Shown here: positions 1 through 64,000 of the stretch, in pieces
Layout: every line of letters starts with the position of its first letter
Position numbering within the stretch: the first letter of the stretch is position 1
Made by a program: the position numbers and the translations under genes
Notes under the pieces: generated by a model
Database searches by the model: none
The model's input: the letters and a program-made list of their open reading frames with translations, nothing else
Told to the model about the DNA's origin: nothing
Source: an uncultured archaeon
Lineage (GTDB): Archaea; Nanobdellota; Nanobdellia; Pacearchaeales; GW2011-AR1
Direction: 5' to 3'
Length of the DNA stretch: 64,000 nt
Assembly (NCBI GenBank): GCA_963845205.1
Contig: CAWJRC010000002.1
Span: forward strand, 13,928 to 77,927

Positions 1-1
1 A

Positions 2-622
2 TTGAAATATCCAAGGGAACTTTCAGGAGAAGGAATTGTTCTGCAATTGATAAACTCAATCGGACATACAGCTCCATTAGCAAAAATAAAATATAACAAT
101 GAAACTTTTTACATGCCTGCATGCAAAGGACTAATAGAAGGACAAAATATAAAATTCGGAGGAAATGAAATTCAGAATGGAAATATCTTACAATTGAAAG
201 ATATTCCAGTTAAAACAATGATCTATGATATTGAAGCGAGGCCAGGAGATGGGGGAGTTTTTATAAAAACGGCTGGAAGTTATGCTGTTGTTAGCAAGGT
301 AATAGGAGAAAGAATCTTTGTTGCAATGCCCTCAAAAAAAGAAAAAGAATTTAATCCAAGATGCAGAGCAGTTATAGGTATGATCGCAGGAGCAGGAAGA
401 TTAGACAAACCGGTCATGAAAGCAGGAAAGAAATTTTTTATTAAGAAAACAAGAAATAAATTATGGCCAAGAACATCTGCAGTTAAGATGAACGCTATAG
501 ATCATCCGTTTGGTTCTGGTAGAGGAAAGAGAATCAAGAGTAAGATTGCTAAGAGAAACGCACCTGCAGGAGCAAGGGTAGGATTAATCAGACCAAGAAG
601 AACAGGGAGGAAGAAAAGATAA
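2..622 (+). CDS. rpl2: 50S ribosomal protein uL2 (5' end cut by window edge)
   Basis: uL2 C-terminal hallmarks (GGVFIKTAGSYA, MNAIDHPFGSGRG, basic tail). Directly upstream of uS19. About 35 N-terminal residues are missing, so the TTG at 2 is not the real start. Confidence 0.93.
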   Translation: MKYPRELSGEGIVLQLINSIGHTAPLAKIKYNNETFYMPACKGLIEGQNIKFGGNEIQNGNILQLKDIPVKTMIYDIEARPGDGGVFIKTAGSYAVVSKVIGERIFVAMPSKKEKEFNPRCRAVIGMIAGAGRLDKPVMKAGKKFFIKKTRNKLWPRTSAVKMNAIDHPFGSGRGKRIKSKIAKRNAPAGARVGLIRPRRTGRKKR

Positions 623-1023
623 TGGCAGAAACATCAACAAAAAAACCAATTACATTCAGAGGAAAAACAATTGAAGAGTTGAAAAACCTAGATGTGAGAG
701 AGTTTGCAAAGTATCTTTCATCAAGAGAAAGAAGAAGTGTTTTAAGACAGTTCCAGGTTATTGAAGATTTTGTCAGCAGAGCAAAAAAGAAAGCTGAAAA
801 AAATAAGACAATCAGAACTCATAAAAGAACGATTATAATTGTTCCACAAATGGTTGGAATGAAAATCTCAACTTATAATGGTAAAGAATTTATGCCTACT
901 GAAATCACAGGACAAATGCTCGGACACAGATTAGGGGAATTTTCTCCGACGAGAAGTAAAGTTAAACATGGTACTGCCGGAATCGGTTCGACAAAGGGTT
1001 CAAAGGCACAAGCTAAGAAATAA
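622..1023 (+). CDS. rps19: 30S ribosomal protein uS19
   Basis: Motifs VGMKISTYNGKEF and GHRLGEFSPTR. 1-nt overlap with the uL2 stop. Conserved L2-S19-L22-S3 order. Confidence 0.95.
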   Translation: MAETSTKKPITFRGKTIEELKNLDVREFAKYLSSRERRSVLRQFQVIEDFVSRAKKKAEKNKTIRTHKRTIIIVPQMVGMKISTYNGKEFMPTEITGQMLGHRLGEFSPTRSKVKHGTAGIGSTKGSKAQAKK

Positions 1024-1025
1024 AC

Positions 1026-1607
1026 ATGACAGAAAAAAATTATAATCCGCAACAGAAAGACAGCAAGACAATGAAGAAACAGCAAAATGTAAATCCGAAA
1101 GTTGAGCAGAAGGCAAATGTTGCTGAAACAAAAAAGAAAGATGAGAAAAAAGAAACAAAAGTTGAAGAGAAAAAAACTGAAAAAAAACAAATTCAAAAAG
1201 TTAAGAAAGATGAAGCTGTTGTCAATGGGATAAGTCTTCCAATTTCAACAAAGGATTCAGTTGCGATTTGCAAGTTCATAAAGGGAAAAACAATAGATAA
1301 GGCAATTTCAGATTTAGAGGAAGTTGAAAAGTTTAGAAAAGTAATTCCAATGACAGGAGAAATCCCCCATAGAAAAGGTAAGGGAATGATGTCAGGAAGA
1401 TATATGACAAAACCTGTTAAAATCTTCATAAAAATATTGAAAGACCTGAAAGCAAATTCAAATGTAAACGGATTAGAAGAACCAATAATTGTCGAGGCTG
1501 TTCCTAACAGAGCTTCACGCCCTTATGGAAGATTCGGTTCAGTGAAAAGGAAAAGAACTCATGTTAAAATTAAAGCAGTTGAAAAGAAAATCAAGGAGAA
1601 AAAATAA
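1026..1607 (+). CDS. rpl22: 50S ribosomal protein uL22 with a ~65-aa K/E-rich N-terminal extension
   Basis: The C-terminal 130 aa match uL22 (SVAICKFIKGKTIDKAI, IPHRKGKGMMSGRY, RTHVKI). Operon position fits. Confidence 0.9.
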   Translation: MTEKNYNPQQKDSKTMKKQQNVNPKVEQKANVAETKKKDEKKETKVEEKKTEKKQIQKVKKDEAVVNGISLPISTKDSVAICKFIKGKTIDKAISDLEEVEKFRKVIPMTGEIPHRKGKGMMSGRYMTKPVKIFIKILKDLKANSNVNGLEEPIIVEAVPNRASRPYGRFGSVKRKRTHVKIKAVEKKIKEKK

Positions 1608-2281
1608 TGGAAGAAAAAAGCGTTGTAAAATTTAAGAAAGATGAATTTACTATTAAGGAATATATCAAAAGCGTTTTAGGTAAAGGAAAGATCAGCAAAG
1701 TAAGAATTGAATATACACCTATAGGTGAAAAAGTAATTGTTTCAACAAACAAGCCCGGATTAGTTATCGGAAAGAGAGGGGAAAAAATTGATGAACTGAC
1801 AAATGTATTAAAAAATAGATTCAAACTTGAAAATCCGAGAATTGAAATTGATGAAATAATGCAGCCTGAATATGATGCGCAGATAATTGCTGATGAAATT
1901 GCACTAAGCCTTGAGAGATTAGGGCCTTTAAAATTCAAAGTAATTGCGTACAAAGAACTTCAGAAAGTTATGCGTGCAGGAGCTCTTGGAGTGGAAATCG
2001 TTCTAGGAGGAAAACTTCCAAGTTCAAGAGCAAAATCATGGAGATTCCAGCAGGGTTACCTTAAAAAAATCGGAGACAGTGCAAAAGTCGTTGATAGAGC
2101 AAAGGCAGTTGCTCAGACAAGACCCGGAACAATAGGAGTTAAAGTAAGCATACTTTCCCCTTATGCTATCCTTAAAGACAAAGTTACTATCAATAAAGAA
2201 CTTGTTGAAAGATTAAAGATGAATGCTGCTCAAATTGAAGAAATTAAAGAAGAAAAGAAAAAAACAAGAAGGAAAAAATAA
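1607..2281 (+). CDS. rps3: 30S ribosomal protein uS3
   Basis: KH-domain pattern (GLVIGKRGEKIDEL) and GALGVEIVLGGKL. Position after uL22. Confidence 0.95.
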   Translation: MEEKSVVKFKKDEFTIKEYIKSVLGKGKISKVRIEYTPIGEKVIVSTNKPGLVIGKRGEKIDELTNVLKNRFKLENPRIEIDEIMQPEYDAQIIADEIALSLERLGPLKFKVIAYKELQKVMRAGALGVEIVLGGKLPSSRAKSWRFQQGYLKKIGDSAKVVDRAKAVAQTRPGTIGVKVSILSPYAILKDKVTINKELVERLKMNAAQIEEIKEEKKKTRRKK

Positions 2282-2284
2282 AAA

Positions 2285-2491
2285 ATGGCTAAATTAAAAA
2301 TTAAAGATATAAGAAATTCAAGCGAAGGAGAAAGAATGAAAAAGATTGAAGAACTGAAATTTGAACTTGTAAAAGCTAAGGCTGGAGCAATGAAATCTGG
2401 AACTTCAAAAGTAAAAGAGATTAAAAAGATGATCGCAAGAATATTAACTCTCAACAACCAAAATAAAAATGTGGAGGTTGAGCATAAGTAA
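2285..2491 (+). CDS. rpl29: 50S ribosomal protein uL29
   Basis: 68-aa helical protein (ELKFELVKAKAG...IARILT). Position after uS3. Confidence 0.85.
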   Translation: MAKLKIKDIRNSSEGERMKKIEELKFELVKAKAGAMKSGTSKVKEIKKMIARILTLNNQNKNVEVEHK

Positions 2492-2494
2492 ACA

Positions 2495-2788
2495 ATGGAA
2501 ATATGTCCAAAATGCGGCTTGCCTAAGCAAGCCTGTGTGTGCGAAAAAATCGCAAAAGGTTCGCAGAATATCAAAGTGACGACGGACAAGAAGAGATACG
2601 GAAAAATCGTCACAATTGTCAGCGGACTTGAAGGAGTAGATGTAAGGGAAATCGCAAAAGCTCTAAAAAACGAGCTTGCATGCGGAGGAACTTATAGAGA
2701 CAGCGAAGTAGAACTTCAAGGAGACCACAGGAAACGAATAAAAGACGTTCTCGTGAAACTTGGGTTCGATGCAGAATCGATTGATTAA
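2495..2788 (+). CDS. sui1: translation initiation factor aSUI1 (eIF1 family)
   Basis: N-terminal CPKCG..CVC zinc knuckle plus the SUI1 core (KRYGKIVTIVSGL, LKNELACGGT, ELQGDHR). Confidence 0.9.
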   Translation: MEICPKCGLPKQACVCEKIAKGSQNIKVTTDKKRYGKIVTIVSGLEGVDVREIAKALKNELACGGTYRDSEVELQGDHRKRIKDVLVKLGFDAESID

Positions 2789-2810
2789 GCACATCAAACA
2801 CAAAGAAAAA

Positions 2811-3173
2811 ATGGAAAAGAAAAAAACAAACGAAAAAATGAAAGAAAAGAAAGAATCAAAAGTAGCTGGAGCTATTTGTAATGATGTCAAATGCCCCACT
2901 CACGGAAGTCTTAAAGTAAGAGGAAGAACTTTTGAAGGAAGAGTGACAAAGAAATTCCCTAAAAGAATTGTAATTGAATTTGAGAGAATGATTTATTCAA
3001 AAAAATATGAAAGATATTTCAAATCAAAAACAAAGATTCACGCAAGGCTTCCCGACTGTATGACAAATGAAATTAATGTAGGAGATCTTATACAGATTGG
3101 AGAATGCCGTCCGTTAAGCAAGATAATCCATTTCGTTGTAATTAAAAAAATAAAATCAGTAGGAGAAAGATAA
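2811..3173 (+). CDS. rps17: 30S ribosomal protein uS17
   Basis: CNDVKCPTHGSLKVRGRTFEGRV and GDLIQIGECRPLSK. The ATG at 2811 is preferred over the ORF-track start at 2760, which overlaps SUI1. Confidence 0.9.
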   Translation: MEKKKTNEKMKEKKESKVAGAICNDVKCPTHGSLKVRGRTFEGRVTKKFPKRIVIEFERMIYSKKYERYFKSKTKIHARLPDCMTNEINVGDLIQIGECRPLSKIIHFVVIKKIKSVGER

Positions 3174-3175
3174 AC

Positions 3176-3577
3176 ATGAAAGCAGTATCCGCAAGAGTAA
3201 CACGAGGGTTGAACATTGGCGCAATGATGGTTGCCGCTGACAATAGCGGAGCAAAGATTGTGAAATTAGTTTCAATCAAGCATGGAAAAAGCAGAAAAGG
3301 CAGACAGGGCTATGCAAAAGTTGCTGACTGGGTAAAGGTCAGCGTCAGAAAAGGCCTTCCAGACATGAAAGGAAAAGTTTTCGATGCTATCGTTGTGAGA
3401 CAAAAAAAATCATACCGAAGATTAAACGGGGAGAGAGTCGCTTTTGAAGACAATGCAGTCGCTCTATTGAAAGATGAAAAGGGAAATCCAAAAGGAACTC
3501 AAATTAAAGGAGTAGTCGCAAGGGAGGTTATGGAGCGATGGCCATCAGTTGCCAAAATCGCCAGCTCAGTATACTAA
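3176..3577 (+). CDS. rpl14: 50S ribosomal protein uL14
   Basis: ADNSGAK motif; 133 aa; canonical position. Confidence 0.95.
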   Translation: MKAVSARVTRGLNIGAMMVAADNSGAKIVKLVSIKHGKSRKGRQGYAKVADWVKVSVRKGLPDMKGKVFDAIVVRQKKSYRRLNGERVAFEDNAVALLKDEKGNPKGTQIKGVVAREVMERWPSVAKIASSVY

Positions 3578-3582
3578 ATAAA

Positions 3583-3996
3583 ATGAAACAAAAATTTTCA
3601 ACACATTGGAAGGCAAGTAAACAACCAAGAAAACAAAGGAAATATGCAGCGAAAGCTCCTATTCATATAAAACAAAGATTGCTAAGCGCAAATCTCTCAA
3701 AAGAATTAAGAAAACAACATAAAATGAGAAATATTATTTTAAGAAAAGGAGATAAGGTTAAGATAATGCGGGGAAAATTCAAGAAGAAACAAGGAAAGAT
3801 AATTGAAGTAAATGTTAAAAGTTCAAAGATTAAAGTAGAAGACGTTATGATAAAGAAAAGTGACGGAAGCAAAGTAAATGTTAAAATACGTCCATCAAAT
3901 GTCCAGATTATAGAATTAAATTTAGATGACAAGAAAAGAATGAAAAATATTAAAACAGAATCAAAGAAAGAAATTAAGGAGGAAAATAAAAAATGA
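3583..3996 (+). CDS. rpl24: 50S ribosomal protein uL24
   Basis: KOW motif (RKGDKVKIMRGKFKKKQGKIIEV). The ATG at 3583 follows the uL14 stop. Confidence 0.9.
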   Translation: MKQKFSTHWKASKQPRKQRKYAAKAPIHIKQRLLSANLSKELRKQHKMRNIILRKGDKVKIMRGKFKKKQGKIIEVNVKSSKIKVEDVMIKKSDGSKVNVKIRPSNVQIIELNLDDKKRMKNIKTESKKEIKEENKK

Positions 3997-4643
3997 GTCA
4001 CTTAAAGAGACAATCAATCCCTAAAAAATGGCCGATTGAAAGAAAGGGCACTACTTATGTAGTGAAATCCAATTTCAATTTTGAAAACGGAGTCCCAATG
4101 CTAATTGTATTGAGGAATATGCTTAAACTAGCACAGACAAGAAGGGAAGCAAAAAGAATAATCCACTTAAGGCAAATTTTACTAAATGGAAGAATTGTAA
4201 CAGATGAGAAAGATAATGTTTCATTATTTGATACATTGAGCATACTCGCAACAAAAAAACATTACAGACTTGAACTTTCTGAAAATGGAAAATTCCAACT
4301 TAATGAAATAAAAGAAAGCGAGGCAGACAAAAAGATTGCAAAAATAATAAATAAGAAGGTCCTTAAGGGAAAGAAAATACAATTAAATCTTAATGACGGA
4401 AGAAATTTTCTTTCAGATATTAAATGCAACACAAATGATTCCATTATTGTGGATCTTAAGGGGAAGAAAATACAAAAATGCCTCCCCCTTAAAGAAAAGG
4501 CGAAGGTAATTATTTTCTCAGGGAAACATCTTGGTAAAAATGGAGAAATAATCCAATTAAATCCTGAAGAAAAAATTGCAAAAGTAAAAGTAGACAACAA
4601 GGAAATTAATATTTTAATTAAACAATTAATGGTAGTTGAATAA
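3993..4643 (+). CDS. rps4e: 30S ribosomal protein eS4
   Basis: N-terminus MSHLKRQSIPKKWPI is typical of S4e. ATGA overlap with uL24. Confidence 0.9.
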   Translation: MSHLKRQSIPKKWPIERKGTTYVVKSNFNFENGVPMLIVLRNMLKLAQTRREAKRIIHLRQILLNGRIVTDEKDNVSLFDTLSILATKKHYRLELSENGKFQLNEIKESEADKKIAKIINKKVLKGKKIQLNLNDGRNFLSDIKCNTNDSIIVDLKGKKIQKCLPLKEKAKVIIFSGKHLGKNGEIIQLNPEEKIAKVKVDNKEINILIKQLMVVE

Positions 4644-4644
4644 A

Positions 4645-5160
4645 ATGAAAAAAGAAAATAAAACAGAAAATCCCACAAGAACAGTAAGAATAGATAAAGT
4701 CGTTCTTAGCACGGGAGGAAGCTCAGAGAAACTTGAAAAGGGAATCAAGCTGCTTAAGTTAATCACCGGAAGAAATCCTGCAAAGATGAAATCGCACAAA
4801 AGAATTCCCGCTTTCGAGGTTCGTCCCAACCTTGAAGTCGGGGCTGTAGTTACAATAAGAAAGGATTTAAATGCAGTTTTGAAAAGAATGTTGACTGCAG
4901 TTGAAAATAAACTAAGGAACAAACAGATTAGTGAAAATAATTTTTCATTCGGAATAAAAGAATACATCGAGATCCCTGGAATGGAATATCAGAGAGATCT
5001 GGGAATTATGGGCCTTGATGTTACTGTCGTCTTCAAAAGAATGGGCAGAAGAGTAAGTTTAAGAAAAATGAAGAAAGGAAAAATTCCTGCAAGGCAAAGA
5101 ATAAGCAAAGAAGAAATAATTAAATTTATGAAGGATAATTTCCAGACGGAGTTTACATAA
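4645..5160 (+). CDS. rpl5: 50S ribosomal protein uL5
   Basis: [36 protein letters not shown] at 4645, just after the eS4 stop. Confidence 0.95.
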
Positions 5161-5390
5161 TGACCGCAAGTAATTATAAAAAAATACTGAAACAACTAAA
5201 AAATAAACCTGCAAAAATGGAAAAGTTCATTAAACATAACAAGCCAAAAGATAGAAAGATTGGAGTCGTATCAAAACAATGCGAAAGATGTGGGAGATTT
5301 GGGGCTCATATAAAATCATATGGATTAAATTTATGCCGACACTGTTTCAGAGAAATCGCAACAGAAATCGGCTTTCAAAAATATAGTTAA
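5160..5390 (+). CDS. rps14: 30S ribosomal protein uS14 (zinc-binding type)
   Basis: CERCGR...CRHCFRE zinc ribbon and C-terminal GFQKYS. Confidence 0.9.
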
Positions 5391-5391
5391 A

Positions 5392-5772
5392 ATGGCACAA
5401 GATATAATCGCTAACGCACTGAACATGATCAAAAATGCAAGAACGTCTGGAAAAGAAGAAGTAGAAGTGAAAAGAATTTCGAATTTGTTAATTGAAATTC
5501 TGAAAATTATGAAGCAGAAAGACATGATAAAAAAATATAAGATTAATCCTACAGAAAAAAGCGTTGAGATTACTATGGGGAACGTTACCGAATGCAAAGC
5601 GATAAAACCAAGATTCACAGTTAAGAAAGAACAAATCGACAAATATATGAGAAGATATCTTCCTGCAAGAGGAATTGGGACAATCGTAATCTCTACAAAC
5701 AAGGGACTGATGACTCATGATGAGGCATTAGAAGAAGGAATAGGAGGAAGCTTAATTGCTTATTTTTACTAA
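5392..5772 (+). CDS. rps8: 30S ribosomal protein uS8
   Basis: DIIANALNMIKNA start and GGSLIAYFY end. Confidence 0.92.
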   Translation: MAQDIIANALNMIKNARTSGKEEVEVKRISNLLIEILKIMKQKDMIKKYKINPTEKSVEITMGNVTECKAIKPRFTVKKEQIDKYMRRYLPARGIGTIVISTNKGLMTHDEALEEGIGGSLIAYFY

Positions 5773-6314
5773 TGAGAAGAGAATTAATGCAGACAATTAA
5801 AATTCCTGAAGGAGTAAATGCTGAAATTAAAGATAATAAGATAATTATTGAAGGAAAAGAAGGAAAAAATGAAAGGGAATTTAATTTTACAGGATTAAAC
5901 CTTGAAAAGAGAGGGAATGAAATAATTTTTGGAAATAAAAAATCGACTAAAAAAGAAAAAAGAAGAATGAACACAATCGCAGCACATATAAAAAATATGA
6001 TTGAAGGTGTTCAGAATAAATTTGAATACAAATTGAAAGCATGTTTCAGCCATTTTCCTATGACAGTTGAAGTTAAAGGGCATGAAGCTATGATAAAAAA
6101 CTTTTTGGGCGAAAAAGTTCCAAGGAAAGTAGGAATTCCTTCTGGAGCTGAAGTTAAAGTTGACAAAGATGTTATAACTGTAACTTCAACAGACATTGAA
6201 ACTGCAGGACAAGCTGCTGCAAATTTTGAAAATGCCACAAGGATCCCAAACAAGGACAGAAGAGTTTTTCAGGACGGGATTTTCATAACAAGTAAATGTG
6301 GGGAGTCGATATAA
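5772..6314 (+). CDS. rpl6: 50S ribosomal protein uL6
   Basis: Two-domain uL6 pattern (IPEGVNAEIKDNKIIIEGKEG, HFPMTVEVKG). Operon position fits. Confidence 0.9.
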   Translation: MRRELMQTIKIPEGVNAEIKDNKIIIEGKEGKNEREFNFTGLNLEKRGNEIIFGNKKSTKKEKRRMNTIAAHIKNMIEGVQNKFEYKLKACFSHFPMTVEVKGHEAMIKNFLGEKVPRKVGIPSGAEVKVDKDVITVTSTDIETAGQAAANFENATRIPNKDRRVFQDGIFITSKCGESI

Positions 6315-6709
6315 TGTCAAAAGAATTCAAAAGAAGAAACTGGACAAGAGCATCGAGACTTGGAAAAAATAGGAAAAATAAACAAACTTGGAGAAGAGCG
6401 AAAGGAAGGCATAACAAAGTAAGAGAAAAGAGAAAGGGTTATCCTATAAAAGTTATGATTGGATTCAAAACAGACAAAAAGGAAAGAGGACTTTTAGAAA
6501 ATAAAAAACCAGTAATAGTAAATAATTTAAGAGAACTTGAAAGAATCCAAAAAGGAGAAATTGCAATCGTAGGAAAAGTTGGAAAAAGAAAAATGATAGA
6601 GATAATAAAGAAAGCAAAAGAAAAAGGTATTACTGTAAATAACTTAAATGTTAATAAAATATTGAAAAAAAATGAAAAAGAAAAAAGTAAAACGGAGACA
6701 AAAAAATGA
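6314..6709 (+). CDS. rpl32e: 50S ribosomal protein eL32
   Basis: FKRRNWTRASRLGKNRKNKQTWRRAKGRHNK. ATG at 6314 overlaps the uL6 stop by 1 nt. Confidence 0.9.
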   Translation: MSKEFKRRNWTRASRLGKNRKNKQTWRRAKGRHNKVREKRKGYPIKVMIGFKTDKKERGLLENKKPVIVNNLRELERIQKGEIAIVGKVGKRKMIEIIKKAKEKGITVNNLNVNKILKKNEKEKSKTETKK

Positions 6710-7107
6710 ACCTTAAAAAGAAAAAATCATTAGCGGCCAGAACATTTGGCGTTGGAGAAAGCAGAATTGAATTTATAAAACCAAGACTTGATGAAATCAA
6801 AGAAGCAATAACAAAACAGGATATCCGAGATTTATACAAAGAAGGCGCTATTAGAATAAAAAATGTAAAGGGAAGAAAAAAGCTCGTAATCAAGAAAAAG
6901 AAAAAAGGGGTAGGAAGTGTAAAGAAAAAGATTAATAAAAGGAAAAGAGAGTACGTCCTATTAACGAGAAAGCTCAGAAAATATCTTTCTGAATCAAGCG
7001 GAAAAATTACAGACAAAGAAAGAATAGATATAAGGAAAAAAATAAGAAACAGATTTTTTAGGAGTAAATTGCAACTCAAAGAATATATTGGAGGAATTGG
7101 AAAATGA
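6706..7107 (+). CDS. rpl19e: 50S ribosomal protein eL19
   Basis: LKKKKSLAARTFGVGESRI start; basic helical tail; ATGA overlap. Confidence 0.9.
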   Translation: MNLKKKKSLAARTFGVGESRIEFIKPRLDEIKEAITKQDIRDLYKEGAIRIKNVKGRKKLVIKKKKKGVGSVKKKINKRKREYVLLTRKLRKYLSESSGKITDKERIDIRKKIRNRFFRSKLQLKEYIGGIGK

Positions 7108-7598
7108 AAATATCAAAACGAAGAAGAACAGAAGGAAGAACAGATTATGCAAATAGAATTAAGCTTTTGAAAAGTGGGGTTCCGAGAATTGTATTCAGAA
7201 AAACGGATAAATACATTATTGCAGAATATGTTACAAGTAAAGAAGCTCAAGATAAGATTGAGATGGGAATAACATCAAAAAGTTTACTTGGATATGGGTG
7301 GCCAAAAGAATTTGAAGGAAGTCTTAAATCAATTCCAGCATCATATTTAACAGGATATTTGATTGGAAAAGAAATAATAAAAAACAAACTGAAAAACCCA
7401 ATTGTTGATTTTGGAATGATAAGGGTCATAAAGAAAAATAAGGCTTTCGCATTTTTGAAAGGACTTGTCGACGCTGGAATAAAAATAAATGTTTTGAAAG
7501 AAGATTTTCCAGAAGAAGAAAGAATAAACGGAAAAAACATGAAAAAAGATTTTTCAAAATTTTTCAAAGAGATTAAATCAAAGATAGAGAAAAAATAA
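7104..7598 (+). CDS. rpl18: 50S ribosomal protein uL18
   Basis: RRRTEGRTDY start, then RIVFRKTDKYIIAEY. Confidence 0.9.
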   Translation: MKISKRRRTEGRTDYANRIKLLKSGVPRIVFRKTDKYIIAEYVTSKEAQDKIEMGITSKSLLGYGWPKEFEGSLKSIPASYLTGYLIGKEIIKNKLKNPIVDFGMIRVIKKNKAFAFLKGLVDAGIKINVLKEDFPEEERINGKNMKKDFSKFFKEIKSKIEKK

Positions 7599-7599
7599 G

Positions 7600-8367
7600 A
7601 TGGCAGAAGAAAAAATAAAGAAAATGGATACAGAAGCTGAAGATATCAGCGAAGAACTTCTCGAAAAAGAGATAGTCAAAGAGATAGTTGACGAAAGAAC
7701 GGATAAAGAAAAGGAAAGGGATGCAGAAATATCTTCATGGGTTCCACATACAAAATTAGGAAAAGAAGTAAAGGAAAGGAAAATAAAAAATATAGATGAT
7801 ATACTTGATTCTGGAAAGAAAATCCTTGAACCCCAAATTGTTGATTCTCTTGTAAATGTAAAGTCAGATTTGCTTTCAATAGGGCAATCAAAGGGAAAAT
7901 TCGGCGGCGGAAAAAGAAGAGCCTGGAAACAAACACAAAGAAAGACTATGGAAGGAAATGTTCCTACTTTCTCAACATTAGCGGTTATCGGAGATGAAAA
8001 CGGACATGTCGGAATCGGTATGGGACATGCTAAAGAAACTTTGCCTGCAAGGGACAAAGCAATAAGAAAAGCCAAATTAAACATTATGAAAGTTGGAAGA
8101 GCTTGTGCTAGTTTTGACTGCGCATGTGACGAACTTCATAGCATCCCGTTTAAAGTTGAAGGAAAATCTGGAAGTGTAAGGGTAACGTTGATTCCAGCAC
8201 CTCAGGGAACAGGGCTTGTCGTAGGAAAAGAATTGAAAAAAGTATTGAAACTTGCAGGAATAAAAGATGTTTATAGCAAGACATTCGGAAGCCAGAGAAC
8301 TACATTTAATCTTGTTAGAGCTTGTGTTAATGCATTAAGCAAAACAAATGTCGGAGGAAGAAAATGA
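7600..8367 (+). CDS. rps5: 30S ribosomal protein uS5 (acidic/K-rich N-terminal extension)
   Basis: GDENGHVGIGMGHAKE and LIPAPQGTGLVVG. Confidence 0.95.
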   Translation: MAEEKIKKMDTEAEDISEELLEKEIVKEIVDERTDKEKERDAEISSWVPHTKLGKEVKERKIKNIDDILDSGKKILEPQIVDSLVNVKSDLLSIGQSKGKFGGGKRRAWKQTQRKTMEGNVPTFSTLAVIGDENGHVGIGMGHAKETLPARDKAIRKAKLNIMKVGRACASFDCACDELHSIPFKVEGKSGSVRVTLIPAPQGTGLVVGKELKKVLKLAGIKDVYSKTFGSQRTTFNLVRACVNALSKTNVGGRK

Positions 8368-8558
8368 AAATAACTATTGAAGAATTAATTGCAGAAGGAT
8401 TTGAAAAGATGAATGAAAAACCTGTAGGCATTGAAGATACAAATAGGATTATATTAAACATCAAAAAAGAATATGATTCGCTTGTGACTAAAAAAGTTAA
8501 AGAAGGAAATAAAATAAATTATTATGACGTTTATGTAAAATATGGAGATGAACAATGA
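8364..8558 (+). CDS. hypothetical 64-aa protein inserted between uS5 and uL30
   Basis: ATG start with ATGA overlaps on both sides (8364-8367 with the uS5 stop, 8555-8558 with the uL30 start). Non-repetitive acidic sequence with no family I recognise. Confidence 0.5.
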   Translation: MKITIEELIAEGFEKMNEKPVGIEDTNRIILNIKKEYDSLVTKKVKEGNKINYYDVYVKYGDEQ

Positions 8559-8902
8559 TAGCAGTAGTAAGAATAACAGGAAATGTTAAAATAAGAAGCA
8601 AAATCGTAGAAACTTTTAACAGAATGAATTTAAAAAAGAAATATTCATGCATTGTTTTTGACAAACCTAAAGCAGAAGAATTGGGAATGATTGAGAAAGT
8701 AAAAGACTTTGTTGCATTTGGGGAAATTGATAAAGATACTTATAAAGAATTAGTCGCGAAGAGAGGAAAACAAGGAACAAAGTTTTTCAGACTTCATCCG
8801 CCAAGAGGAGGAATTGAGAGCAAAAAGCATTTTGGCGTTGATAAAGGAGTTTTAGGAAATAACAAAGAAAAAATAAATGACCTAATAAGGAGAATGTTAT
8901 AA
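8555..8902 (+). CDS. rpl30: 50S ribosomal protein uL30
   Basis: MIAVVRITGNVKI start and a FFRLHPPRGG segment. Confidence 0.9.
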   Translation: MIAVVRITGNVKIRSKIVETFNRMNLKKKYSCIVFDKPKAEELGMIEKVKDFVAFGEIDKDTYKELVAKRGKQGTKFFRLHPPRGGIESKKHFGVDKGVLGNNKEKINDLIRRML

Positions 8903-8903
8903 A

Positions 8904-9347
8904 ATGGCGATAAAAACACACAAACGAAGAAAGTCATCAAGAGAGCATGGAAGAGGAGCTGGAAGCTGTGGCTGGGGCTTTAGGAAAAAACACAAAAAGA
9001 AAGGTCATAAGGGTGGAGTTGGAATGTCAGGAACAGGAAAAAGAGCTGATCAGAAAAAAACACTTGTATTAAAGTTATACGGAAATGGATATTTTGGAAA
9101 ACAAGGAATAACAAGCAAGAGAACAGCAAGAGACAAAAGAAGAAGGATAAATCTTGGAACAATCCAAAGAAATATTGAAAGTTATGGAAAAAAAGAAGGG
9201 GACAAATGGATAATTAACTTAGAAGATTACAAAATTCTCGGAGAAGGAGAAGTTAAGGATAAATTAATTATCAAAGCAAAAGAAGCTTCAGAATCTGCCG
9301 TTGAAAAAGTTAAGAAGGCTGGTGGGGAAATTAAGATAGAGGAATGA
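8904..9347 (+). CDS. rpl15: 50S ribosomal protein uL15
   Basis: Gly/basic N-terminus (GRGAGSCGWGFRKKHKKKGHKGGVG) and a C-terminal KVKKAGGEI segment. Confidence 0.9.
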   Translation: MAIKTHKRRKSSREHGRGAGSCGWGFRKKHKKKGHKGGVGMSGTGKRADQKKTLVLKLYGNGYFGKQGITSKRTARDKRRRINLGTIQRNIESYGKKEGDKWIINLEDYKILGEGEVKDKLIIKAKEASESAVEKVKKAGGEIKIEE

Positions 9348-9418
9348 AATTCCCATAAAACAGCGAGGTGAAATTAGACATATGAAATCTTTAAAAACTA
9401 ATTTTTGTTTAATAAAAA

Positions 9419-10858
9419 ATGGATTTCAGGAAATTATTCCAATTCATTCCAGAGGTTAAACACCCGGAAGAAAAGAAGTTAAGCTTTAATGTAAAGCTTA
9501 AATGGACATTGATAGTTCTTGCATCTTTTTTTGTTCTAGCAAATATTCCTCTTTTTGGACTGACAAATAATGCTCTTGCAAACTTCCAATATCTTGCAAT
9601 TATAATGGGTACGGATTTTGGAAGTATAATCTCTTTGGGTATTGGACCAATCGTAATGGCTTCGGTAATTCTTCAGCTATTAACCGGAAGCGGAATAATA
9701 AATATTGATACTACAAATCCTGAAGGAAGAAAATTCTTTCAGGGAATTCAAAGACTTTTGACTTTCTTCTTCATAATTTTTGAAGCAATGATTTATGTTT
9801 TAATGCAAGGACTTCAAGCTGCTCCGGGATTAGCACCATTATTAATCTTTCAATTAATATTAGGAGGACTTGCAATTTATTATTTAGATGATTTAATGGG
9901 TAAATGGGGATTTGGTTCAGGAGTAAGTTTATTTATCGGAGCAGGTGCTTCATGGCAGTTAGTAACTAGTCTGTTACAATTTATAGACCAACAAGGGAAA
10001 AATTGTCTTTTAAGTTTTGGAACAACTTCATGTTCCGGAAAAATTTTCGTTCTTATACAATCTCTTATTAACCAATATCCAATAGACTTTATTTCTGCTG
10101 CAGGTGCAATTATTGTAACAATACTTATATTCCTACTTATTGTATGGATTCAAGCCCTTAAAGTTGAAGTTCCGTTATCTTACGGAAGATTGAGAGGATA
10201 TTCTGTAAAATGGCCTTTATCATTTTTTTATACTTCAAATATTCCAGTAATATTAACTGCTGCGCTAATTGTAAGCTTCCAAGTTTTTGCAGGAATTTTT
10301 GATAATGCTGCTGCTCCATGTCTTGTTGCAGGAGGAACCTGTACAGGAATTGCAAAGTTTGCATCATCCTTCGGATGGCTTGGACACTTCTCAAATGGGC
10401 AGGCTACTTCAGGGCTTGCATTCTGGTTTGGTTCAACTAATCTTCTTGAACTTATTATTAGAGGAGGATTTTTACCCAAATACATTCTACAAGGATTTAC
10501 AAATATGCTTACCTATGTTACCCTATCTACAGTATTTGCGGTATTCTGGATGAAGACGTCAAATATGGATGCAAAAGCACAGGCACATAAAATTGCTTCT
10601 TCAGGACTTCAAGTTGCAGGATTCAGGCAGGATGAAAGAGTTTTGGAAAGCATTCTTGACCGGTATATAATGCCTTTGACGGTAATGGGCGGAATTACTA
10701 TAGGACTTTTAGCTTCACTTACAAATCTTATGGGAGCATTAATTTCAGGTACTGCAATGCTATTGATGATTATGATTTTCTTCCAGTTCTATCAAAACAT
10801 TGTTCAGCAGCATCAGGAAGATATGAATCCTGCATTCAGGAAATTTATGAAAACGTAG
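9419..10858 (+). CDS. secY: preprotein translocase subunit SecY
   Basis: 479-aa polytopic protein following uL15. SecY/Sec61alpha patterns (LGIGPIVMASVILQLL, SNIPVILTAALI). Confidence 0.95.
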   Translation: MDFRKLFQFIPEVKHPEEKKLSFNVKLKWTLIVLASFFVLANIPLFGLTNNALANFQYLAIIMGTDFGSIISLGIGPIVMASVILQLLTGSGIINIDTTNPEGRKFFQGIQRLLTFFFIIFEAMIYVLMQGLQAAPGLAPLLIFQLILGGLAIYYLDDLMGKWGFGSGVSLFIGAGASWQLVTSLLQFIDQQGKNCLLSFGTTSCSGKIFVLIQSLINQYPIDFISAAGAIIVTILIFLLIVWIQALKVEVPLSYGRLRGYSVKWPLSFFYTSNIPVILTAALIVSFQVFAGIFDNAAAPCLVAGGTCTGIAKFASSFGWLGHFSNGQATSGLAFWFGSTNLLELIIRGGFLPKYILQGFTNMLTYVTLSTVFAVFWMKTSNMDAKAQAHKIASSGLQVAGFRQDERVLESILDRYIMPLTVMGGITIGLLASLTNLMGALISGTAMLLMIMIFFQFYQNIVQQHQEDMNPAFRKFMKT

Positions 10859-10888
10859 GTTTAAAAATAAAATCTAATTACTTTTAAA

Positions 10889-11473
10889 ATGGATGATCAA
10901 ATAGAAAATAAAGAATCTTCAATTCCTGTAAAGAAAGAAGGCAAACAAGGAAGTTATTTACCTTTTTTTTTGATTACAATTATTTCTCTAATTGTAGCAG
11001 TGTACTGGAATCAAGTTCCTCTTTTAAAAAATGCAGTCCATTACGTTTTGGATCCGACAGCAGGTTGGCTTTTAAGATGGAATGTGACAATTGGAGCATT
11101 GATAATTGTTTTTTTGATAACCCTAATAACAACCTTAATACAAAAATATACAACAGATCAAAAAGCCCTGAAAGAACTGAAAGAAGAACAGAAATTATTG
11201 CAACAGGAAATAAAAAAATTTGAGCATCATCCTGAAAAGATGGCCGAATTGTCAAAGAAACAGCTTGAGTTTATCCCGAAAACATTCAAACTTACAAGCA
11301 GAGCTGTCTTGTTTACAGGAATTCCTTTTATATTATTTTACCGATGGTTTTATGATGCATTCACAGTATTAGGAAATCCGGTTTTATTAGGATTTTTAAG
11401 CTGGGTTTGGTTTTATATAATTTTTATGATAATTTTTAGTGGTATTCTTAGAAAATGGTTGAAGGTTTTTTAG
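10889..11473 (+). CDS. DUF106/EMC3-type membrane protein (archaeal YidC-like insertase candidate)
   Basis: TM segments flank a K/E/Q-rich coiled coil. It occupies the position downstream of secY where archaea usually carry adk plus a DUF106 gene. Confidence 0.55.
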   Translation: MDDQIENKESSIPVKKEGKQGSYLPFFLITIISLIVAVYWNQVPLLKNAVHYVLDPTAGWLLRWNVTIGALIIVFLITLITTLIQKYTTDQKALKELKEEQKLLQQEIKKFEHHPEKMAELSKKQLEFIPKTFKLTSRAVLFTGIPFILFYRWFYDAFTVLGNPVLLGFLSWVWFYIIFMIIFSGILRKWLKVF

Positions 11474-11507
11474 AAAGTTTTAAAAGAAGATTAAAAGTTT
11501 AATTCTT

Positions 11508-11909
11508 ATGGCCGAAAATAATGAGCAAGAATTAATTTACAAATTCAGCATGTTTGAAAGACAGATTAACGAATTACAACAACAGATAAGTGCAGTTGAT
11601 AAGGGGATTATTGATTTGAATTCATTAAACTTTGGTCTTGATGAACTTGTTGGAAGCACGGGGAAAGAGATTTTTGCACCAATGGGAAAAGGAATCTTTG
11701 TAAAAACAAAATTAATTTCCGAAGAATTAAATGTTGATATCGGAGATGGGAATCTTGTAAAAAAAAGCATTCCGGAAACAAAAGAGCTTATTGGAGAACA
11801 GATAGGAAAATTAAACCAAGTAAAAGAAGAATTAGAAAAAAATTTGGATGAGCTAAGCAAAGAGATTACAAAAATGATGGGCGATATTCAACAACTAGAA
11901 CATGAATAG
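11508..11909 (+). CDS. pfdA: prefoldin alpha subunit
   Basis: 133 aa. Coiled coil, beta hairpins (IFAPMGKGIFVKTKL..VDIGDGNLVKKS), then coiled coil. Confidence 0.6.
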   Translation: MAENNEQELIYKFSMFERQINELQQQISAVDKGIIDLNSLNFGLDELVGSTGKEIFAPMGKGIFVKTKLISEELNVDIGDGNLVKKSIPETKELIGEQIGKLNQVKEELEKNLDELSKEITKMMGDIQQLEHE

Positions 11910-11922
11910 AATCCACTTAGAA

Positions 11923-12741
11923 TTAATCTTTACCCATTCTCTTAACAAACTCTTCATATTTCATCAAACCTAACTCTGTAACAATTCCTGAAATATATCT
12001 TTTTTGAACAAATTCAAATGCGGGATTTTCTATTTTAATCTTTTTAGGTGCATTGTTCCAAACTTCGTTCAAACTTCGGTTCTCTATCTGAATTTTTTTT
12101 CGAGTGAATTTCCACGAATCAGCGAGGATATAAACAGGGATATTATTTCTGTAAGCAAGTTCTGAAATTAAACCGCTTCCAATTTTGTTTATTATCCCTT
12201 TTTCAAGCAAAGCATCTGCTCCTAAAAAAATTTTACTTACATAATTTTTGCCTTTACTATTCCCTTTTTCAATTGCAACAGCCATTGCAGAATCAACGAA
12301 CATTGTAACCTTTATTCTTGCTTTTATCAATTCCCTAGCAGTTCTTCTTCCTTGAAATAAGGGACGCGTTTCTGTATTATAAACTTCAAATTTCTTCCCC
12401 TTCTTTTTTGCATAAATCAAAGCATTAGAAACATTTGTTGAATGACAATGTGTAAAAATTATATCCTTATCTTTTATTAATCTAAGAACTTGTTTGTTAA
12501 TTTCATTTTGTGCTAAATCAAAATGTTCTAAAATTTCTTTGTATGGCCTTTTGGTTACTAGTGCTAAAACTCTCTGAAGCATTGGCTCTGTAGGGCGAAG
12601 AGAAACTAATTTTTTAATTGAATCTTTTGTTGGAACAAGAGAATAAGCATAAAGTGCGGCACGCGCAATATTTCTTGCACCTTGAATTTTAATCTGTTTT
12701 ATATCCCGAGCTATTTTATCAAACCTCTTCTTATTACTCAT
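11923..12741 (-). CDS. eIF-2B alpha/beta/delta family protein (ribose-1,5-bisphosphate isomerase-like)
   Basis: IQGARNIARAAL, FTHCHS and GADALLEKGIINKIGS are typical of the IF-2B family. Confidence 0.75.
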   Translation of the reverse strand: MSNKKRFDKIARDIKQIKIQGARNIARAALYAYSLVPTKDSIKKLVSLRPTEPMLQRVLALVTKRPYKEILEHFDLAQNEINKQVLRLIKDKDIIFTHCHSTNVSNALIYAKKKGKKFEVYNTETRPLFQGRRTARELIKARIKVTMFVDSAMAVAIEKGNSKGKNYVSKIFLGADALLEKGIINKIGSGLISELAYRNNIPVYILADSWKFTRKKIQIENRSLNEVWNNAPKKIKIENPAFEFVQKRYISGIVTELGLMKYEEFVKRMGKD

Positions 12742-12762
12742 AATACAAAAAAGACATTAAAG

Positions 12763-12771
12763 TTTAAAAAA
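12763..12771. promoter_or_regulatory. single TATA-like box shared by two divergent leaderless genes
   Basis: TTTAAAAAA is centred ~25-26 nt from both the 12741 (minus) and 12792 (plus) start codons in a 50-bp intergenic region. Confidence 0.45.
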
Positions 12772-12791
12772 TCTCTTTTTCTTTGTATTAA

Positions 12792-13658
12792 GTGTTAGAG
12801 TCATTGATCAATCCAAAAAGAGCGGAAAAAGGACCATGGAAAATGTTTTTCATCGGACTTTTGTATGCTTCGCTTTCAGTTTTACTAGTCTATTTTCTTT
12901 TCAAAGATGATTTAGTTATGTCAAATTTTTCGGGTTTGTTAGTTGTTCTGTTTTGTGTTATGTTTTCTCTTCCCTTTGTTTACTATATGATTAAAAATGG
13001 GGAGGTAGAAGATGAAGAGATAGAAGGTGGATTCCGGGGGGTATGGAAAACCCATAGCGAAACGATTTACGCATTCATGTGGCTATTTTTTGGATTTATA
13101 ATTGCATTTTCATTTTGGTATATAATTTTGCAAAATTCAAATTTATTAAATGCACAGATACAAACATACTGTAGCATAAACAGCCCGGGAAGTATTGCAG
13201 GTTGCGTTAGTGAGTATTCATTTACAAGTCAAGCAATATCAACAAACACCATGGAGAGTAATGGTACAATGTTCTTATCAATCTTAGGAAACAACTTTGG
13301 GGTTATGATATTTACGTTAATATTCTCCTTAATTTTCGGGGCAGGAGCAATTTTTGTTCTGGCATGGAATGCAAGTGTAATTTCTGCAGCAATAGTAATC
13401 TTCACAAAGTACAATTTAAGCGAAATCCCCATAGGACTTGTTAGATATATGATCCACGGATTTCCCGAAATTGCTTCATACTTTATAACCGCGCTGGCAG
13501 GAGGGATGCTTGGAGTCGGAATTATAAGACATGGTATAGGTAGCAAAAAATTCATGAAAGTATTGGGAAATGTAACCGTTCTTATTTTTATTGCTTTGGT
13601 CATCTTGGTTATAGCTGCTTTGATTGAAGTTTTCCTTACCCCCCTCTTATTTCAATAA
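12792..13658 (+). CDS. SpoIIM/DUF95-family membrane protein
   Basis: Polytopic, with NNFGVMIFTLIFSLIFGAGAIFVLAWNASV and a GFPEI motif. The GTG start lies ~25 nt from a TATA-like box, which is leaderless geometry. Confidence 0.6.
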   Translation: MLESLINPKRAEKGPWKMFFIGLLYASLSVLLVYFLFKDDLVMSNFSGLLVVLFCVMFSLPFVYYMIKNGEVEDEEIEGGFRGVWKTHSETIYAFMWLFFGFIIAFSFWYIILQNSNLLNAQIQTYCSINSPGSIAGCVSEYSFTSQAISTNTMESNGTMFLSILGNNFGVMIFTLIFSLIFGAGAIFVLAWNASVISAAIVIFTKYNLSEIPIGLVRYMIHGFPEIASYFITALAGGMLGVGIIRHGIGSKKFMKVLGNVTVLIFIALVILVIAALIEVFLTPLLFQ

Positions 13659-13699
13659 TAAAAATATTTAAATACGATTTTTTGTTACCCCTAGATAAT

Positions 13700-16498
13700 A
13701 TGGAAGTGGAAAATTTAGAAAAGGCGACTTCTGTTTCTGAAAAAGAGATAGAAAAAAGAAAAAAAGACCTTATAAAATTCTTTAAAGAAAAAATTAGCTG
13801 GATAGTTTACGGAATTCTTGCTGTTATTATCTTCATGAGTATTTATATAAGAACTTTAAATATTCCGAAACTTAAAGATATTACAACAGGAACCTGGACC
13901 TTGGGACCAGATTTAGACCCTTTTTTATTCCTAAGATGGGCACAATATATTGCAGAGCATGGAAAATTGTTTATTGTTGATACAATGAGATACGTACCTC
14001 TTGCAAATATTTGTTCTGGGGCTTCATGTATCCCTGTAAATACATCTACAGATATGAAATTACTTTCTTATTTGATAGCATGGTTTTACAAATTTTTAGC
14101 AGTATTTGATCAAAATGTTACGGTTAATTACGCTGCGGTTATTTTTCCTGTTGTAATGGCAGTTTTTACAGGAATTGCTTTTTTTCTTTTTGCAAGGAAA
14201 TTATTTTATAAAGAGGATAAAAAAATAGCAAATATAATCGCGTTAGTTGCGACTGTTTTTTTTGTCCTAACCCCTTCCCTTTTGCCAAGAACAATTGCAG
14301 GAATTCCCGGGAAAGAATCAGTAGCCTTCTTTTTTATATTTATAGGCCTTTATTTTTTCCTTGAATCATTCACATCTGAAAAATTGAAAACGGGAATTAT
14401 ATTTGCCCTTCTTTCGGGAATATCAACAGGACTAGCTGATTTAATATGGGGAGGAGGAGAACTTCTTTTAGTAATGATTGTACCTGCAGTTTTTTTTGCT
14501 TTTTTGCTTGGAAAAATTAATAACAAAAGATTCTGGTTTTTTTCCTGTTGGCTGATTGCAACGTTCGCAACAATGATCCCATTTTCAACCAGATATAGCT
14601 TAGGGGGTTTAATCAATTCAGGTTCTTCAGGAATAATGTTTATTGTATTTTTCATTCTTGCTGTTGATTTTTTAATTTTTAAAAAAGATTTATTTAATAC
14701 AGGAAAAAAATTAAAGAAGATCAAATTGCCTGAACCTTTAATCTCTTTTTCAATCGCTTTAGTCTTAGGAATAATCATTTCTGTGATTATTCTTGGACCT
14801 TCTTTTATTATTAATATTGCAAAAGATATAATCTCCAATACAATCCATCCTATTGGTATTAATAGATTCAACATTACTGTAGCTGAAAATGCAGCTCCAT
14901 ATTTTATAAATGATTGGATAAATAGTTTTGGTCCAGTTATATTCAATATCCCACTATACTTCTGGATGCTTATATTTGGGGCTGTAGCTTTGTTCAGCAA
15001 TCTTATAAGTTCTCTGCATAAAAAAGAAAGAAGATTATTGATTTTAAGTTACTTTATTATGCTGATGGGTTTAGTCTTCAGCAAATATTCTTCTTCAAGC
15101 ATTTTGAATGGAGATAGCGTATTAAGTATTATAGTATATTTTGGGGGGGTTATTATACTCCTTGGAAGTTTTGGCTATGTTTATTATAAAAGAAATAAAA
15201 CTGGAGAATTTTTAATATTTAAAGATTTCAATTTTGCATATCTTCTTTATTTCGTTATGCTGACTATGGCTATTATAACTGCAAGAGGAGCAGTAGACCT
15301 AATACTAGTTTTAGGAGCAGTAAGTCCTGTTGCAGTAGCATTTTTAATTGTAAAAAGTTGTCAGAGATATTTTAAAGAAAAAGAGGATATGATGAAGTTA
15401 TTAATTGGGTTATTTGTTATTATTTTATTAATCGCAGCTATATTTACTTTCTGGTCTTATTATTCTTCTGATAAGAATATGGCAGAAAATTATGCTCCGA
15501 GCGTTTATACAATGCAATGGCAGAAAGCAATGGCATGGGTTAGGACCAATACACCTACTGATGCAGTTTTTGCTCATTGGTGGGATTATGGATATTGGGT
15601 ACAGACAATAGGAGAAAGAGCGACTATATTAGACGGGGGGAATGCAATAGGATATTGGGATTATCTAATGGGAAGGGATGTTCTTACAACCCCCAACGAA
15701 AGTGATGCGTTGGACTTTTTATATGCACATAATGGAACAGATTTATTGATAGATTCAACAGATATTGGGAAATACAGCGCATTTTCAAGCATAGGTTCTG
15801 ATGCAAATTATGATAGATATTCATGGATACCTACTATCTTAAAAGATGATACACAGACTATTGAAAAAAGTAATGAAACAGATTATGTATACCCTGTTGG
15901 AACTATCCTCGACAACGATATAATATTAGATCAAAATGGGCAAGAGGTTCTTCTTCCGCAGATGAAAGCAGCAGTTGCTGCAATAGAAACTAGAGAGAGT
16001 ACAAATGGACAACAACTGCAGCCAATAATTTTTTATGTTTATAACAATCAACAATATCAAATGCCGCTTAGATATGTAGACATAAATAACACCTTAGACG
16101 ATTTCGGTTCAGGAATTGATGCAGGAATCTTTATTTTCCCAAGTGTTAATATTAATTCAAACGGACAGATAACAAATATTGATATGGGGGGGGCAGCGTT
16201 CTATTTAAGCGGAAGAACAATTCATTCTGAACTAGTTAGATTATATCTATTCAATCAGCCTTCAAATTATTTCACATTAGCTCACTCAGAAGGGAGTCTT
16301 ATCAATGAGCAACTAAACGCACAAGGATTAAATTTAGGGGATTTTGTCTATTACACAAATGATGCAGGATTTCAAGGGCCAATTAAAATATGGACCATAA
16401 GCTATCCTCCAGGAATGAAAGTTAATCAAACTTATTTAAGCATAAATTATCCTGATTTAAGCGTTACAATAGCTAAACCAGATGAATATTCTTCTTAA
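13700..16498 (+). CDS. aglB: dolichyl-phosphooligosaccharide-protein glycotransferase AglB (STT3 family)
   Basis: ~930 aa. N-terminal polytopic domain, WWDYGYW catalytic motif, DIGK (DK-type) motif and a soluble C-terminal domain. Confidence 0.9.
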   Translation: MEVENLEKATSVSEKEIEKRKKDLIKFFKEKISWIVYGILAVIIFMSIYIRTLNIPKLKDITTGTWTLGPDLDPFLFLRWAQYIAEHGKLFIVDTMRYVPLANICSGASCIPVNTSTDMKLLSYLIAWFYKFLAVFDQNVTVNYAAVIFPVVMAVFTGIAFFLFARKLFYKEDKKIANIIALVATVFFVLTPSLLPRTIAGIPGKESVAFFFIFIGLYFFLESFTSEKLKTGIIFALLSGISTGLADLIWGGGELLLVMIVPAVFFAFLLGKINNKRFWFFSCWLIATFATMIPFSTRYSLGGLINSGSSGIMFIVFFILAVDFLIFKKDLFNTGKKLKKIKLPEPLISFSIALVLGIIISVIILGPSFIINIAKDIISNTIHPIGINRFNITVAENAAPYFINDWINSFGPVIFNIPLYFWMLIFGAVALFSNLISSLHKKERRLLILSYFIMLMGLVFSKYSSSSILNGDSVLSIIVYFGGVIILLGSFGYVYYKRNKTGEFLIFKDFNFAYLLYFVMLTMAIITARGAVDLILVLGAVSPVAVAFLIVKSCQRYFKEKEDMMKLLIGLFVIILLIAAIFTFWSYYSSDKNMAENYAPSVYTMQWQKAMAWVRTNTPTDAVFAHWWDYGYWVQTIGERATILDGGNAIGYWDYLMGRDVLTTPNESDALDFLYAHNGTDLLIDSTDIGKYSAFSSIGSDANYDRYSWIPTILKDDTQTIEKSNETDYVYPVGTILDNDIILDQNGQEVLLPQMKAAVAAIETRESTNGQQLQPIIFYVYNNQQYQMPLRYVDINNTLDDFGSGIDAGIFIFPSVNINSNGQITNIDMGGAAFYLSGRTIHSELVRLYLFNQPSNYFTLAHSEGSLINEQLNAQGLNLGDFVYYTNDAGFQGPIKIWTISYPPGMKVNQTYLSINYPDLSVTIAKPDEYSS

Positions 16499-16499
16499 G

Positions 16500-17498
16500 A
16501 TGGAATTAAATCTTCTTATTCCGATTTTTCTAGGTTTTTTAATTTCTTTCCTTTCTTTGCCAATATGGATAAAAAGAGCTAAGAATGTAGGTTTAGCAGG
16601 AAAAGATATGCATAAGAAAAGTCAAGAGCATATCGCAGAAGCAGGAGGAATCTGTGTAATTATGGGTTTTATTGTAGGAGTTTTAAGTTATATTGCAATA
16701 AAAACTTTTTATTTTAAGACAAATGATAATATCATTGAAATTTTTTCTATGATAAGTACAATTTTAATAATTTCTTTTATAGGCTTTACAGATGACATTC
16801 TTGGTTGGAAAATTGGGTTGACAAAATCTGTGAGGATTCTTCTTTTAATTTTTGCTTCATTGCCTGTGATTGTAATAAATGCAGGAGAATCTGAAATGAT
16901 AGGAATAAATCTGGGGGTAATATATCCCTTATTAATAATCCCCTTGGGGATTGTAGGTGCGTCTGCAACTTTTAATTTTTTAGCAGGATATAACGGACTT
17001 GAAACAAGCCAGGGAATTATAATATTAGCTGCTCTTTCAATTGTAACTTTCTTTACAGGAAATAGCTGGTTAAGCATGATTGGAGCTATTATGGTTGCAT
17101 GTTTATTTGCATTTTACATATTTAATAAATTCCCTGCAAAAGTTTTTCCTGGGAACATTCTTACTTATTCTATAGGGGCACTAATTGCAATAATAGCCAT
17201 TTTAGGAAATGTTGAAGAAATTGCTGTTTTTTTCTTTATACCCTATTTTCTTGAAACAATCCTTAAAGTAAGAGGCAGACTAAAAAAAGAAAGTTTCGCT
17301 AAAGTAAATGAGGATGGAAGTTTGGAAATGCCTTATGAAAAGATTTATGGACTTGAACACTTATCAATTTGGATTCTTAAGAGAATAAAGCCGAGCAAAA
17401 AAGTATATGAAAAAGATGTTGTATATCTTATTAATGCGTTCCAAATATTAATTGTAGTTATAGGTTTTATAATATTCAGCAAAGGAATATTTGTATGA
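16500..17498 (+). CDS. polyprenyl-phosphate HexNAc-1-phosphate transferase (MraY/WecA/GPT family, AglH-like)
   Basis: FTDDILGWKIG and NFLAGYNGLETSQG motifs; ~10 TM segments. ATG lies 2 nt after the aglB stop. Confidence 0.8.
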   Translation: MELNLLIPIFLGFLISFLSLPIWIKRAKNVGLAGKDMHKKSQEHIAEAGGICVIMGFIVGVLSYIAIKTFYFKTNDNIIEIFSMISTILIISFIGFTDDILGWKIGLTKSVRILLLIFASLPVIVINAGESEMIGINLGVIYPLLIIPLGIVGASATFNFLAGYNGLETSQGIIILAALSIVTFFTGNSWLSMIGAIMVACLFAFYIFNKFPAKVFPGNILTYSIGALIAIIAILGNVEEIAVFFFIPYFLETILKVRGRLKKESFAKVNEDGSLEMPYEKIYGLEHLSIWILKRIKPSKKVYEKDVVYLINAFQILIVVIGFIIFSKGIFV

Positions 17499-17905
17499 TA
17501 CAAAAAAAATTCAGGAAATTTATAATTTTTTGCTTTGTAGGAGGAATTGCAACATTGATAGACTTAGGGGTCTTCAATCTATCAGCAATCATTCTGGGAA
17601 AGGGAGTGGTCCTTCTTCAAATTTCAAGGTTGCTTGGTATAATTGTTTCAATGATGTGGAATTTTGTTATTAATCGGAATTTAACATTTGATGCAAAAAA
17701 TGAAAAGGTCAGAAAACAACTTCCAAAATGGATTACTCTTTATTCTGCAACATCATTAATAAATTTTCTTGTATTCAGCTGGGCTGTTTCTGTAATCGGT
17801 GCTAGTTTCTGGGAAAGAAATATAGCCTTTGTATGCGGATATGTTATAAGTGTCCCCCTAAATTTTGTTGGATCTATGTTCTGGGCTTTCCGAAAGAAAG
17901 ATTAA
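17495..17905 (+). CDS. GtrA-like membrane protein
   Basis: 136 aa, 4 TM. FCFVGGIATLIDLGVFN and WNFVINRNLTF motifs. ATGA overlap with the upstream gene. Confidence 0.75.
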   Translation: MIQKKFRKFIIFCFVGGIATLIDLGVFNLSAIILGKGVVLLQISRLLGIIVSMMWNFVINRNLTFDAKNEKVRKQLPKWITLYSATSLINFLVFSWAVSVIGASFWERNIAFVCGYVISVPLNFVGSMFWAFRKKD

Positions 17906-18602
17906 TAGTTTTAAGATAATATTTTATTATTTTAAAAATAGAGTTTATTCCTCCAAAGAAAGTCAATTTAGAGCCTTCTGAATCTGTCCATTGAATGGGG
18001 TATTCTATTATGGTTTTGGAATTTTTTTTGCATAAATATAAAAAATCAACATCAAAAGCCCAACCTTTTTCTGTGCAATTTTCCGCTAAAAATTTAGCGG
18101 TTTCTTTTTTAAAAAGTTTTGCACCACACTGAGTGTCTTTATATTTAAAACCAAAAAGAATCCTTGTAGTCATATTAAAAATAAAACTTGAAACATTCTG
18201 AGAAAATTTTCTGGAGGGGTATACAACTGCACCTTTTATCTTTCTTGATGCAATTATTCCATCAGCATTCTGTATATTTTTATACAATTTAAAAAAATTC
18301 TCCGAATCTGTACTGTTATCAGCGTCAGCGAATCCTATGAGTTGCCCTTCTGCAAGTTCAAAACCTTTTATAACTGCCCCCCCTTTCCCGACATAAAAGG
18401 AGATATTATGAATAATTATATTTTTTTTATCTTTTGCAAATTTTTCTGCAACATTTAAGGTATTATCACTACAGTTATTCGGAATTATAATTATCTCAAA
18501 ATCTTCTTTTAATTCTTTTTTAAAAAAAGAATAATATTCATTAAGCGTAAGCAATATCCTTTTTTCTTCATTATACGCAGGTATGATTATTGAAAGTTTC
18601 AT
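17874..18602 (-). CDS. GT2 polyprenyl-phosphate hexose synthase (ALG5/DPM1/GtrB-like)
   Basis: IIIPAYNEE, DADNS and DTQCGAKLF followed by WAFDVDFLY. Confidence 0.8.
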   Translation of the reverse strand: MKLSIIIPAYNEEKRILLTLNEYYSFFKKELKEDFEIIIIPNNCSDNTLNVAEKFAKDKKNIIIHNISFYVGKGGAVIKGFELAEGQLIGFADADNSTDSENFFKLYKNIQNADGIIASRKIKGAVVYPSRKFSQNVSSFIFNMTTRILFGFKYKDTQCGAKLFKKETAKFLAENCTEKGWAFDVDFLYLCKKNSKTIIEYPIQWTDSEGSKLTFFGGINSIFKIIKYYLKTINLSFGKPRT

Positions 18603-20137
18603 TTAAGGTTATATATAATTACGGCAGGTTGAGTTTGAGCTTGGTCAAAGAAATATGCCATTGCGATAGTAAGATTTTCTTCTTGAGGATAGCTAAATGT
18701 CCAATTAGAGCTTTGTTCATATGCGGAAATAACATAAAATTTTATATTTTTATCTGTTTTAAGCAAAGATTCAAAATCATTTTGACTTGCAGGGAAATTC
18801 AAGGTATCGCGATGAGAATAATAACCTATCTGATACGGGCTACTTGTTATTATTTCATCAGAAACGTTGGAATTTTGTCTTAAAAATAATCCTGCTTCCA
18901 TTACTTCTACATAAGAAGGTAATTTTTGTTTTATTAAGGTATCCGCAGATTCAATTTGTGAAAAGGCAACAAAACCAAGAAGTAAGATAATTAGAATTAC
19001 AGCAATTATTTTCATTTTTTTCTTTATATAATTGAAGCAGAACATAATAGAAAGACCAGAAATTATAAAAATGGAAGGAAAAGAGCAGAAAATATATCTA
19101 TCATCATTGGTCTGGACTGCAAAACTGTTTATTATAAGTGGGATGATTAATAAAAGAATTATAAAAAAATCTCCTCTTAATTTCATTTCTTTTTCTTTCA
19201 TTAGAATATCAAAACCCAAAATCATTCTAGTCAAAAGTAAAAGGCCGAGTATAAAGAAAATTAAAAGTATCCAGGTCAGATATATCGGAAATGAGGTTAT
19301 ATAATACCCTAATACATTTAACCCTCCAGAGATTATGCTTGCACTAGTCCCCTGAGGGGCATTCCAGGCCGCTGCTTGAAGTAGGATAAATCCATGAAAT
19401 TGTAAGTAACCCCATATTAGGTAAGGAGCTAGGATTATTAAGAAGATTAAAGCTGAGATCCAAATTTCTTTTTTTAACAAAAACTTTAACTTTTCTGTGA
19501 ACAATAGGTATATTAAAACTGCAAGAAGCAAAAGTGCAGTTGTTATTCTAAATAAAGTTCCAATTCCTAATACCAAAGAGGCCAGATAGAGATATTTGGG
19601 TTTGTTAGTTTTAAAATATTTGAAAAATAAAAATGCGGAAAAAGTAAAAAATGTCAGAGAGGGAAGATCTACCATAAGCCTGTAAGTATAAAAGAGATTA
19701 AGATAAAAAACCGACATGAAAAATGCGGCTAAAAGACCTATTTTCTTATCATAAACTTCTTTTCCTAGAAGATAAATTGCAGGAACAGAAACTATTGAGA
19801 TTAATAAGATCATTAATCTTGGCAAAATTTCAGATTGAGATATCTTAAAAAATATTGCGGTTATAAAGGACAATAAAACATCTCTTACCGGATTAATCTG
19901 AAAATTTATCCCAAAGGCCCATTTCCTAGCCATTTGCATATATTCTGCTTCATCCCACCAAAGAGGCTGATTGCTGGTCAAAACAAAATAATAGATTCTT
20001 ATGGCTATTGCCAAAAGAATAATAGCCAACAGACTAGAATTATAAGGATTTTTTAGCCAATTTATTATTTTTCCTTTTCTTTTATTAATCTTTTTTTCAG
20101 ATAGAGTTTCTTTTATTTCTCCTTTTATCTCTTCCAT
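18599..20137 (-). CDS. GT-C fold glycosyltransferase (ArnT/PMT family)
   Basis: 512 aa, >10 TM. A PLWWDEAEY motif sits in the first extracytoplasmic loop. 4-nt overlap with the downstream GT2. Confidence 0.7.
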   Translation of the reverse strand: MEEIKGEIKETLSEKKINKRKGKIINWLKNPYNSSLLAIILLAIAIRIYYFVLTSNQPLWWDEAEYMQMARKWAFGINFQINPVRDVLLSFITAIFFKISQSEILPRLMILLISIVSVPAIYLLGKEVYDKKIGLLAAFFMSVFYLNLFYTYRLMVDLPSLTFFTFSAFLFFKYFKTNKPKYLYLASLVLGIGTLFRITTALLLLAVLIYLLFTEKLKFLLKKEIWISALIFLIILAPYLIWGYLQFHGFILLQAAAWNAPQGTSASIISGGLNVLGYYITSFPIYLTWILLIFFILGLLLLTRMILGFDILMKEKEMKLRGDFFIILLLIIPLIINSFAVQTNDDRYIFCSFPSIFIISGLSIMFCFNYIKKKMKIIAVILIILLLGFVAFSQIESADTLIKQKLPSYVEVMEAGLFLRQNSNVSDEIITSSPYQIGYYSHRDTLNFPASQNDFESLLKTDKNIKFYVISAYEQSSNWTFSYPQEENLTIAMAYFFDQAQTQPAVIIYNLK

Positions 20138-20146
20138 GATAAAAAA

Positions 20147-21120
20147 TTAGATGATTATCCGGTTTTTATTTGTTTTGGGGTAAAACCCATTGGTATTTTG
20201 TAGAACAGAAACATATTGTCCTATCCCTTCTTCTAATGAGATAAAATCCCCTTTGAAACCCACTTTCCTTAACTTAGTCAAATCGGCCTTTGTAAATTTT
20301 TGATATTTCCCCTTTAAATCTTCAGGGAAATGAACAAATTCTATTTTGGTCTCTTCACCATATAATCCAGACATAATATTAGCTATTTTAGAAAAACTTT
20401 CTGCTTTACCTGTTCCGCAATTAAAGATTCCATTTATTATTGAATTTTCAAAGAAGAATAAATTAACCTTCACAGCGTCATCAACATGAATGAAATCTCT
20501 AGAAAAATCTTCGCTACCTTCAAATAATTCTATTTTTTTTTCAGATAAATTCTGATTATGAAAATGATAAATTGCTGAAGCCATTTTACCTTTGTGATTT
20601 TCTTGAGGACCATAAACATTAAAATAGCGTATTCCTACAATTTGACTTCCAAGATTTTTTATTTTTCTAACATAATTATCAAACAAAATTTTTGAAAGAG
20701 CATAATTATTCAGTGGATGTTCACAATATCTTTTTTCTTCAAAACCATCCTGCCCATAACCATAAACAGAAGCAGACGATGCATAAATTAAACGAATTTT
20801 ATTCTCTAAGCAGAAATTGAGAATTTTTTTGCTGTAAAGGTAATTATTCTCCATTAAGTAATTTTTGTTATTTTCCATAGTATTTGAGCAGGCACCAAGA
20901 TGGAATATAGTTTCTATATTTTTTTCTTTGAAAGAATTTAATTTGCCTAAGAAATTTTTTTGTCCCAATAATCTAAAAAGTTTAATGATCTCAAATTTTT
21001 TTGTTTTGAAGGATTTCCTTTTATATTGTCAACAATAATTAGGTCTTCTATTCCTTTTTTATTTAAACCTCTAACAAGGTTGCTTCCAATAAACCCTGCT
21101 CCGCCAGTGACTACTATCAT
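20147..21120 (-). pseudogene. hldD: ADP-L-glycero-D-manno-heptose 6-epimerase (HldD/RfaD-like), interrupted by a -1 frameshift in a 7-nt homopolymer
   Basis: The N-terminal 57 codons ([20 protein letters not shown]) stop at 20947. The rest (NFLGK..FHLGACS..YASSASVYG..YALSK..RYFNVYGPQENHKGKMAS) continues in the -1 frame from the T7 run at 20955-20961. The start overlaps the upstream kinase stop (ATGA). Confidence 0.8.
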
Positions 21121-22043
21121 TTTTTATCTTTTATCAATTCCTCTTTTAGTTCATCTAATCTTACCTGATATGTTCCTTTTTTGCCTACAGAGATTCCTGC
21201 TGCATAATTTGCTAGTATTACTGATTCTTCAAGGGGATATCCAGAGGATAAAGCTAAAGATAGAGTCGCAATTGCGGTATCTCCTGCCCCCGTAACATCA
21301 TAAACTTCTTTCGCAACTGTTGGAATCTCTATTTGTTTATCTGAAAATAAAGCCATACCTTTTTCACCCCTAGTTATTAAAATATTACATTTTAACCTAT
21401 TCTGTAGATCTTTTCCTGCAGAATAAATTTCTTTTTTGGGGCTCATTTCCAACGCCTCTTTTTCATTGGGAGTAATTAAAAAAGAATTTGTATAAAGGGC
21501 AATATTTTGGGGTTTTGGATCAATAATTATTTTCTTATTAAAAGGTTTTAAAAAATTAATTAAACTCTCCGTAACACAACCTTTTGCATAATCAGAAATT
21601 ATTATTACATTTGAAGTTACAGATTCCTGTTTTAAAGATTCTAAGGTTTTAGAATTAAAATATTTAGATAAGGTGTCTTCCCAGTCTAATCTAACAATTT
21701 GCTGCTCTCCTCCAATTATTCTTTCTTTTACGGTTGTTTTATGATTAGTATCAAAAAAAGATTTTACGCCTTTTATTTCCGAAAGATTTAAAAGAATTTT
21801 TGCATTTTCATCACTTCCAATAAACCCAAATAAAGAAGCAGAACCTCCAAGAGAAGAGATATTTGCTGCTACATTCGCAGCGCCACCTAATTTGTAAGAT
21901 TCTTCTATTACATTCACTATTGGAACAGGAGCTTCAGGGGAAATTCTTGAGACATTTCCAAAGACATATTTGTCTAACATTATATCCCCAATAACAACAA
22001 TTTTTGCATTGAGAAATTCATCCAATAAATGGTCAAGATTCAT
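21117..22043 (-). CDS. PfkB-family sugar kinase, D-beta-D-heptose 7-phosphate kinase-like (HldE domain I)
   Basis: [45 protein letters not shown] closely mirrors the RfaE/HldE kinase domain. A C-terminal DVTGAGDT motif is present. Confidence 0.8.
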
Positions 22044-22104
22044 TTTTTTTATTATTTAAGGAGATATAAAAAGATTATTAATCTAAGATATAGATTTTGA
22101 CTTA

Positions 22105-22980
22105 TCATTTAGTGCTTTCTACTCTTTCCCAATTATCTTTGTGATGTCTCTTTTTCACATAGACTTCTAAAAATACTATCCCCCACATATATAATCTAGC
22201 AAATATTAACTCAACTGTCCAAAAAAATTCCTTAAGATTTTTGGGATAAAACAAGGCAGATATTATGCCTTTAGACTCTGCAGAGAAAGTTTTAGTCCTA
22301 GGATTTTTTTTTATATCAACATATTTGTTTAATGTTTCATGAGCCCTGCTAGTTCTTACTTTTTGACTTACCCATTCATTCCAACTATCAACATTCTTAA
22401 CAAATACTAAAGCCTTTTCTGCATAATCAATTTTGTATCCTTTTTCGGAGAAAAAATAAGGAACTATCGCATCCTCTGCAACATCTAATGGAAAATTTTT
22501 TACAATACCCTTCCTAAAAGCCCATAAATAACCAGAACATTCCAAAAATTTTCCTTCCAAGTTCAATTTTTTTCTTAATCTATGTGCAGAATCAAAAAGA
22601 AAATTTGCCCAGTAACCATATTTAGTCTTCCTATTCTCTGTCGGAACAGGTCTACCAGTTACACACCCTACTTGAGGGTCTTCAAATTTTTTTAGAATCT
22701 CACTAACTGAATTATTTGAAACATAAACATCACCATCGCTTAATATTAATAAATCCCCTTTAACCTTTTTAAGGATTAAATTAAGGGCATAACTCTTTCC
22801 CTTCCCTGGATCTTTAAACAACTTAACTTTCTTGTATTTTTTAACGATATTCTGAGTTTCTTTATCCGGAGCAGAAACAATTAGTTCATATCGTTCATTA
22901 ATTTTTTGATCTAAGAAGGATTTTACCGCTCTTTCAATCGTTTTAGGTTCGTTAAAAGAGGTTATAATTACTGAGATCAT
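22105..22980 (-). CDS. GT2 family glycosyltransferase
   Basis: ISVIITSFNEP start and an LSDGDV (DxD) motif. Confidence 0.8.
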   Translation of the reverse strand: MISVIITSFNEPKTIERAVKSFLDQKINERYELIVSAPDKETQNIVKKYKKVKLFKDPGKGKSYALNLILKKVKGDLLILSDGDVYVSNNSVSEILKKFEDPQVGCVTGRPVPTENRKTKYGYWANFLFDSAHRLRKKLNLEGKFLECSGYLWAFRKGIVKNFPLDVAEDAIVPYFFSEKGYKIDYAEKALVFVKNVDSWNEWVSQKVRTSRAHETLNKYVDIKKNPRTKTFSAESKGIISALFYPKNLKEFFWTVELIFARLYMWGIVFLEVYVKKRHHKDNWERVESTK

Positions 22981-23001
22981 AGATATTTGTGATACATAAT
23001 C

Positions 23002-23010
23002 TTTTTAAAA
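23002..23010. promoter_or_regulatory. single palindromic TATA-like box shared by two divergent leaderless genes
   Basis: TTTTTAAAA is centred ~25 nt from both the 22980 (minus) and 23031 (plus) start codons in a 50-bp intergenic region. Confidence 0.45.
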
Positions 23011-23030
23011 GTAATTAAAATTAAAGAAAT

Positions 23031-23420
23031 ATGAGATATCCCCTAGATGAACTAATTGATAAATGTTCTATAATAAAACTAAAATTTGAAAGAATTCCTG
23101 ACCTTGAAGATAGGACCAGATGGATTAACGAGGTTTCAGAGTATAGCACCGCTATTGGGGAATATATTGGAAGAAAAGTATGCTCAAAAAAAGAAGCAAA
23201 GGGATGGCAAGAAAGGTTATATGAAGTTAATGGGAAAATATGGGATTTAGAAGCGGATATAAGGAAAGGCAAAGAAAATGAATTAGGCCTGGAAGAAGTT
23301 GGACGAAGAGCTATTGAAATAAGAAAATTAAATGGGGAGAGGATAAAGATAAAATCCGAGATAGTAGATAAGATTGGGCAGGGCTATAAGGATATAAAAA
23401 TTAATCACGCATCAGGATAG
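23031..23420 (+). CDS. hypothetical helical protein (possibly DUF4254-like)
   Basis: The IWDLEADIRKG...RKLNGERIKIKSEI pattern resembles a small family found beside sugar loci. This is recalled from memory only. Confidence 0.35.
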   Translation: MRYPLDELIDKCSIIKLKFERIPDLEDRTRWINEVSEYSTAIGEYIGRKVCSKKEAKGWQERLYEVNGKIWDLEADIRKGKENELGLEEVGRRAIEIRKLNGERIKIKSEIVDKIGQGYKDIKINHASG

Positions 23421-23423
23421 AAA

Positions 23424-24791
23424 TCATAAATCAAATCCATAAAGCCTACGATCTCCTTTTTTTCTCATTTGATCATAAAGATTTTTGTATTTATTTCTAA
23501 CCTTTAGATCCTTACTATCTTCATTAATCATTTTATCAAAATTTTTTGAATAATACACTTTAGGGTATTCTACGGCAATTGCAAAAAGCTTTTGTAGATT
23601 AGATATTTGATTCTTATAGTCTAGTGTAAAGTTAAGGATGCTTGAATCAAAAAAGCTGGAATTTAAATCTTCAAAGTTTCCAGAATAAAAATTATTTTTT
23701 ACACAAAATTCTCCAAGTCTTGTTCCGGGATAAGGCTGAAAAATTGAAGCCCATGCATAATCCGGTTTACATTTTATATTAAGTTCAAGAGTTTCTATAT
23801 CATTTTCTATTGAACCAGTCGGAATACCTAGGATGTTTTGCAACATAAATTTTATATCATATTTTTTTAATAGATTACATGCATCATAAATCTGCTCCTT
23901 ACTCATCTTTCTATTAAGAATTTCATTTCTTAATTGATCATTTGCCGCTTCTGCTGCTAAATGCACACTATAACATCCAGCCTTTTTTAATAAACTTACT
24001 TTCTCTTCTGTAAGTGTATTAGCTCTTACATGACAATGAAAAGGAAAATTTATTTTTTTGGAGTATTCCCTAGAAAAATTTTCAAGCCATTCTTTATTAA
24101 GTGTAAAGGTATCATCTTGAAAATAAATAAATCTAGTAGGAGAATTATTGATTACTTCAGAGATTTCTTCAATAAAAGAATCAACATCTCTATGTCTTAC
24201 TCTTTGGCCTTTCCCCTTGTATAAATCTGAATATAACTCATTAAAACAATAGGAACAATTAAATGGGCAGCCGCGTGAAGAGATAAAATGTTTTATTGGA
24301 TCGTTTTTTATATCAGAATATTTGAAGACCAAATCCCTATCTGGAAAAGCCAAATTGTCCAAATCGGATAAGTTTCTTAATTCATTAGAAATAATTTTAT
24401 TCTCTTTTTTAATTGTTAAACTCGGAATTCTTTCATTATAAGGATCATTTAGAAAATCAACAAAGGCATTTTCTCCTTCACCTCTACAGATGACATCAAC
24501 TCCTTCTTCTTTAATAAACTCAGGGAAAAAGGTTGGATGCGAGCCCCCAAAGATACTAATACTGTTATTAATCTTTTTAATATCCCTATTTAATCCAGAA
24601 TAAAATTTCTGATCTCCTGTAAGTACACTATATGCCAAAATCTCGGGTTTATATTCCAGGATTTTTTTTTCAAGATTTTCAGAAGTTAGAACTATATCTA
24701 CTTCATGATTTTCTTTTTTTGCAGAAGAAGAAAGATACATTATCCCTAAAGGTTCTATTTTAAATGGTTTGGTTACAAACAATACTTTCAT
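23424..24791 (-). CDS. class B (B12-binding domain) radical SAM enzyme
   Basis: N-terminal Rossmann/B12-like domain (ILAYSVLT..IFGGSHPT..CRGEGE), then SSRGCPFNCSYC (CxxxCxxC). Confidence 0.85.
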   Translation of the reverse strand: MKVLFVTKPFKIEPLGIMYLSSSAKKENHEVDIVLTSENLEKKILEYKPEILAYSVLTGDQKFYSGLNRDIKKINNSISIFGGSHPTFFPEFIKEEGVDVICRGEGENAFVDFLNDPYNERIPSLTIKKENKIISNELRNLSDLDNLAFPDRDLVFKYSDIKNDPIKHFISSRGCPFNCSYCFNELYSDLYKGKGQRVRHRDVDSFIEEISEVINNSPTRFIYFQDDTFTLNKEWLENFSREYSKKINFPFHCHVRANTLTEEKVSLLKKAGCYSVHLAAEAANDQLRNEILNRKMSKEQIYDACNLLKKYDIKFMLQNILGIPTGSIENDIETLELNIKCKPDYAWASIFQPYPGTRLGEFCVKNNFYSGNFEDLNSSFFDSSILNFTLDYKNQISNLQKLFAIAVEYPKVYYSKNFDKMINEDSKDLKVRNKYKNLYDQMRKKGDRRLYGFDL

Positions 24792-24914
24792 TTCTTTAAC
24801 TTCCTATTTTGAAGTTATAAATTTTATGTAGGTAAGATTTAACGCATATTTATCCTAATTGAGATATATTATTCATACATAAATCCTTTAAAAGGAGAAT
24901 AAGAAGGCTTTGAT

Positions 24915-26795
24915 ATGAAAGCATTAATTTTAGCCGGCGGAAGGGGCTCTAGGTTAAAGGAAATAACAAAAGAGAAAAATAAGAGTATGATCTCTCTTTT
25001 TGAAAAGCTATTGATAGAATATAACTTAGACCATGCAGTTGAAGCAGAAGTTAGTGAAATAGTTATTGTAATTGGGTATGAAGGAGAAAAAATAAAAAAA
25101 GAAGTTGGAAAAGAATACAAAGGGATCCCGATAAAATATGCTATACAAAAAGAACAGAGAGGGCTCGTAAATGCCATTGAATGTTCAAAAGAAGTTATTG
25201 GGACTTCAGATTTTATTTTAATGCTTGCTGATGAAATAATCCCTAAAGCGGATATAAACGGAATGATAAAAAGGTTTAAGGAAGAAAAGTTATTTGCTCT
25301 TTGTGGAATTGTTTATGAAGAAGATAAGTCCAGTATAGGAAAAACATATTCAGCAATGATTAATGAAGAAGGAAGAATTTTCAGGCTTATTGAAAAGCCC
25401 AAAGTTGCTATAAACAAAATAAAAGGTACAGGACATTGTGTTTTAAGAAATGAAATTTTTGATTATATTGAAAGAACCCCTATAAATGCGAATAGAGGAG
25501 AAAAGGAATTAGTTGATTTAATTCAAGTTTCTATTGATGACGGAAAAAGAGTGTATATTCATAAAATAAGTGAGGGGGGATATGTGAATGTTAATACAAA
25601 AGAGGATTATAATCTGGCAAAAGAATTAATACAAAAAAATAATCCACGAGTTTTACTTGTTCATACCCAAATGAAGTATATTGGGGGGGCAGAGTTATTG
25701 ATTGTTGAATTAGCTAATGAGTTAACCAAAAAAGGGATAAAGAATGATATTCTTGCATTATCAAAATCAAAAGAAGTTCAAGGTAAGCTAATCAATACAG
25801 AGATAATCATCCCTCTGCATAATATAAATCTTGAACCCCCAGGATTCAAGAATAGTAAGGATATTTTGGAATTTATAAAGATATACAGAAAAGAAATAAG
25901 AAAAATGATTGGAGAATATGATGTAATCAATTTTCATAATTTTCCTGCCACTTGGACCTTATTCCCAAAGAAAAAACCATGTGTTTGGATGCTCAATGAA
26001 CCTCCCAATTTGTGGAGTAGACCCAATGCGAGTATTATTTTAAAATTCTTAAATAACTTAAGAAATTACTTAGATAAAAAAATTGTGAAAAATTCTGTTG
26101 ATATAATTTGTGTTGCGGATGAATTTAACAAAGAAAGATGCAGAATAAGATATAAAAAAAATCCGAGAATAATTTACTACGGGGTAAATTACGATTTTTT
26201 CTCAAAAGGAAATGCAAAAAAGGCAATTAAAAAATTTGGTATTAAAGATAAGTTTGTTATTGTTCAGTCGGGGATGATAACAAAACAAAAAAATCAGATG
26301 GGGAGCATAAATTCATTTAATAAAATAAAAGAAAAAATACCTAATGCTGTACTTGTTCTTGCAGGAGAGGCTGCAGATAAAGAGTATAGGACTGAAATTG
26401 AAGATTATTTAAAAAGAAATAATTTACAAAAAAAGGTTCTTTTTACTGGAAATCTTACAAGAGACGATTTGAGGGATTTATACAAAGCTAGTGATGTAGG
26501 AATTTTTCCTGTCGGTAAACAAGGAGGCTGGCTTTCTCCTTTTGAATTATTATGTTCCGGAAATCCTATAATTGTATCGGAAGAAATGGGTGCTGCATCA
26601 ATAATCAAAAAGTTTAATCTTGGGATCACAACAAAAAATTATTCTGAAGCATTACTTGAAGTTTACGAAAAAAACAAAGAATACAAAATTCAGGCAAAAA
26701 AATCTGCAGAATTTATAAAGAAAAGCCTAGGGTGGAATGTGTTTACGGATAAGATGATCCAAGCATACAAAGATGCCTGGAAAATGCACAGTTAA
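24915..26795 (+). CDS. fusion protein: sugar-1-phosphate nucleotidylyltransferase (N-terminal) plus GT4-type glycosyltransferase (C-terminal)
   Basis: MKALILAGGRGSRLKE plus LADEI in the first ~235 aa. A GT-B/GT4 pattern (GGAELLIVELANEL...GWLSPFELLCSGNPIIVS) follows from about aa 245. Confidence 0.8.
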   Translation: MKALILAGGRGSRLKEITKEKNKSMISLFEKLLIEYNLDHAVEAEVSEIVIVIGYEGEKIKKEVGKEYKGIPIKYAIQKEQRGLVNAIECSKEVIGTSDFILMLADEIIPKADINGMIKRFKEEKLFALCGIVYEEDKSSIGKTYSAMINEEGRIFRLIEKPKVAINKIKGTGHCVLRNEIFDYIERTPINANRGEKELVDLIQVSIDDGKRVYIHKISEGGYVNVNTKEDYNLAKELIQKNNPRVLLVHTQMKYIGGAELLIVELANELTKKGIKNDILALSKSKEVQGKLINTEIIIPLHNINLEPPGFKNSKDILEFIKIYRKEIRKMIGEYDVINFHNFPATWTLFPKKKPCVWMLNEPPNLWSRPNASIILKFLNNLRNYLDKKIVKNSVDIICVADEFNKERCRIRYKKNPRIIYYGVNYDFFSKGNAKKAIKKFGIKDKFVIVQSGMITKQKNQMGSINSFNKIKEKIPNAVLVLAGEAADKEYRTEIEDYLKRNNLQKKVLFTGNLTRDDLRDLYKASDVGIFPVGKQGGWLSPFELLCSGNPIIVSEEMGAASIIKKFNLGITTKNYSEALLEVYEKNKEYKIQAKKSAEFIKKSLGWNVFTDKMIQAYKDAWKMHS

Positions 26796-27916
26796 TTCCT
26801 TTTTATCTCATAGGCCGGACATAAGGCGCATTCATTCGGACATTTATTATTTCTTATCATTTTTCTCATTTGTTTATAACGGGGAGAATACCAAATTTCC
26901 CTAAATGGTTTTTCCAATGCATTTCCCAAAGACATTTTTTTCTGCCATTCTCTTGCATTAGCTTCATTTTGGCCACAACAAGGAGTGACGTCTCCTGTAA
27001 CAAAAATAAACGGCATAATATATTCCTTACAATTATTTATTGAAGGTTTTTTTTCCAATCCTTCAGTTTTTTGTTTTGCACACATATTAATAGTGATTGG
27101 AATTTTATACTTTGCAGCTTTTTCTTTTATTTTCTTCACATATTCCCCGTCAATTTCAACAGCATATTTTTCTGCTTCTTTAAATGAATGAAGAAGGGGG
27201 GTTACTAAAACTTCGCCTATATCCGTATTAAGAGAATTAAGAAAGTCCAAGAAATCAAGTAGTTCATCTTTTGATTTACTTGTTATGATGTAATGAAAGT
27301 TAAGTATAGGAAATCTTTTCTTCATTTGTTTTTTTAGGCGGACAAAAGTTCTTAGATTTTTTTCTATTTTTGTATAATCACTTCCAACGCAAACCTTTTC
27401 AAATGAATTTTTTGATGCTCCATATGTAGAGATAAACTGAAAATCAGGACCTATTTTTATAAGTTCTTTAATTTCATCATCATTTTTGAAATGTGCAAAA
27501 TGATCAAAAACTTCTATAATAGTCCCCTTTGATTTTGCATATGCAAGCATTTTATGATAGTCTTTGTTTAAATAAGAAGAACCAATTCCAGTAAGCCCCA
27601 GCCATTTAGGCCTTCCAAAATCATCGAAAATTTTTTTGAATTGCTCGAATGTCATATTTTTTGGAGGTTCTTTCCAATAAGTATGTTCACAACAAATGCA
27701 TTTAAGGTTACAGACAGTCGTTGGTTCTATTTCCAAAAAAGGAGGAAATAAATCAATTCCTAATTTAGGGAATAATTTATTCAAAAGAAATGAAGCAGTT
27801 TTTCTATTCCACCAAAGAGGATAAACCCAGAACATATTACCAATTTCACGGAATCTTCCAGCAAGAATAAAATTAGAAAAGAGCTTTAATTTGTGAGAAA
27901 AAGACATGGTGGGCAT
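26792..27916 (-). CDS. radical SAM / SPASM-domain protein
   Basis: EPTTVCNLKCICC cluster. The C-terminal Cys-rich region (VTPCCGQ...CPNECALCPAY) is typical of SPASM. Confidence 0.8.
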   Translation of the reverse strand: MPTMSFSHKLKLFSNFILAGRFREIGNMFWVYPLWWNRKTASFLLNKLFPKLGIDLFPPFLEIEPTTVCNLKCICCEHTYWKEPPKNMTFEQFKKIFDDFGRPKWLGLTGIGSSYLNKDYHKMLAYAKSKGTIIEVFDHFAHFKNDDEIKELIKIGPDFQFISTYGASKNSFEKVCVGSDYTKIEKNLRTFVRLKKQMKKRFPILNFHYIITSKSKDELLDFLDFLNSLNTDIGEVLVTPLLHSFKEAEKYAVEIDGEYVKKIKEKAAKYKIPITINMCAKQKTEGLEKKPSINNCKEYIMPFIFVTGDVTPCCGQNEANAREWQKKMSLGNALEKPFREIWYSPRYKQMRKMIRNNKCPNECALCPAYEIKRN

Positions 27917-27935
27917 TTATAAGGAAGAAAAAAGG

Positions 27936-27954
27936 GGTTTTTAAGGATTATTAA
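27936..27954 (-). promoter_or_regulatory. conserved 19-nt element (GGTTTTTAAGGATTATTAA on the plus strand) ~25 nt upstream of the minus-strand start at 27916
   Basis: An identical 19-mer recurs at 35339-35357, at the same distance from the minus-strand start at 35319. Confidence 0.45.
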
Positions 27955-27989
27955 TTAATGCTAGATATAGGTAAATAATATATTTTAGA

Positions 27990-28009
27990 TACATAAATCT
28001 ATTTAAATA
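27990..28009 (+). promoter_or_regulatory. TACATAAAT element plus TATA box ~25 nt upstream of the ATG at 28029
   Basis: TACATAAATCTATTTAAATA is nearly identical to 40839-40858 (TACATAAATCTTTTTAAATA). Related copies lie at 24876-24894, 22993-23010 and, on the minus strand, 24830-24814. Confidence 0.45.
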
Positions 28010-28028
28010 GATTTTATTGAACTTTATT

Positions 28029-29099
28029 ATGCCCAAAGTTTTGGTTACTGGAGGATGTGGATTTTTAGGAAGTCATATTTGTGAACTTTTCAAAAACAAA
28101 GGATGGGAAGTTATTGCATACGACAATATGACAAAGAATGAATTCTCTAGAAATACTTATATGAAACCCGAATCAAGGGAACATAATAAAAAATTTCTTG
28201 AATCTCTTGGAGTTAAAATAATTGTTGAGGATATAAGAGATAAAGAAACATTGATGAAATATTGCGAAGGAGCAGATTATATCTGCCACACTGCTGCACA
28301 ACCTACAATGACTATGTCTTGGGAAGACCCAGTTTTGGATTTTACAACAAATGTCGTAGGAACTTTTAATGTTCTGGAGTGTGCGAGAAAATACAATATC
28401 CCCATTGCGTCATGTAACTCTATTCATTGTTATGGACCAGACAAAATAAATTCGGAATTAAAAGAATTCACAACAAAATTATTTGGATGTGACTGTGAAA
28501 TTAACAGGTATGTAAGAGAACCTGTTTCAATAAATGAAAATGAACCGATCTTACAGGGAGTTGTAACTCCCTTGCATGCATCAAAAATGTCTGCTGAAAA
28601 TTATATTCGATGTTATATAGACACTTTTAAGATTAAGGCAGCAAGCTTCAGGCTTACGGGAATTTATGGACCGAATCAATTTGGGGGGGAGGATCATGGG
28701 TGGGTTGCTAATTTTGCCATAAGAAATGTTTTAGATCTACCGTTAACAGTATTTGGAACAGGAAAACAATTAAGGGATATACTTTATGCGACTGATGTTG
28801 CTGAAGCTTTCTGGTGTTTTTATCAAAATCCTGTTCCAGGAATTTACAATATTGGCGGGGGAGAAAAAACAATGATTTCGCTTATTGAATGTATAAAATT
28901 AATCGAAAAAATTACAGGAAAAAAATCAAATTTAAAATTTGACAAGGAAAGGTTTGGTGATTTAAGATATTATGTTTCAGATACAAGTAAAGCAAAAAAA
29001 ATTCTGGGATGGGAACCCAAAGTCCTTCCTGATGAAGGGGTGAGGAGATTAATTGAATGGATTAATAAAAACAGAACCTTATTCTACAATTCTGTATAA
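28029..29099 (+). CDS. SDR-family NAD-dependent sugar epimerase (CDP-paratose 2-epimerase-like)
   Basis: VLVTGGCGFLGSH, a SKMSAE-type catalytic region, and YGPNQFGGEDHGWVANF..GTGKQLRDILY. Confidence 0.75.
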   Translation: MPKVLVTGGCGFLGSHICELFKNKGWEVIAYDNMTKNEFSRNTYMKPESREHNKKFLESLGVKIIVEDIRDKETLMKYCEGADYICHTAAQPTMTMSWEDPVLDFTTNVVGTFNVLECARKYNIPIASCNSIHCYGPDKINSELKEFTTKLFGCDCEINRYVREPVSINENEPILQGVVTPLHASKMSAENYIRCYIDTFKIKAASFRLTGIYGPNQFGGEDHGWVANFAIRNVLDLPLTVFGTGKQLRDILYATDVAEAFWCFYQNPVPGIYNIGGGEKTMISLIECIKLIEKITGKKSNLKFDKERFGDLRYYVSDTSKAKKILGWEPKVLPDEGVRRLIEWINKNRTLFYNSV

Positions 29100-29123
29100 T
29101 TTTATAAACCAATACTAAAAAAC

Positions 29124-30659
29124 ATGGAGAAAAAAATTTTATTTTTGAAAGCGAGAACAGGAATGGACGACCCTTCCCCCCCAATGTCATTCAGTTTTCT
29201 TGGAAGGATAGCTAAAGAAGAAGGATTTAAAGTTCTTGTAGAAAATTTAAATGCACAATACAATCAAAAAACACACAAAGACATTATCGAATTGATTAAA
29301 AAAGAAAATCCGGACATTGTTGGAGTTCATATGTTCACGAATGCTTCAAGAGATTCTTACAGATTAATAGAAGATATTCGTCCAGTTTGCAGATTGATAA
29401 TAGCAGGAGGACCACACCCAACCGCAAGACCAGAAGAAGTCCTTGAAAGAGGCGTTGATATAGCATTTATGGGGGAGGCTGAAATTTCATTCAGGAATTT
29501 CCTTAAGACTTTCCTTAAAAATAAAAATTTTTCAAAAGTCAAGGGTATTGCATACAAAGAAAACGGAAAGGTTATAATAACCAAACCTGAAAGCATAGTA
29601 GAAGACTTGGATGAAATTCCGATGCCCGAAAAAGAAGTACACAGAATAAGCGATTATGCAAGAATAAAAGATGAAATAAACAATTTAGGGCAGATCTTAT
29701 CGACAAGAGGATGCCCGGGAAGATGTGCATATTGTTTCTCTTTATTCAGCAAATGTTACAGATGCGTATCGGCAAAAAATGTTTTCAAAGAAATAAATGT
29801 TCTTCATGATAAATACGGAATAAATTACATAAATTTTATTGATGATGCGTTTACAATTAACAAAAAAAGGCTTTACGAATTATGTGACTTGCTAAAATCC
29901 AGCAATTTAAAGATAGGATGGAGCTGTTGCACTAGAGTTGATTTTCTTGATCAGGAAATGATAAAAAAAATGAAAGAGGCAGGATGCGACATGATTACTT
30001 TTGGAATTGAAAGCGCTCTTTCAAGTACTTTAAAAAAGGTTAAGAAAACAGCAAATCCAAAATGGTATATCCAACATGCAGATGATTTGTTAAACTGGGG
30101 TTATGATGAAGGAATCCGTGTGGGGGTTAATATCCTTACTGGCTTCCCTTGGGAAACTGCAGAGGACATGAAGAAAATGCAGAGATATATTAATCACATA
30201 AAGAAAAAAGTAACGCAAGGTTTTTATGGGGGGATATTACAGCCACAGCCAGGAACAGACATTTACAATGAATATGCAAAGAAATATGGTTTTGAGGATT
30301 GGTGGCTTTATAAAAAACCATTATTCAAAGATGATTACAGACCTTTCTTCATGGCATATTATAACCCTTACTGGGATCATTTACATAATAATTTTTTTAA
30401 GTTTGATAAAAAAAAGTTCAAAGAAATCGATAAACTTTACAAATTGATGGGAAAATGGAATCTATACATTATAACAAAAAGAAGATTCAAAAATGCATTA
30501 GTGGTCAATACTATGTACATATCTATTTTTTTATTGAGCAAGATTTCTGTTTTGCTTTTTGATATCTCCCCTGATTTAGAAAAAAAATTGATGGAAGGCT
30601 TGAAAAAATTCAGCTATAGATTTAAATTCAGAAAAGGTACAGAGAATAAAAAATTGTGA
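29124..30659 (+). CDS. class B (B12-binding domain) radical SAM enzyme
   Basis: IVGVHMFT..IIAGGPHPT..FMGEAE, then STRGCPGRCAYC. Confidence 0.85.
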   Translation: MEKKILFLKARTGMDDPSPPMSFSFLGRIAKEEGFKVLVENLNAQYNQKTHKDIIELIKKENPDIVGVHMFTNASRDSYRLIEDIRPVCRLIIAGGPHPTARPEEVLERGVDIAFMGEAEISFRNFLKTFLKNKNFSKVKGIAYKENGKVIITKPESIVEDLDEIPMPEKEVHRISDYARIKDEINNLGQILSTRGCPGRCAYCFSLFSKCYRCVSAKNVFKEINVLHDKYGINYINFIDDAFTINKKRLYELCDLLKSSNLKIGWSCCTRVDFLDQEMIKKMKEAGCDMITFGIESALSSTLKKVKKTANPKWYIQHADDLLNWGYDEGIRVGVNILTGFPWETAEDMKKMQRYINHIKKKVTQGFYGGILQPQPGTDIYNEYAKKYGFEDWWLYKKPLFKDDYRPFFMAYYNPYWDHLHNNFFKFDKKKFKEIDKLYKLMGKWNLYIITKRRFKNALVVNTMYISIFLLSKISVLLFDISPDLEKKLMEGLKKFSYRFKFRKGTENKKL

Positions 30660-30661
30660 AA

Positions 30662-31834
30662 ATGCAAAAAATAAAAGTTATTCATATTTCTCACGCTTCG
30701 GTTTCTGTTTATATGCATGGGCAAAAGACCTTGAAACAAATGATTTTAGATGATTGGTACTCTCTTACTGCCCAACAGATTAAGAAATATAATCCGGAAA
30801 TAGAAATTGAATGCTGGACCCCTGAAAAAGCATTTAAAACCCAACAAGAATTTTCTTATAACGGAATCAAATATAGACAATTTCCTACTATATTTTCTCC
30901 GGTTTATGGTTTAGATTTATCTACAGAAATGTTGGGTGCTATCCGCCAAGAGATCAATAAAACTGAAAAAGAAGGAGTTAAATTGATACTTCACTTGCAT
31001 GAATATCATAATCTTCATGGACTTTTTATAGCAACCCGATTTAAAGACGCAAACATTATTGCCCAACATCATGGGGGAAGCTGGCCGTTAAAACACGTAA
31101 AACAAACAAAGAGATACAGATTATTTTTTCCATTTTTCTTTTTTGGGCAAATATGGGAAAACCATGTTTTAAGAAATATAAGGGAATTTTATGTATTAAG
31201 CCAGGAAGAGATTAATTATCTAAAGAAGATTGCTCCAAAATCAGTTATTAAATTTCAAACTATGGGAATAGAAGAAGAATTTTTTAAGAAAGAAAATAAG
31301 AAAGATGCAAGAAAAAAAATTAAATGGAACCAAGAAGATAAAATTGTCTTATATCTCGGAAGGCTGATAAATCAAAAGGGTATTGGTTATCTTATTGATG
31401 CGATGCAAAGTCTTCCAGACGTTAAATTAAAAGTTATAGGCTGGGGGGAACTTGATTTTTTTAAGAAATATGCTGATTCTAAAAATCTAAAAAATGTTGA
31501 ATTTCTTGGGCCAATATTCGGAGAGAAAAAATTGGTTTATCTGGCTGCGGCCGATGCATTAGTTCTACCTTCAATGAAAGAAGGGGCTCCGGTTACTGTT
31601 ATGGAATCTTTAGCCAGGAATACTCCTGTTGTAGTAACTGACATTGGAGGAGTTCCGATGATGATAGAAAACGGAAAAGAGGGGATAATAATAAAACAGA
31701 AAAGTTCAGAAGAGATTGTAAGGGGGATAAAAGAAATATTAAAATGGAAAAAGAAAAATGTTCAACAAAGTGCCAATAAGTACAAATGGAAAAAAATTGT
31801 TGAAGATACATTAAATGACTATAAAACTATTTAA
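30662..31834 (+). CDS. GT4 family glycosyltransferase
   Basis: GT-B pattern with a C-terminal LVLPSMKEGAPVTVMESLARNTPVVVTDIGG (EX7E-type region). Confidence 0.8.
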   Translation: MQKIKVIHISHASVSVYMHGQKTLKQMILDDWYSLTAQQIKKYNPEIEIECWTPEKAFKTQQEFSYNGIKYRQFPTIFSPVYGLDLSTEMLGAIRQEINKTEKEGVKLILHLHEYHNLHGLFIATRFKDANIIAQHHGGSWPLKHVKQTKRYRLFFPFFFFGQIWENHVLRNIREFYVLSQEEINYLKKIAPKSVIKFQTMGIEEEFFKKENKKDARKKIKWNQEDKIVLYLGRLINQKGIGYLIDAMQSLPDVKLKVIGWGELDFFKKYADSKNLKNVEFLGPIFGEKKLVYLAAADALVLPSMKEGAPVTVMESLARNTPVVVTDIGGVPMMIENGKEGIIIKQKSSEEIVRGIKEILKWKKKNVQQSANKYKWKKIVEDTLNDYKTI

Positions 31835-31858
31835 ATATTAGAAGTTTTAATCAAAAAA

Positions 31859-32596
31859 ATGAAAAGTGTAAATCAAAATAGATGGGATATAGCACAGAAA
31901 TCTGAAGTAGAGTATTGGGATACAGAATGGGACAGTGCCTCATTAAAAAGCAAAATGGAAGGATACTACAAAGAAAAGTTAGACAGATTATTAAAAATAT
32001 GGGATAGATATATCAAATTAAAGAGCAGCAGCAAAATTTTACAAATAGGCTGTGGCCCGCTAGATTTAATAAATTATTTTAAAATAGGCAAAAGATATTC
32101 AATAGACCCTCTTGCAGATATGTACAAGAAAAAGTTTGATATTGATTATAAATCAACAAATTTAAAAAAAGCAAGCGGGGAAAATATCCCCTTCCCAGAT
32201 AATTATTTTGATTTAGTCATCATTAACAATGTAATTGATCATACCCATCTTCCAGAGAAAGTAATGGAAGAAATACATAGAGTTCTCAAAAAGGACGGGA
32301 TTTTAAGCTTAGATGTACAAACTTACCAGAAATCATTTCTAATTTTGGCAAAAATTTATGGTTTTTTTAAAAAAATTTTCAAAAAAGAAATGTTCAACAT
32401 TCATCACCCTTATATGTTCCAAGTATCGGATGTAAACAAACTAGTTGGGAAAGATTTTAATATTGTTTACAGAGAATTTGAAGATAAAAAACAATTAAAG
32501 GAGGATAGGAAAAAACAGAAATTTGCGTTAAGACTCTTATCCAGATTTGGAATTTTGGGAAATATATTTTATACGGTAATAGGAACTAAAAAATAA
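31859..32596 (+). CDS. class I SAM-dependent methyltransferase
   Basis: ILQIGCGPLD motif I and DLVIINNVIDH..VLKKDGIL. Confidence 0.75.
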   Translation: MKSVNQNRWDIAQKSEVEYWDTEWDSASLKSKMEGYYKEKLDRLLKIWDRYIKLKSSSKILQIGCGPLDLINYFKIGKRYSIDPLADMYKKKFDIDYKSTNLKKASGENIPFPDNYFDLVIINNVIDHTHLPEKVMEEIHRVLKKDGILSLDVQTYQKSFLILAKIYGFFKKIFKKEMFNIHHPYMFQVSDVNKLVGKDFNIVYREFEDKKQLKEDRKKQKFALRLLSRFGILGNIFYTVIGTKK

Positions 32597-32642
32597 AGGA
32601 ATTCTTAGGAAAATTTATATATAGATTATTATCAAATGGAAT

Positions 32643-33710
32643 ATGGCATATAAAAAAATGCGCTTAAGGAAGTATTATGATGTTATAAAAAGCAACAATT
32701 CTTTTTTCAAAGCAAATTTTAGTCAGCAGCTAAAGATAATTTCAAATATCTTAAAATTTATGAAGACAAATTCCACAAAACCTCTTATTATCTCTAATAA
32801 ACCAGTTATAGCACAAATAGAACCTACTTCTTTATGCAACCTGAAATGTGAAATGTGCATACGGGAGAAGACAGGAGTCCCGATAGGAACAATGACTTTT
32901 GAGAATTTTAAGAAAATATTAGATAAACTCGATTCTTTATTTAAAATTCATCTATCAGGGCAGGGTGAACCATTCCTTAACCCTGAAATTTTTAAAATGA
33001 TTGATTATGCTAATAAAAGGGGCATAACTGTTTTTTTCACTACAAATGCAACTGTCTTAACAAAAGAAGTTATAGAAAAAATGTGCGAAGTAGAAATCGG
33101 GGAGATAGGAATTTCAATAGACTCAACAAAAAAAGAAGTATATGAAAAAATAAGGAGGGGAGCTAATTTTGAGAAAGTAAAGAATAATGTTAAAAATCTA
33201 GCATTTGAATTTAAAAAAAGAAAAAAGAAAACTATACTCAGCACCACTGCAGTGATAATGAAGAGCAATATCGACGAAGTGGAAGAATTTGTTCTTTTTG
33301 CTAATGAACTAGGAATTAAAAAAGTAGGTTTTCAAACTATGCAGGAAAAAGAAGATTATATCACAATGTACGATTCCCCTGTAAAAAAGCAAACAGTAAG
33401 CAATTTCAATTCTAAACTAAAAGAGAAGATAAGAAAAGCTAGAGTATTAGCTGATAAATACCACATATCATTAATTTTTGATGAAGAAAAAAGCCCAGGT
33501 TGTGTGTGGCCTTGGAGAAGTATTTACATAACCTGGAACGGGTATGTCACTCCTTGCTGCAAAATATTAAATTACAACAAACCCTATTTTGGAAATATTT
33601 TAAATGAGGATTTTTGGAAGATATGGAACGGGAAAAATTACCAAGAATACAGAAGGCTATTAAAGAATAGAAATGCTCCTGCAAATTGCGTTGGATGTTC
33701 AATGATCTAA
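32643..33710 (+). CDS. radical SAM / SPASM-domain protein
   Basis: IEPTSLCNLKCEMC, GQGEPFLNP, and a C-terminal GCVWPW..GYVTPCC..CVGC. Confidence 0.85.
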   Translation: MAYKKMRLRKYYDVIKSNNSFFKANFSQQLKIISNILKFMKTNSTKPLIISNKPVIAQIEPTSLCNLKCEMCIREKTGVPIGTMTFENFKKILDKLDSLFKIHLSGQGEPFLNPEIFKMIDYANKRGITVFFTTNATVLTKEVIEKMCEVEIGEIGISIDSTKKEVYEKIRRGANFEKVKNNVKNLAFEFKKRKKKTILSTTAVIMKSNIDEVEEFVLFANELGIKKVGFQTMQEKEDYITMYDSPVKKQTVSNFNSKLKEKIRKARVLADKYHISLIFDEEKSPGCVWPWRSIYITWNGYVTPCCKILNYNKPYFGNILNEDFWKIWNGKNYQEYRRLLKNRNAPANCVGCSMI

Positions 33711-34322
33711 TTCAAGAACATACAAAGTATCTCTTGAGAAACTCTGAGGAAAAATATTTCCTAAAATATTTTTTATACTCTGCGGCACCAAAGCAGGTTT
33801 TATTGGGGGGATAGGTATTTTTTTGACTATTTTAAATCCATTATTTGCTAAAAAATTTTCTCCGTATTTTATAGAAAAAAAATGCAAATGGCCATAAGGG
33901 TCAAATGGATTTTCGGTCAGAGGTTTATTAAAAATGAATCTTATTTTATTTAATATATGATAATCATTTGGAAGGGTAATGATCAACTTACCAGTTTCAT
34001 TCAAGCGGTTTTTAGATTCTTTTAATAATTTTTCCGGATCTGAAAGATGTTCAAGTATGTCCAAAAGGAGAACATAATCAAATTTCTCTTCTTTAAATGG
34101 GAGGGAGTCTTTGTTGAGGTCTACTGCTTTTGCATTTATTCCCTGTTTAGTTAGCTGATTTATCATATTTTTATCTACATCAACAGCATAGTAAACCGGA
34201 TTGTCCAAGAAATCTTTTAACTTTCCATCATTGCAACCGATGTCCAATATTTTTGAATTTGCAGGAATAAATTTCTTTACTTCACTAAACTTGTTTTTTA
34301 AAAATAGTTCGTTGTCGCTCAT
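33699..34322 (-). CDS. class I SAM-dependent methyltransferase
   Basis: ILDIGCNDGK motif I and YVLLLDILEHL. Confidence 0.75.
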   Translation of the reverse strand: MSDNELFLKNKFSEVKKFIPANSKILDIGCNDGKLKDFLDNPVYYAVDVDKNMINQLTKQGINAKAVDLNKDSLPFKEEKFDYVLLLDILEHLSDPEKLLKESKNRLNETGKLIITLPNDYHILNKIRFIFNKPLTENPFDPYGHLHFFSIKYGENFLANNGFKIVKKIPIPPIKPALVPQSIKNILGNIFPQSFSRDTLYVLELDH

Positions 34323-34329
34323 GTTAATT

Positions 34330-35319
34330 TTATTCTTTATGAATATATTCTGTAGGAAGATTTTTTATAGTTTCCCAATTATTCTCTACCCAATCTATAC
34401 ATCCCTGTATTCCTTCTTCAATTTCAATCTTTGGTTTCCAATTAAAAATTTTTCTTGCTTTTTCAGAATTTAATATATATTCTTTATCCTGGCCCTTTCT
34501 ATCCCCAACAATATCTACTGCATCTTCAAAATTTTTGTTCATCTTTTTACAGATAATTTTTACGATAGATTCTATAGAATATCCTTTTTCAGGAGATAAA
34601 TGATACACTTCACCTATTTCTCCCTGTTCCATTATGCTCAAAGTCCCGTTACAATTATCGCCGATATGCATATAAGATTTTATTGCCTTCCCTCCACCCT
34701 GTAATTTTATCTTTTCATCTTTTTTTATTTTTATTGCAGATATGGGAATTATTCGGTATAATTGTTGTCCTGGGCCATAAACATTTGTAGATCTCACAAA
34801 TACTGCAGGAAAATTAAAATTTTTTGAAATTGTCTGAATGAACATATCTCCTGCAGCCTTTGATGCAGCGTATGGCGTGCTTGGGTTGTAAGAGGTTTGT
34901 TCTTCTCGAAGATTACTTACTGACCCATATACCTCTGGAGAAGAAATTTGTACATATTTTTTTAAGAACGGCAATTTTCTCAGCCTGTCGGTAAGATTCA
35001 CGATTGAAAGGCAATTAGTTTTAAACCAATGAGAGGGATTCTCCCAGCTTTGACCAACCATGCCCTGAGCAGCATAGTTTACAACATAATCTACTTTTTC
35101 TTTATCGAATAAATCAATAAATTTGTCTAAATCTTTATTCAGATCCATTTGATAAAACTTAAATCTTGAATCCCCATGTCTTTTATATGGAAGGAATACA
35201 GGATTATATTCTGGCGATCTGCTTATCCCTATAACTTCATAATCGCGATTTTCTAAGAGGTAATCTACTAGATTACTTCCTGAAAAAGAATTGCTACCGA
35301 TAACAGCTACTTTTTCCAT
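34330..35319 (-). CDS. SDR-family NAD-dependent sugar 4,6-dehydratase/epimerase
   Basis: VAVIGSNSFSGSN, the YAASK catalytic dyad and NVYGPGQ. Confidence 0.8.
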   Translation of the reverse strand: MEKVAVIGSNSFSGSNLVDYLLENRDYEVIGISRSPEYNPVFLPYKRHGDSRFKFYQMDLNKDLDKFIDLFDKEKVDYVVNYAAQGMVGQSWENPSHWFKTNCLSIVNLTDRLRKLPFLKKYVQISSPEVYGSVSNLREEQTSYNPSTPYAASKAAGDMFIQTISKNFNFPAVFVRSTNVYGPGQQLYRIIPISAIKIKKDEKIKLQGGGKAIKSYMHIGDNCNGTLSIMEQGEIGEVYHLSPEKGYSIESIVKIICKKMNKNFEDAVDIVGDRKGQDKEYILNSEKARKIFNWKPKIEIEEGIQGCIDWVENNWETIKNLPTEYIHKE

Positions 35320-35338
35320 TTTCTACTCAAGAAATAAT

Positions 35339-35357
35339 GGTTTTTAAGGATTATTAA
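35339..35357 (-). promoter_or_regulatory. second copy of the conserved 19-nt element
   Basis: Identical to 27936-27954. Confidence 0.45.
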
Positions 35358-35423
35358 GCAAAGATACTTTTACATAAATAACAACTACAGAAAATTTATA
35401 AAATCAGCTTAGTAGGGGGAATT

Positions 35424-36683
35424 ATGATCGAAAGGAAAAAGCAAATTGTTTTCGTAGAACCTTTTCCAACAGTAATGATCTACAAGATAGCCAGACTACT
35501 AAAAAAGAAAGGATACGAAACAGTATTAATCAAGCTTATGAAATCCGGAGCTTCTGAAGATTTCCATCTTGGGGGATTTGATAAAGTAATCTCTTTTAAT
35601 ATAGAATATAATCAAGTGAACATAAAAAATATTCCAAAAATTTTAAAATCTTTTTTAAAAACTTCTAATGATAATCTAAAAGCCTTTTTGGAAGTAATAA
35701 AATTAAGGCCCTATGTTGTTTTCGCAAGATCATGCCCAAGCTGGCCATGCGCAATTACAAGAGTTTTTACAAGAAAAGCAGCTTTTATTTATTTTCCCTA
35801 TGATATACGATGCCAATATTATGATAGCATAAAAAAAGCTAGAAAAAGCGGGATTCCGAGCTTTGAAATCAAAGCTGAAAGATTTTGTTTTGAAAATGCA
35901 GAGGGAGTAATGCATAAGGGAAGTCCAGAAGAATTAAAATTGTTAAATGGGAGAATGTTGGGAGATAATGTAAAGCTTCCAAGATATCAATTAAACTTTT
36001 TGCCATACTGTTTAAAGGAGTTTATTTTGCCGATAAACAAAAACAAACTTTCAAAAAAAGATAAAGAAATACATATCGCATTTGTGAACTCTATAGGTAC
36101 AGCGGGCCCTATGAGCGGCTTACCTGTTTTTGAAAATATCAAACTATTTATATCAATGGGAATACATGTTCATGTTTATTCAAGGCCAAATTCAATTTCT
36201 CAAGAACAACTAAGGCAATTTTTTATAGAAGATTCTGAATTTACAAGAAGGTACAGCGATGTTTTGAAATCTAAATTTTTTCACCTCCATAATCCTGTTG
36301 AACCCGATAAATTAAGTGAGGAACTATCCCAATATGATTTCGGCATGTGGACTGCGGATGAAAATCTTGATGAGGGAGATATAAATTTAGATAACGCAAT
36401 TGGCAACAAATTAGCCAGTTATCTTGAAGCTGGAATAGGTTTAGTCTCTCACAGATATAACAAGTTCATTAATCAAGTAAGCAAAAAATATGGCATTTTG
36501 ATAGAATATGATTTGGGGGATAAAAAAATTAAAGAACTCAAGAAATCTTTTTCTAAATTAAACTTAAAAAAATTGGAAAAGAATGTGATTAAAGCAAGAG
36601 AAGATTTTCTGATGGATAAGCATATAGGGGAATTAGAACAGTTTATGATTAAAGTTGCTGAATCAAAAAGAATTTCTAGATAG
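35424..36683 (+). CDS. hypothetical protein, possibly a divergent GT-B-fold glycosyltransferase
   Basis: 419 aa with two Rossmann-like halves (IVFVEPFP..; IHIAFVNSIG..GNKLASYLEAGIGLVS). No canonical motifs I can name. Confidence 0.35.
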   Translation: MIERKKQIVFVEPFPTVMIYKIARLLKKKGYETVLIKLMKSGASEDFHLGGFDKVISFNIEYNQVNIKNIPKILKSFLKTSNDNLKAFLEVIKLRPYVVFARSCPSWPCAITRVFTRKAAFIYFPYDIRCQYYDSIKKARKSGIPSFEIKAERFCFENAEGVMHKGSPEELKLLNGRMLGDNVKLPRYQLNFLPYCLKEFILPINKNKLSKKDKEIHIAFVNSIGTAGPMSGLPVFENIKLFISMGIHVHVYSRPNSISQEQLRQFFIEDSEFTRRYSDVLKSKFFHLHNPVEPDKLSEELSQYDFGMWTADENLDEGDINLDNAIGNKLASYLEAGIGLVSHRYNKFINQVSKKYGILIEYDLGDKKIKELKKSFSKLNLKKLEKNVIKAREDFLMDKHIGELEQFMIKVAESKRISR

Positions 36684-36733
36684 ATTAAATCAGGGATATA
36701 AAAATTTAAATAAGGGGATAATAAAAAGTTACT

Positions 36734-38353
36734 ATGGAAATTTTACTGATAATCCCTCGATATTTATATTCAAGTAAAGATACCAAACCCAATTATAATT
36801 ATTATTTTCCTATTGGTATCCCCTATATTTATTCCGTAATGAAAGAGAAAGGTTATAACGTTGAACCATACAATCTAAATCATGAAGAAGGGAAGATTAA
36901 TGAATTAGTAAAGAAAAAATTAGATAGTAAACAATACGACTTAGTCTGTACAGGAGGAATTGCTATAGATTATTTATCAATAGAAAAAATCATAGACACT
37001 TGTAAATCTCATAAGAGCAATCCAAAAGTAATATTGGGTGGCGCGTTGCTTACAAGTAATAAAGAGATTGTATCAAAAAATCTAAATTTTGACATTGGAG
37101 TGATAGGGGAGGGAGAAGTCACTATAATAGAAATATTAGATCATTTGAAAAACGGAAAAAGCATAAAAGAGGTAAAGGGGATTTGTTATAAAGATGAAGA
37201 TAAGGGAATAGTTTTTACCTTGCCAAGAGAGCAAATTGAAGATTTAGATTCCCTGCCTTTTCCTGATTATGGGGCATTTGGATTCGAAAAATTTTTGGAT
37301 AACATGGATTCTTTATTGACAAGTTTTGGATTGATGGATTACCCCCGGACTTATCCAATTTTAGGAAGCAGAGGTTGTCCTTTTCAATGCACCTTCTGCC
37401 ACCATTCAATCGGATCAAAATACAGAAAGAGGTCCATAAAGAATATAATTAAAGAAATAGAATTTGCAATAAATAAATATGATATAAATTCTTTTAATTT
37501 AAATGATGATTTATTCTCTGCGGATAAAGAAAGACTTTATGAATTTTGCAAAGAGATTAAAAAGTTGGATAAAAAATATTCAAAAAAATTATTATGGTGG
37601 TGCCAGCTATGGGTGGGGGCAGTTGATGAAAAAATGCTGAATACTCTAAAAGATTCGGGCTGTCTTTATGTTTCATTCGGTTTTGAAAGTTATAACAAAG
37701 AGGTTCTTAAAAGTATGAAAAAGCCGATTACTCCCGAGCAAATAGATGCGGCCATAAAATTATGCATAAAGACCAAAATGCCAATACTGGGAAATTTTAT
37801 ATTTGGAGACCTTGCTGAAACAAAAGAAACCTCAAAAGAAACGCTGGATTATTGGAAGGAAAATTGCAGAGGACAGGTAAAATTATTTTTTATACATCCA
37901 TATCCCGGAAGTGAAATTTACGCAAGTTGCATAAAAAGGGGGATAATTAAGGACGAATTAAATTTCATAAAAAATGAAATGCATCATACTTATATCAGAA
38001 ATATGACTTTAAAGATGGATAACAAAGACTTTGAAGAGTTAAAGAATGAAGTATACAACTTAACAAGGATAGATATTCCCTACAAAGTTCCTTTTAAAAT
38101 TAAAAATGAAGGAAGAAGCAGGTATGAATTATCTATAAAATGTCCTTTTTGTAAAGAGAAAGTAACCATAAAAAATTGTCTCATAAAAAATAAAAGATAT
38201 TTCACTTCCTTGTTTATATGCCGGAATTGCAACTTGAAGTATAATATATGCAGCAGGCTATACAAATTTACTATGGACCATTATTTAGAATTAGATCTGT
38301 TTAGAAGGAATTATTTAATCTTTAGAGACAAATTTTTAAAAAATAGACTTTAA
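36734..38353 (+). CDS. class B (B12-binding domain) radical SAM enzyme with a C-terminal Cys4 zinc-ribbon-like tail
   Basis: LVCTGGIA..ILGGALLT..VIGEGE, then GSRGCPFQCTFC. The tail reads CPFCKE..CRNC. Confidence 0.85.
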   Translation: MEILLIIPRYLYSSKDTKPNYNYYFPIGIPYIYSVMKEKGYNVEPYNLNHEEGKINELVKKKLDSKQYDLVCTGGIAIDYLSIEKIIDTCKSHKSNPKVILGGALLTSNKEIVSKNLNFDIGVIGEGEVTIIEILDHLKNGKSIKEVKGICYKDEDKGIVFTLPREQIEDLDSLPFPDYGAFGFEKFLDNMDSLLTSFGLMDYPRTYPILGSRGCPFQCTFCHHSIGSKYRKRSIKNIIKEIEFAINKYDINSFNLNDDLFSADKERLYEFCKEIKKLDKKYSKKLLWWCQLWVGAVDEKMLNTLKDSGCLYVSFGFESYNKEVLKSMKKPITPEQIDAAIKLCIKTKMPILGNFIFGDLAETKETSKETLDYWKENCRGQVKLFFIHPYPGSEIYASCIKRGIIKDELNFIKNEMHHTYIRNMTLKMDNKDFEELKNEVYNLTRIDIPYKVPFKIKNEGRSRYELSIKCPFCKEKVTIKNCLIKNKRYFTSLFICRNCNLKYNICSRLYKFTMDHYLELDLFRRNYLIFRDKFLKNRL

Positions 38354-38407
38354 TTTTTATAGAAATTAACAATAATCTTTATAAATTGTTATTTATTCCG
38401 AAAAAGA

Positions 38408-39835
38408 ATGGAAAAAAAGGATAAAGTAATGTTAATGTATCCTAATTTTGACTGGACAGATTCAATGGCTAGAACAAAATGGCATATTCATCCATATAAT
38501 CTTGGACTTTTGGCGTCAATGATCAGAGACGAATATGATGTAAGCATAATTGATGCTGGAATGGAAAATTTTTCTAAAGATGAATTTGCAAAAATGATTA
38601 GAGAAACTAAACCCAATGTTTTAGGAATTTCAATATGCACTAATGAATACATTAACTCCGGGTTAATAGCGGCAGAAGTAGCAAAAGAAAATAATCCAGA
38701 AACGAAAATCTTTGCGGGGGGAGTAGGTGTTACAACAAATCCTAACTCATTGATGAAAAGTAATTATATTGACGGTGTAATTATAGGAGAAGGGGAACAT
38801 GTTTTTAAGGGACTTTGCGACTTTTTAAGAAAAGATGGCTCTTTTCCAGATAAGGGCGCATTATATAAAAAAGATAATAGAATAATTGGTTCTGAAAAAT
38901 TTGATTTTTTACAAGATCTAGATTCGCTTCCATTACCTGCTTATGATCTTGTTGATTTTATGGGATATGCAACAACAATTCAAAGAGAAAGTGTAGACAG
39001 GCCAAGAAAAATGCCTTATGCACGGACTATTACTTCAAGGGGATGTCCGTATAACTGCTGTTTCTGTGAAGTCGCTTCTATATCGGGGAGAAAAGTAAGA
39101 TTTAGGAGTTTGGAAAAGGTTACTGAAGAAATTGAATGGTTAATAAAAAATTACGGGATAAAAGCTCTTTCATTTGATGATGATAATTTAACAGTCAATA
39201 AAGACAGAGCAAAGAAATTGTTTAAAACAATGATTGAAAGAAAATATGATCTTAAATGGAATAATCCTTCAACTGCAATATTTACTCTTGATGACGAAAT
39301 GCTGGATTTAATGAAAGAAAGCGGATGTAGTTTTTTGGGGACTGCAATTGAAAGTGGAGTTCAGAGAGTATTAACAGATATTATTCATAAGCCATTAAAT
39401 TTAGAAGATGTTAAAGGAACAATGAAAAAGATAAAAGAAAGAGGAATAGACGTCTCTTCTAATTTTATTGTGGGATTCCCTGGAGAAACATGGGAAGAGA
39501 TAAGACAGACTTTTAGATATGCAGAAGAATTAGATCCAGATTATTGCAAATTTTTTATTGCTACTCCTCTTCCAAATACAGAGCTTTCCAGAATTGCAAA
39601 AGAAAAAAATATTTTTAAAAATGATTTCGATTTTAATAAACATCTTTGGACTGATGGACAGATAGATACTTCTGAATTTAGGCATCAGGATTTGAAGATT
39701 TTAAGAGCTTACGAATGGGACAGAATAAATTTCTCAAGCGAAAACAAAAGAAAAAAAATAGCGCAAATGATGGACATAAGTGAAGATAGATTAAATGAAA
39801 TTAGAAAAGAAACATTAAAAATTGCCAATCCATAA
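38408..39835 (+). CDS. class B (B12-binding domain) radical SAM enzyme
   Basis: VLGISICT..FAGGVGVT..IIGEGE, then TSRGCPYNCCFC. Confidence 0.85.
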   Translation: MEKKDKVMLMYPNFDWTDSMARTKWHIHPYNLGLLASMIRDEYDVSIIDAGMENFSKDEFAKMIRETKPNVLGISICTNEYINSGLIAAEVAKENNPETKIFAGGVGVTTNPNSLMKSNYIDGVIIGEGEHVFKGLCDFLRKDGSFPDKGALYKKDNRIIGSEKFDFLQDLDSLPLPAYDLVDFMGYATTIQRESVDRPRKMPYARTITSRGCPYNCCFCEVASISGRKVRFRSLEKVTEEIEWLIKNYGIKALSFDDDNLTVNKDRAKKLFKTMIERKYDLKWNNPSTAIFTLDDEMLDLMKESGCSFLGTAIESGVQRVLTDIIHKPLNLEDVKGTMKKIKERGIDVSSNFIVGFPGETWEEIRQTFRYAEELDPDYCKFFIATPLPNTELSRIAKEKNIFKNDFDFNKHLWTDGQIDTSEFRHQDLKILRAYEWDRINFSSENKRKKIAQMMDISEDRLNEIRKETLKIANP

Positions 39836-39837
39836 AA

Positions 39838-40797
39838 ATGAAAAACGAAAAGGTATTAATAATAAAAACGGGATACTCTGAAATTCTTGATGACAGGAAT
39901 AATTCAAGATGGGTTAGTTTGGGGGATGTATTAAGAACAACTCCCCTACTTAATCTTTACAAAGATAAATTAGTAACTTGGGTAAGTGATATTGAAGCTT
40001 TTCCTTTACTTGAAGGAAATCCATACATACACCGACTTCTACCTTATGATTTCACAACTGCGTTGCAATTAGAATCTGAAGAATTTGATACGGTCATAAA
40101 TCTGGAAAAAGTTCCAGGAATCTGCGCCCTTTCTGATAAAATAAAAGCAAGAAGGAGCAGATATGGATTTAGATTTAATAGTCAAACAGGGGAAGCAGAG
40201 GCATATGATAAAGCAATTGATATCTTAACAGTCAGCTCTGATCCAAAGGAGAAAAAAGAGAACAAAAGGACGATACAAGAGCTGCTTTTTGAGATGGTCG
40301 GAGAAAAATGGAACGGGGAAGAGTATATATTAGGATATAAACCAAAAAAAGGAACGAGATATGATATTGGACTTAATACTAAAACTGGCCAGAAATGGCC
40401 CACAAAAGCATGGTCTAATGAAAAGTGGAATTCTTTGGAAGAACGATTAAAAAAAGAAGGATTCAATGTTTCCAGACAAGATAAACAAAAAAAAGGAATT
40501 TTAACAGATATAAAAAAATATATTGACTGGCTTAATTCCTGTGATGTTATAGTCAGCAATGACAGTTTAGGATTACACTTGGGAATAGCGTTGAAAAAAA
40601 AAGTCATAGGCTTGTTCGGACCAACTCCTTACAAAGAAATTTTTTTTTATGGATTAGGAAAAGCTGTTTATCCCGAACCATCTCCAGAATGCATGCCCTG
40701 TTTTAAAGGAGAATGTGAAAGAGGAAAGAATTGCATGGAAGATATTCAAATAGAAAAAGTTTATGAAGAAATTATAAAACAAAAAAGCATTAAATAA
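39838..40797 (+). CDS. GT9 family glycosyltransferase (heptosyltransferase-like)
   Basis: KVLIIKTG..LGDVLRTTPLL N-domain and a CDVIVSNDSLGLHLGIALKKKVIGLFGPT C-domain, as in RfaC/RfaF-type enzymes. Confidence 0.75.
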   Translation: MKNEKVLIIKTGYSEILDDRNNSRWVSLGDVLRTTPLLNLYKDKLVTWVSDIEAFPLLEGNPYIHRLLPYDFTTALQLESEEFDTVINLEKVPGICALSDKIKARRSRYGFRFNSQTGEAEAYDKAIDILTVSSDPKEKKENKRTIQELLFEMVGEKWNGEEYILGYKPKKGTRYDIGLNTKTGQKWPTKAWSNEKWNSLEERLKKEGFNVSRQDKQKKGILTDIKKYIDWLNSCDVIVSNDSLGLHLGIALKKKVIGLFGPTPYKEIFFYGLGKAVYPEPSPECMPCFKGECERGKNCMEDIQIEKVYEEIIKQKSIK

Positions 40798-40838
40798 AAA
40801 GTTAGTAGAAGAGAGATAGGATTTTTAAGTATCTTTGT

Positions 40839-40858
40839 TACATAAATCTTTTTAAATA
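40839..40858 (+). promoter_or_regulatory. TACATAAAT element plus TATA box ~24 nt upstream of the ATG at 40878
   Basis: See 27990-28009. Confidence 0.45.
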
Positions 40859-40877
40859 GGTCCTTTTATGTTTGAAT

Positions 40878-41933
40878 ATGAACGGAACAGAGATAGATAA
40901 TCACAAATTGATGTATCATCCAAAAAGAGTTGAAGAATGGCTGGAAAAAAAAGATTGTTATCCAGTTTATGTTGAAATTGGCCCTACAAACAGATGCAAC
41001 CACCAATGTATTTTCTGTGCATTAGACTGGATTAAACATGGAACCCATGATATTGAAAAAAATGTGATGCTTTCCTCATTAAAGGATATGTCAGAACACG
41101 GAGTAAAATCAGTAATGTTTGCGGGAGACGGAGAACCATTGTTGCATAAGGATATAAATGAATTCGTAAGCAAATCTAAACAGTATGGATTAGATGTTTC
41201 TGTCACAACTAATGGTGTTCTTTTCACTGAAAAAAAAATAGAGGAATGTCTTCCTTGCCTTTCATGGATAAGGTTCAGTGTAGATGCAGGAAGTCCTGAA
41301 AAATATTCTTTAATACACAAAACAAATCCCGCAGACTTTAATCGGGTAATAACAAATATAGAAAACGCAGTCAATTTCAAGAAGTCAAACAAATTGGAAA
41401 CTACAATCGGAATTCAATTTTTAATGATACCCCAAAATGTTCCTGAACTAGAAAAACTTGTTCATATTTCAAAAGATATTGGCGCCGATAATTTGCAGAT
41501 AAAACCTTATTCACATCATCCCGGAAGTTCAAATGATTTAGTTATTGATACAAAAGAGTATAACAAATTTGAAAAGCAGCTAAAAGATTTAGGCTCAAAA
41601 GATTTTGAAATTTTATTCAGGAAAAAAACTATTGAAAGGATGGAAGAAGGAATAAATTATCCAAAATGTTACGGGCTTCCTTTTTTTGCGCTGATAGATG
41701 CAAGGGCGAATGTGATTCCATGCAATTTATTTTATAATAATGATGAATTTGTATATGGTAATTTATATGATCAAACTTTCAGTGAAATTTGGGAAGGAGA
41801 AAAAAGGAAAGGAGTTTTAAAAAAAATAGAAGAAAGGGGAATTTCAGAATGTAGAGAAGGCTGCAGACTTGATCCTATAAATAGATATCTCCACAGACTA
41901 GAAAATCCCCACCCCCATGACAATTTTATATAA
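40878..41933 (+). CDS. radical SAM enzyme (paralog of 43085..44200)
   Basis: GPTNRCNHQCIFC cluster and GDGEPLL. N-terminal HKLMYHPKRVEEW and C-terminal HDNFI are shared with the paralog. Confidence 0.8.
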   Translation: MNGTEIDNHKLMYHPKRVEEWLEKKDCYPVYVEIGPTNRCNHQCIFCALDWIKHGTHDIEKNVMLSSLKDMSEHGVKSVMFAGDGEPLLHKDINEFVSKSKQYGLDVSVTTNGVLFTEKKIEECLPCLSWIRFSVDAGSPEKYSLIHKTNPADFNRVITNIENAVNFKKSNKLETTIGIQFLMIPQNVPELEKLVHISKDIGADNLQIKPYSHHPGSSNDLVIDTKEYNKFEKQLKDLGSKDFEILFRKKTIERMEEGINYPKCYGLPFFALIDARANVIPCNLFYNNDEFVYGNLYDQTFSEIWEGEKRKGVLKKIEERGISECREGCRLDPINRYLHRLENPHPHDNFI

Positions 41934-41934
41934 A

Positions 41935-42564
41935 ATGGAAACAAAAAAATCAAAAGAAGAATTAATTGAATTTGAAAGCAGAATTGCAAAGTTATGGGAA
42001 GCTGCAAAAATACCTTATCCGGTTCATCTATGTGGGGGTAATGAAGAACAACTTATTGAAATTTTCAAAGACGTTAAGGAAGGAGATTATATCTTATCAA
42101 CACACCGTTCGCATTATCATTACCTTCTTGCAGGAGGAAATGAAGAAAATTTAGAGAAGATGATACTTGAAGGAAACAGTATGCATGTTTTTGATAAAAA
42201 ATTAAATTTTCTCACCTCTGCCATCGTTGCTGGAGTTCCCACAATAGCTGCAGGAATTGCCCTTGCATTAAAAAGAAAGGAAAGTGATAGGAAAGTGTGG
42301 TGTTTTGTTGGAGACGGCGCAGAGGATGAAGGACATTTTTATGAAGCAGTAAGATATGTCGACGGATTTGATTTGCCCTGCACATTTATTATAGAAGATA
42401 ATAATCGTTCTGTTGAGACCCCAAAAGCTGAGAGATATGGAAAATCTGAAATGATTTGGCCAAAATGCGTGAGAAGATATAATTATATTCCAAAATATCC
42501 CCATTCTGGGACAGGAAGTTTTGTAGATTTCAATGGAAAAAAGGCAGGAGGAAATAGTTTTTAA
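41935..42564 (+). CDS. TPP-dependent dehydrogenase E1 alpha-like subunit, short form (~209 aa)
   Basis: STHRSHYHYLLAGG plus a GDGAEDEG-x-IIEDNN thiamine-diphosphate motif. An alternative ATG at 41917 overlaps the upstream gene. Confidence 0.7.
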   Translation: METKKSKEELIEFESRIAKLWEAAKIPYPVHLCGGNEEQLIEIFKDVKEGDYILSTHRSHYHYLLAGGNEENLEKMILEGNSMHVFDKKLNFLTSAIVAGVPTIAAGIALALKRKESDRKVWCFVGDGAEDEGHFYEAVRYVDGFDLPCTFIIEDNNRSVETPKAERYGKSEMIWPKCVRRYNYIPKYPHSGTGSFVDFNGKKAGGNSF

Positions 42565-43088
42565 TGAAATACAAAGATGCTATTAAGCTGTCAATGGAAT
42601 ATCTTGCCAAAGATGAAAAAACTATTTTTATTGGATATAATGTAGGCTTCGGATCTCAAGGATACGGAACATTAAAAGGTATCCCAAAAGAGAAGAAAAT
42701 TGAAACTCCTTTAGCAGAAAATTTGATGATGGGGCTTGCTATGGGAATGGCTCTTGAAGGATATAGGCCAATAGTTTTTTTTGAGAGACATGATTTTATG
42801 TTAAATGCGTCTGACGGCATTGTTAATCATTTAAGTAAATTAGAAAAGATGTCAAAGGGGCAATTTAATCTTCCAGTTATTATAAGAGCAGTTATAGGCT
42901 CAAAAAGTCCTCTTTATCCCGGAGTTCAGCACATTCAAGATTTTACTGAAGCTTTTGAAAAGATGATAAATTTTCCAATTTACAGACCTGCAAATTCCGC
43001 AGAAATTGAAAAAATTTATAAAGAAGTAAAGGGGTTAAAAAAACCTGTAATGATAATAGAAGAAAAAGATTTATATGAACAAGAATGA
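42564..43088 (+). CDS. E1 beta-like (pyrimidine-binding domain only) subunit, short form (174 aa)
   Basis: KIETPLAENLMMGLAMGMALEGYRPIVFFERHDFMLNASDGIVNH matches the E1 beta / transketolase Pyr domain. No C-terminal domain. Overlapping start and stop codons on both sides. Confidence 0.7.
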   Translation: MKYKDAIKLSMEYLAKDEKTIFIGYNVGFGSQGYGTLKGIPKEKKIETPLAENLMMGLAMGMALEGYRPIVFFERHDFMLNASDGIVNHLSKLEKMSKGQFNLPVIIRAVIGSKSPLYPGVQHIQDFTEAFEKMINFPIYRPANSAEIEKIYKEVKGLKKPVMIIEEKDLYEQE

Positions 43089-44200
43089 CAAATGAATTAA
43101 TACTTGACGGACATAAACTTCTTTGGCATAAGGAAAGAGTTGAAGCTTGGCTTAGGGGGGAGAGAATCGCTCCTATAACCATAGACTGCGCTCTTACCAG
43201 AAGATGCAATTACAATTGTGTTTATTGTTATGGAAAATTACAGGCAAATGATGAAAAAAAGATGACAAAGGAGGTTATCTTCAGACTTCTTGATGACGCT
43301 GCAGAAATTGGAGTAAAGGGAATAAGCTTTGTAAGTGACGGAGAAAGTACGTGCTCTCCTTATTTGTACGAGGCAGTTGATCATGGAAAAAAGAACGGGC
43401 TTGATCTTGCTTTAGCAACAAATGGTTCATTGTTAAAAAAAGAAAATTTGGAAGGAATGTTAAAAGATCTTACATATATAAGATTTAATTTCTCAGCCGG
43501 AGAATCAAAAAGATACTCAGAAATTATGGGATGCAAAGAAGAGAATTTTTACAAGGTTATTGATACAATAAAAGAGAGCGTAAAAATAAAAAAAGAAAAA
43601 GGTTTGGATGTGACAATAGGTATGCAGATGGTACTGATGCCGCAATTTAAAGATCAGATTGTTCCTTTAGCAGAATTGGGTAAAAGATTAGGAGTGGATT
43701 ATCTAGTAATAAAACATTGCAGTGATGATGAAGAAGGCAAATTAGGAGTTAACTATGAAGGATATTTTCAGCCAGACTTAATTGAAAAAATAAAGATTGC
43801 AGAATCATTATCCGAACCAGACAAATATCTTGTAAAAGCCAAATGGTCAAAAATATTAAGCGGAGGAAAAAGAAAATATTCACAATGTTATGGCCCTCCT
43901 TTTATAATACAACTTTCAGGATCAGGATTAGTCGCACCTTGCGGAATGTTATTTAATGACCAATATAAAAAATTTCATATCGGAAATATAGCAGAAACTT
44001 CTTTTAAAGAGATATGGAAAAGTGATAAATATTGGGAAGTCATGGATTATATAGCTTCAGATAAATTTGACGCAAAGAAAGATTGCGGAACTTTATGCCT
44101 GCAGCATAAGGTCAATGAATTTTTATGGGACTTAAAAAACGGCGATGTTAGGTTGGAAAAATTAAATGGAGTTCCTCCACAACATATTAATTTTATTTAA
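43085..44200 (+). CDS. radical SAM enzyme (paralog of 40878..41933)
   Basis: ALTRRCNYNCVYC cluster, SDGEST, a C-terminal Cys-containing auxiliary-like region, and a QHINFI ending. Confidence 0.8.
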   Translation: MTNELILDGHKLLWHKERVEAWLRGERIAPITIDCALTRRCNYNCVYCYGKLQANDEKKMTKEVIFRLLDDAAEIGVKGISFVSDGESTCSPYLYEAVDHGKKNGLDLALATNGSLLKKENLEGMLKDLTYIRFNFSAGESKRYSEIMGCKEENFYKVIDTIKESVKIKKEKGLDVTIGMQMVLMPQFKDQIVPLAELGKRLGVDYLVIKHCSDDEEGKLGVNYEGYFQPDLIEKIKIAESLSEPDKYLVKAKWSKILSGGKRKYSQCYGPPFIIQLSGSGLVAPCGMLFNDQYKKFHIGNIAETSFKEIWKSDKYWEVMDYIASDKFDAKKDCGTLCLQHKVNEFLWDLKNGDVRLEKLNGVPPQHINFI

Positions 44201-44201
44201 A

Positions 44202-44624
44202 ATGAAAGTTAAAGAGGCATCAAAGATTATAATACTAAACGAAGAAAAAGAAATTCTGTTACAATTACGAGATGAAAAAAAAGATATCCCTTTCCCAGGA
44301 TATTGGGATTTTTTTGGTGGAAAAATCGAAAGAGGCGAAAACCCTCTTGAAACGATAAAGAGAGAAGCATATGAAGAAATTAATGTTGTACCCAGGAATA
44401 TAATCTTTTTAGGAAAAATTTATGTCCCAAAAAATAATCTTTCTCAAGAAAGCTGCAATAATTTCATGTTTAGAGGATATATCAATCAAACAGCTGAAAA
44501 TATAGATTTTTCCGAAGGACAGGGGGTTAGATACTTTGGGTTAAAGGAACTTAAAGGAATAAAATTTGTACATTTTTGGCTTGATTTTATAATAGAAAAT
44601 AAAGAGAAGATTTTTGGAGATTAA
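44202..44624 (+). CDS. Nudix hydrolase
   Basis: Nudix box GGKIERGENPLETIKREAYEEINV. ATG at 44202 immediately follows the upstream stop. Confidence 0.85.
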   Translation: MKVKEASKIIILNEEKEILLQLRDEKKDIPFPGYWDFFGGKIERGENPLETIKREAYEEINVVPRNIIFLGKIYVPKNNLSQESCNNFMFRGYINQTAENIDFSEGQGVRYFGLKELKGIKFVHFWLDFIIENKEKIFGD

Positions 44625-45521
44625 ATGAAACCTATTAAAATTAATCCAACATGCGAATATATTTCAGCATTTTTGACAATGAGATGCAACCTAAACTGCA
44701 GCTTTTGCCTTAATAGATTAAACAATTCAATCAATCGAAGCGGATTTAAGGAAATATCAGGAGAAGAATGGGTTAATGCACTTAACAGAATAGAATCAAG
44801 AAAAGATCTGCCGATAACATTCAGCGGAGGAGAACCTTTCCTTCATAATGACTTTATTTATATAATCAATAATTTAAAGCCAGAATTAAACATTGATATC
44901 TTGACTAATCTTTATCCTAATTCATTAGCACATAAAAACCGGCTTGAAAAATTTTTGAATGAAGTAAATCCTGAAAGAATTAAGAGAAAATCTCCTTATG
45001 CTTCAATTAGAGTTTCATATCATCCTGAACAGATGGAGGCAGAGGTTCTTATTGATAGTGTTAAAAAATTTAAGGAAAAGGGGTTTAGTATAGGGATATG
45101 GTCTGTTCTTTATCCAAGCCCAGAACAATTATCTGCAATAAATCAAATGCAGTTCAGATGCAGAGATGCAGGAATCGATTTTAGGCTTAAGGAATTTACC
45201 GGAGACTTTAACGGAACTCTTTATGGAGATTATTCAAAATACCCCAATTCTGTCCTGCAAAAAGAAACTAAAAAATGTTTATGCAAAACAGCGGAATTGT
45301 TAATAGGCCCAAATGCAGATGTTTACAAATGCCATAGAGATCTGTATGCTACAGAATTTCCCTTGGGGAATATTTCCAACCCAGAATTCCAAACAGAAAA
45401 TATTTTCAGAGAATGCTATAAATTTGGACAATGCCATCCATGCGACGTTAAAGTCAAAACAAATTACAAACAGCAACTTGGGCATACAAGTGTTGAAATA
45501 AAAGATATAGATAAAGATTAA
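44625..45521 (+). CDS. radical SAM enzyme (small, 298 aa)
   Basis: LTMRCNLNCSFC cluster and FSGGEPFLH. Confidence 0.8.
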   Translation: MKPIKINPTCEYISAFLTMRCNLNCSFCLNRLNNSINRSGFKEISGEEWVNALNRIESRKDLPITFSGGEPFLHNDFIYIINNLKPELNIDILTNLYPNSLAHKNRLEKFLNEVNPERIKRKSPYASIRVSYHPEQMEAEVLIDSVKKFKEKGFSIGIWSVLYPSPEQLSAINQMQFRCRDAGIDFRLKEFTGDFNGTLYGDYSKYPNSVLQKETKKCLCKTAELLIGPNADVYKCHRDLYATEFPLGNISNPEFQTENIFRECYKFGQCHPCDVKVKTNYKQQLGHTSVEIKDIDKD

Positions 45522-47074
45522 ATTTCCTTAATTTCTTCTATGGGTTTCTTTCTGGAAAAATTAAATATTTTTTTTAAAATGAACAAATCATTTTTATCTA
45601 AACCCTTTGATAAGAGAATTGTAAGGATATAAATCAAAAAGAAGAAGATTCCAAGAAAGATCATACTTAATGTATTTATTTCAACCAATGCTCTCAAAGC
45701 TAATAATAATAAAAGGGGTATAATTGAAACCAAAAGAATTGTTATCATCTTTTTTCTTAAAGGAACAAAATGCAGATAATGCTTTATTTCAAATAATAGG
45801 AAAACACATAAAATAACCCAGACTATTGTAGTTGCCCATGCAGCGCCGTCAATTCCGTATTTCTTGATAAGTATCACATTTAATATTATGTTTAACATCA
45901 AAGTTAGAATCGTATTTATCAAAACTATTTTTGATTTTCCTACAATATAAATTAAATCACTAAATAAAAGAGTGAATGACGAAAAAAATCCTCCGACTGC
46001 CAGGATCTTTAATGCAGACTGAGCAGACAGATATTCTTGGCCGAAGAAAAAGTTAATAATTGCTCCAGGAAATAAGAAGATTATTACAAAGATAGGTACT
46101 ATTAAGATGAATACCCACTTCCCTACTTGTTTAGTAATTTCAGTAAGTGCAAGATTTTTTTTCTGAGAAAAATATCTTGTTATTAACGGGAAAAAAAGTT
46201 GTTCAAACATTGAAGGTATAATTGCTATAATGCCAACAATAGGAGTTGCTACATTGTAGAATCCAACAGCAGTAGGATTCATGAAAAAACCTATTAAAAG
46301 AGAATCTGTCCAATAGTAAATATTATTTATCAGACTAAGAAAGATGATGGGCAAGGAATAAATAAAAATTTCTTTTAATATTTTAGATTTTTGTTTTTTA
46401 TTTAATGAATGACTTCCGAAAAGGAATGGAAGGCTGTATTTGCATACTATATAAGAGATTACAAGCATTGACAAAAGGCCGAAAGTGTATGAGAAGGTTA
46501 TTGAATTTTCTCCGATTCCTATAAAGATCAAAACTCCTAACATCAATAATTTTGTAAGACTCTGAACTACATTTGATATAAAAGAATACCAACCTATCTT
46601 TTCATAAGACCTTATAACAATTAAGAAAGCACTTGAAAGGAGAGTTAATGGAATACATATGCTCAAAATTTGAAGGAAAATTGTCATTTTTCCTGTATGA
46701 AAAAGATTAATTGAAATAAATGGGGCTAAAAGGAAAAGAGCAACTGCTGAAACAATACCGGAAATAGAAAGAATTATTACAGTTCTTTTTATGAGATATC
46801 TTATTTTATTGATCTGTTTTTTTCCTCGATAAAAAGGAATGAATCTTAATAGTCCGTCAATTAATCCAAAAGATGAAATTGAGACAAAAATTCCCAAAAC
46901 AATCAAAGATAAAGAAAAAATCCCGTATATTTCTGGCCCAAATTGTCTTGCTATTACTACCCTGTAAATATAATTAAACAAGTTAGATAAGATTATCACA
47001 ACAAAAACAAAAATAGAAGATTTTGCAATTGTTTCCAGCCCTGTGTTAGTTTCGTTATCTGAAGTAGATTTCAT
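45518..47074 (-). CDS. Wzx-like oligosaccharide flippase (MOP superfamily)
   Basis: 518 aa, ~14 TM, the typical polysaccharide-biosynthesis-protein layout. Sits at the island border. Confidence 0.7.
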   Translation of the reverse strand: MKSTSDNETNTGLETIAKSSIFVFVVIILSNLFNYIYRVVIARQFGPEIYGIFSLSLIVLGIFVSISSFGLIDGLLRFIPFYRGKKQINKIRYLIKRTVIILSISGIVSAVALFLLAPFISINLFHTGKMTIFLQILSICIPLTLLSSAFLIVIRSYEKIGWYSFISNVVQSLTKLLMLGVLIFIGIGENSITFSYTFGLLSMLVISYIVCKYSLPFLFGSHSLNKKQKSKILKEIFIYSLPIIFLSLINNIYYWTDSLLIGFFMNPTAVGFYNVATPIVGIIAIIPSMFEQLFFPLITRYFSQKKNLALTEITKQVGKWVFILIVPIFVIIFLFPGAIINFFFGQEYLSAQSALKILAVGGFFSSFTLLFSDLIYIVGKSKIVLINTILTLMLNIILNVILIKKYGIDGAAWATTIVWVILCVFLLFEIKHYLHFVPLRKKMITILLVSIIPLLLLLALRALVEINTLSMIFLGIFFFLIYILTILLSKGLDKNDLFILKKIFNFSRKKPIEEIKEI

Positions 47075-47130
47075 ACAAAAACGAGAAATCCTCCATTTTT
47101 ATTCCTTATGTAAGAGTTGTATATAAAAAA

Positions 47131-47595
47131 TTAATCTTTTTGCCTCTTTGTTAAACTTCTATATCGGAAATAATTGTAAATAAGCGAACTCTTGTCAAAT
47201 GCTCCTGTGTCATAAACTTCAAAGATTAAATCCACAAAAAGATGGAAAGAAAAACCAATGAAAACGAAAAATAAAACAGGAATGTAATAACTTAATAAAA
47301 GAAGAATTGCCAATACTTCTACACCATGAAATAGATAAAAACCAGGATAAAGATCAAGTTTTTTTTTCTGTTCTCTTGATAAATTATGATCTTTTTTCCA
47401 TCTTTCCATATACCAATCATAAGCCCTTACAAAATGGACATTCTTTTTTTTAAAAAAATAATAAATAAAATGATCGACATCGATTAATACACTTGAAAGA
47501 AGGATAATTGCAAGATCCAGAAGGTTCAGATTAAAAAGAAAATAAAGAATTGCCACGAAAAAAATTCCTAAAACTGAATGATATTTGGGCAACAT
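47131..47595 (-). CDS. small membrane protein (possibly YdjM/DUF457-like metal-dependent hydrolase)
   Basis: 4 TM, with a conserved-looking H..DxDH and an H...D pattern. Weak assignment. Confidence 0.3.
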   Translation of the reverse strand: MLPKYHSVLGIFFVAILYFLFNLNLLDLAIILLSSVLIDVDHFIYYFFKKKNVHFVRAYDWYMERWKKDHNLSREQKKKLDLYPGFYLFHGVEVLAILLLLSYYIPVLFFVFIGFSFHLFVDLIFEVYDTGAFDKSSLIYNYFRYRSLTKRQKD

Positions 47596-47596
47596 T

Positions 47597-49129
47597 TTAT
47601 TTCTCGATAATTTTTACAATATCTGCAAATGCGGGGCGGGTTATGAATACACCAATACTCATTCCAATTATTGTAGTTACTGCAAATCCCTTTAGAAGTC
47701 CTGCTCCTGCCCATAAAAGAGGAAGCAAAGATACGAAAGCAGTAAAATATGCCCCCAAGATTATTACAAATGCCCTTTTAATCTTCTGTTTGATATTCAA
47801 TGATTCTTCTTTATGCTTTGCCTCATCTAATATTACTATCTGAGCATCAACTCCTGTTCCAATCGCAGCAAGAATTCCGGCTATGCTCGGCAAATCTAAA
47901 TCCCATTTTATTAATGCTGCAATTCCCAAAATGATAATTATTTCAGAAGCACAAACAATCAAAGTCAGAACTGAAGACTTCCCCCTGTATCTCAAAAATA
48001 TAATTATTGCAATCAGGAGAATAGAAATAAATGCTGCTAATAAAATGTATTTAGTAAAATTTTCCCCTAATGTAGGCGAGATTGTATCAAGTTCCACAAC
48101 TTCTAATTTAAACGGAAGACTTCCGGTGATTAGAATAGTCTGCAATTTATTCATATTTTCCTGCGCTGCATTATATGCATCGTCATTTGTTGTGCCTGTT
48201 CCTGTTCCCTGAATAGAAACTTCTGTAGTAACTAATCCCCTAAGATCTGTGCTAATGGATAAACTTTCTACTAGATTATTATCCAAATACAAATCAAGAG
48301 GCTCAGACAACTCATCTCCTGAAGATGTTGAATTTACTGTTAAATTACTGGTTGCACTTGCTTGCCTCTCTGCAGCAGCCTGACTTAAATACACTGTAAA
48401 TCTAAAATTACAATAGTAGCCGCCTCCGTTAGGATTCTGGGCACAGGAATATATCCCGGCATCTGATCCTGAACGAGAGACCGAGGTTATATCCTGCTCT
48501 CCTCCGACAAAAATAGTTTGATTTCCTATTTTTGCTTCAAATTTTCCCTGCTGTGAAATCAGGTCTTCTAAATTACTGGGGGTTACTCCTGCAATTTCAA
48601 TGAGAACGAAATTATTTCCTGCCAGATCAGAAACAGGGCTTACAACAATATCAGAAATCCCATAAACATTAAATCTATTACTTATTATGCTAACCAGATC
48701 AGTAGCTTCAGAGGAAGTAAGCTTGTGATCCTGCGCCTGAACTAATGCTCTTGCTCCCCCGCTTAAATCTAAGCCTGTTTTTAGATTTGTTACAGGAAGA
48801 TCTGAAACTGTTATGTTTGGAGCGGTATCTGAATAAATTACATATTCTGCGGAGGTAGTTGTTATCGTCGTTTTAACTTTTCCAGGGGATGAATTGAATA
48901 TTCCCTGAATTATATTTGAATAATCTGCAGTATTAGAGACAGACTGTCCATTTACAGCGGTTATAACCTGTCCTTGTGCTAATCCCTGTTCAGAGGCAGA
49001 TGAATTTTGGCCAACACCTGTTATCAAAACTCCTTTTTGCATAAAATAAGGAGTTACAAAAATAGAGATTAAAGAAAGAATTATAAGAATTATCCAAAGC
49101 CAAATTTTCCACGTTAATTTAATCTTCAT
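47597..49129 (-). CDS. secD: protein-export membrane protein SecD (with a PDZ-like segment in the extracytoplasmic domain)
   Basis: C-terminal 6-TM SecD pattern (LGENFTKY..IAGILAAIGTGVDAQIVILDE). Overlaps secF by 4 nt. Confidence 0.85.
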   Translation of the reverse strand: MKIKLTWKIWLWIILIILSLISIFVTPYFMQKGVLITGVGQNSSASEQGLAQGQVITAVNGQSVSNTADYSNIIQGIFNSSPGKVKTTITTTSAEYVIYSDTAPNITVSDLPVTNLKTGLDLSGGARALVQAQDHKLTSSEATDLVSIISNRFNVYGISDIVVSPVSDLAGNNFVLIEIAGVTPSNLEDLISQQGKFEAKIGNQTIFVGGEQDITSVSRSGSDAGIYSCAQNPNGGGYYCNFRFTVYLSQAAAERQASATSNLTVNSTSSGDELSEPLDLYLDNNLVESLSISTDLRGLVTTEVSIQGTGTGTTNDDAYNAAQENMNKLQTILITGSLPFKLEVVELDTISPTLGENFTKYILLAAFISILLIAIIIFLRYRGKSSVLTLIVCASEIIIILGIAALIKWDLDLPSIAGILAAIGTGVDAQIVILDEAKHKEESLNIKQKIKRAFVIILGAYFTAFVSLLPLLWAGAGLLKGFAVTTIIGMSIGVFITRPAFADIVKIIEK

Positions 49130-50025
49130 TTTTTATGTTCTTTTTTCAAAGCATACCATTTAATTATTGAAACATTTGTCAGCCATGTATTGAAGATATC
49201 AAAGCCCAACCCTATTGCCATTATAAAAAAGATTTGGTAAAGTACAGAAGAGAAAGAGCCTATGATCAACAAAGACGCAACTACAGAAGCTATTGCAGTC
49301 AGAGTCATTGTTATCCCTGTTTTGAAAGCATCGAAAATTTTCTTGTTTACAGATTTTCCTTCCCTTCTTAAAACTCTATTTGTAAGAAGGATATCTGTAT
49401 CAACCGAATAACCAATCAACATCAAAAATGCAACAATTCCTGCACTTGAAATTCTTATTCCCAGAATATCAACAAGAACCAAGGGCATGAAAATATCCGC
49501 AAATGCGGAAAGTATAACTGCAATTGAAGGGACAAATGTCTTGAACTGAATGAAAACAACTATAGACATAAGAAAGAATGCTACTAATAATGCAATCAAA
49601 AGCTGCTCATAAAAATCACCGCCTAATGTCGAACCGGTAAATTCAAAACTGCTATTGCTATTATCAAGGGTATAACCCAGATAAGTTTCAAGAACATTTT
49701 TTGTTGTTTGCTCGTCGCTTGTTGTTTCTACTACTACAGCTACCTGCATCTGAGTTACCAAATCAGAAATTTCACTTACTTCTACATTACCAAGCTTGCC
49801 GGAAATTGCATTCTGCAACGTTATTGGGTCAATTTTTCCATTTATTGTTACAGAGGTCCCTCCTGTAAGGGAAACATCTTTGTAAAAAATGTCATGATTA
49901 GCGTTGTAAAAAAATCCCATATAGATAAAACAGCATAAAATCAATGCTGCGGGGATCAGCAACAAAATTTTGTAATGCTTATCATGGAATTCTGCAAATT
50001 TTTTCGTGAAATTTTCTTTATTCAT
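49126..50025 (-). CDS. secF: protein-export membrane protein SecF
   Basis: SecF TM pattern (IGYSVDTDILLTNRVL). The ATG at 50025 was chosen because the longer ORF-track start runs into tRNA-Gly. Confidence 0.85.
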   Translation of the reverse strand: MNKENFTKKFAEFHDKHYKILLLIPAALILCCFIYMGFFYNANHDIFYKDVSLTGGTSVTINGKIDPITLQNAISGKLGNVEVSEISDLVTQMQVAVVVETTSDEQTTKNVLETYLGYTLDNSNSSFEFTGSTLGGDFYEQLLIALLVAFFLMSIVVFIQFKTFVPSIAVILSAFADIFMPLVLVDILGIRISSAGIVAFLMLIGYSVDTDILLTNRVLRREGKSVNKKIFDAFKTGITMTLTAIASVVASLLIIGSFSSVLYQIFFIMAIGLGFDIFNTWLTNVSIIKWYALKKEHKK

Positions 50026-50034
50026 TGTTAAAAA

Positions 50035-50105
50035 TGCGCCGGTCGGGATTCGAACCCGAGTCATCTGCTTGGAAGGCAGAGATTCTGCCACTGAACTACC
50101 AGCGC
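50035..50105 (-). tRNA. tRNA-Gly (anticodon UCC)
   Basis: Hand-folded cloverleaf. Acceptor GCGCTGG/CCGGCGC; anticodon arm TCTGC-CTTCCAA-GCAGA; T arm TCGGG-TTCGAAT-CCCGA. No encoded CCA. Confidence 0.85.
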
Positions 50106-50159
50106 GATGATATTATCTCTTTATTTTGTTTAATAAATCTTACTCTTTAAATTATTCTA

Positions 50160-50235
50160 CGCGCCCGATAGGATTTGAACCTACGACCCTCTCCTTAGGA
50201 CGGAGATGCTCTAATCCAGGCTGAGCTACGGGCGC
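50160..50235 (-). tRNA. tRNA-Arg (anticodon CCU)
   Basis: Acceptor GCGCCCG/CGGGCGC; D arm GCTC..GAGC; anticodon arm TCTCC-GTCCTAA-GGAGA; T arm GTAGG-TTCAAAT-CCTAT. Confidence 0.85.
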
Positions 50236-50237
50236 AA

Positions 50238-50321
50238 TGCGGAAGACAGGATTTGAACCTGCGCAGGCACTAAGCCACGAGAGCCTTAATCTCGCCCATT
50301 TGACCACTCTGGCACTCCCGC
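50238..50321 (-). tRNA. tRNA-Leu (long variable arm; anticodon register ambiguous, AAG with a perfect stem or UAA with one mismatch)
   Basis: 84 nt. Acceptor GCGGGAG/CTTCCGC; anticodon region CGAGA-TTAAGGC-TCTCG; variable arm GGCTTAGTGCC; T arm GCAGG-TTCAAAT-CCTGT. Confidence 0.8.
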
Positions 50322-50384
50322 ATATGAATAAGGATAAAAGAACCATATAAAAAGTTTTATAAATGGTGTTGTTTAAAGAATTTT
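50322..50384. promoter_or_regulatory. divergent promoter region (tRNA-Leu on the minus strand, 5S rRNA on the plus strand)
   Basis: TTTATAAA at 50356-50363 is centred ~26 nt before the 5S 5' end. On the minus strand TTATATGG (50342-50349) is centred ~24 nt before the tRNA 5' end. Confidence 0.5.
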
Positions 50385-50498
<114 letters not shown>

Positions 50499-50510
50499 TT
50501 TGATTTTTTT
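50499..50510 (+). terminator. oligo-T tract after 5S rRNA
   Basis: TTTGATTTTTTT directly after the 5S closing helix. Archaeal RNAP terminates at T runs. Confidence 0.45.
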
Positions 50511-50979
50511 AAGGACAACACAAACATTCTACATTAGAACCAGAGTCTGATATTTCTATAGGATTTAGCAATTTTTCTTTTAATTCATTAAATAAGTTTG
50601 GATTATAATATTCTTTAACAAATGAATTCAAGTTTTGTCCATGATCAAATTTTAATTTCTTTAATTCTCTTCTAGAAAATGCACCTTTTTGAATTGCATA
50701 TGCAAGACATTCAGGAAAATATACATGGTCGGCATAATTGCTGTAACGACCCAGTCTTATAATGAGAGAAAAATCTTTTTTTGCGGTATTTATTGCCATG
50801 CTCCCAAAAGCTAAGTCAAGATTATTATTTTCTTTAATTACTCCATTTTCGTAGAGTAGATTTAATATTTCATGATTTTTTCTTGCGTAATGCCACAAAT
50901 AAGACATATCTAGCCCCTTTATTTCTTCTAAAGTTGTTCTTTCAAGGTTATCTATTAGAGACATAAAAAAAATTAACAT
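50509..50979 (-). CDS. hypothetical protein
   Basis: ORF of ~156 aa with no recognisable motif. Start uncertain (ATG at 50979 or 50964). Confidence 0.4.
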   Translation of the reverse strand: MLIFFMSLIDNLERTTLEEIKGLDMSYLWHYARKNHEILNLLYENGVIKENNNLDLAFGSMAINTAKKDFSLIIRLGRYSNYADHVYFPECLAYAIQKGAFSRRELKKLKFDHGQNLNSFVKEYYNPNLFNELKEKLLNPIEISDSGSNVECLCCP

Positions 50980-50989
50980 CAAGAAGTAT

Positions 50990-51226
50990 TTAAGATTTCT
51001 TGTCTTTAAGAATAGAACTCAATGTTTTCGGAAATTTCATGGGCACTGCAGATCCGCACATACGATTGTCCATTTCTTCGTCTATTACAACAGCGCCGCA
51101 TTCAGGACACCAGCGAACAACATAATTTTCGTGATCCTCATTTCCAAAACGATAAATTTCTTCTAAATAATCTCCGTTATGAGTTTTAGGATTTTTTTCG
51201 TCATAACATTTTGGGAATTCGGTCAT
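50990..51226 (-). CDS. hypothetical small Cys-containing (zinc-ribbon-like) protein
   Basis: 78 aa with a CPECG...C pattern. Confidence 0.4.
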   Translation of the reverse strand: MTEFPKCYDEKNPKTHNGDYLEEIYRFGNEDHENYVVRWCPECGAVVIDEEMDNRMCGSAVPMKFPKTLSSILKDKKS

Positions 51227-51276
51227 GTCAAATGAATTATCAAGAGATATTTAAAGATTTATTCATTACAAGTATT

Positions 51277-51543
51277 ATGAAAAAAATTTCTAAAACAAAA
51301 TCAAAGGAAAAAATTGATGAGCTCTTTTCTGACATCAAAAACAAAACTCCAAAGGAAATCAAGAAAATAAAAAAATTGGCAATGAATCGAAACATTCCCC
51401 TGAAAGAAAAAAGGAAATCGTTTTGCAAATATTGCTTAGCTCCTTATTCCGGAAAAGAAAAGATCAGAGTAAAAAAAGGATTCAAAAACACCGAATGTTT
51501 AAACTGCAAAAAAATATCGCGATGGAAAATTAACTCTTCTTGA
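51277..51543 (+). CDS. rnp4: RNase P protein component 4 (Rpp21/Rpr2 family)
   Basis: Basic helical N-terminus, then KRKSFCKYCLAPYSGKEKIRVKKG..ECLNCKKISRW, the Rpr2 zinc-ribbon pattern. Confidence 0.7.
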   Translation: MKKISKTKSKEKIDELFSDIKNKTPKEIKKIKKLAMNRNIPLKEKRKSFCKYCLAPYSGKEKIRVKKGFKNTECLNCKKISRWKINSS

Positions 51544-51727
51544 ATCTTCCCACTAATTCAATCAAATCTGTTTGCCCCAAGAACATTGCCCTGCAACAAG
51601 CTCTTTCTAAGCCTAATTCATCCATTACTTTCTTTGGATTTTCTCCGTTTGCTATTCTTTTTTTGTATTCTTCCCAAAGGTGACCTATTGGTTTACCGCA
51701 AGAAAAACATCTAACTGGAATTATCAT
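51530..51727 (-). CDS. rpoN: DNA-directed RNA polymerase subunit N (Rpb10)
   Basis: MIIPVRCFSCGKPIGHLWEEY..LGLERACCRAMF is a near-canonical RpoN. ATG at 51727. Confidence 0.92.
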   Translation of the reverse strand: MIIPVRCFSCGKPIGHLWEEYKKRIANGENPKKVMDELGLERACCRAMFLGQTDLIELVGRFKKS

Positions 51728-51865
51728 AATAATATCCCTAATTCTTGGTTTATAAAACTTATCCTGCAGCAAGACATGCCCCGAAATATCTAAAACAAAA
51801 TCTAATAAAATTTATACAAATGTTTAAAAACTAATTTTTATTTTCCAAGATATTAAGGTGAAAAA

Positions 51866-52057
51866 ATGAGGAAATGCGTTTATTGCTCATCGGAAATTCT
51901 TGATGAAAGAACTATGCAAATCTGCGACAGATGCGGAGAAAAAGTCTGGGGCAGAAAGATGTTTGATGCTATCAAGAAGGTAACTGACGAGGCAAAAGAT
52001 AAAGGAGACCTGGAATTTAACTCATGCGAGCTCCCAAAAGAGAAAAAGTTTTCTTAA
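51866..52057 (+). CDS. hypothetical zinc-ribbon protein
   Basis: 63 aa with CVYC..CDRC. An AGGTGA Shine-Dalgarno-like element lies 5 nt upstream. Confidence 0.4.
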   Translation: MRKCVYCSSEILDERTMQICDRCGEKVWGRKMFDAIKKVTDEAKDKGDLEFNSCELPKEKKFS

Positions 52058-52095
52058 GCAGATAGTTTTTTAAATGGAATAATTTTGGGTAATCT

Positions 52096-52362
52096 ATGGG
52101 AAATAAGAAATCAATAAGAACCAGAGGAAAACTGCAGCTTAGCAGATACTTTCAAGAACTTAGCAAGGGAGATTTCGTATCAATTTCACGGGAACCTGCT
52201 GTCCAGTCAAGTTTTCCTACAAGATTTCAAGGACTTACAGGAGTTGTAGAAGGAAGAAAAGGAAAAACTTACATAGTAAAACTCAAAGACGGGAACCAGT
52301 CAAAGGAAATTCTTATTGAGCCAATACATTTAAAAAAAATAAAACAAATTAAAATAAAATGA
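52096..52362 (+). CDS. rpl21e: 50S ribosomal protein eL21
   Basis: SIRTRGKL..FQELSKGDFVSI..FQGLTGVVEGRKGKTYIVKL pattern. Confidence 0.85.
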   Translation: MGNKKSIRTRGKLQLSRYFQELSKGDFVSISREPAVQSSFPTRFQGLTGVVEGRKGKTYIVKLKDGNQSKEILIEPIHLKKIKQIKIK

Positions 52363-52661
52363 TAAGAAACAGCGAATCACTAAGCATGTCTGAAGCAATC
52401 GAGTACATAAAGAAAGATGAAAATGAAACCGAAGTAGTCGGCTTCATGAAGAAGTTCATAAAATTAAAAGCAAAAGACGCTAAAGAGCTAAGACAAGAAA
52501 TAGAAGGTTTGGATCTTGTAAAGGTCAAGCCAGATTATACTGCAAAGATAATTGATATTTTACCGGAAACTCCGGAAGAATTAAATAAGATTTTTATCGA
52601 CGTAAGTTTAGACGAAGATGAATCTAAGAAAATACTCGATGCAATTAAAAAATTTAAATAA
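52359..52661 (+). CDS. rpoF: DNA-directed RNA polymerase subunit F (Rpb4-like)
   Basis: 100 aa in the conserved eL21-RpoF-DUF655 order. Contains the KIIDILPETPEEL segment. Confidence 0.7.
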   Translation: MIRNSESLSMSEAIEYIKKDENETEVVGFMKKFIKLKAKDAKELRQEIEGLDLVKVKPDYTAKIIDILPETPEELNKIFIDVSLDEDESKKILDAIKKFK

Positions 52662-52666
52662 TAAAA

Positions 52667-53203
52667 ATGGACAAAGAAGAACTTGCAATCATATTAGATT
52701 ATCTACCAAACGGATATCCTTTGGAAAGGAAAATGATGCCAATAGCACAAGCTATCGGTAAAAAAAATCTAGTATTGCTGGAATTAGTTCCAAGGCGGGG
52801 AATATCTTTAAACCCCGGAGAAGAAGTTTATATCGGAGAAGGCAAGAGAGACAAGATATATTATATTCTTGGAAGGTTGCAGAAGGAGAAACTTACAGAG
52901 TCGGCAAAAAACCAACTGGAAGAATTCATAGCAAAGATAGTCAAAGAACGCGAAAAAGAATTTGTTGAGTTCTTCAACAAATCAGAAGCAATAAACAAAA
53001 GACTGCATCAGATAGAATTGCTTCCAGGATTCGGAAAAAGGCACATGCAGGAAATATTGGCTCAAAGAAAAGAAAAAGAATTTGAGTCATTCGAGGACAT
53101 GAAGAATAGAATACAGAATCTTCCTGATCCGGAAAAAGCAATAGAGAAAAGAATATTAACTGAGCTTATGAATGAAGAAAGACAGAATTTGTTTGTAAAA
53201 TAA
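52667..53203 (+). CDS. DUF655-family protein (HhH-containing, conserved archaeal)
   Basis: AIILDYLPNGYP start and an ELLPGFGKRHMQEIL helix-hairpin-helix. Confidence 0.72.
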   Translation: MDKEELAIILDYLPNGYPLERKMMPIAQAIGKKNLVLLELVPRRGISLNPGEEVYIGEGKRDKIYYILGRLQKEKLTESAKNQLEEFIAKIVKEREKEFVEFFNKSEAINKRLHQIELLPGFGKRHMQEILAQRKEKEFESFEDMKNRIQNLPDPEKAIEKRILTELMNEERQNLFVK

Positions 53204-53204
53204 A

Positions 53205-53684
53205 ATGGAACAAAAAAACGACCAAAACAAGTATGAAGAAAAACTAATCAGGATTCTCTCAAAAGATATAGAAGGCGGACTAAATGTTTACGTCGGACTT
53301 ACAAAAATAAAGGGGATTTCATGGGCTATGGCAAATGCAATCTGCAGAACATTAAAACTCGACAAAAAACGAAAAATCGGTTCATTAACAAAAGAGGAAA
53401 TTGACAAGATAAATGATTTTATCAGAAATCCAAAAATGCCACAATATATGCTAAACAGAAAAACAGATGTTGAAACAGGAGAAAACAAACATATGATTGG
53501 AACAGATTTGGAACTTCAGGAAGAATTTGATATTTCAAGATTGAAAAAAATAAGAAGTTACAGAGGACAGAGACACGCACTTGGACTTCCGGTAAGAGGA
53601 CAGAGAACAAAGAGCCACTTCAGAAAGAACAAAAAGAAAGGAGTAGGAATTAAAAAGAAAGCTAAACCTGAGGTAAAGAAATGA
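53205..53684 (+). CDS. rps13: 30S ribosomal protein uS13
   Basis: LTKIKGISWAMANAIC and SYRGQRHALGLPVRGQRTK. Confidence 0.95.
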   Translation: MEQKNDQNKYEEKLIRILSKDIEGGLNVYVGLTKIKGISWAMANAICRTLKLDKKRKIGSLTKEEIDKINDFIRNPKMPQYMLNRKTDVETGENKHMIGTDLELQEEFDISRLKKIRSYRGQRHALGLPVRGQRTKSHFRKNKKKGVGIKKKAKPEVKK

Positions 53685-54160
53685 AAAGAAAACACAAAAC
53701 ATATTCAAGGCCAAAGAGACCTTTTGATAAAGTAAGAATAGATGAAGAAGCAGGAATCAAAAAAGAATTCGGCCTGAAAAATAAAAAAGAAATCTGGAAG
53801 GCAGATGCAAGAGTAAAAGAAATAAGAGAAAAAGCAAAGAAATTAATTTCTGCAAGTGAAGAAGACAAGCAGGCCTTTTTCAACAGGCTCAAAAAAATAG
53901 GATTTAATGTCAACTCAATAAGCGATGTTCTTTCTTTGGATAAAAAAGATTATTTAAGAAGAAGACTTCAAAGCATTCTTGTCGAGAAAAAATTTGCAAC
54001 AACATCTAAAAGTGCAAGACAATTAATAACACACAAGAAAGTTTTAATTGAAGGAGAAAGCAACAATTCACCTTCCTATATTGTTCCTGTCAGCCTTGAG
54101 AATAAAATTCAACTTAAACCAATGAAACATAAAATTAAATCAAAGGAAGCAGAAGAATGA
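53681..54160 (+). CDS. rps4: 30S ribosomal protein uS4
   Basis: KTYSRPKRPFDK start and a C-terminal S4 RNA-binding domain. Confidence 0.9.
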   Translation: MKRKHKTYSRPKRPFDKVRIDEEAGIKKEFGLKNKKEIWKADARVKEIREKAKKLISASEEDKQAFFNRLKKIGFNVNSISDVLSLDKKDYLRRRLQSILVEKKFATTSKSARQLITHKKVLIEGESNNSPSYIVPVSLENKIQLKPMKHKIKSKEAEE

Positions 54161-54618
54161 GCAAAGCAAAAGAATTAGAAGAGCTTAAAGGGAAAATAGA
54201 AGAGAAGAAAGAAGAAACAAAAGTAGACAAGAAAGAAAAGGGAAGAGATCTGGAAGCAGTCATTAATATTTACACTTCATTCAACAATACAATTGCGCAT
54301 GTTACTGATATGTCTGGAAGAACAATCGCAAAGATCACAGGGGGAATGATTACAAAACACGGAAGACTTAAAGCAAATCCAACTATCGCTATTTTTATTG
54401 CAAAAAGAATTGCAGAGACATTAAACGAGCAGGGGATAAGATCTTTGTATATCAGAATAAGGGCAAAGACAAGAAGTCCGGCTTTGGGGCCAGGAGCTCA
54501 TGCAATTGTTAAGAGTCTGACAAGAGATGGATTTAAGATATTGAATATTTTGGATACTACTAGATTCCCACGCGGAGGGCCAAAGAAGAAAGGCGGAAGA
54601 CGTGGAAGAAGAGTTTAA
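54157..54618 (+). CDS. rps11: 30S ribosomal protein uS11
   Basis: TSFNNTIAHVTD and GPGAHAIVKSL. Confidence 0.95.
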   Translation: MSKAKELEELKGKIEEKKEETKVDKKEKGRDLEAVINIYTSFNNTIAHVTDMSGRTIAKITGGMITKHGRLKANPTIAIFIAKRIAETLNEQGIRSLYIRIRAKTRSPALGPGAHAIVKSLTRDGFKILNILDTTRFPRGGPKKKGGRRGRRV

Positions 54619-54642
54619 AAACGAAGTTTGTAAAATAATAAA

Positions 54643-55365
54643 ATGAAAACAATAAATAAGAAAGAAAATCAGATAACATTCAGCGCTGAAATAGAAGACA
54701 GTCTGGCAAATGCGATAAGAAGATATGTAGATCAGGTGCCTATTCTTGCAATTGATGAAGTTGAGATTTCAAAAAATGATTCTGCTTTATATGATGAAAC
54801 AGTAGCTCACAGAATCGGGCTTATTCCTTTGAAAATGGAGAAGGGAGTTAATGAGAAAACAGAAGAGCAGCTTAGCTTAATTTCAAAAAAGGAAGGATAT
54901 GTTTATTCTGGAGAATTGAAAGGGAAAGCCAAGCCAGTTTATGAACAGATTCCAATAACTCTTTTGAAGAAAGGACAGGAAATGGAAATTCTTACAACTG
55001 CAAGAGTTGGAAGAGGAAACAAACATGTCAAGTTTTCTCCAGGATTAATGTTCTACAGAAACGGCGTCAAAGTCAAGATAGACAAAGACTGCCCTAAAGA
55101 AGTCATTAATGCCTGCCCATCAAAAATATTGAAAGCAGACGGAAACAAAGTTGTTGTAATTGATGAAGACAAATGCGACATGTGCGAGGCATGCATTGAC
55201 TATTGCAAAAAGAACGGCAAAAAGGGGATAGAATTAATTCCGACAAATGACTTAATAATAACAATAGAATCTTTCGGACAGATCAGCGAGGAAGAAATTT
55301 TCAAAAGGGCTATTGAAGAATTGAAAAGCGATCTAGAAGAAGTTGCAAAAAAGATTTCTAAATAA
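54643..55365 (+). CDS. rpoD: DNA-directed RNA polymerase subunit D (Rpb3-like, with Cys-rich insert)
   Basis: LANAIRRY..DEVEI..YDETVAHRIGLIPL and a ferredoxin-like CPKEVINACP..CDMCEACIDYC. Confidence 0.9.
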   Translation: MKTINKKENQITFSAEIEDSLANAIRRYVDQVPILAIDEVEISKNDSALYDETVAHRIGLIPLKMEKGVNEKTEEQLSLISKKEGYVYSGELKGKAKPVYEQIPITLLKKGQEMEILTTARVGRGNKHVKFSPGLMFYRNGVKVKIDKDCPKEVINACPSKILKADGNKVVVIDEDKCDMCEACIDYCKKNGKKGIELIPTNDLIITIESFGQISEEEIFKRAIEELKSDLEEVAKKISK

Positions 55366-55366
55366 A

Positions 55367-55450
55367 TGCGGGTAAAAGGATTCGAACCTTCGTAGGCACT
55401 AAGCCAACAGATTTTGAGTCTGTCCCATTTGACCGCTCTGGCATACCCGC
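55367..55450 (-). tRNA. tRNA-Leu (anticodon CAA)
   Basis: 84 nt. Acceptor GCGGGTA/TTACCCGC region; anticodon arm ACAGA-CTCAAAA-TCTGT; long variable arm; T arm with TTCGAAT. Confidence 0.85.
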
Positions 55451-55565
55451 ATATGAATATTTATCAAATAAAGGATATAAAAACTTTTATAAACCCGTTT
55501 TCTCTTCAATTTTTATCTGCGAGCGAAAGCGATAGTAGAATTTTATTCTATTAGCAGTTATTCAA

Positions 55566-55934
55566 ATGAAGACAAAAAATCAGATAGAAAAACAGTTAGA
55601 AAAGAAAACAAATCCTGAATTAGTAAAAACTATAATCGGAGCAAAGAAAAAAAAGAAATGGAATGAAATTGCTGCAGTTCTTTCAAGCCCGAGAATAAAC
55701 AAAATTGATGTTAATCTTGACAGAATAAACAAGGAAGCAAAAGAAGGAGAAACAATTGTTGTTCCCGGAAAGGTTTTGTCTGAAGGCGAAGTAACCAAAA
55801 AAATAAAGGTTGCTGCTTTTGGCTTTTCTGAGAAAGCAAAAGAAAAGATATTAAAGGCAAAAGGAGAAGTTCTAACTATACTAGAGGAAATTAAAAAGAA
55901 TCCGGATGCTAAAAACGTGAGGATAATCAAATGA
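55566..55934 (+). CDS. rpl18e: 50S ribosomal protein eL18
   Basis: 122 aa with the VVPGKVLSEGEV..KIKVAAFGFSEKAKEKI pattern. Position before uL13. Confidence 0.85.
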   Translation: MKTKNQIEKQLEKKTNPELVKTIIGAKKKKKWNEIAAVLSSPRINKIDVNLDRINKEAKEGETIVVPGKVLSEGEVTKKIKVAAFGFSEKAKEKILKAKGEVLTILEEIKKNPDAKNVRIIK

Positions 55935-56329
55935 AAATAATCGACGGAAAAAACGCAATTTTGGGTAGGCTCGCAAGCTATTCTGCAAAAGAAGCACTTA
56001 AAGGAGAAGATATTATTATTGTAAACTGCGAACAAGCTATAATAACCGGAAGCAGAAAAAATATCCAAAGCGAATTTGAAGCTACAAGAAACAGAGTAGG
56101 AAGCACGCAGAACGGGCCGAAAATCTCAAGATCAAGCGAGAAGATAGTTAAGAAAACAATAAGAGGAATGCTTCCAAATTACAGGACTGGAAGAGGAAGA
56201 GTTGCGTTCAAAAGAATAAAATGTTATGTCGGTGTTCCAAAGGAATTTGAAGCAAGCAAAAAAATTGCTTCTGGAATGCATTCAGAAAGAAAAGATAAAA
56301 TAATGAGAGTAAAGGAGATTAAAAAATGA
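55931..56329 (+). CDS. rpl13: 50S ribosomal protein uL13
   Basis: IIDGKNAILGRLAS..IIIVNCEQAIITG. Confidence 0.9.
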   Translation: MKIIDGKNAILGRLASYSAKEALKGEDIIIVNCEQAIITGSRKNIQSEFEATRNRVGSTQNGPKISRSSEKIVKKTIRGMLPNYRTGRGRVAFKRIKCYVGVPKEFEASKKIASGMHSERKDKIMRVKEIKK

Positions 56330-56724
56330 AAGTAATAAGTTCAGGCAAGAGAAAAAGGGCAGTCGCAAGAGCTGTTCTTGAGGAAGGAAACGGACAAATA
56401 TCAATCAACGGAAGAGATTACAAAACACTAGGCTTTTTTGATAAATTGAAAATAGAAGAGCCGATAAGAATTGCTGAACATGTTTTAGGGAAAATTAATT
56501 TTAATGTTGAAATAACTGTCAAGGGCGGTGGAGAAAAAGGACAGATTGAAGCTGCAAGAGTTGCTTTGTCAAAGGCAATTGTTGATTTTTCTAAATCAGA
56601 AGAGCTGGAAAATACATTCTTTGATTACGATAGAAACTTGCTTGTCGCAGATGTCAGAAGAAAAGAAGCATACAAGCCAGGAGATTCTAAAGCTAGAAGT
56701 AGAAGACAGAAGAGTTATAGATAA
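56326..56724 (+). CDS. rps9: 30S ribosomal protein uS9
   Basis: GKRKRAVARAVL..GGGEKGQIEAARVALSKA..RRQKSYR. Confidence 0.95.
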   Translation: MKVISSGKRKRAVARAVLEEGNGQISINGRDYKTLGFFDKLKIEEPIRIAEHVLGKINFNVEITVKGGGEKGQIEAARVALSKAIVDFSKSEELENTFFDYDRNLLVADVRRKEAYKPGDSKARSRRQKSYR

Positions 56725-56781
56725 TTGTTATGAAGTTTTGAATAAAAAGGAATTATTAATAAAAATAAATTTAATGGAAAA

Positions 56782-57066
56782 ATGATTAAATATTTTTTTA
56801 AGGAAAATGAAAATTTTGAGGTTAGTATAACTAATCAAAAACACAGAAGAAAGTTAGAAGAGATATCAAATGAAGAATTTCTAGATTTTAAAGAAATAGA
56901 AAAAGGGATAACAAATTCTCATTCATATATTGAGAAGAGACTTAGTAAAATTTCACTTCCTCTTTATATTGATACTCTTCCTTTTGTTATTAAAGAATTG
57001 CCAGTTTATTATGAAGACTCTAACAGAGATTTATTGATTGGACATATCGTTGCAAGAGAAGAATGA
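56782..57066 (+). CDS. hypothetical protein
   Basis: 94-aa ORF with no recognisable motif. Confidence 0.35.
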   Translation: MIKYFFKENENFEVSITNQKHRRKLEEISNEEFLDFKEIEKGITNSHSYIEKRLSKISLPLYIDTLPFVIKELPVYYEDSNRDLLIGHIVAREE

Positions 57067-57486
57067 TTATTTTACACCCAATCTTTCTAACTTATTTTGA
57101 ACATGATTAAACAGCGTCGATGAAACAATTGACTGATGAGTTCCTTCGTGAATCTGGTTGTTGAATTTTATTTTTCCAATATATGTAAAATTTTTAAGAA
57201 TTTTTTTTAATCCATTCACTGAAAGTTTATGTTTTTCTGCAAGCTGTCTTAAACTTATTTTATTGTTTAAGAATTCTTCAAAAATTTCTTCTATTTCCCT
57301 GAAATTCTGTGCAGGAACAAGTTTTCCATTAAGAATATCATATCCGAATGGGGCTCGAGACATTAAATTTCCCTGAGATGCTTTTTTTGACATTGAATTT
57401 TTCCTGTTTATCCCTGCAGACTTTAGAATTTCTATTTCTTTTTTCAATTCTTCATTCTCTTTTTTTAGTCGTTCTAATTCTTCCAT
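57067..57486 (-). CDS. serine-recombinase 'recombinase domain' remnant lacking the catalytic resolvase domain
   Basis: Residues ~43-139 align with the C-terminal half of the 59087..59839 recombinase (PFGYDI/PLGYKL, IFEEFLNNKISLRQLA/IFEEFLNSNISLTQLA, YIGKIKF/YLGKVKF). The N-terminus is only a coiled coil. Confidence 0.65.
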   Translation of the reverse strand: MEELERLKKENEELKKEIEILKSAGINRKNSMSKKASQGNLMSRAPFGYDILNGKLVPAQNFREIEEIFEEFLNNKISLRQLAEKHKLSVNGLKKILKNFTYIGKIKFNNQIHEGTHQSIVSSTLFNHVQNKLERLGVK

Positions 57487-57744
57487 ATTTAATTTTAGTA
57501 AGAAGAATTTTTAAATTCAGTGTTTAAATCAGATTTCTTTTTTTCTATTCTAAAATTAAGGGAGTTGTCCGGGTCGGGTAATATTTTAATCGTCTCCTTT
57601 TTTATCTTCAAGCCAACGTACTTCTTCAAATTTAATTTTAATCATTTCCTTTTCCGTCCATTTTATCCTCGAGCTTCTTGACCCATTTTATTATATATTG
57701 GAATCCTCATTTATATAAATATTAAACAAAGGAGTTATCTAAAT

Positions 57745-58008
57745 TTATCTCGCTTTCTTTAATTCTTCAAGAATTTTTTCTGCTTCTTTGACTGAAAGTT
57801 TGCCGAATGCTATTGATGCGGTTTTATTAACTGCTTTTGATATTTTTTCATTTAATAGAACATCTGTTGCATTACCAAATTCATTATCAATGTCTACTGC
57901 AGCATTTTGTATAAACTCGTCAGAAGGGTCTTCTATATATTTAGAATAAAGTTCTATTAATTTTATTTTAGCTTTTTGATTAAGTCCTTCTAATTTTTTG
58001 TCTACCAT
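57745..58008 (-). CDS. hypothetical helical protein
   Basis: 87 aa. Its start overlaps the stop of the upstream 156-aa ORF (ATGGTAG). Confidence 0.35.
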   Translation of the reverse strand: MVDKKLEGLNQKAKIKLIELYSKYIEDPSDEFIQNAAVDIDNEFGNATDVLLNEKISKAVNKTASIAFGKLSVKEAEKILEELKKAR

Positions 58009-58472
58009 TCTCCCAATCCTTTCTTTTTTATTGCATTTCCAGAAAGTAAATCTAACATAGCAGATTCATAATTTGAAATTTTAGTTTCCCCTTCTTCATT
58101 GAATAATTTTGCCCCAGTTATCAATCCATCTTCAGTGTGATGTACATGAAGGGAACCAATTGGAGTATCTTTAATATACAACTCGGTTGGTTCAAAACTT
58201 TTGCCCCATGAACTTCCTTCCCAAGCATTATACAGGGAAAATTCTGGCAACTTGGAGGGAGAAGATTCTTGAGATGGAAATTGGATGGGAGAGAATAGAG
58301 GTTCTGAAGGTTTTATCAGTTTGGATTTTATATGTTCTATAGGTCTTATACCCCCGCAACCAAACATAGGCTTGTCCCAAGGATCATGATAGATATTACA
58401 AATATTTCTTTTCTGACTTTCCCTGCCAAATCTTCTTTCAGGATTGTATAAAGATTCTTCTAGTCTATTCAT
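58002..58472 (-). CDS. hypothetical protein
   Basis: 156 aa with complex composition and no family recognised. Confidence 0.4.
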   Translation of the reverse strand: MNRLEESLYNPERRFGRESQKRNICNIYHDPWDKPMFGCGGIRPIEHIKSKLIKPSEPLFSPIQFPSQESSPSKLPEFSLYNAWEGSSWGKSFEPTELYIKDTPIGSLHVHHTEDGLITGAKLFNEEGETKISNYESAMLDLLSGNAIKKKGLGEW

Positions 58473-58597
58473 GCTTATTATTCAGAAACCCTATTTTTAA
58501 ACTTTGGGGTATCAGAAATCTTATTGAAATAAAAAACATCTCATTTTCAAATTTTGGCGGGCATAAAAGATATAAACTTCTTTTGGTTAATTAAGAT

Positions 58598-59026
58598 ATG
58601 AATGAAAAAAAGAGGTATGGAGATATTTCGGATTTAAATTTGTCAAAACAAAAACAGATAAAATTACCAAAGATAAAGATAGAGAGAATTCATATTACAA
58701 AAGTAGGAGATAGAACCCTAACGTCTACTCAAAAGAGGAAATTAAAAGAAGAGGTTGGTTTTAGATGTCAAAAATGTCATAAAAAATTTGAGCCGAGATT
58801 GTTAGAGATACATCATAAAAAATCTGTTGCAAGTCATAAGGATAATCTTCTTAGAATAAATGTACCAACTTATTCTATTGGGAAAAAAATCAAGCCTATC
58901 TATGATAAAAGAAGTAATTTACAAGTTATCTGTTATAAATGTCATGATAAAACAAAGAAACATAAAAAAATAAAGAAACAAGATTCCATAATTGCTGAAA
59001 TAAACTGGAAACCTACAGGTTTTTAA
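58598..59026 (+). CDS. HNH endonuclease-domain protein
   Basis: CQKCHKKF..EIHHKKS..N...ICYKCHDK is an HNH/zinc-finger pattern. Confidence 0.7.
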   Translation: MNEKKRYGDISDLNLSKQKQIKLPKIKIERIHITKVGDRTLTSTQKRKLKEEVGFRCQKCHKKFEPRLLEIHHKKSVASHKDNLLRINVPTYSIGKKIKPIYDKRSNLQVICYKCHDKTKKHKKIKKQDSIIAEINWKPTGF

Positions 59027-59086
59027 GATATTCTAAATAATTGAAATACTTACAAAAAAAATATTTTTGTTAAATAGGTTTATTAT

Positions 59087-59839
59087 TTATTTTAACTTTT
59101 CTTGAACTTGTTCAAACAGCTGTTTGTCTATTAAAGGTTCATGCTGCCCGTTACTTTCATGATTTGCGAATTTGACTTTTCCTAAATAGGTTGTGTTTGA
59201 AAGCAATTTTATTATACCGGAAGTAGTCATATTATTTTTCTTGGCTAGTTGAGTTAAGGAAATGTTAGAATTTAAAAATTCTTCAAAAATTCCTTTAATT
59301 TTATCAGTTTGCTCTGGGTCAATAAGAAGCTTTTTATTTACTAATTTATATCCAAGAGGAGCTTTAGTTATGAATCCTCCTTCTTTTGCTTTCTTTTCCA
59401 TCCCAAAAGTTGTTCTGTCCCCAATAATATTTCTCTCAAATTCAGCAAATGCCCCAATTATCTGAAACATCAACTTTCCACTCGCGCTTGCCGTTTCTAT
59501 TTTATCTTGTAATGAAACAAAGTCAATACCCCATTCTTTTAGTTTATCAATAGTTAATATCAAATCCTTTAAGCTTCTTGAAAATCGGTCTAGTTTGTAA
59601 ATAAAAATTGCCTGAAACTTTCTTGCTTCTGCATCTTTTAGAAGGTTTATCATTTCTGGCCTGTTTAGATTTTTTGCGGATTTTCCTTCATCTTTGTAAA
59701 TCTTGAGAATCTCATATCCTAATGCTTTTGCATAATTAACTAAACTTTCTTCTTGGGCATCTAAAGAAAAGCCATGCTCGGCTTGGTCTTGAGTTGAAAC
59801 TCGAATGTAGATTGCTGCAAGGGGTTTATTTGAGCTCAT
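59087..59839 (-). CDS. serine recombinase (resolvase/invertase catalytic domain plus recombinase domain)
   Basis: AAIYIRVSTQDQ (catalytic Ser), YKLDRFSRS and GAFAEFERNIIGDRT. Confidence 0.9.
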   Translation of the reverse strand: MSSNKPLAAIYIRVSTQDQAEHGFSLDAQEESLVNYAKALGYEILKIYKDEGKSAKNLNRPEMINLLKDAEARKFQAIFIYKLDRFSRSLKDLILTIDKLKEWGIDFVSLQDKIETASASGKLMFQIIGAFAEFERNIIGDRTTFGMEKKAKEGGFITKAPLGYKLVNKKLLIDPEQTDKIKGIFEEFLNSNISLTQLAKKNNMTTSGIIKLLSNTTYLGKVKFANHESNGQHEPLIDKQLFEQVQEKLK

Positions 59840-60201
59840 TTTGGCCCTGTAATTAATATTATTATTTGAATAATTCCAATTATACTAAGCAAAATTGTTA
59901 AAATTAAAAGAAAGGTATTTGTTCTTTTTTGTCTAAGCCCATTTAAGAATTCTACACCTTTAGAAGTTATCATTGTAGCTCTTGTTTTATTTGATTTTCC
60001 TTTTGGCATTCCCACCATGGAATAATATACGTGTTTAATCAGTTCTTCTTTTTCAAGAATTTTAAATGTTTTTTCATCAAAATTATTTATGTATTTTAAA
60101 ATTTTATTAAACTTATCAACATTTTCTAAGGGGGTACTAATAATAGTTTGGGGGAATATTTCTTCTAAATATTTTAATAATTTTTTTGTAGATTTTTCCA
60201 T
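59836..60201 (-). CDS. hypothetical protein with a C-terminal TM anchor
   Basis: 121 aa. ATGA overlap with the recombinase start implies co-transcription. Confidence 0.4.
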   Translation of the reverse strand: MEKSTKKLLKYLEEIFPQTIISTPLENVDKFNKILKYINNFDEKTFKILEKEELIKHVYYSMVGMPKGKSNKTRATMITSKGVEFLNGLRQKRTNTFLLILTILLSIIGIIQIIILITGPK

Positions 60202-60488
60202 TTTCCTCTTTTGTTTGTGAACTTAGGGTATTTCTAAGCTTGTTTCTGTCTATTTAGGGTCCCCTAAGTATATAAATCTTGTTAAAAATGGTTCGTACAA
60301 AGGGGATTGTTAGAACTTTTCTCTTTATTTATGAAAAAAATTTGATTTATCATTCATTTATCTCTTTTTGATAAGTTCGTACAATATAGGTTGTACGTAC
60401 TTTTATGAAGGAAAACTTCTTTTAATCAGTATTAGACGAATTTCTTATGTATAAAAATTGTTTTAATGAAAAAGATGAGAAAATTGAA

Positions 60489-60550
60489 AAATTTCGGCAT
60501 TAATTTTTAGTGTTTGGCGCAGGTTGTGCACTAAGGTTGGCTTTGTGCAA
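60489..60550. repeat. ~60-bp repeat, copy A
   Basis: Hand alignment with 61509-61570 gives 51 of 60 identical positions. Contains the inverted repeat TTAGTG..CACTAA and the core GTGCACTAAGGT. Confidence 0.8.
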
Positions 60551-60848
60551 TGATATCTTCCAAATTAACTGCCTCATTTGGAAAATTTTCTAAAAATTTG
60601 TCAATTAATTCCTTTCTGGAATATTCCGGACTATGAATCAAAAAATAATCTATAGCTTCCTTAGGGGTGTTGAAACTGTCTGTCCAATCTTTATCCCAAG
60701 ATTGTGGTGGAAACGTTTGATCTTCAAAGAATTGGATATTATAACTATTTTTAGATTCTTCAACAATCTTACCTATTCCCCATGGACCAGAATCTCTATT
60801 ATAGATCACCCAAGGTTTTTTTATTTCTTCTGAATTTTCGTCTGTCAT
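60531..60848 (-). CDS. hypothetical protein
   Basis: 105-aa acidic/Trp-rich ORF. Its 3' end lies inside repeat copy A. Confidence 0.4.
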   Translation of the reverse strand: MTDENSEEIKKPWVIYNRDSGPWGIGKIVEESKNSYNIQFFEDQTFPPQSWDKDWTDSFNTPKEAIDYFLIHSPEYSRKELIDKFLENFPNEAVNLEDIIAQSQP

Positions 60849-60852
60849 TTTA

Positions 60853-60867
60853 TGTGCACTAAGGTTA
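60853..60867. repeat. partial repeat copy (core TGTGCACTAAGGTTA)
   Basis: Same GTGCACTAAGGT core as copies A and B. Sits in the 33-bp gap between the two cassette genes. Confidence 0.6.
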
Positions 60868-60881
60868 CCTTCATGTATATT

Positions 60882-61451
60882 TTATATTTCTAATTTTTTT
60901 GTAATATATCCCCAATCTTTTACTCTTGTAATTAAACTGTCTCTTAAATTTAAATTTTTATTCCATGGTTGAGTAAATAAAAAGACAGGAATTTTGGAAG
61001 AATTGCATTCAAATGCGTATTTAGGGCAATCTTCTATTAACAAAGAAACTTCTTGTTCTTTACAGATCTCTGCTTTTGTTTTTCTCTCATTCTTAATGTA
61101 AAAAATTTTAGAGTAAAGATTAGGAAAATATTTTTCTAAAGAGAAATCTGTTTTTTGTTTTCGTTCAATCGAACGTGAGGTTATCATGAAAATCCTATAA
61201 TCTTTATTAAGGATTTCTAATGAGTTTCTTGCTCCTTCAATAGGAGGTATTTCATTAAAAAATTGAGAATTAACAAATTCATCAAGTTTCGTCTCCATTT
61301 GTTTAGGGGTTTCCTTAAAAGATTCCCAAAGATTATAAGAGAAAATATCTTCTTTCTTTAATGAAGTATTATACGTAAAATTGTGAAATTTAACAAAGGT
61401 TGATACATAATCTAATAAAACATCATCAATATCAATTGCTATCCTCTTCAT
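60882..61451 (-). CDS. HAD-superfamily 5'(3')-deoxyribonucleotidase-like protein
   Basis: MKRIAIDIDDVLLDY (DxDxV nucleophile motif at the N-terminus), about 190 aa. The ATG at 61451 is preferred over the TTG at 61469. Confidence 0.55.
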   Translation of the reverse strand: MKRIAIDIDDVLLDYVSTFVKFHNFTYNTSLKKEDIFSYNLWESFKETPKQMETKLDEFVNSQFFNEIPPIEGARNSLEILNKDYRIFMITSRSIERKQKTDFSLEKYFPNLYSKIFYIKNERKTKAEICKEQEVSLLIEDCPKYAFECNSSKIPVFLFTQPWNKNLNLRDSLITRVKDWGYITKKLEI

Positions 61452-61508
61452 AAAAAAAAGATTATTCAATACTTTTTAAAAATTTATGTTCAATAGTACA
61501 TTCGCGCA

Positions 61509-61570
61509 AATTTTCGACATTAATCTTTAGTGCTTGGCGCAAGTTGTGCACTAAGGTAAGCTTTGTTCAT
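61509..61570. repeat. ~60-bp repeat, copy B
   Basis: See copy A. Direct orientation, 1020 bp away. Confidence 0.8.
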
Positions 61571-61680
61571 AGCTGTTTAAACAGTTGTTTAAGAGTATGC
61601 CCTGGCTGTTTAAAAAACAAACAGCTGTTTAAGGCTGTTTTAAACAGCTGTTTTGCTATTTTTTTATTATTAAACAGCCT
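61571..61680. promoter_or_regulatory. array of AAACAG/CTGTTT half-sites (iteron- or operator-like)
   Basis: I counted 9 perfect hexamer half-sites in ~105 bp. They form the palindromes CTGTTTAAACAG (61573-61584) and AAACAGCTGTTT (61619-61630, 61642-61653). Confidence 0.6.
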
Positions 61681-61778
61681 TCTTTTTATCCTATTTTTAT
61701 GACATAAAACAAAGAAAAGTTAAAGAAATTATCGTCGAAAACAAAACATTTTTAAATATATTTTAACAAAGAGATTAT

Positions 61779-62378
61779 ATGTTTTGGATATTCCATGCAA
61801 AAAAAGAAGTTGAGAAAATTAATGAAGAAACTAAAAATAGTTTCGATTCTGTAAAAAAGGATATTATGGCAGTTAGCGGATGGATTAAACACCTTGATTC
61901 TGAAAAAAATTTGCAAAAAAAAGAGATTGAGGATATAAATGAGATTTTGTCGTCGATAAAAAATGATGTTGAAGGAATAAAAAATGTGATCTCTGTGATG
62001 AATGAATTAAAAACAAACAGGCTGTTTAAAACACCCAAACAGATGTTTAACAAACAAACAGCTGTTTATACTGTTCAAACAGGTGTTCAAACAGGTGTTC
62101 AAACACCAAATTTAAACCAATTTTCTGTAACAGAAAGGGCAATTTTATGGGTATTGTTGAATAGTGAAGTAAAATTAAGTTTTGATGATCTGGCCGCTAT
62201 GTTAGGAAAAGAGAGATCTACTATAAGAGGACAGATTAATGCCATAAGACAGAAAAGTGAAGGTTTAATAGAAGAAGAAATGGAGAAAAATGGGAAAAAG
62301 AGGGTCTTTATACCTGAAGAAATAAAGGAAAAGATGCTGAAAAAGACAAAAGTGAGAGTTAATAAGGGTAAAAAATAA
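61779..62378 (+). CDS. coiled-coil / Q,T-rich linker / C-terminal wHTH protein
   Basis: N-terminal heptad-like region, linker KQTAVYTVQTGVQTGVQT, and a C-terminal FSVTERAILWVLL..LAAMLGKERSTIRGQINAIRQK, which looks like a winged helix. Confidence 0.5.
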   Translation: MFWIFHAKKEVEKINEETKNSFDSVKKDIMAVSGWIKHLDSEKNLQKKEIEDINEILSSIKNDVEGIKNVISVMNELKTNRLFKTPKQMFNKQTAVYTVQTGVQTGVQTPNLNQFSVTERAILWVLLNSEVKLSFDDLAAMLGKERSTIRGQINAIRQKSEGLIEEEMEKNGKKRVFIPEEIKEKMLKKTKVRVNKGKK

Positions 62379-62618
62379 GGGAAATTAAAGGAATTAGTTA
62401 AGATTTGACAAAATGTGAGTGTTAAAGGAAGCGAAGATAAATAAAAGACAGGAATAAAGGCCATAAAAAGATCAAAGTGAGGATTAAATTTGGAGTAAAA
62501 ATAATAAAAAAAGAAATATAATCAAAAATAGATAAACAAGAAAATAAAAAATATATGAAACTCGGAAATAGAGAGTTTTAGTTATTCGTTTAGACGGGAA
62601 AGTATTATTTTAAAATAT

Positions 62619-63296
62619 TTACAGATCCCTAAGCTGAAAAATCACAGATAAAGGTGCAATTTTTGTGAGTTTTTCTGAAATAGAGAGCTGGATTAATTTA
62701 TTGTTTATTCTCCTTTTTTCGACGGGAATTCCCTTTTTTATTAACCGGCCAACATAATCCCGGATGGAGGTCTCAGTTAGATTGAGTTTTTTAGAAATTG
62801 ATTTATAATCTGCATCTCCTTCTTCGGCCATTTGACAAATTGTAGAAAAGACCAAAAATTCTTGTTCTGTAAGTCTTTTGAATTTATTCCTTATTTCTTT
62901 TTTTATATTATCGAGAGAGTTTAATACCTCTAAAGCCTTGTTAAAAGAAGCTTTTTCTATCTGTTGGTCTGTTTGTTGGTTTGTTTGTTTGTTTGTTGGA
63001 ACCCCTTCATTTCCAGTGGAAAAACCTATTTTTTGAGGATTTAAAGGCTTAAAAGGAGAATCATCTGTTAGAATATCTGTTGGAAATGTTGAATTTTTTT
63101 GTTTATCTGTTGGATTAATTTTCTTCTGATCTTCTATAAAATTTAGTAATTTTATGGATAATTCTTTCATTGTTAAGTCTAATTCAGATAACTTTTGTCT
63201 GTTTTCATATAAGAATTGCTTTAAAAGAAAAATCTCCTCTCTCATTAAATCCATATCTTGTTTAACTTTTTGGAAGGCATCTTTAATCTGATCCAT
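62619..63296 (-). CDS. coiled-coil / Q,T-rich linker / C-terminal wHTH protein (same architecture as 61779..62378)
   Basis: Linker NKQTNQQTDQQ and a C-terminal LTEQEFLVFSTI..ISKKLNLTETSIRDYVGRLIKKG. Confidence 0.5.
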   Translation of the reverse strand: MDQIKDAFQKVKQDMDLMREEIFLLKQFLYENRQKLSELDLTMKELSIKLLNFIEDQKKINPTDKQKNSTFPTDILTDDSPFKPLNPQKIGFSTGNEGVPTNKQTNQQTDQQIEKASFNKALEVLNSLDNIKKEIRNKFKRLTEQEFLVFSTICQMAEEGDADYKSISKKLNLTETSIRDYVGRLIKKGIPVEKRRINNKLIQLSISEKLTKIAPLSVIFQLRDL

Positions 63297-63334
63297 AGGT
63301 TATAAAAAAATAAAGGGGTATAAAAGATTAAGTA

Positions 63335-63643
63335 TTATTTATCAATATGTTCGATAATCGTTGATGCTTCCTGTTGTTTCTGATGTTCTTTATATGCCTG
63401 GTAAGCACTATCACTTAATTTCCATCTTGAACGTTTAAGATAAGAAATTCCTTTAGGATTCTTTTTGATTTCTATAACTAATTCTTTTTTCTTTAGGTCA
63501 AGTAAAAGGGTTTTGATAAATTCCTCGTCCCGAGCAAGTTCTTCGGCAATATTAAAGGTAAATAAGGGTTTTGGGGAAACAGAATAAAGAAAGGCAAGAA
63601 TCTGCTCATATATCTTATCTCTTTTTTCTTTAGAAATTTTCAT
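63335..63643 (-). CDS. small winged-helix DNA-binding protein
   Basis: 102 aa with the IYEQILAFLYS..FNIAEELARDEEFIKTLLLDLKKKELV pattern. Confidence 0.45.
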   Translation of the reverse strand: MKISKEKRDKIYEQILAFLYSVSPKPLFTFNIAEELARDEEFIKTLLLDLKKKELVIEIKKNPKGISYLKRSRWKLSDSAYQAYKEHQKQQEASTIIEHIDK

Positions 63644-63682
63644 AGAAGAAGGAAAGATGCTATTTTTTTAAATCTAGCGGGA

Positions 63683-64000
63683 TTATTTCTTATCCTCTTT
63701 ATTTTCAGCAGCTTTGTTTAAGACAGGCATAGGAAGATGAGTTGGGACTCCAATTTCTTCCTCTAACTGTAATGATCTTATATTTGACTTTCTAAGAATT
63801 GCGTTAAAGATAAAGATCTTGAAATCTTCAGATGTAAGTTTATCCTTCCACCCCTTTAAAATTTCTTTTGATGTTTTTGATTCAGCAGAAATTATAATGT
63901 CTCCATTAATCTCAATTTTAGCAAACCCCGGTTCATAAGATATAATATAAATAAAGCCTATTTTAAGAATATCTTCTTTAATCCTTAAAAAATCAGATTT
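63683..64000 (-). CDS. hypothetical protein, 5' end beyond the window (C-terminal 105 aa seen)
   Basis: My own translation of the minus strand is open from 64000 to the TAA at 63685-63683 (..IEINGDIIISAE..IFIFNAILRKSNIRSLQLEEEIGVPTHLPMPVL..). It is absent from the ORF track because no start lies inside the window. Confidence 0.45.
   Translation of the reverse strand, partial: KSDFLRIKEDILKIGFIYIISYEPGFAKIEINGDIIISAESKTSKEILKGWKDKLTSEDFKIFIFNAILRKSNIRSLQLEEEIGVPTHLPMPVLNKAAENKEDKK

Follow-up and report, generated by a model that had tools for sequence, protein, structure and literature searches.

Nine radical-SAM genes and a split TPP-dependent enzyme in a probable cell-surface glycan island of a Pacearchaeota-like DPANN archaeon

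Gene content of the island

The window (the whole 64-kb stretch of DNA that was analyzed) includes, at approximately 13.7–47.1 kb, an island in which nine radical-SAM genes stand interleaved with glycosyltransferase, SDR, methyltransferase, NUDIX and TPP genes. Its genes are as follows:

13682–16498, plus: AglB/STT3 oligosaccharyltransferase, left anchor (Pfam STT3, STT3-PglB_core; WWDYG at aa 633–637; about 14 hydrophobic segments)
16482–17498, plus: AglH-like polyprenyl-phosphate HexNAc-1-P transferase, likely the initiating enzyme (PF00953 Glycos_transf_4, 94.6 bits; weak MraY-family NCBIfam matches)
17495–17905, plus: GtrA-like flippase (Pfam GtrA_DPMS_TM)
17874–18602, minus: small GT2 (Pfam Glycos_transf_2; resembles ArnC/AglJ-type polyprenyl-P glycosyltransferases)
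18599–20137, minus: PMT_2 GT-C transferase (Pfam PMT_2)
20147–21114, minus: HldD, ADP-glyceromanno-heptose 6-epimerase, frameshifted (1 nt, in an A7 run at window positions 20955–20961)
21117–22043, minus: PfkB-family kinase, D-glycero-beta-D-manno-heptose-7-phosphate kinase-like (HldE domain I; TIGR02198 rfaE_dom_I)
22105–22980, minus: GT2 glycosyltransferase (Pfam Glycos_transf_2, Glyco_tranf_2_3; 57% identical orthologue in locus L104)
23424–24791, minus: radical SAM no. 1, B12rSAM_1, class-B architecture (Radical_SAM 81.4, B12-binding 58.2 bits; CPFNCSYC at aa 175)
24915–26795, plus: sugar-1-P nucleotidyltransferase fused to GT4, 626 aa (NTP_transferase at aa 2–215; Pfam Glyco_transf_4 and Glycos_transf_1 at aa 256–583)
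26792–27916, minus: radical SAM no. 2, SPASM_1, seven C-terminal Cys (SPASM 45.9, Radical_SAM 30.9 bits; CNLKCICC at aa 69)
28017–29099, plus: SDR1, sugar-nucleotide epimerase/dehydratase (Pfam Epimerase, 145 bits)
29124–30659, plus: radical SAM no. 3, B12rSAM_2, class-B architecture (Radical_SAM 72, B12-binding 63 bits)
30656–31834, plus: GT4 (Pfam)
31859–32596, plus: methyltransferase MT1 (Pfam)
32643–33710, plus: radical SAM no. 4, SPASM_2 (Radical_SAM 84.9, SPASM 56.6 bits; CNLKCEMC at aa 65)
33699–34322, minus: methyltransferase MT2 (Pfam)
34330–35319, minus: SDR2, 4,6-dehydratase-like enzyme (Pfam)
35424–36683, plus: Gtf3_C-type GT-B glycosyltransferase (PF26337 Gtf3_C on many homologues, PF13439 on few)
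36734–38353, plus: radical SAM no. 5, B12rSAM_3, class-B architecture (Radical_SAM 65.8, B12-binding 37.3 bits; CPFQCTFC at aa 215)
38408–39835, plus: radical SAM no. 6, B12rSAM_4, class-B architecture, first gene of a widely shared cassette (Radical_SAM 99.2, B12-binding 63.3 bits)
39838–40797, plus: GT9 (heptosyltransferase-family) glycosyltransferase (Pfam Glyco_transf_9, 48.2 bits; weak heptosyltransferase I/II NCBIfam matches)
40878–41933, plus: radical SAM no. 7, SPASM_3, twitch/SPASM type (Radical_SAM 65.7, SPASM 31.1 bits; CNHQCIFC at aa 42)
41917–42564 (public gene calls start at 41935), plus: split TPP-dependent enzyme, alpha/PP subunit (Pfam E1_dh, 72.6 bits)
42564–43088, plus: split TPP-dependent enzyme, beta/Pyr subunit (Pfam Transket_pyr, 49 bits)
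43085–44200, plus: radical SAM no. 8, SPASM_4, twitch/SPASM type (Radical_SAM 67.8, SPASM 33.2 bits)
44166–44624 (public gene calls start at 44202), plus: NUDIX hydrolase (Pfam NUDIX, 59.4 bits; Nudix box GKIERGENPLETIKREAYEEI intact)
44625–45521, plus: radical SAM no. 9, rSAM_9, 298 aa, six C-terminal Cys (Radical_SAM 38.9, Fer4_12 24.7 bits; CNLNCSFC at aa 21)
45518–47074, minus: Wzx/MOP-family flippase, right end of the island (Pfam Polysacc_synt, Polysacc_synt_3, MurJ; 14 hydrophobic segments)

The preliminary description of this DNA as an archaeal glycosylation island was borne out by the markers in the window (SecY, prefoldin, AglB with its WWDYG motif, the AglH-like enzyme and Wzx) and by the nearest genomes, which belong to Pacearchaeota/Nanoarchaeota. 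The flanks named there were also recovered, with AglB, the PF00953 enzyme and a GT2 on the left and the Wzx-type flippase, adjoined by SecD/SecF beyond the island, on the right. An AglB-linked glycan island is the supported setting of the 13.7–47.1 kb region. Its glycosyltransferases comprise two GT2, two GT4, a GT9, a Gtf3-like GT-B and a PMT_2 GT-C, accompanied by SDR sugar-nucleotide enzymes, two class-I methyltransferases, ADP-heptose genes, a NUDIX hydrolase and the split TPP enzyme, while the GtrA-like flippase, small GT2 and PMT_2 (17495–20137) have the appearance of a three-component set for glycosylation outside the membrane. Gaps between genes within the island are about 120 nt or less, and between 35424 and 45521 all genes run in one direction with gaps of at most 81 nt, consistent with an operon.

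The nucleotidyltransferase listed before forms the N-terminal part of the GT4 fusion at 24915–26795, whose top NCBIfam matches are AglF/RmlA-like and which recurs in loci L103 (66%) and L104 (56%). SDR1 resembles dTDP-glucose 4,6-dehydratase (NCBIfam, 141 bits, under cut-off) and has a 76% orthologue in L103. The Gtf3_C-type protein had no match in the local Pfam copy, PDB or NCBIfam; all of its 153 homologues came from Pacearchaeota, Nanoarchaeota or unnamed archaea, making it a DPANN-only family. This gene, the split TPP enzyme (41917–43088), the NUDIX hydrolase and the two ADP-heptose genes were absent from the preliminary description.

The radical-SAM enzymes and their nearest characterized relatives

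All nine ORFs previously proposed as radical-SAM enzymes were recovered at the coordinates given for them and proved to carry a single CxxxCxxC in the N-terminal core and a PF04055 Radical_SAM match above the gathering score, the weakest being 26792–27916 (30.9 vs 29.5 bits) and the rest scoring 38.9–99.2 bits. When the ORFs of at least 150 aa in all six frames of the window were scanned, the motif occurred ten times, always within these nine ORFs, the tenth being the C-terminal SPASM motif of 26792–27916. The nine proteins are deeply diverged, with a pairwise identity of only 22–30%, and are therefore not recent duplicates: four have class-B architecture, four belong to the SPASM/twitch type and one is short. 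The N-terminal B12-binding domain was found by Pfam in the same four ORFs as suggested before (23424–24791, 29124–30659, 36734–38353 and 38408–39835). The count of two SPASM-like ORFs, however, was too low, since PF13186 detected four (26792–27916, 32643–33710 and, in addition, 40878–41933 and 43085–44200), three of them with a 4-Cys, twitch-like pattern alone.

The conservation of individual enzymes differed widely. Within the island, conservation was highest for SPASM_4, for which over 6000 homologues were found at E<1e-20; the best 120 of them were 70–76% identical and came from Nanoarchaeota, Paceibacterota, Wildermuthbacteria and Omnitrophota. B12rSAM_2 represents a DPANN-restricted family, with about 90 orthologues at 52–83% identity followed by a drop to about 30%. 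Orthologues of B12rSAM_4 were found in Pacearchaeota (59%), Omnitrophota (54%) and Lachnospiraceae (44–47%), those of B12rSAM_3, which has a Cys-rich C-terminal tail (six Cys at aa 470–506), in L101 (79%) and in L003 and L021 (51%), those of SPASM_1 in L104 (68%) and L103 (83%, the copy containing an intein), and those of rSAM_9 in L003 (68%), L102/L104 (62%) and the Omnitrophota locus L019 (49%).

None of the nine, B12rSAM_1 included, reached an NCBIfam cut-off, and no characterized pathway was matched, in agreement with the earlier claim; a full-text literature search found no archaeal N-glycan paper mentioning radical SAM, and no paper describing this gene system was found. Because the curated cut-offs were not reached, every reaction assignment is based on distant similarity. 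For the class-B enzymes, the top curated matches include HpnJ (B12rSAM_3, 159 bits against a cut-off of 577), which performs sugar ring contraction (PMC13459092), while the top solved sequence relative of the three compared (B12rSAM_2, 3 and 4) was AprD4, a dehydratase of sugar 1,2-diols that binds no cobalamin (PMC12931638). The AprD4 match reached 1e-17 for B12rSAM_3 and 5e-21 for B12rSAM_4, the latter followed by MgmA (9ccb, 4e-18) and TokK (8e-14). The AF2 model of B12rSAM_2 (pLDDT 90.9) matched TsrM, OxsB, AprD4 and MgmA on a par (E 1e-19 to 1e-21). The top PDB sequence matches of SPASM_3 were the sugar enzymes BtrN (7e-9), BlsE (1e-7) and DesII (6e-7), and the AF2 model of SPASM_4 (pLDDT 88.4) matched best the TDP-sugar enzyme DesII (E 1e-16), followed by SuiB, SkfB, anSME, BlsE, viperin and MoaA, which points to sugar or nucleotide substrates. 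The TM-scores of the fold matches were moderate (0.6–0.67), and the peptide maturases SuiB, SkfB and anSME fitted the SPASM/twitch fold almost as well as the sugar enzymes.

The TPP enzyme, the heptose link and the shared cassette

The TPP pair is a minimal 215+174-aa core lacking the E1-beta C-terminal domain, with an intact GDG-x26-NN TPP motif and with PDH E1 alpha/beta as top NCBIfam and PDB matches, all under cut-off. The start of SPASM_4 overlaps the stop of the beta subunit by 4 nt, and the two are fused in at least five clusters (P0004, P0030, P0050, P0063 and P0073), indicating functional coupling of the TPP enzyme with SPASM_4. The heptose link in the window consists of HldD, the PfkB kinase and GT9. 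The N-terminal GGAGFIGS piece of HldD and the remainder sit in different frames; with one A added, the repaired protein of 324 aa scored 376.5 bits on TIGR02197 (cut-off 274.6), while the kinase scored just below the cut-off of TIGR02198 (331.9 vs 345 bits, E 3e-99). No GmhA, GmhB or heptose-1-P adenylyltransferase domain was found in the window; together with the HldD frameshift this means that the heptose branch of this genome may lack steps, may be encoded at another place or may be in decay. The best hints at the chemistry of the island come from the TPP enzyme and the heptose link.

The uniqueness implied by the preliminary description was overstated, as the modules reappear in related DPANN genomes, in marine Pacearchaeota and on a Nanoarchaeia contig, in islands that have 9–12 radical-SAM genes each. 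The conserved module at 30656–35319 (GT4, MT1, SPASM_2, MT2 and SDR2) is present in L102/L104 at 52–68% identity, the first four genes being adjacent with their order kept and SDR2 two genes further; L102/L104 also have an orthologue of the NUDIX hydrolase, and GT9 has orthologues of 51–65% in L003, L007, L019, L102 and L103. About a third of the island is a cassette shared with other ultra-small microbes, and its quartet rSAM-TPPα-TPPβ-rSAM also occurs in CPR bacteria, Omnitrophota and Lachnospiraceae, usually adjoining HldE/GmhA. Since this shared cassette is uncharacterized, the sugar made by the island is probably an unknown one with extensive modifications. A SPASM_4 homologue preceded by 6 kb or more of sequence was available at 25 metagenome loci, a sample picked by similarity to the window protein and thus not unbiased; a TPP alpha+beta pair adjoined the homologue in 24 of them, HldE was present in 19, the small GT2 in 18 and GmhA in 17, and a SPASM_3-family enzyme stood beside SPASM_4 in 15. 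The annotated contexts of L018 and L019 agreed with this pattern. The pair beside SPASM_4 varied in type, with a short E1-like version in the window, a long E1-like one in L019 and transketolase-like ones in L018 and L005, so that the reaction need not be the same in all loci.

Proposed pathway and alternatives

The best explanation is that recurring modules make up an island for a cell-surface glycan, either an N-glycan or an S-layer glycan, in a Pacearchaeota-like DPANN archaeon; to this, jointly with the following mechanism, we assign a probability of about 0.6. Nucleotide-activated sugars, one of them probably ADP-glycero-manno-heptose, would be made and then remodelled by the SDR dehydratases/epimerases and radical-SAM enzymes, among which SPASM_3 and SPASM_4 (most like BtrN, BlsE and DesII) may remove a hydrogen from their sugar or nucleotide-sugar substrate and so bring about oxidation, elimination or rearrangement. 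The E1-like TPP enzyme, coupled to SPASM_4 in translation here and by fusion in relatives, would add a two-carbon unit, probably derived from pyruvate, to a carbonyl intermediate, producing a branched or chain-extended sugar; a precedent is the E1-like pair AviB1/AviB2, for which transfer of a pyruvate-derived C2 branch to a sugar has been proposed (PMC4753412). The class-B enzymes might tailor the product further by C-methylation, deoxygenation or ring contraction, after which assembly on a polyprenyl carrier would fall to GT9 and the other glycosyltransferases, with flipping of the glycan by Wzx and its attachment to surface proteins by AglB and the GtrA/GT2/PMT_2 trio.

In the reading drawn from the preliminary description, the radical chemistry would be mainly cobalamin-dependent C-methylation, with the four class-B enzymes acting like GenK, GenD1 or Fom3 to give a heavily C-methylated glycan; we consider this possible but rather doubtful. 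It is favored by the PF02310 B12-binding domain joined to a radical-SAM core in all four enzymes, by the match of the B12rSAM_2 model to the cobalamin-dependent methylases TsrM, MgmA, CysS and TokK (E 1e-16 to 1e-21), by the P-/C-methylase families Sden_1168, PhpK and MJ_0865 among the top NCBIfam matches, and by C-methylases being the largest studied group of class B (PMC12931638). However, the methylase-family matches all lie far under cut-off (e.g., 173.7 vs 575 bits), the cobalamin-free AprD4 is the closest solved relative of B12rSAM_2, 3 and 4 by sequence, HpnJ scores as well as the methylases, the fold search fails to separate methylases from AprD4 or OxsB, and the window shows no sign of a cobalamin supply to the organism. 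It is unlikely that the TPP pair is a housekeeping-type transketolase that only provides sedoheptulose-7-phosphate for heptose and takes no part in the chemistry of the radical-SAM enzymes. The alpha subunits of L018 (207 bits, transketolase NCBIfam model) and L005 (141 bits, Pfam) are indeed strong on Transketolase_N, the pair clusters with GmhA/HldE, which consume sedoheptulose-7-P, and such versions could simply supply it. The pair in the window, in contrast, is E1-like, resembles the pair of L018 in the TPP motif only (36% over 59 aa), is reduced to the minimal core, is tied to SPASM_4 by the overlap and the fusions, and has no GmhA in the window to use its product; moreover, in some loci a short E1-like pair is present in addition to a transketolase-like one, arguing against redundant roles.

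SPASM domains are commonest in peptide maturases, the folds of the SPASM/twitch enzymes match SuiB, SkfB, anSME and CteB-type enzymes (E 1e-10 to 1e-12), and the metalloenzyme maturase W_rSAM_matur tops NCBIfam, under cut-off, for all four, but it is very improbable that they modify a peptide or protein (S-layer protein, pilin or RiPP-like peptide) and are merely co-located with the glycosylation genes: the narrow gaps leave no space for a precursor gene except the 129-aa ORF at 23031–23420, Pfam detected neither a protease nor a transporter nor a leader-binding (RRE) gene among the island and flank genes, sugar-acting enzymes are the top matches of SPASM_3 and SPASM_4, the conserved partners in the 25 loci are sugar-nucleotide genes and glycosyltransferases, and SPASM_4 is fused to a GT2 in cluster P0026. 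A diffusible glycoside (aminoglycoside- or nucleoside-like) or a modified membrane lipid is suggested by the antibiotic-pathway origin of the nearest solved relatives (AprD4, BtrN, DesII and BlsE), by the radical-SAM enzymes Cds and HpnJ, which modify archaeal and bacterial lipid head groups (PMC13459092), and by the hydrophobic C-terminal helix of B12rSAM_2 (aa 460–478). Such a product has little likelihood, given that Pfam revealed no aminocyclitol synthase, resistance gene or antibiotic-type exporter in the island and flanks, that AglB, the AglH-like enzyme and Wzx flank the island, which also has the GtrA/GT2/PMT_2 set, and that STT3 or YfhO surface transferases adjoin the cassette in relatives.

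Radical-SAM enzymes and their neighbours in the glycan island

All nine radical-SAM ORFs of the preliminary description were reproduced in the ORF list and scored above the gathering threshold of the Radical_SAM model (PF04055; 30.9–99.2 bits against 29.5), each protein with one canonical CxxxCxxC motif close to the start of the core domain (9/9). The four ORFs described as having an N-terminal B12-binding domain indeed carried it (PF02310, gathering score 32.1). In gene order, the nine ORFs, their motifs and the PF02310 scores were:

23424–24791, B12rSAM_1, class-B radical SAM, CPFNCSYC, 58.2 bits
26792–27916, SPASM_1, CNLKCICC
29124–30659, B12rSAM_2, class-B radical SAM, CPGRCAYC, 63.0 bits
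32643–33710, SPASM_2, CNLKCEMC
36734–38353, B12rSAM_3, class-B radical SAM, CPFQCTFC, 37.3 bits
38408–39835, B12rSAM_4, class-B radical SAM, CPYNCCFC, 63.3 bits
40878–41933, SPASM_3, CNHQCIFC
43085–44200, SPASM_4, CNYNCVYC
44625–45521, rSAM_9, CNLNCSFC

The SPASM domain was more widespread than the two ORFs originally assigned: PF13186 was found in four (26792–27916, 32643–33710, 40872–41933 and 43085–44200) at 45.9, 56.6, 31.1 and 33.2 bits against a gathering score of 21.5. Seven C-terminal cysteines were present in 26792–27916 alone, while SPASM_2, SPASM_3 and SPASM_4 had the four-cysteine pattern C-x17-C ... C-x2/3-C instead of the seven-cysteine SPASM motif; the invariant cysteines of the SPASM_4 family were C268, C286, C334 and C338. 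This pattern, presumably resembling the twitch of BtrN, would fit a single twitch-type auxiliary cluster in these three proteins. The rSAM_9 protein had six C-terminal cysteines and no Pfam SPASM match. The AF2 models of SPASM_4 and B12rSAM_2 showed the expected fold and matched solved radical-SAM enzymes.

A chance or compositional origin of the motifs was ruled out: the six-frame scan of the 64-kb window (ORFs of at least 150 aa) gave 10 occurrences of CxxxCxxC, all of them within the nine ORFs, and the GC content of the island (30–34%) was like that of the remaining window. Recent tandem duplication was likewise dismissed as the origin of the nine enzymes because their pairwise identity was only 22–30%.

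Of the 21 genes lying between 23.4 and 45.5 kb, nine encoded radical-SAM enzymes, and Pfam and NCBIfam scans of the adjacent genes confirmed a glycan island around them. Its left side consisted of AglB/STT3 with an intact WWDYG motif (aa 633), an AglH-like protein (PF00953), a GtrA/GT2/PMT_2 trio and a second GT2, its interior contained a sugar-1-phosphate nucleotidyltransferase::GT4 fusion and a second GT4, and its right end was occupied by a Wzx-type MOP flippase. The earlier inventory had overlooked a TPP enzyme, a NUDIX hydrolase, a Gtf3-like glycosyltransferase and ADP-heptose genes, which are included among the following partners:

20147–21114, minus strand, HldD; its C-terminal part was called as 'SDR' (20147–20968) and its N-terminus lies in another frame
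21117–22043, PfkB kinase; 331.9 bits on the heptose-7-phosphate kinase model, slightly under the cut-off of 345
28017–29099, SDR1, dehydratase/epimerase-like
31859–32596, MT1, class-I methyltransferase
33699–34322, MT2, class-I methyltransferase
34330–35319, SDR2, dehydratase/epimerase-like
35424–36683, Gtf3-like glycosyltransferase; no match in local Pfam, assigned to PF26337 (Gtf3_C) by public annotation and therefore of GT-B type
39838–40797, GT9
41917–42564, TPPα, alpha/PP subunit of the split TPP enzyme, 215 aa, with intact GDG-x26-NN
42564–43088, TPPβ, beta/Pyr subunit, 174 aa
44166–44624, NUDIX hydrolase with intact Nudix box

The closest relatives of the TPP pair were the alpha and beta subunits of pyruvate dehydrogenase E1, with scores under both NCBIfam cut-offs (alpha 90.9 against 393.9, beta 78.2 against 321). 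TPPβ comprised the Pyr domain only, lacking the E1-beta C-terminal domain, and no E2 or E3 genes were found in the island by the Pfam scans of the neighbours. The HldD gene was split by the loss of a single base from an A7 run (20955–20961); with one A restored, its product scored 376.5 bits on the ADP-glyceromanno-heptose 6-epimerase model (TIGR02197, cut-off 274.6). Possible explanations of the frameshift are an error of assembly, a pseudogene and phase variation prone to slippage.

Possible reactions of the radical-SAM enzymes

None of the nine radical-SAM enzymes reached an NCBIfam cut-off, and among these and most of their neighbours the repaired HldD was the only protein above an equivalog cut-off; the function of the nine could therefore be approached only through distant similarity. 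The PDB sequence searches also produced distant matches only, with nothing informative for 35424–36683 and 44625–45521. The three top matches of SPASM_3 were BtrN, BlsE and DesII, all of them sugar-acting radical-SAM enzymes. The AF2 model of SPASM_4 (pLDDT 88.4, pTM 0.89) had DesII, an enzyme acting on a TDP-sugar, as its top fold match (E 1e-16, TM 0.60–0.67), followed by the peptide maturases SuiB, SkfB and anSME and then by BlsE, viperin and MoaA. A RiPP cluster was rejected as the main reading of the locus, where a precursor gene would find no space and the partner genes encode sugar enzymes.

The preliminary description had regarded a heavily C-methylated, epimerised or otherwise tailored glycan as plausible, with C-methylation expected from the class-B enzymes. 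Such methylation is possible, yet it was not favoured over the alternatives. None of the curated NCBIfam cut-offs of PhpK, Sden_1168, KedN5, HpnR, HpnJ, BchE, AprD4, MJ_0865 and ApyD was reached, the best class-B scores being 173.7 against 575 for Sden_1168, 166.9 against 577.6 for HpnJ, 153.8 against 481 for BchE and 99 against 500 for AprD4. AprD4, a sugar diol dehydratase of class-B architecture that binds no cobalamin (PMC12931638), was the top PDB sequence match for three of the four class-B enzymes (B12rSAM_2, 3 and 4), and HpnJ, whose reaction is the contraction of a hopanoid-bound sugar ring (PMC13459092), was among the top NCBIfam matches of all four at 99–167 bits, far from its cut-off. 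The B12rSAM_2 model (pLDDT 90.9) matched TsrM, OxsB, AprD4, MgmA, CysS and TokK about equally, so that the fold search gave methylases and a dehydratase the same weight. Taken with the similarity to AprD4 and HpnJ, methylation, deoxygenation and ring contraction are therefore all possible for these enzymes.

The C-terminus of B12rSAM_2 (29124–30659) was formed by long helices that included a hydrophobic segment at aa 460–478 (VVNTMYISIFLLSKISVLL, Kyte-Doolittle 1.8). This segment may be a membrane anchor, which would agree with a lipid-linked glycan as substrate. Members of the same family (P0244, P0248, P0268, P0279 and other matched proteins) bear the JGI name 'anaerobic magnesium-protoporphyrin IX monomethyl ester cyclase' (BchE). 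The BchE name is very probably an over-annotation, since B12rSAM_2 scored 133.7 bits on the BchE model, far under the cut-off of 481, and automatic annotations of these enzymes as BchE-type cyclases can be corrected on this basis.

Recurrence of the island and of its SPASM_4–TPP cassette

The closest species-level genome locus belonged to a Candidatus Pacearchaeota MAG with 51–72% protein identity. Two further contigs, L104 and L102, represented one marine Pacearchaeota population (99.97% identical over a 9.6-kb overlap) and contained orthologues at 52–68% identity of GT2b, the NTP-transferase::GT4 fusion, SPASM_1, B12rSAM_2, GT4, MT1, SPASM_2, MT2, rSAM_9, NUDIX, SDR2, SPASM_4, SPASM_3, GT9 and the Gtf3-like glycosyltransferase, together with the short TPP pair at 41–46%. 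Nine radical-SAM genes were present in 21.5 kb of L104 alone, and twelve in the joined L102+L104 stretch of ~33 kb. In the Nanoarchaeia contig L103 the order NTP::GT4–SPASM_1–SDR1–B12rSAM_2–GT4–B12rSAM_4–GT9 was kept at 62–83% identity. The presence of the same modules in these contigs shows that the radical-SAM density is a lineage trait and not peculiar to one genome. The families of the Gtf3-like glycosyltransferase and of B12rSAM_2 were essentially limited to Pacearchaeota and Nanoarchaeota. From these distributions, the closest locus and the ribosomal-protein, SecY, prefoldin and SecD/SecF genes around the island, we assign the window, part of a contig of about 375 kb, to a DPANN archaeon of this group.

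The locus L101 (GCA_902386025.1, 1–21263) occupied the same chromosomal slot beside SecD with partly different cargo, including FkbH-like, ACPS, 2-oxoacid_dh acyltransferase and MaoC proteins and an 870-aa DegT-aminotransferase::B12::radical-SAM fusion. The different cargo suggests that the slot is a hypervariable glycan island.

Several minor features were seen in these relatives. The joined L102+L104 island included two TPP pairs, two NUDIX genes and a DegT aminotransferase, and its proteins were present on dozens of contigs, some of them from Tara Oceans samples. The SPASM_1 orthologue of L103 (1980–4301, minus strand; 83% identity, 773 aa) was split by an intein (Intein_splicing plus LAGLIDADG homing endonuclease), which is unusual in a sugar-tailoring enzyme. 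The same Nanoarchaeia island contained a DUF362/4Fe-4S ferredoxin-domain protein (13662–14696, minus strand) that may serve the radical-SAM enzymes as electron donor; no counterpart was seen in the window.

The wider distribution was followed with SPASM_4 (43085–44200), which had more than 6000 homologues at E<1e-20; its relatives at E<=1e-30 formed 231 representatives at 50% clustering. The best 120 homologues were all 70–76% identical, and the named sources among the best ones were Nanoarchaeota, Paceibacterota, Wildermuthbacteria and Omnitrophota, the protein being called only 'radical SAM protein' in all of them. It is, in other words, an unusually conserved unnamed enzyme spanning two domains of life. 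Eighty metagenome loci were mapped by tblastn, and gene co-occurrence was counted in the 25 with at least 6 kb upstream of the SPASM_4 homologue, a sample biased to close relatives of the query.

Gene families near the SPASM_4 homologue (loci out of 25)
TPP alpha+beta pair, 24
HldE, 19
SDR, 18
Small GT2, 18
GmhA, 17
SPASM_3-family radical SAM, 15
Class-B radical SAM, 10
GT9, 5

Within this sample SPASM_4 was nearly always accompanied by a TPP enzyme and heptose genes. The type of the TPP pair differed between the loci, as in the following three:

L018 (labelled Paceibacterota), SDR–HldE–GmhA–GmhB–rSAM–TKα–TKβ–GT2–SPASM_4–AglB, the heptose genes scoring under the equivalog cut-offs
L019 (Omnitrophica), YfhO...GT9–rSAM–E1α–E1β–GT2–SPASM_4–MT–GT2–rSAM_9-like
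L005 (Lachnospiraceae), rSAM–TKα–TKβ–SPASM_4, in a cluster with PAPS-synthesis genes

In the window the stop of TPPβ overlapped the start of SPASM_4 by 4 nt; elsewhere TPPβ::SPASM_4 fusions were found in at least five protein clusters, one further cluster being a GT2::SPASM_4 fusion. The overlap and the fusions are evidence for coupling of the TPP enzyme with SPASM_4.

Two of the loci had particular surroundings. The AglB/STT3 of L018 (11114–13621), lying directly after the cassette, was of archaeal type (TIGR04154, 565 bits against a cut-off of 450), and the 276-kb contig also encoded MreB and PilM, its proteins being labelled by NCBI as Paceibacterota (a CPR bacterium). This suggests either that a CPR bacterium has an oligosaccharyltransferase of archaeal style or that the contig was mis-binned. 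In L005 (1–15508; MAG of a gut Firmicute) the rSAM–TKα–TKβ–SPASM_4 quartet adjoined ATP sulfurylase, APS kinase and weak sulfotransferase-like proteins, and these neighbours suggest a sulfated product there.

Known systems and a proposed pathway

The island shares with the Agl clusters of Haloferax, Methanococcus and Sulfolobus AglB with WWDYG, an AglH-like enzyme, GT2/GT4, SDR and class-I methyltransferases and a flippase beside aglB. AglB with WWDYG, a PF00953 initiating transferase and a Wzx-type flippase occur in one locus, as in archaeal N-glycosylation systems, and the product may be N-linked. In contrast to the Agl clusters, it devotes more than two fifths of its genes between 23.4 and 45.5 kb to radical SAM and has a TPP enzyme in addition. 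AglB-linked glycan gene islands with sugar-tailoring enzymes are already known, as is radical-SAM sugar tailoring in antibiotic pathways. However, the term 'radical SAM' was not mentioned in the archaeal N-glycosylation literature found by full-text search, including a 2024 N-glycosylation review. In line with the preliminary description, curated families and the searchable literature yielded no characterised surface-glycan pathway with this radical-SAM load, and neither the conserved rSAM–TPPα–TPPβ–rSAM quartet tied to heptose genes nor the TPPβ::rSAM fusion was found there. Literature on radical SAM with DPANN, CPR, heptose, N-glycan or capsule gave no paper on this cassette or island, only the precedents AviB1/B2, AprD4 and HpnJ/Cds. 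The finding is real, recurrent and uncharacterised.

DesII, BtrN and BlsE (twitch/SPASM-like) and AprD4, GenK and Fom3 (class-B architecture) have the same folds and cluster motifs as SPASM_3, SPASM_4 and the class-B enzymes, and the antibiotic radical-SAM sugar enzymes are their nearest solved relatives, albeit at 15–18% identity in structural alignments and below the curated cut-offs (rSAM_desII 52.6 against 450, rSAM_BlsE 44.5 against 400, AprD4 likewise). The context also differs, being an archaeal surface-glycan island instead of an actinomycete antibiotic cluster. HpnJ and the calditol synthase Cds, which perform ring contraction of a sugar on a lipid head group, resemble them in radical-SAM chemistry on the sugar of a membrane-anchored carrier (PMC13459092), but no hopanoid or GDGT genes were present here and the scores were far under the HpnJ cut-off.

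AviB1/AviB2 (Pau11/Pau12), proposed to build a C-4 acetyl branch on octoses/deoxysugars from pyruvate (PMC4753412), may be the nearest functional precedent for the TPP pair. Compared by architecture and context, both are stand-alone E1 alpha/beta-like pairs free of E2/E3, located in a cluster for sugar-nucleotide tailoring that includes 4,6-dehydratase-like SDRs. The window pair differs from AviB1/AviB2 in its far shorter subunits (215+174 aa), in the absence of the E1-beta C-terminal domain and in its translational coupling or, in relatives, its fusion to radical SAM. With the bacterial LPS/S-layer ADP-heptose pathway (GmhA, HldE, GmhB, HldD, WaaC/WaaF) the island shares the repaired HldD, the HldE-kinase-like PfkB and GT9, and in the cassette relatives HldE, GmhA and GmhB homologues adjoin. 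In contrast to that pathway, a tblastn search of the 64-kb window that used the L018 proteins as queries revealed no GmhA, GmhB or HldE adenylyltransferase. No heptose pathway with radical-SAM or TPP enzymes was found in the literature searched.

In the proposed pathway, nucleotide sugars, probably including ADP-heptose, would be made in step 1, and SDR and twitch-type radical-SAM enzymes would yield carbonyl or radical intermediates in step 2. The minimal TPP enzyme with SPASM_4 would then transfer a C2 unit (step 3), followed by further tailoring by the class-B radical-SAM enzymes and the two class-I methyltransferases (step 4). The GT9, GT4, GT2 and Gtf3-like enzymes would build the glycan on a polyprenyl carrier begun by the AglH-like enzyme (step 5), Wzx would flip it (step 6), and AglB and the GtrA/GT2/PMT_2 set would attach sugars outside the membrane (step 7). 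Steps 1 and 5–7 rest on well-established family functions and steps 2–4 are hypothetical; the heptose branch is qualified by the genes missing from the window and the frameshifted HldD.

In a bolder reading, to which we assign a probability of roughly one in five, SPASM_4 and the minimal TPP enzyme coupled or fused to it would jointly form a C–C bond on a nucleotide-heptose by radical plus TPP-carbanion chemistry, a step not described before; the branched or higher-carbon sugar produced would be elaborated by the other seven radical-SAM enzymes and would serve as a shared, horizontally exchanged surface signature of ultra-small episymbionts (DPANN, CPR, Omnitrophota). The surface glycans of DPANN archaea and CPR bacteria, for the most part episymbionts that have not been cultured, mediate contact with the host; we know of no glycan structure from the surfaces of either group. 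A reduced genome invests here heavily in oxygen-sensitive radical enzymes, with the same design in its relatives, and the island offers a testable entry point to new sugar chemistry and a possible glycan marker of these lineages.

The island is preceded by a ribosomal-protein/SecY block in the first 11 kb of the window and by prefoldin alpha, and SecD/SecF come after it. The genes of tRNA-Gly-TCC, tRNA-Arg-CCT and tRNA-Leu-AAG stood in a row at 50035–50322, next to the SecF ORF (49126–50091). The tRNA-Gly gene overlapped the 5' end of this mechanically called ORF (GTG start), and the true SecF start therefore probably lies further downstream.

Follow-up and report, generated by a model that had tools for sequence, protein, structure and literature searches.

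A minimal thiamine enzyme coupled to radical SAM enzymes in a probable sugar-tailoring cassette shared by archaea and bacteria

What would an uncultured DPANN-type archaeon do with a thiamine-diphosphate (ThDP) enzyme of the E1 type, reduced to about half its normal length and encoded between two radical SAM enzymes? The window (the whole 64,000-nucleotide stretch analysed) is archaeal by profile search, with uS3_euk_arch, uL6_arch and uS5_euk_arch matched above their cut-offs and S4e slightly under (196.9 against 214). Six genes run along its + strand at 40878-45521 with junctions of −4 to +1 nt, and the verified ORFs bear out the tightly coupled operon described in the earlier note. The first gene, rSAM1, ends in a TAA at 41931-41933, one base ahead of the E1α ATG at 41935 (an alternative ATG lies at 41917; the database-recorded gene is the 209-aa form). 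Base 42564 is common to the E1α stop and the E1β start (TAATG), E1β and rSAM2 overlap by ATGA at 43085-43088, the rSAM2 stop ends at 44200 ahead of the Nudix ATG at 44202, and the Nudix TAA ends at 44624, directly before the rSAM3 ATG at 44625; rSAM3 itself overlaps a convergent flippase gene by 4 nt (45518-45521). Most likely, the six-gene run is the heart of a sugar-tailoring cassette that spreads horizontally and that lies, here, within a 34-kb surface-glycan island. A putative internal promoter, the TATA-box-like TTTTTAAATA (40849-40858, + strand), lies about 24 nt upstream of the rSAM1 ATG in the longest intergenic gap among the + strand genes of 35424-45521. This position would suit an archaeal TATA box without counting as evidence for one; TTTTTAAATA is not enriched in the window (3 copies against 4.6 expected), and the promoter-like element claimed earlier is not significant.

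The E1-type pair is domain-minimal. E1α (41935-42564, + strand, 209 aa; Pfam E1_dh) comprises the diphosphate-binding (PP) domain only, its match spanning profile positions 6-172 of 300, and E1β (42564-43088, + strand, 174 aa) comprises the pyrimidine-binding (Pyr) domain only (Pfam Transket_pyr, 12-172), with no Transketolase_C, the E2-binding C-terminal domain, found by Pfam. Both share the PP/Pyr folds of the α2β2 E1 of PDH and BCKDH, in comparison with which α is shorter by about 130 residues at its C-terminus and β is without the E2-binding domain, and both miss the NCBIfam PDH equivalog cut-offs (91 against 394 bits for E1α, 78 against 321 bits for E1β). The catalytic features are nevertheless shared with these enzymes: GDG...NN in E1α aligns with the Mg/ThDP motif of human E1α, Glu52 of E1β with the ThDP-activating Glu59 of human β, and the E1β QH with human β QHSQ. 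Glu52 and QH are both conserved across the E1β family, and among 60 cluster representatives E1α conserves H31, E36, R58, H60, GD125-126, E154/N156 and a C-terminal PHxGxG. Together, α (PP) and β (Pyr) retain the requirements of a thiamine-diphosphate active site, and the pair looks functional. Its pN of 0.15-0.28 against a saturated pS of 0.54-0.98, with no internal stops, indicates strong purifying selection; E1α is 71-77% identical to bacterial homologues (pN 0.15-0.19). The best 120 of its 1,926 homologues are 203-247 aa long, 89 homologue clusters (50% identity) lie below 1e-30, and natural α-β fusions of about 400 aa were found. No E2 or E3 gene occurs among the annotated neighbours. Since the regions through which an E1 is coupled to its lipoyl-E2 core are missing, the pair resembles a free-standing decarboxylase or carboligase and not a dehydrogenase.

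The flanking radical SAM enzymes are related to enzymes that act on sugars. rSAM1 (40878-41933, + strand, 351 aa, CNHQCIFC) carries a radical SAM domain and a twitch/SPASM-type C-terminal domain (Pfam Radical_SAM 65.7 bits, SPASM 31.2 bits), and rSAM2 (43085-44200, + strand, 371 aa; Pfam Radical_SAM and SPASM) is its full-length paralogue (30% identity, E 8e-54), both terminating in NFI, in agreement with the proposal that the E1-type pair lies between two paralogues. By sequence and fold, their closest solved relatives are DesII, BtrN and BlsE (the closest PDB sequences to rSAM1), which have the same radical SAM core with one auxiliary-cluster (twitch/SPASM) domain and which form carbonyls or decarboxylate on sugar rings. 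An AF2 model of rSAM2 (pLDDT 91) gives DesII as the top Foldseek match (E 3e-16, TM 0.65), with BlsE at TMt 0.71. However, rSAM1 and rSAM2 are only 13-17% identical to these enzymes, their family does not reach the NCBIfam cut-offs (52.6 against 450 bits for DesII), they have family-specific N-terminal HKLxWH...W and C-terminal NFI motifs, and in some of its members a ThDP or GT2 domain is fused on. rSAM2, which together with E1α is the best-conserved cassette member, has 6,048 homologues, of which the best 120 are 70-76% identical and include archaeal and bacterial proteins; C41/C45/C48 and C268/C286/C334/C338 are invariant in the family alignment. The small third enzyme, rSAM3 (44625-45521, + strand, 298 aa; Radical_SAM 38.9 bits), has a Cys-rich C-terminal domain, 1,733 homologues of which none is specifically named, and invariant C21/C25/C28 and C220/C236/C264/C270/C273; its model (pLDDT 92) matches SuiB, DesII and anSME weakly (TM about 0.5).

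Is the arrangement peculiar to this archaeon? The block has stayed together as a unit in many genomes, so that the refuting outcome named in the earlier note, a lack of such conservation in related genomes, did not arise; carriers include DPANN archaea, CPR bacteria, Omnitrophota, Phycisphaerae and Desulfobacterales, with the order rSAM1-E1α-E1β-rSAM2 seen in Phycisphaerae, Desulfobacterales, Pacearchaeota and Nanoarchaeota. Few database homologues carry organism names, and most of those that do belong to CPR, Omnitrophota, Desulfobacterales, Phycisphaerae and other bacteria. We anchored 39 loci on rSAM2 alone: a ThDP α+β pair lies within 4.5 kb in 34 of them, an rSAM1-like gene is present in 27 and a GT2 in 28, and rSAM1 orthologues (430-540 bits) adjoin the ThDP pair in many loci. 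Three versions of the pair can take one another's place, namely the mini E1 of the earlier note, a full-length E1 and a transketolase-like mini, of which the last is the commonest (21/39). Gene fusions also join the components: E1β with rSAM2 (L008, L009, P0274, P0300, P0320, P0333, P0343), E1β with GT2 (L059), GT2 with rSAM2, the kinase APH with E1α, and, in L042, the heptose enzyme GmhB with an rSAM1-like enzyme of the L038 subtype. In genetic terms the E1 pair is thus firmly tied to a pair of paralogous radical SAM enzymes resembling DesII, BtrN and BlsE. Versions without radical SAM genes, for example in Prochlorococcus, carry a Zn-dependent alcohol dehydrogenase (Zn-ADH), which adjoins the fused E1 in five loci and is found in none of the radical-SAM-bearing ones; NeoA (Zn-ADH) and BtrN (radical SAM) reportedly carry out the same oxidation, a parallel to this exchange. 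We found no paper describing the cassette, in line with the earlier failure to match it to a described archaeal pathway, but the distribution indicates that it is cross-domain and mobile and not an archaeal pathway: a widespread, uncharacterised cassette common to archaea and bacteria.

Its genetic surroundings suggest the substrate. Glycan biosynthesis genes occur throughout, as the sugar context first proposed would have it, and the cassette is usually flanked by a GT2 and by ADP-heptose genes (GmhA, HldE, GmhB, HldD-like); among the 25 loci anchored on rSAM2 that extend 6 kb or more upstream, 18 have GmhA or HldE. In loci of CPR bacteria and Prochlorococcus, the cassette and the complete gene set of the ADP-L-glycero-D-manno-heptose pathway form one uninterrupted stretch: a Paceibacterota contig has HldD-like, HldE, GmhA, GmhB, rSAM, ThDP pair, GT2, rSAM2 and AglB in one run, and the Prochlorococcus locus has Zn-ADH, fused E1, GmhB, HldE, HldD-like and GmhA. 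Of this pathway (GmhA, HldE, GmhB, HldD, WaaC/F) the window itself has a GT9 gene and a putative D-glycero-β-D-manno-heptose-7-phosphate kinase of the HldE domain I type (21117-22043, − strand; TIGR02198 rfaE_dom_I, 331.9 bits, E 3e-99, slightly under the cut-off of 345), related to kinases adjoining the fused E1 in L017, L021 and L022. It differs from the pathway in that GmhA, GmhB and an HldE-type adenylyltransferase are absent from the window, the host is an archaeon without LPS, and the known pathway has nothing that corresponds to the added ThDP and radical SAM steps. Because of the GT9 gene, the kinase and the GmhA/HldE/GmhB genes adjoining the cassette elsewhere, a heptose is a more probable substrate than a deoxyhexose of the antibiotic pathways to which the earlier note pointed.

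We propose that the cassette remodels a seven-carbon surface sugar using the stripped-down thiamine enzyme and radical SAM enzymes, the likeliest scheme, to which we give an even chance. A radical SAM enzyme, with rSAM1 as the candidate, would first form a carbonyl, by oxidation or dehydration, on a heptose from the ADP-heptose route; in oxygen-tolerant versions the Zn-dependent alcohol dehydrogenase would replace this enzyme. The mini E1 would decarboxylate pyruvate and join the two-carbon "active aldehyde" to the sugar carbonyl, an aldehyde acceptor giving a chain-extended sugar (as in DXS and transketolase) and a ketone acceptor a branched one (as in AviB and Plm8-9). rSAM2, in some genomes fused to E1β or GT2, might then catalyse the next radical step, with further tailoring by rSAM3 and B12 radical SAM enzymes and trimming or recycling of a nucleotide-linked intermediate by the Nudix enzyme, before the product is placed on the cell surface, either by GT9 or by GT2, a flippase and a GT-C transferase acting in turn. 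Transketolase donors are normally ketoses and not pyruvate; with the transketolase-like pair being the commonest, the C2 donor may therefore differ between variants. Furthermore, the adjacency of GmhA and the APH-E1α fusions mean that the ThDP step could act on a sugar phosphate before nucleotide activation. There is precedent for C2 transfer to sugars in YerE (yersiniose) and in Plm8/Plm9 (paulomycose) and AviB1/AviB2 (eurekanate), the latter two being E1-type pairs for which transfer of two carbons from pyruvate to the carbonyl of a sugar has been proposed (PMC4802897). Like Plm8/Plm9 and AviB1/AviB2, as these are described, the window pair is a PDH-E1-type α/β pair inside a sugar-biosynthesis cluster. 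It differs in being domain-minimal, in being partnered with radical SAM enzymes and not with an NAD-dependent 4,6-dehydratase route, in its association with heptose genes and GT9, and in residing in islands for cell-surface glycans in the genomes of archaea and bacteria that are uncultured, whereas the others belong to actinomycete antibiotic clusters.

Could the ThDP pair instead supply the precursor? It might be a minimal transketolase-type enzyme making sedoheptulose-7-phosphate or another ketose phosphate for GmhA and HldE in hosts with a poor pentose-phosphate pathway, with the radical SAM enzymes as unrelated later tailoring. The prevalence of the transketolase-like form, the usual gene order (HldE, GmhA, rSAM, ThDP pair) and the reduced central metabolism of CPR and DPANN organisms all speak for this. 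We nevertheless consider it unlikely: Prochlorococcus and Desulfobacterales, which also carry the cassette, have a complete pentose-phosphate pathway, so a separate supply is not needed there; E1-type pairs, which are 2-oxo acid decarboxylating, occupy the same slot; the E1β-rSAM2 and E1β-GT2 fusions link the ThDP enzyme to late steps; and the exclusive pairing with either Zn-ADH or radical SAM would have no role in sedoheptulose-7-phosphate supply. A second possibility keeps the C2 transfer and changes the acceptor to an NDP-4-keto-6-deoxyhexose, branched at C4 as for AviB1/B2 and Plm8/9 (PMC4802897), the heptose genes then serving a separate sugar of the same glycan. Two dTDP-glucose-4,6-dehydratase-like SDRs in the island, where an NTP-transferase is also encoded, make such a substrate possible, and in two loci (L120, L121) genes of the 6-deoxyhexose type (TylC3-type C-methyltransferases in both, DegT in L120) occur together with the ThDP pair, rSAM1, Nudix and rSAM3. 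This acceptor nonetheless seems improbable to us, as the most consistent neighbours are GT9, GmhA, HldE and GmhB, one locus has a fusion of GmhB with an rSAM1-like enzyme, and a 4,6-dehydratase that already supplied the 4-keto sugar would make a radical SAM or ADH oxidant unnecessary.

Rather less credit is due to the idea that the mini E1 is a decarboxylase and no more, taking CO2 off a 2-oxo acid derived from the sugar, such as an ulosonic acid or the oxidised tail of a heptose, and so shortening the chain. E1 enzymes are 2-oxo-acid decarboxylases, small split ThDP decarboxylases such as ComDE exist, sulfopyruvate and phosphonopyruvate decarboxylases offer analogues, and the missing E2-coupling parts fit such a role; against it, transketolase-like pairs, not normally 2-oxo-acid decarboxylating, occupy the same slot, and no ulosonic-acid synthase (NeuB/KdsA-type) is among the annotated neighbours examined. 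SPASM enzymes are often peptide maturases, and SuiB, SkfB and anSME rank high in the Foldseek comparison, so that the radical SAM/SPASM genes might mature a peptide or cofactor (RiPP-like) in an incidental glycan context; this is very improbable given that the annotated neighbours examined are mostly sugar or glycan genes with no recognisable peptide-maturation partner, that the top structural match is the NDP-sugar enzyme DesII, and that radical SAM enzymes are fused to GmhB, GT2 and E1β. Finally, a decayed pyruvate dehydrogenase remnant, which the half-length proteins and widely missed PDH cut-offs might suggest and for which a test was set beforehand, is refuted by the purifying selection, intact reading frames, conserved catalytic residues, numerous homologues of the same mini length and conserved operon partners.

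The remaining genes fit the cassette to varying degrees. The Nudix hydrolase (44202-44624, + strand, 140 aa; NUDIX 59 bits), whose box GX5EX7REUXEEXGU is legible with the last G changed to N, is found again alongside rSAM3 and GT9 in four further loci: in L013, L120 and L121 it follows a radical SAM/SPASM gene and directly precedes rSAM3, and in L015 it lies between E1β and rSAM1. It is present in none of 43 rSAM2-anchored loci, so its earlier place in the module stands as that of an accessory. The gene ahead of the operon (39838-40797, + strand) encodes a GT9-family (heptosyltransferase family) glycosyltransferase, with a Glyco_transf_9 match (48 bits, cut-off 22) confined to the C-terminal third of the profile and the NCBIfam heptosyltransferase equivalog cut-offs unmet; GT9 adjoins the cassette in L001, L002, L008, L010, L013, L015, L039, L120, L121 and others. 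Upstream of it, two genes with B12-binding and Radical_SAM domains (36734-38353 and 38408-39835, + strand) encode probable C-methyltransferase-type tailoring enzymes, with orthologues in L008, L013 and L026 (530-637 bits); such genes are present in 7 of 16 rSAM2-anchored loci with long flanks. A conserved 419-aa protein (35424-36683, + strand) has no Pfam or NCBIfam match and homologues in L010, L013, L015, L026 and L040; its L121 homologue carries PF26337 Gtf3_C, and it is probably a glycosyltransferase. The convergent gene (45518-47074, − strand; Polysacc_synt 78.8 bits) encodes a Wzx/MurJ-type polysaccharide flippase with orthologues adjoining the cassette in L004, L008, L013 and L026.

A route via a lipid-linked sugar is proposed for a GtrA-like protein (17495-17905, + strand), a cassette-type GT2 (17874-18602, − strand) and a PMT_2 GT-C transferase (18599-20137, − strand), all recognised by Pfam. 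This grouping resembles the GT2, flippase and GT-C relays of ArnC/ArnT, GtrB/GtrA/GtrC and Dpm1/PMT, and in other genomes the cassette likewise has a GT2 of about 250 aa next to it and transferases of the PMT_2 or STT3 type close by, the difference being that the cassette GT2 is sometimes fused to rSAM2 or E1β. The window GT2 matches a profile HMM made from 52 GT2 sequences that lie next to the cassette (101.7 bits, E 4e-31).

The operon at 40878-45521 (+), encoding three radical SAM proteins (rSAM1, rSAM2 and rSAM3), a mini E1 pair (E1α, 41935-42564; E1β, 42564-43088) and a Nudix protein, lies at the 3′ end of a single large glycosylation island at 13.6-47 kb, as seen in Pfam and NCBIfam scans. 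The island genes include those for AglB/STT3, a GT4 phosphotransferase, GtrA, GT2, a PMT_2 GT-C transferase, a probable heptose-7-P kinase, an NTP-transferase/GT1 fusion, SDR dehydratase/epimerases, methyltransferases, GT9 and a Wzx flippase, together with four B12-binding radical SAM genes (23424-24791 (−), 29124-30659, 36734-38353 and 38408-39835) and further SPASM radical SAM genes, the SPASM type numbering four (26792-27916 (−), 32643-33710, rSAM1 and rSAM2), with rSAM3 in addition. Eleven radical SAM genes were counted besides AglB between 13682 and 47074, which is unusually many for a glycan locus. The ribosomal proteins mark the window as archaeal from its sequence: uS3, uL6 and uS5 pass archaeal/eukaryal equivalog cut-offs and S4e lies just below its cut-off. 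The G+C content is ~31%, and Pacearchaeota and Nanoarchaeota MAGs are the main source of named close homologues of E1α, rSAM2 and rSAM3. The junctions between the six genes, described in the earlier note as tightly coupled, read in the sequence exactly as given there. The promoter-like element that it had placed before rSAM1 did not hold up, since the TATA-like decamer present there is no more frequent than expected by chance in comparison with shuffled sequences; a sigma-70 scan of the window, irrelevant in any case for an archaeal host, returned background (58 found versus 57 expected). None of the six operon proteins reaches an NCBIfam curated cut-off, and therefore no name can be transferred to them.

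The block is conserved beyond this genome. In loci anchored on E1α, taken from one genome per species, rSAM1, E1α, E1β and rSAM2 occur together, often with rSAM3 and GT9, in Phycisphaerae, three Desulfobacterales, a further bacterium, Pacearchaeota, Nanoarchaeota and other archaea; the neighbourhood comparison thus bears out a conserved block with a core of rSAM1-E1α-E1β-rSAM2 shared by archaea and bacteria. The most constrained members are E1α and rSAM2 (71-77% identity between this archaeon and bacteria; archaeal and bacterial copies at 70-77%), while the identity of GT9 and rSAM3 goes down to 41-44%. In an unbiased reverse test, 80 metagenome loci were fetched by rSAM2 alone, and counts were made on those 39 whose upstream sequence was 2.5 kb or longer. 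A thiamine diphosphate (ThDP) α+β pair lies within 4.5 kb of rSAM2 in 34 of these 39, a GT2 (~250 aa) is present in 28 and an rSAM1-like gene in 27. The ThDP pair takes three forms, all in one slot of the cassette: a transketolase-like mini pair (~276 + 164 aa; 21 loci), a full-length E1 (~328 + 347 aa; 11 loci) and a mini E1 (2 loci). The window E1α scores 62 bits against the cassette-associated full-length E1α of L039, a related locus, and 35 bits on the transketolase-like HMM; given these distant relationships, the three forms seem to have been recruited independently for a single job. In the consensus, the genes run HldD-like, HldE, GmhA, rSAM1-like, ThDP α, ThDP β, GT2, rSAM2 and two small membrane proteins, sometimes followed by a B12-radical SAM gene or STT3. 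Among 6,048 homologues of rSAM2 and 1,926 of E1α, no cassette homologue has a specific name or characterised function. The E1-like pair stands in a sugar context, as both the island here and over 100 loci related to it are glycan or sugar clusters, and we hold it very probable that the block is a functional glycan-tailoring cassette.

In bacterial versions, rSAM2 is usually followed by conserved proteins of ~173 and ~179 aa, present in 15/43 rSAM2-anchored loci (for example L014:10949-12012, L016:14009-15064 and L039:4107-5175), with hydrophobic N-terminal halves and no Pfam match. A profile search of the 64-kb window found neither these small membrane proteins nor a Zn-dependent alcohol dehydrogenase (Zn-ADH).

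Several genes around the cassette belong to the ADP-heptose pathway, which, with the GT2/GT-C lipid-linked sugar relay, forms its surrounding logic. In the window, the PfkB kinase at 21117-22043 reaches 331.9 bits (E 3e-99) with TIGR02198, the model for heptose-7-phosphate kinases, 13 bits short of the cut-off of 345. A Paceibacterota contig carries genes for an HldD-like epimerase, HldE, GmhA and a GmhB-like phosphatase, followed by a radical SAM enzyme, the ThDP pair, GT2, rSAM2 and AglB; the neighbours of a fused mini E1 in single-cell genomes of Prochlorococcus are Zn-ADH, GmhB, HldE, an HldD-like gene and GmhA. Furthermore, GmhA or HldE is found in 18 of the 25 rSAM2-anchored loci with enough upstream sequence. 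Together with the GT9 gene next to the operon, these findings make the substrate, on balance, probably heptose-derived. The acceptor of the ThDP step may instead be a deoxyhexose, since HMMs from 24 GmhA sequences and eight adenylyltransferase domains of related loci detect neither GmhA nor a heptose-1-P adenylyltransferase in the 64-kb window, the window has two 4,6-dehydratase-like SDRs, and the related loci L120 and L121 contain 6-deoxyhexose-type tailoring genes. The GmhA and adenylyltransferase genes may lie elsewhere in the genome.

The GT9 gene directly upstream of the operon (39838-40797) matches Glyco_transf_9 with 48.2 bits (gathering threshold 22) over profile positions 172-243 only, and its best score on the heptosyltransferase I/II/III equivalogs is 38.6 bits versus 134.6. 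The Nudix box noticed earlier is confirmed in translation: the pattern GX5EX7REUXEEXGU is represented by GKIERGENPLETIKREAYEEINV, with all acidic residues present and the last G replaced by N. The protein scores 59.4 bits on Pfam NUDIX and reaches no substrate-specific equivalog; its predicted substrate is likely a nucleotide-linked intermediate. In the window, L013, L120 and L121, a radical SAM/SPASM gene precedes the Nudix gene and rSAM3 comes directly after it; in L015, it stands between E1β and rSAM1, with rSAM3 next. It occurs in none of 43 rSAM2-anchored loci, and is therefore an accessory of the GT9/rSAM1/rSAM3 sub-module.

The sugar genes show further arrangements of their own. HldE-like proteins beside the cassette in CPR and DPANN contigs (L038:4028-5560, L004:6896-8422) have the reverse domain order of E. 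coli HldE, with the adenylyltransferase N-terminal and the PfkB kinase C-terminal. An AglB/STT3-type oligosaccharyltransferase of ~835-860 aa directly follows rSAM2 in L038 (11114-13621), from the CPR phylum Paceibacterota, and in metagenome contigs that closely resemble it (L097:7673-10219, L098 and L042), which hints at STT3-dependent glycosylation in CPR bacteria. In the Tara Oceans contig L120, phosphonate genes (9888-14148) come after the cassette, namely a PEP mutase-cytidylyltransferase fusion, a phosphonopyruvate decarboxylase, an Fe-ADH and an NTP-transferase, and its glycan may also carry phosphonate.

The mini pair retains the catalytic features of an E1 on a much reduced frame. In E1α, VGDGAEDEG...IIEDNN aligns with GDGAANQG...CENN of human E1α, so that the GDG(X)~26NN ThDP/Mg2+ motif is present, and among 60 cluster representatives GD and E-x-N show conservation of 90% or more. 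Glu52 of E1β aligns with the catalytic, ThDP-activating Glu59 of the human E1β chain 3exe_B and reaches 90% conservation or more among 27 family members, as does, across the family, a QH that aligns with QHSQ of human E1β. E1α has 209 aa, a PP domain only, and its Pfam E1_dh match covers profile positions 6-172 of 300; E1β has 174 aa with Transket_pyr only, lacks the E2-docking Transketolase_C domain (Pfam), and its alignment to PDB E1β chains stops at about residue 178-225 of chain lengths of 324-369. The missing C-terminal third of α and Transketolase_C of β are the parts that couple E1 to the E2 core. No E2 or E3 domain was found among the Pfam-annotated neighbours of the related contigs inspected or in the 13-47 kb island. 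Scores are likewise far below the cut-offs (90.9 bits versus 393.85 for E1α on TIGR03182; 78 bits versus 321 for E1β on NF006667). PDH E1, the closest fold, thus shares the ThDP/Mg motif and the catalytic Glu with the pair, but not length, Transketolase_C or score, and by these features of sequence the pair is not a PDH E1.

The reduced form is a family trait. Among the 1,926 homologues of E1α in a set of 5.8 billion proteins, the best 120 are 203-247 aa long with 68-80% identity, and an exhaustive scan of 50%-identity representatives gave 89 clusters below 1e-30, mostly of ~195-255 aa; in the same all-protein scan, mini-family E1α proteins score 120-310 bits and ordinary E1α proteins (300-315 aa) appear only below ~100 bits. 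Compared with archaeal and bacterial orthologues, the mini E1 genes have no internal stops and show 0.15-0.28 non-synonymous changes per site, with synonymous changes saturated at 0.54-0.98. A pseudogene or PDH remnant, which the earlier note had raised as one outcome that would overturn its reading, is ruled out by this purifying selection and by the conserved residues and length. The pair is, by its sequence features, a working enzyme rather than a relic, and natural α-β fusions of ~400 aa among the homologues confirm, at the level of gene structure, that both mini proteins belong to a single unit. Loci L032-L037 were left out, as their ~900-aa homodimeric-type E1 genes match in the ThDP motif only. 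Inteins (Intein_splicing/Hint, LAGLIDADG) are found near the ThDP-binding region of the mini E1α homologues P0185 and P0209. JGI names for the mini proteins include "pyruvate dehydrogenase E1 component alpha subunit" and "TPP-dependent pyruvate/acetoin dehydrogenase alpha subunit"; a PDH E1 label from automatic pipelines could lead metabolic reconstructions of DPANN and CPR organisms to call PDH falsely.

The three radical SAM proteins carry CX3CX2C motifs (CNHQCIFC in rSAM1, CNYNCVYC in rSAM2 and CNLNCSFC in rSAM3), with the cluster-motif cysteines invariant in the family alignments A1 and A2. Pfam SPASM matches are found in rSAM1 and rSAM2, and the two are paralogues over their full length (30% identity, E 8e-54). 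Invariant C268, C286, C334 and C338 in rSAM2 suffice for one auxiliary Fe-S cluster (twitch-like), and rSAM3 has invariant C-terminal C220, C236, C264, C270 and C273. DesII, BtrN and BlsE are the closest folds: they are the closest solved sequences to rSAM1, and the rSAM2 model (pLDDT 91) has DesII as its top structural match (E 3e-16, TM 0.65), followed by SPASM maturases, anSME, BlsE, MoaA and viperin. Equivalog scores are far below cut-offs (rSAM1, 52.6 versus 450 bits on rSAM_desII and 44.6 versus 400 on rSAM_BlsE; rSAM2, 30.6 versus 450 on rSAM_desII), and rSAM1 and rSAM2 are not DesII or BlsE equivalogs; the resemblance is at the fold level only. The structural matches of the rSAM3 model are too weak (TM ~0.5) for functional inference and include no informative relative. 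Both rSAM1 (41919-41933) and rSAM2 (44186-44200) end in N-F-I with a His before it; in the rSAM2 family F370 never varies, and conservation is 90% or more for H367, N369 and I371. This extreme C-terminus may be a docking or active-site element.

DesII, BtrN and anSME abstract a hydrogen adjacent to a hydroxyl or amine to give a carbonyl; BtrN is a radical SAM alcohol dehydrogenase, and aminoglycoside pathways perform the same oxidation with either a Zn-ADH (NeoA) or BtrN. In fused-E1 loci without an rSAM1/rSAM2 orthologue, a Zn-ADH directly adjoins E1 in 5 of 6, and none of the loci carrying rSAM1/rSAM2 has one. We take this exchange to indicate that one of the radical SAM enzymes supplies the carbonyl for the ThDP enzyme, and treat the NeoA/BtrN parallel as a lead.

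Further fusions join parts of the cassette. Single ORFs combine E1β with rSAM2 (L008, L009 and 5 of the best 120 of 6,048 rSAM2 homologues), full-length E1β with GT2 (L059) and GT2 with rSAM2 (P0296). GmhB is fused to an rSAM1-like enzyme in L042, and an APH-type kinase to E1α in P0122. These gene structures speak for a ThDP step, an rSAM2 step and a transfer to the lipid carrier that are consecutive or physically coupled, and for an rSAM1-type enzyme acting near the heptose bisphosphate phosphatase step.

On this basis, a radical SAM enzyme (Zn-ADH in aerobes) would form a carbonyl on a heptose-derived sugar, to which the E2-independent mini E1 would then add a two-carbon unit, presumably from pyruvate in the E1-type variants and possibly a glycolaldehyde unit in the transketolase-like ones. 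rSAM2 would perform the next radical step, rSAM3 and the B12 radical SAM enzymes would tailor further, and the sugar would be installed by GT9, or by GT2 and then flippase and GT-C. We consider C2 ligation an even bet for the ThDP step. An aldehyde acceptor would lead to chain extension by the logic of DXS and transketolase, and a ketone acceptor to a branch, for which Plm8/9, AviB and YerE offer precedent (PMC4802897); we choose neither. The closest concept, likened by description and gene context, comes from branched deoxysugar pathways with their E1-like pairs (Plm8/9, and AviB1/B2, to which the earlier note had pointed), and a full-text literature search surfaced only the Plm8/9, AviB and YerE precedent and no description of the cassette. 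The E1β-rSAM2, E1β-GT2 and GT2-rSAM2 fusions also point to a bolder reading, which we think unlikely, that the ThDP enzyme and rSAM2 are one machine in which a substrate radical is coupled or passed to the ThDP-bound C2 intermediate, yielding a novel nine-carbon or C2-branched heptose.

If the proposed chemistry is true, the cassette would offer heptoses with a branch or with more carbons a new biosynthetic route, and its two-domain ThDP carboligase, minimal at 383 aa in total, might be useful in biocatalysis. Directly coupled radical/ThDP chemistry, if true, would be new enzymology and a natural C-C bond-forming system, and the fusions are ready-made constructs for this question. The cells of CPR bacteria and DPANN archaea are ultra-small and for the most part episymbiotic. 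Their attachment to hosts depends on surface chemistry, about which, to our knowledge, almost nothing is known; a nine-carbon or C2-branched heptose, if real, would decorate the surfaces of these and many other uncultured lineages.

Elsewhere in the window, the SDR epimerase ORF at 20147-20968 (−), of 273 aa, aligns with the Epimerase profile from position 60 onwards only; a truncated N terminus, a frameshift or a wrongly assigned start may be the reason. Upstream of SecD (region 49126-50105) lies an ORF that is probably SecF; its longest reading begins at GTG 50091 and overlaps tRNA-Gly (50035-50105), and the true start probably lies downstream of this. A cluster at 50035-50499 comprises three tRNAs and a 5S rRNA.
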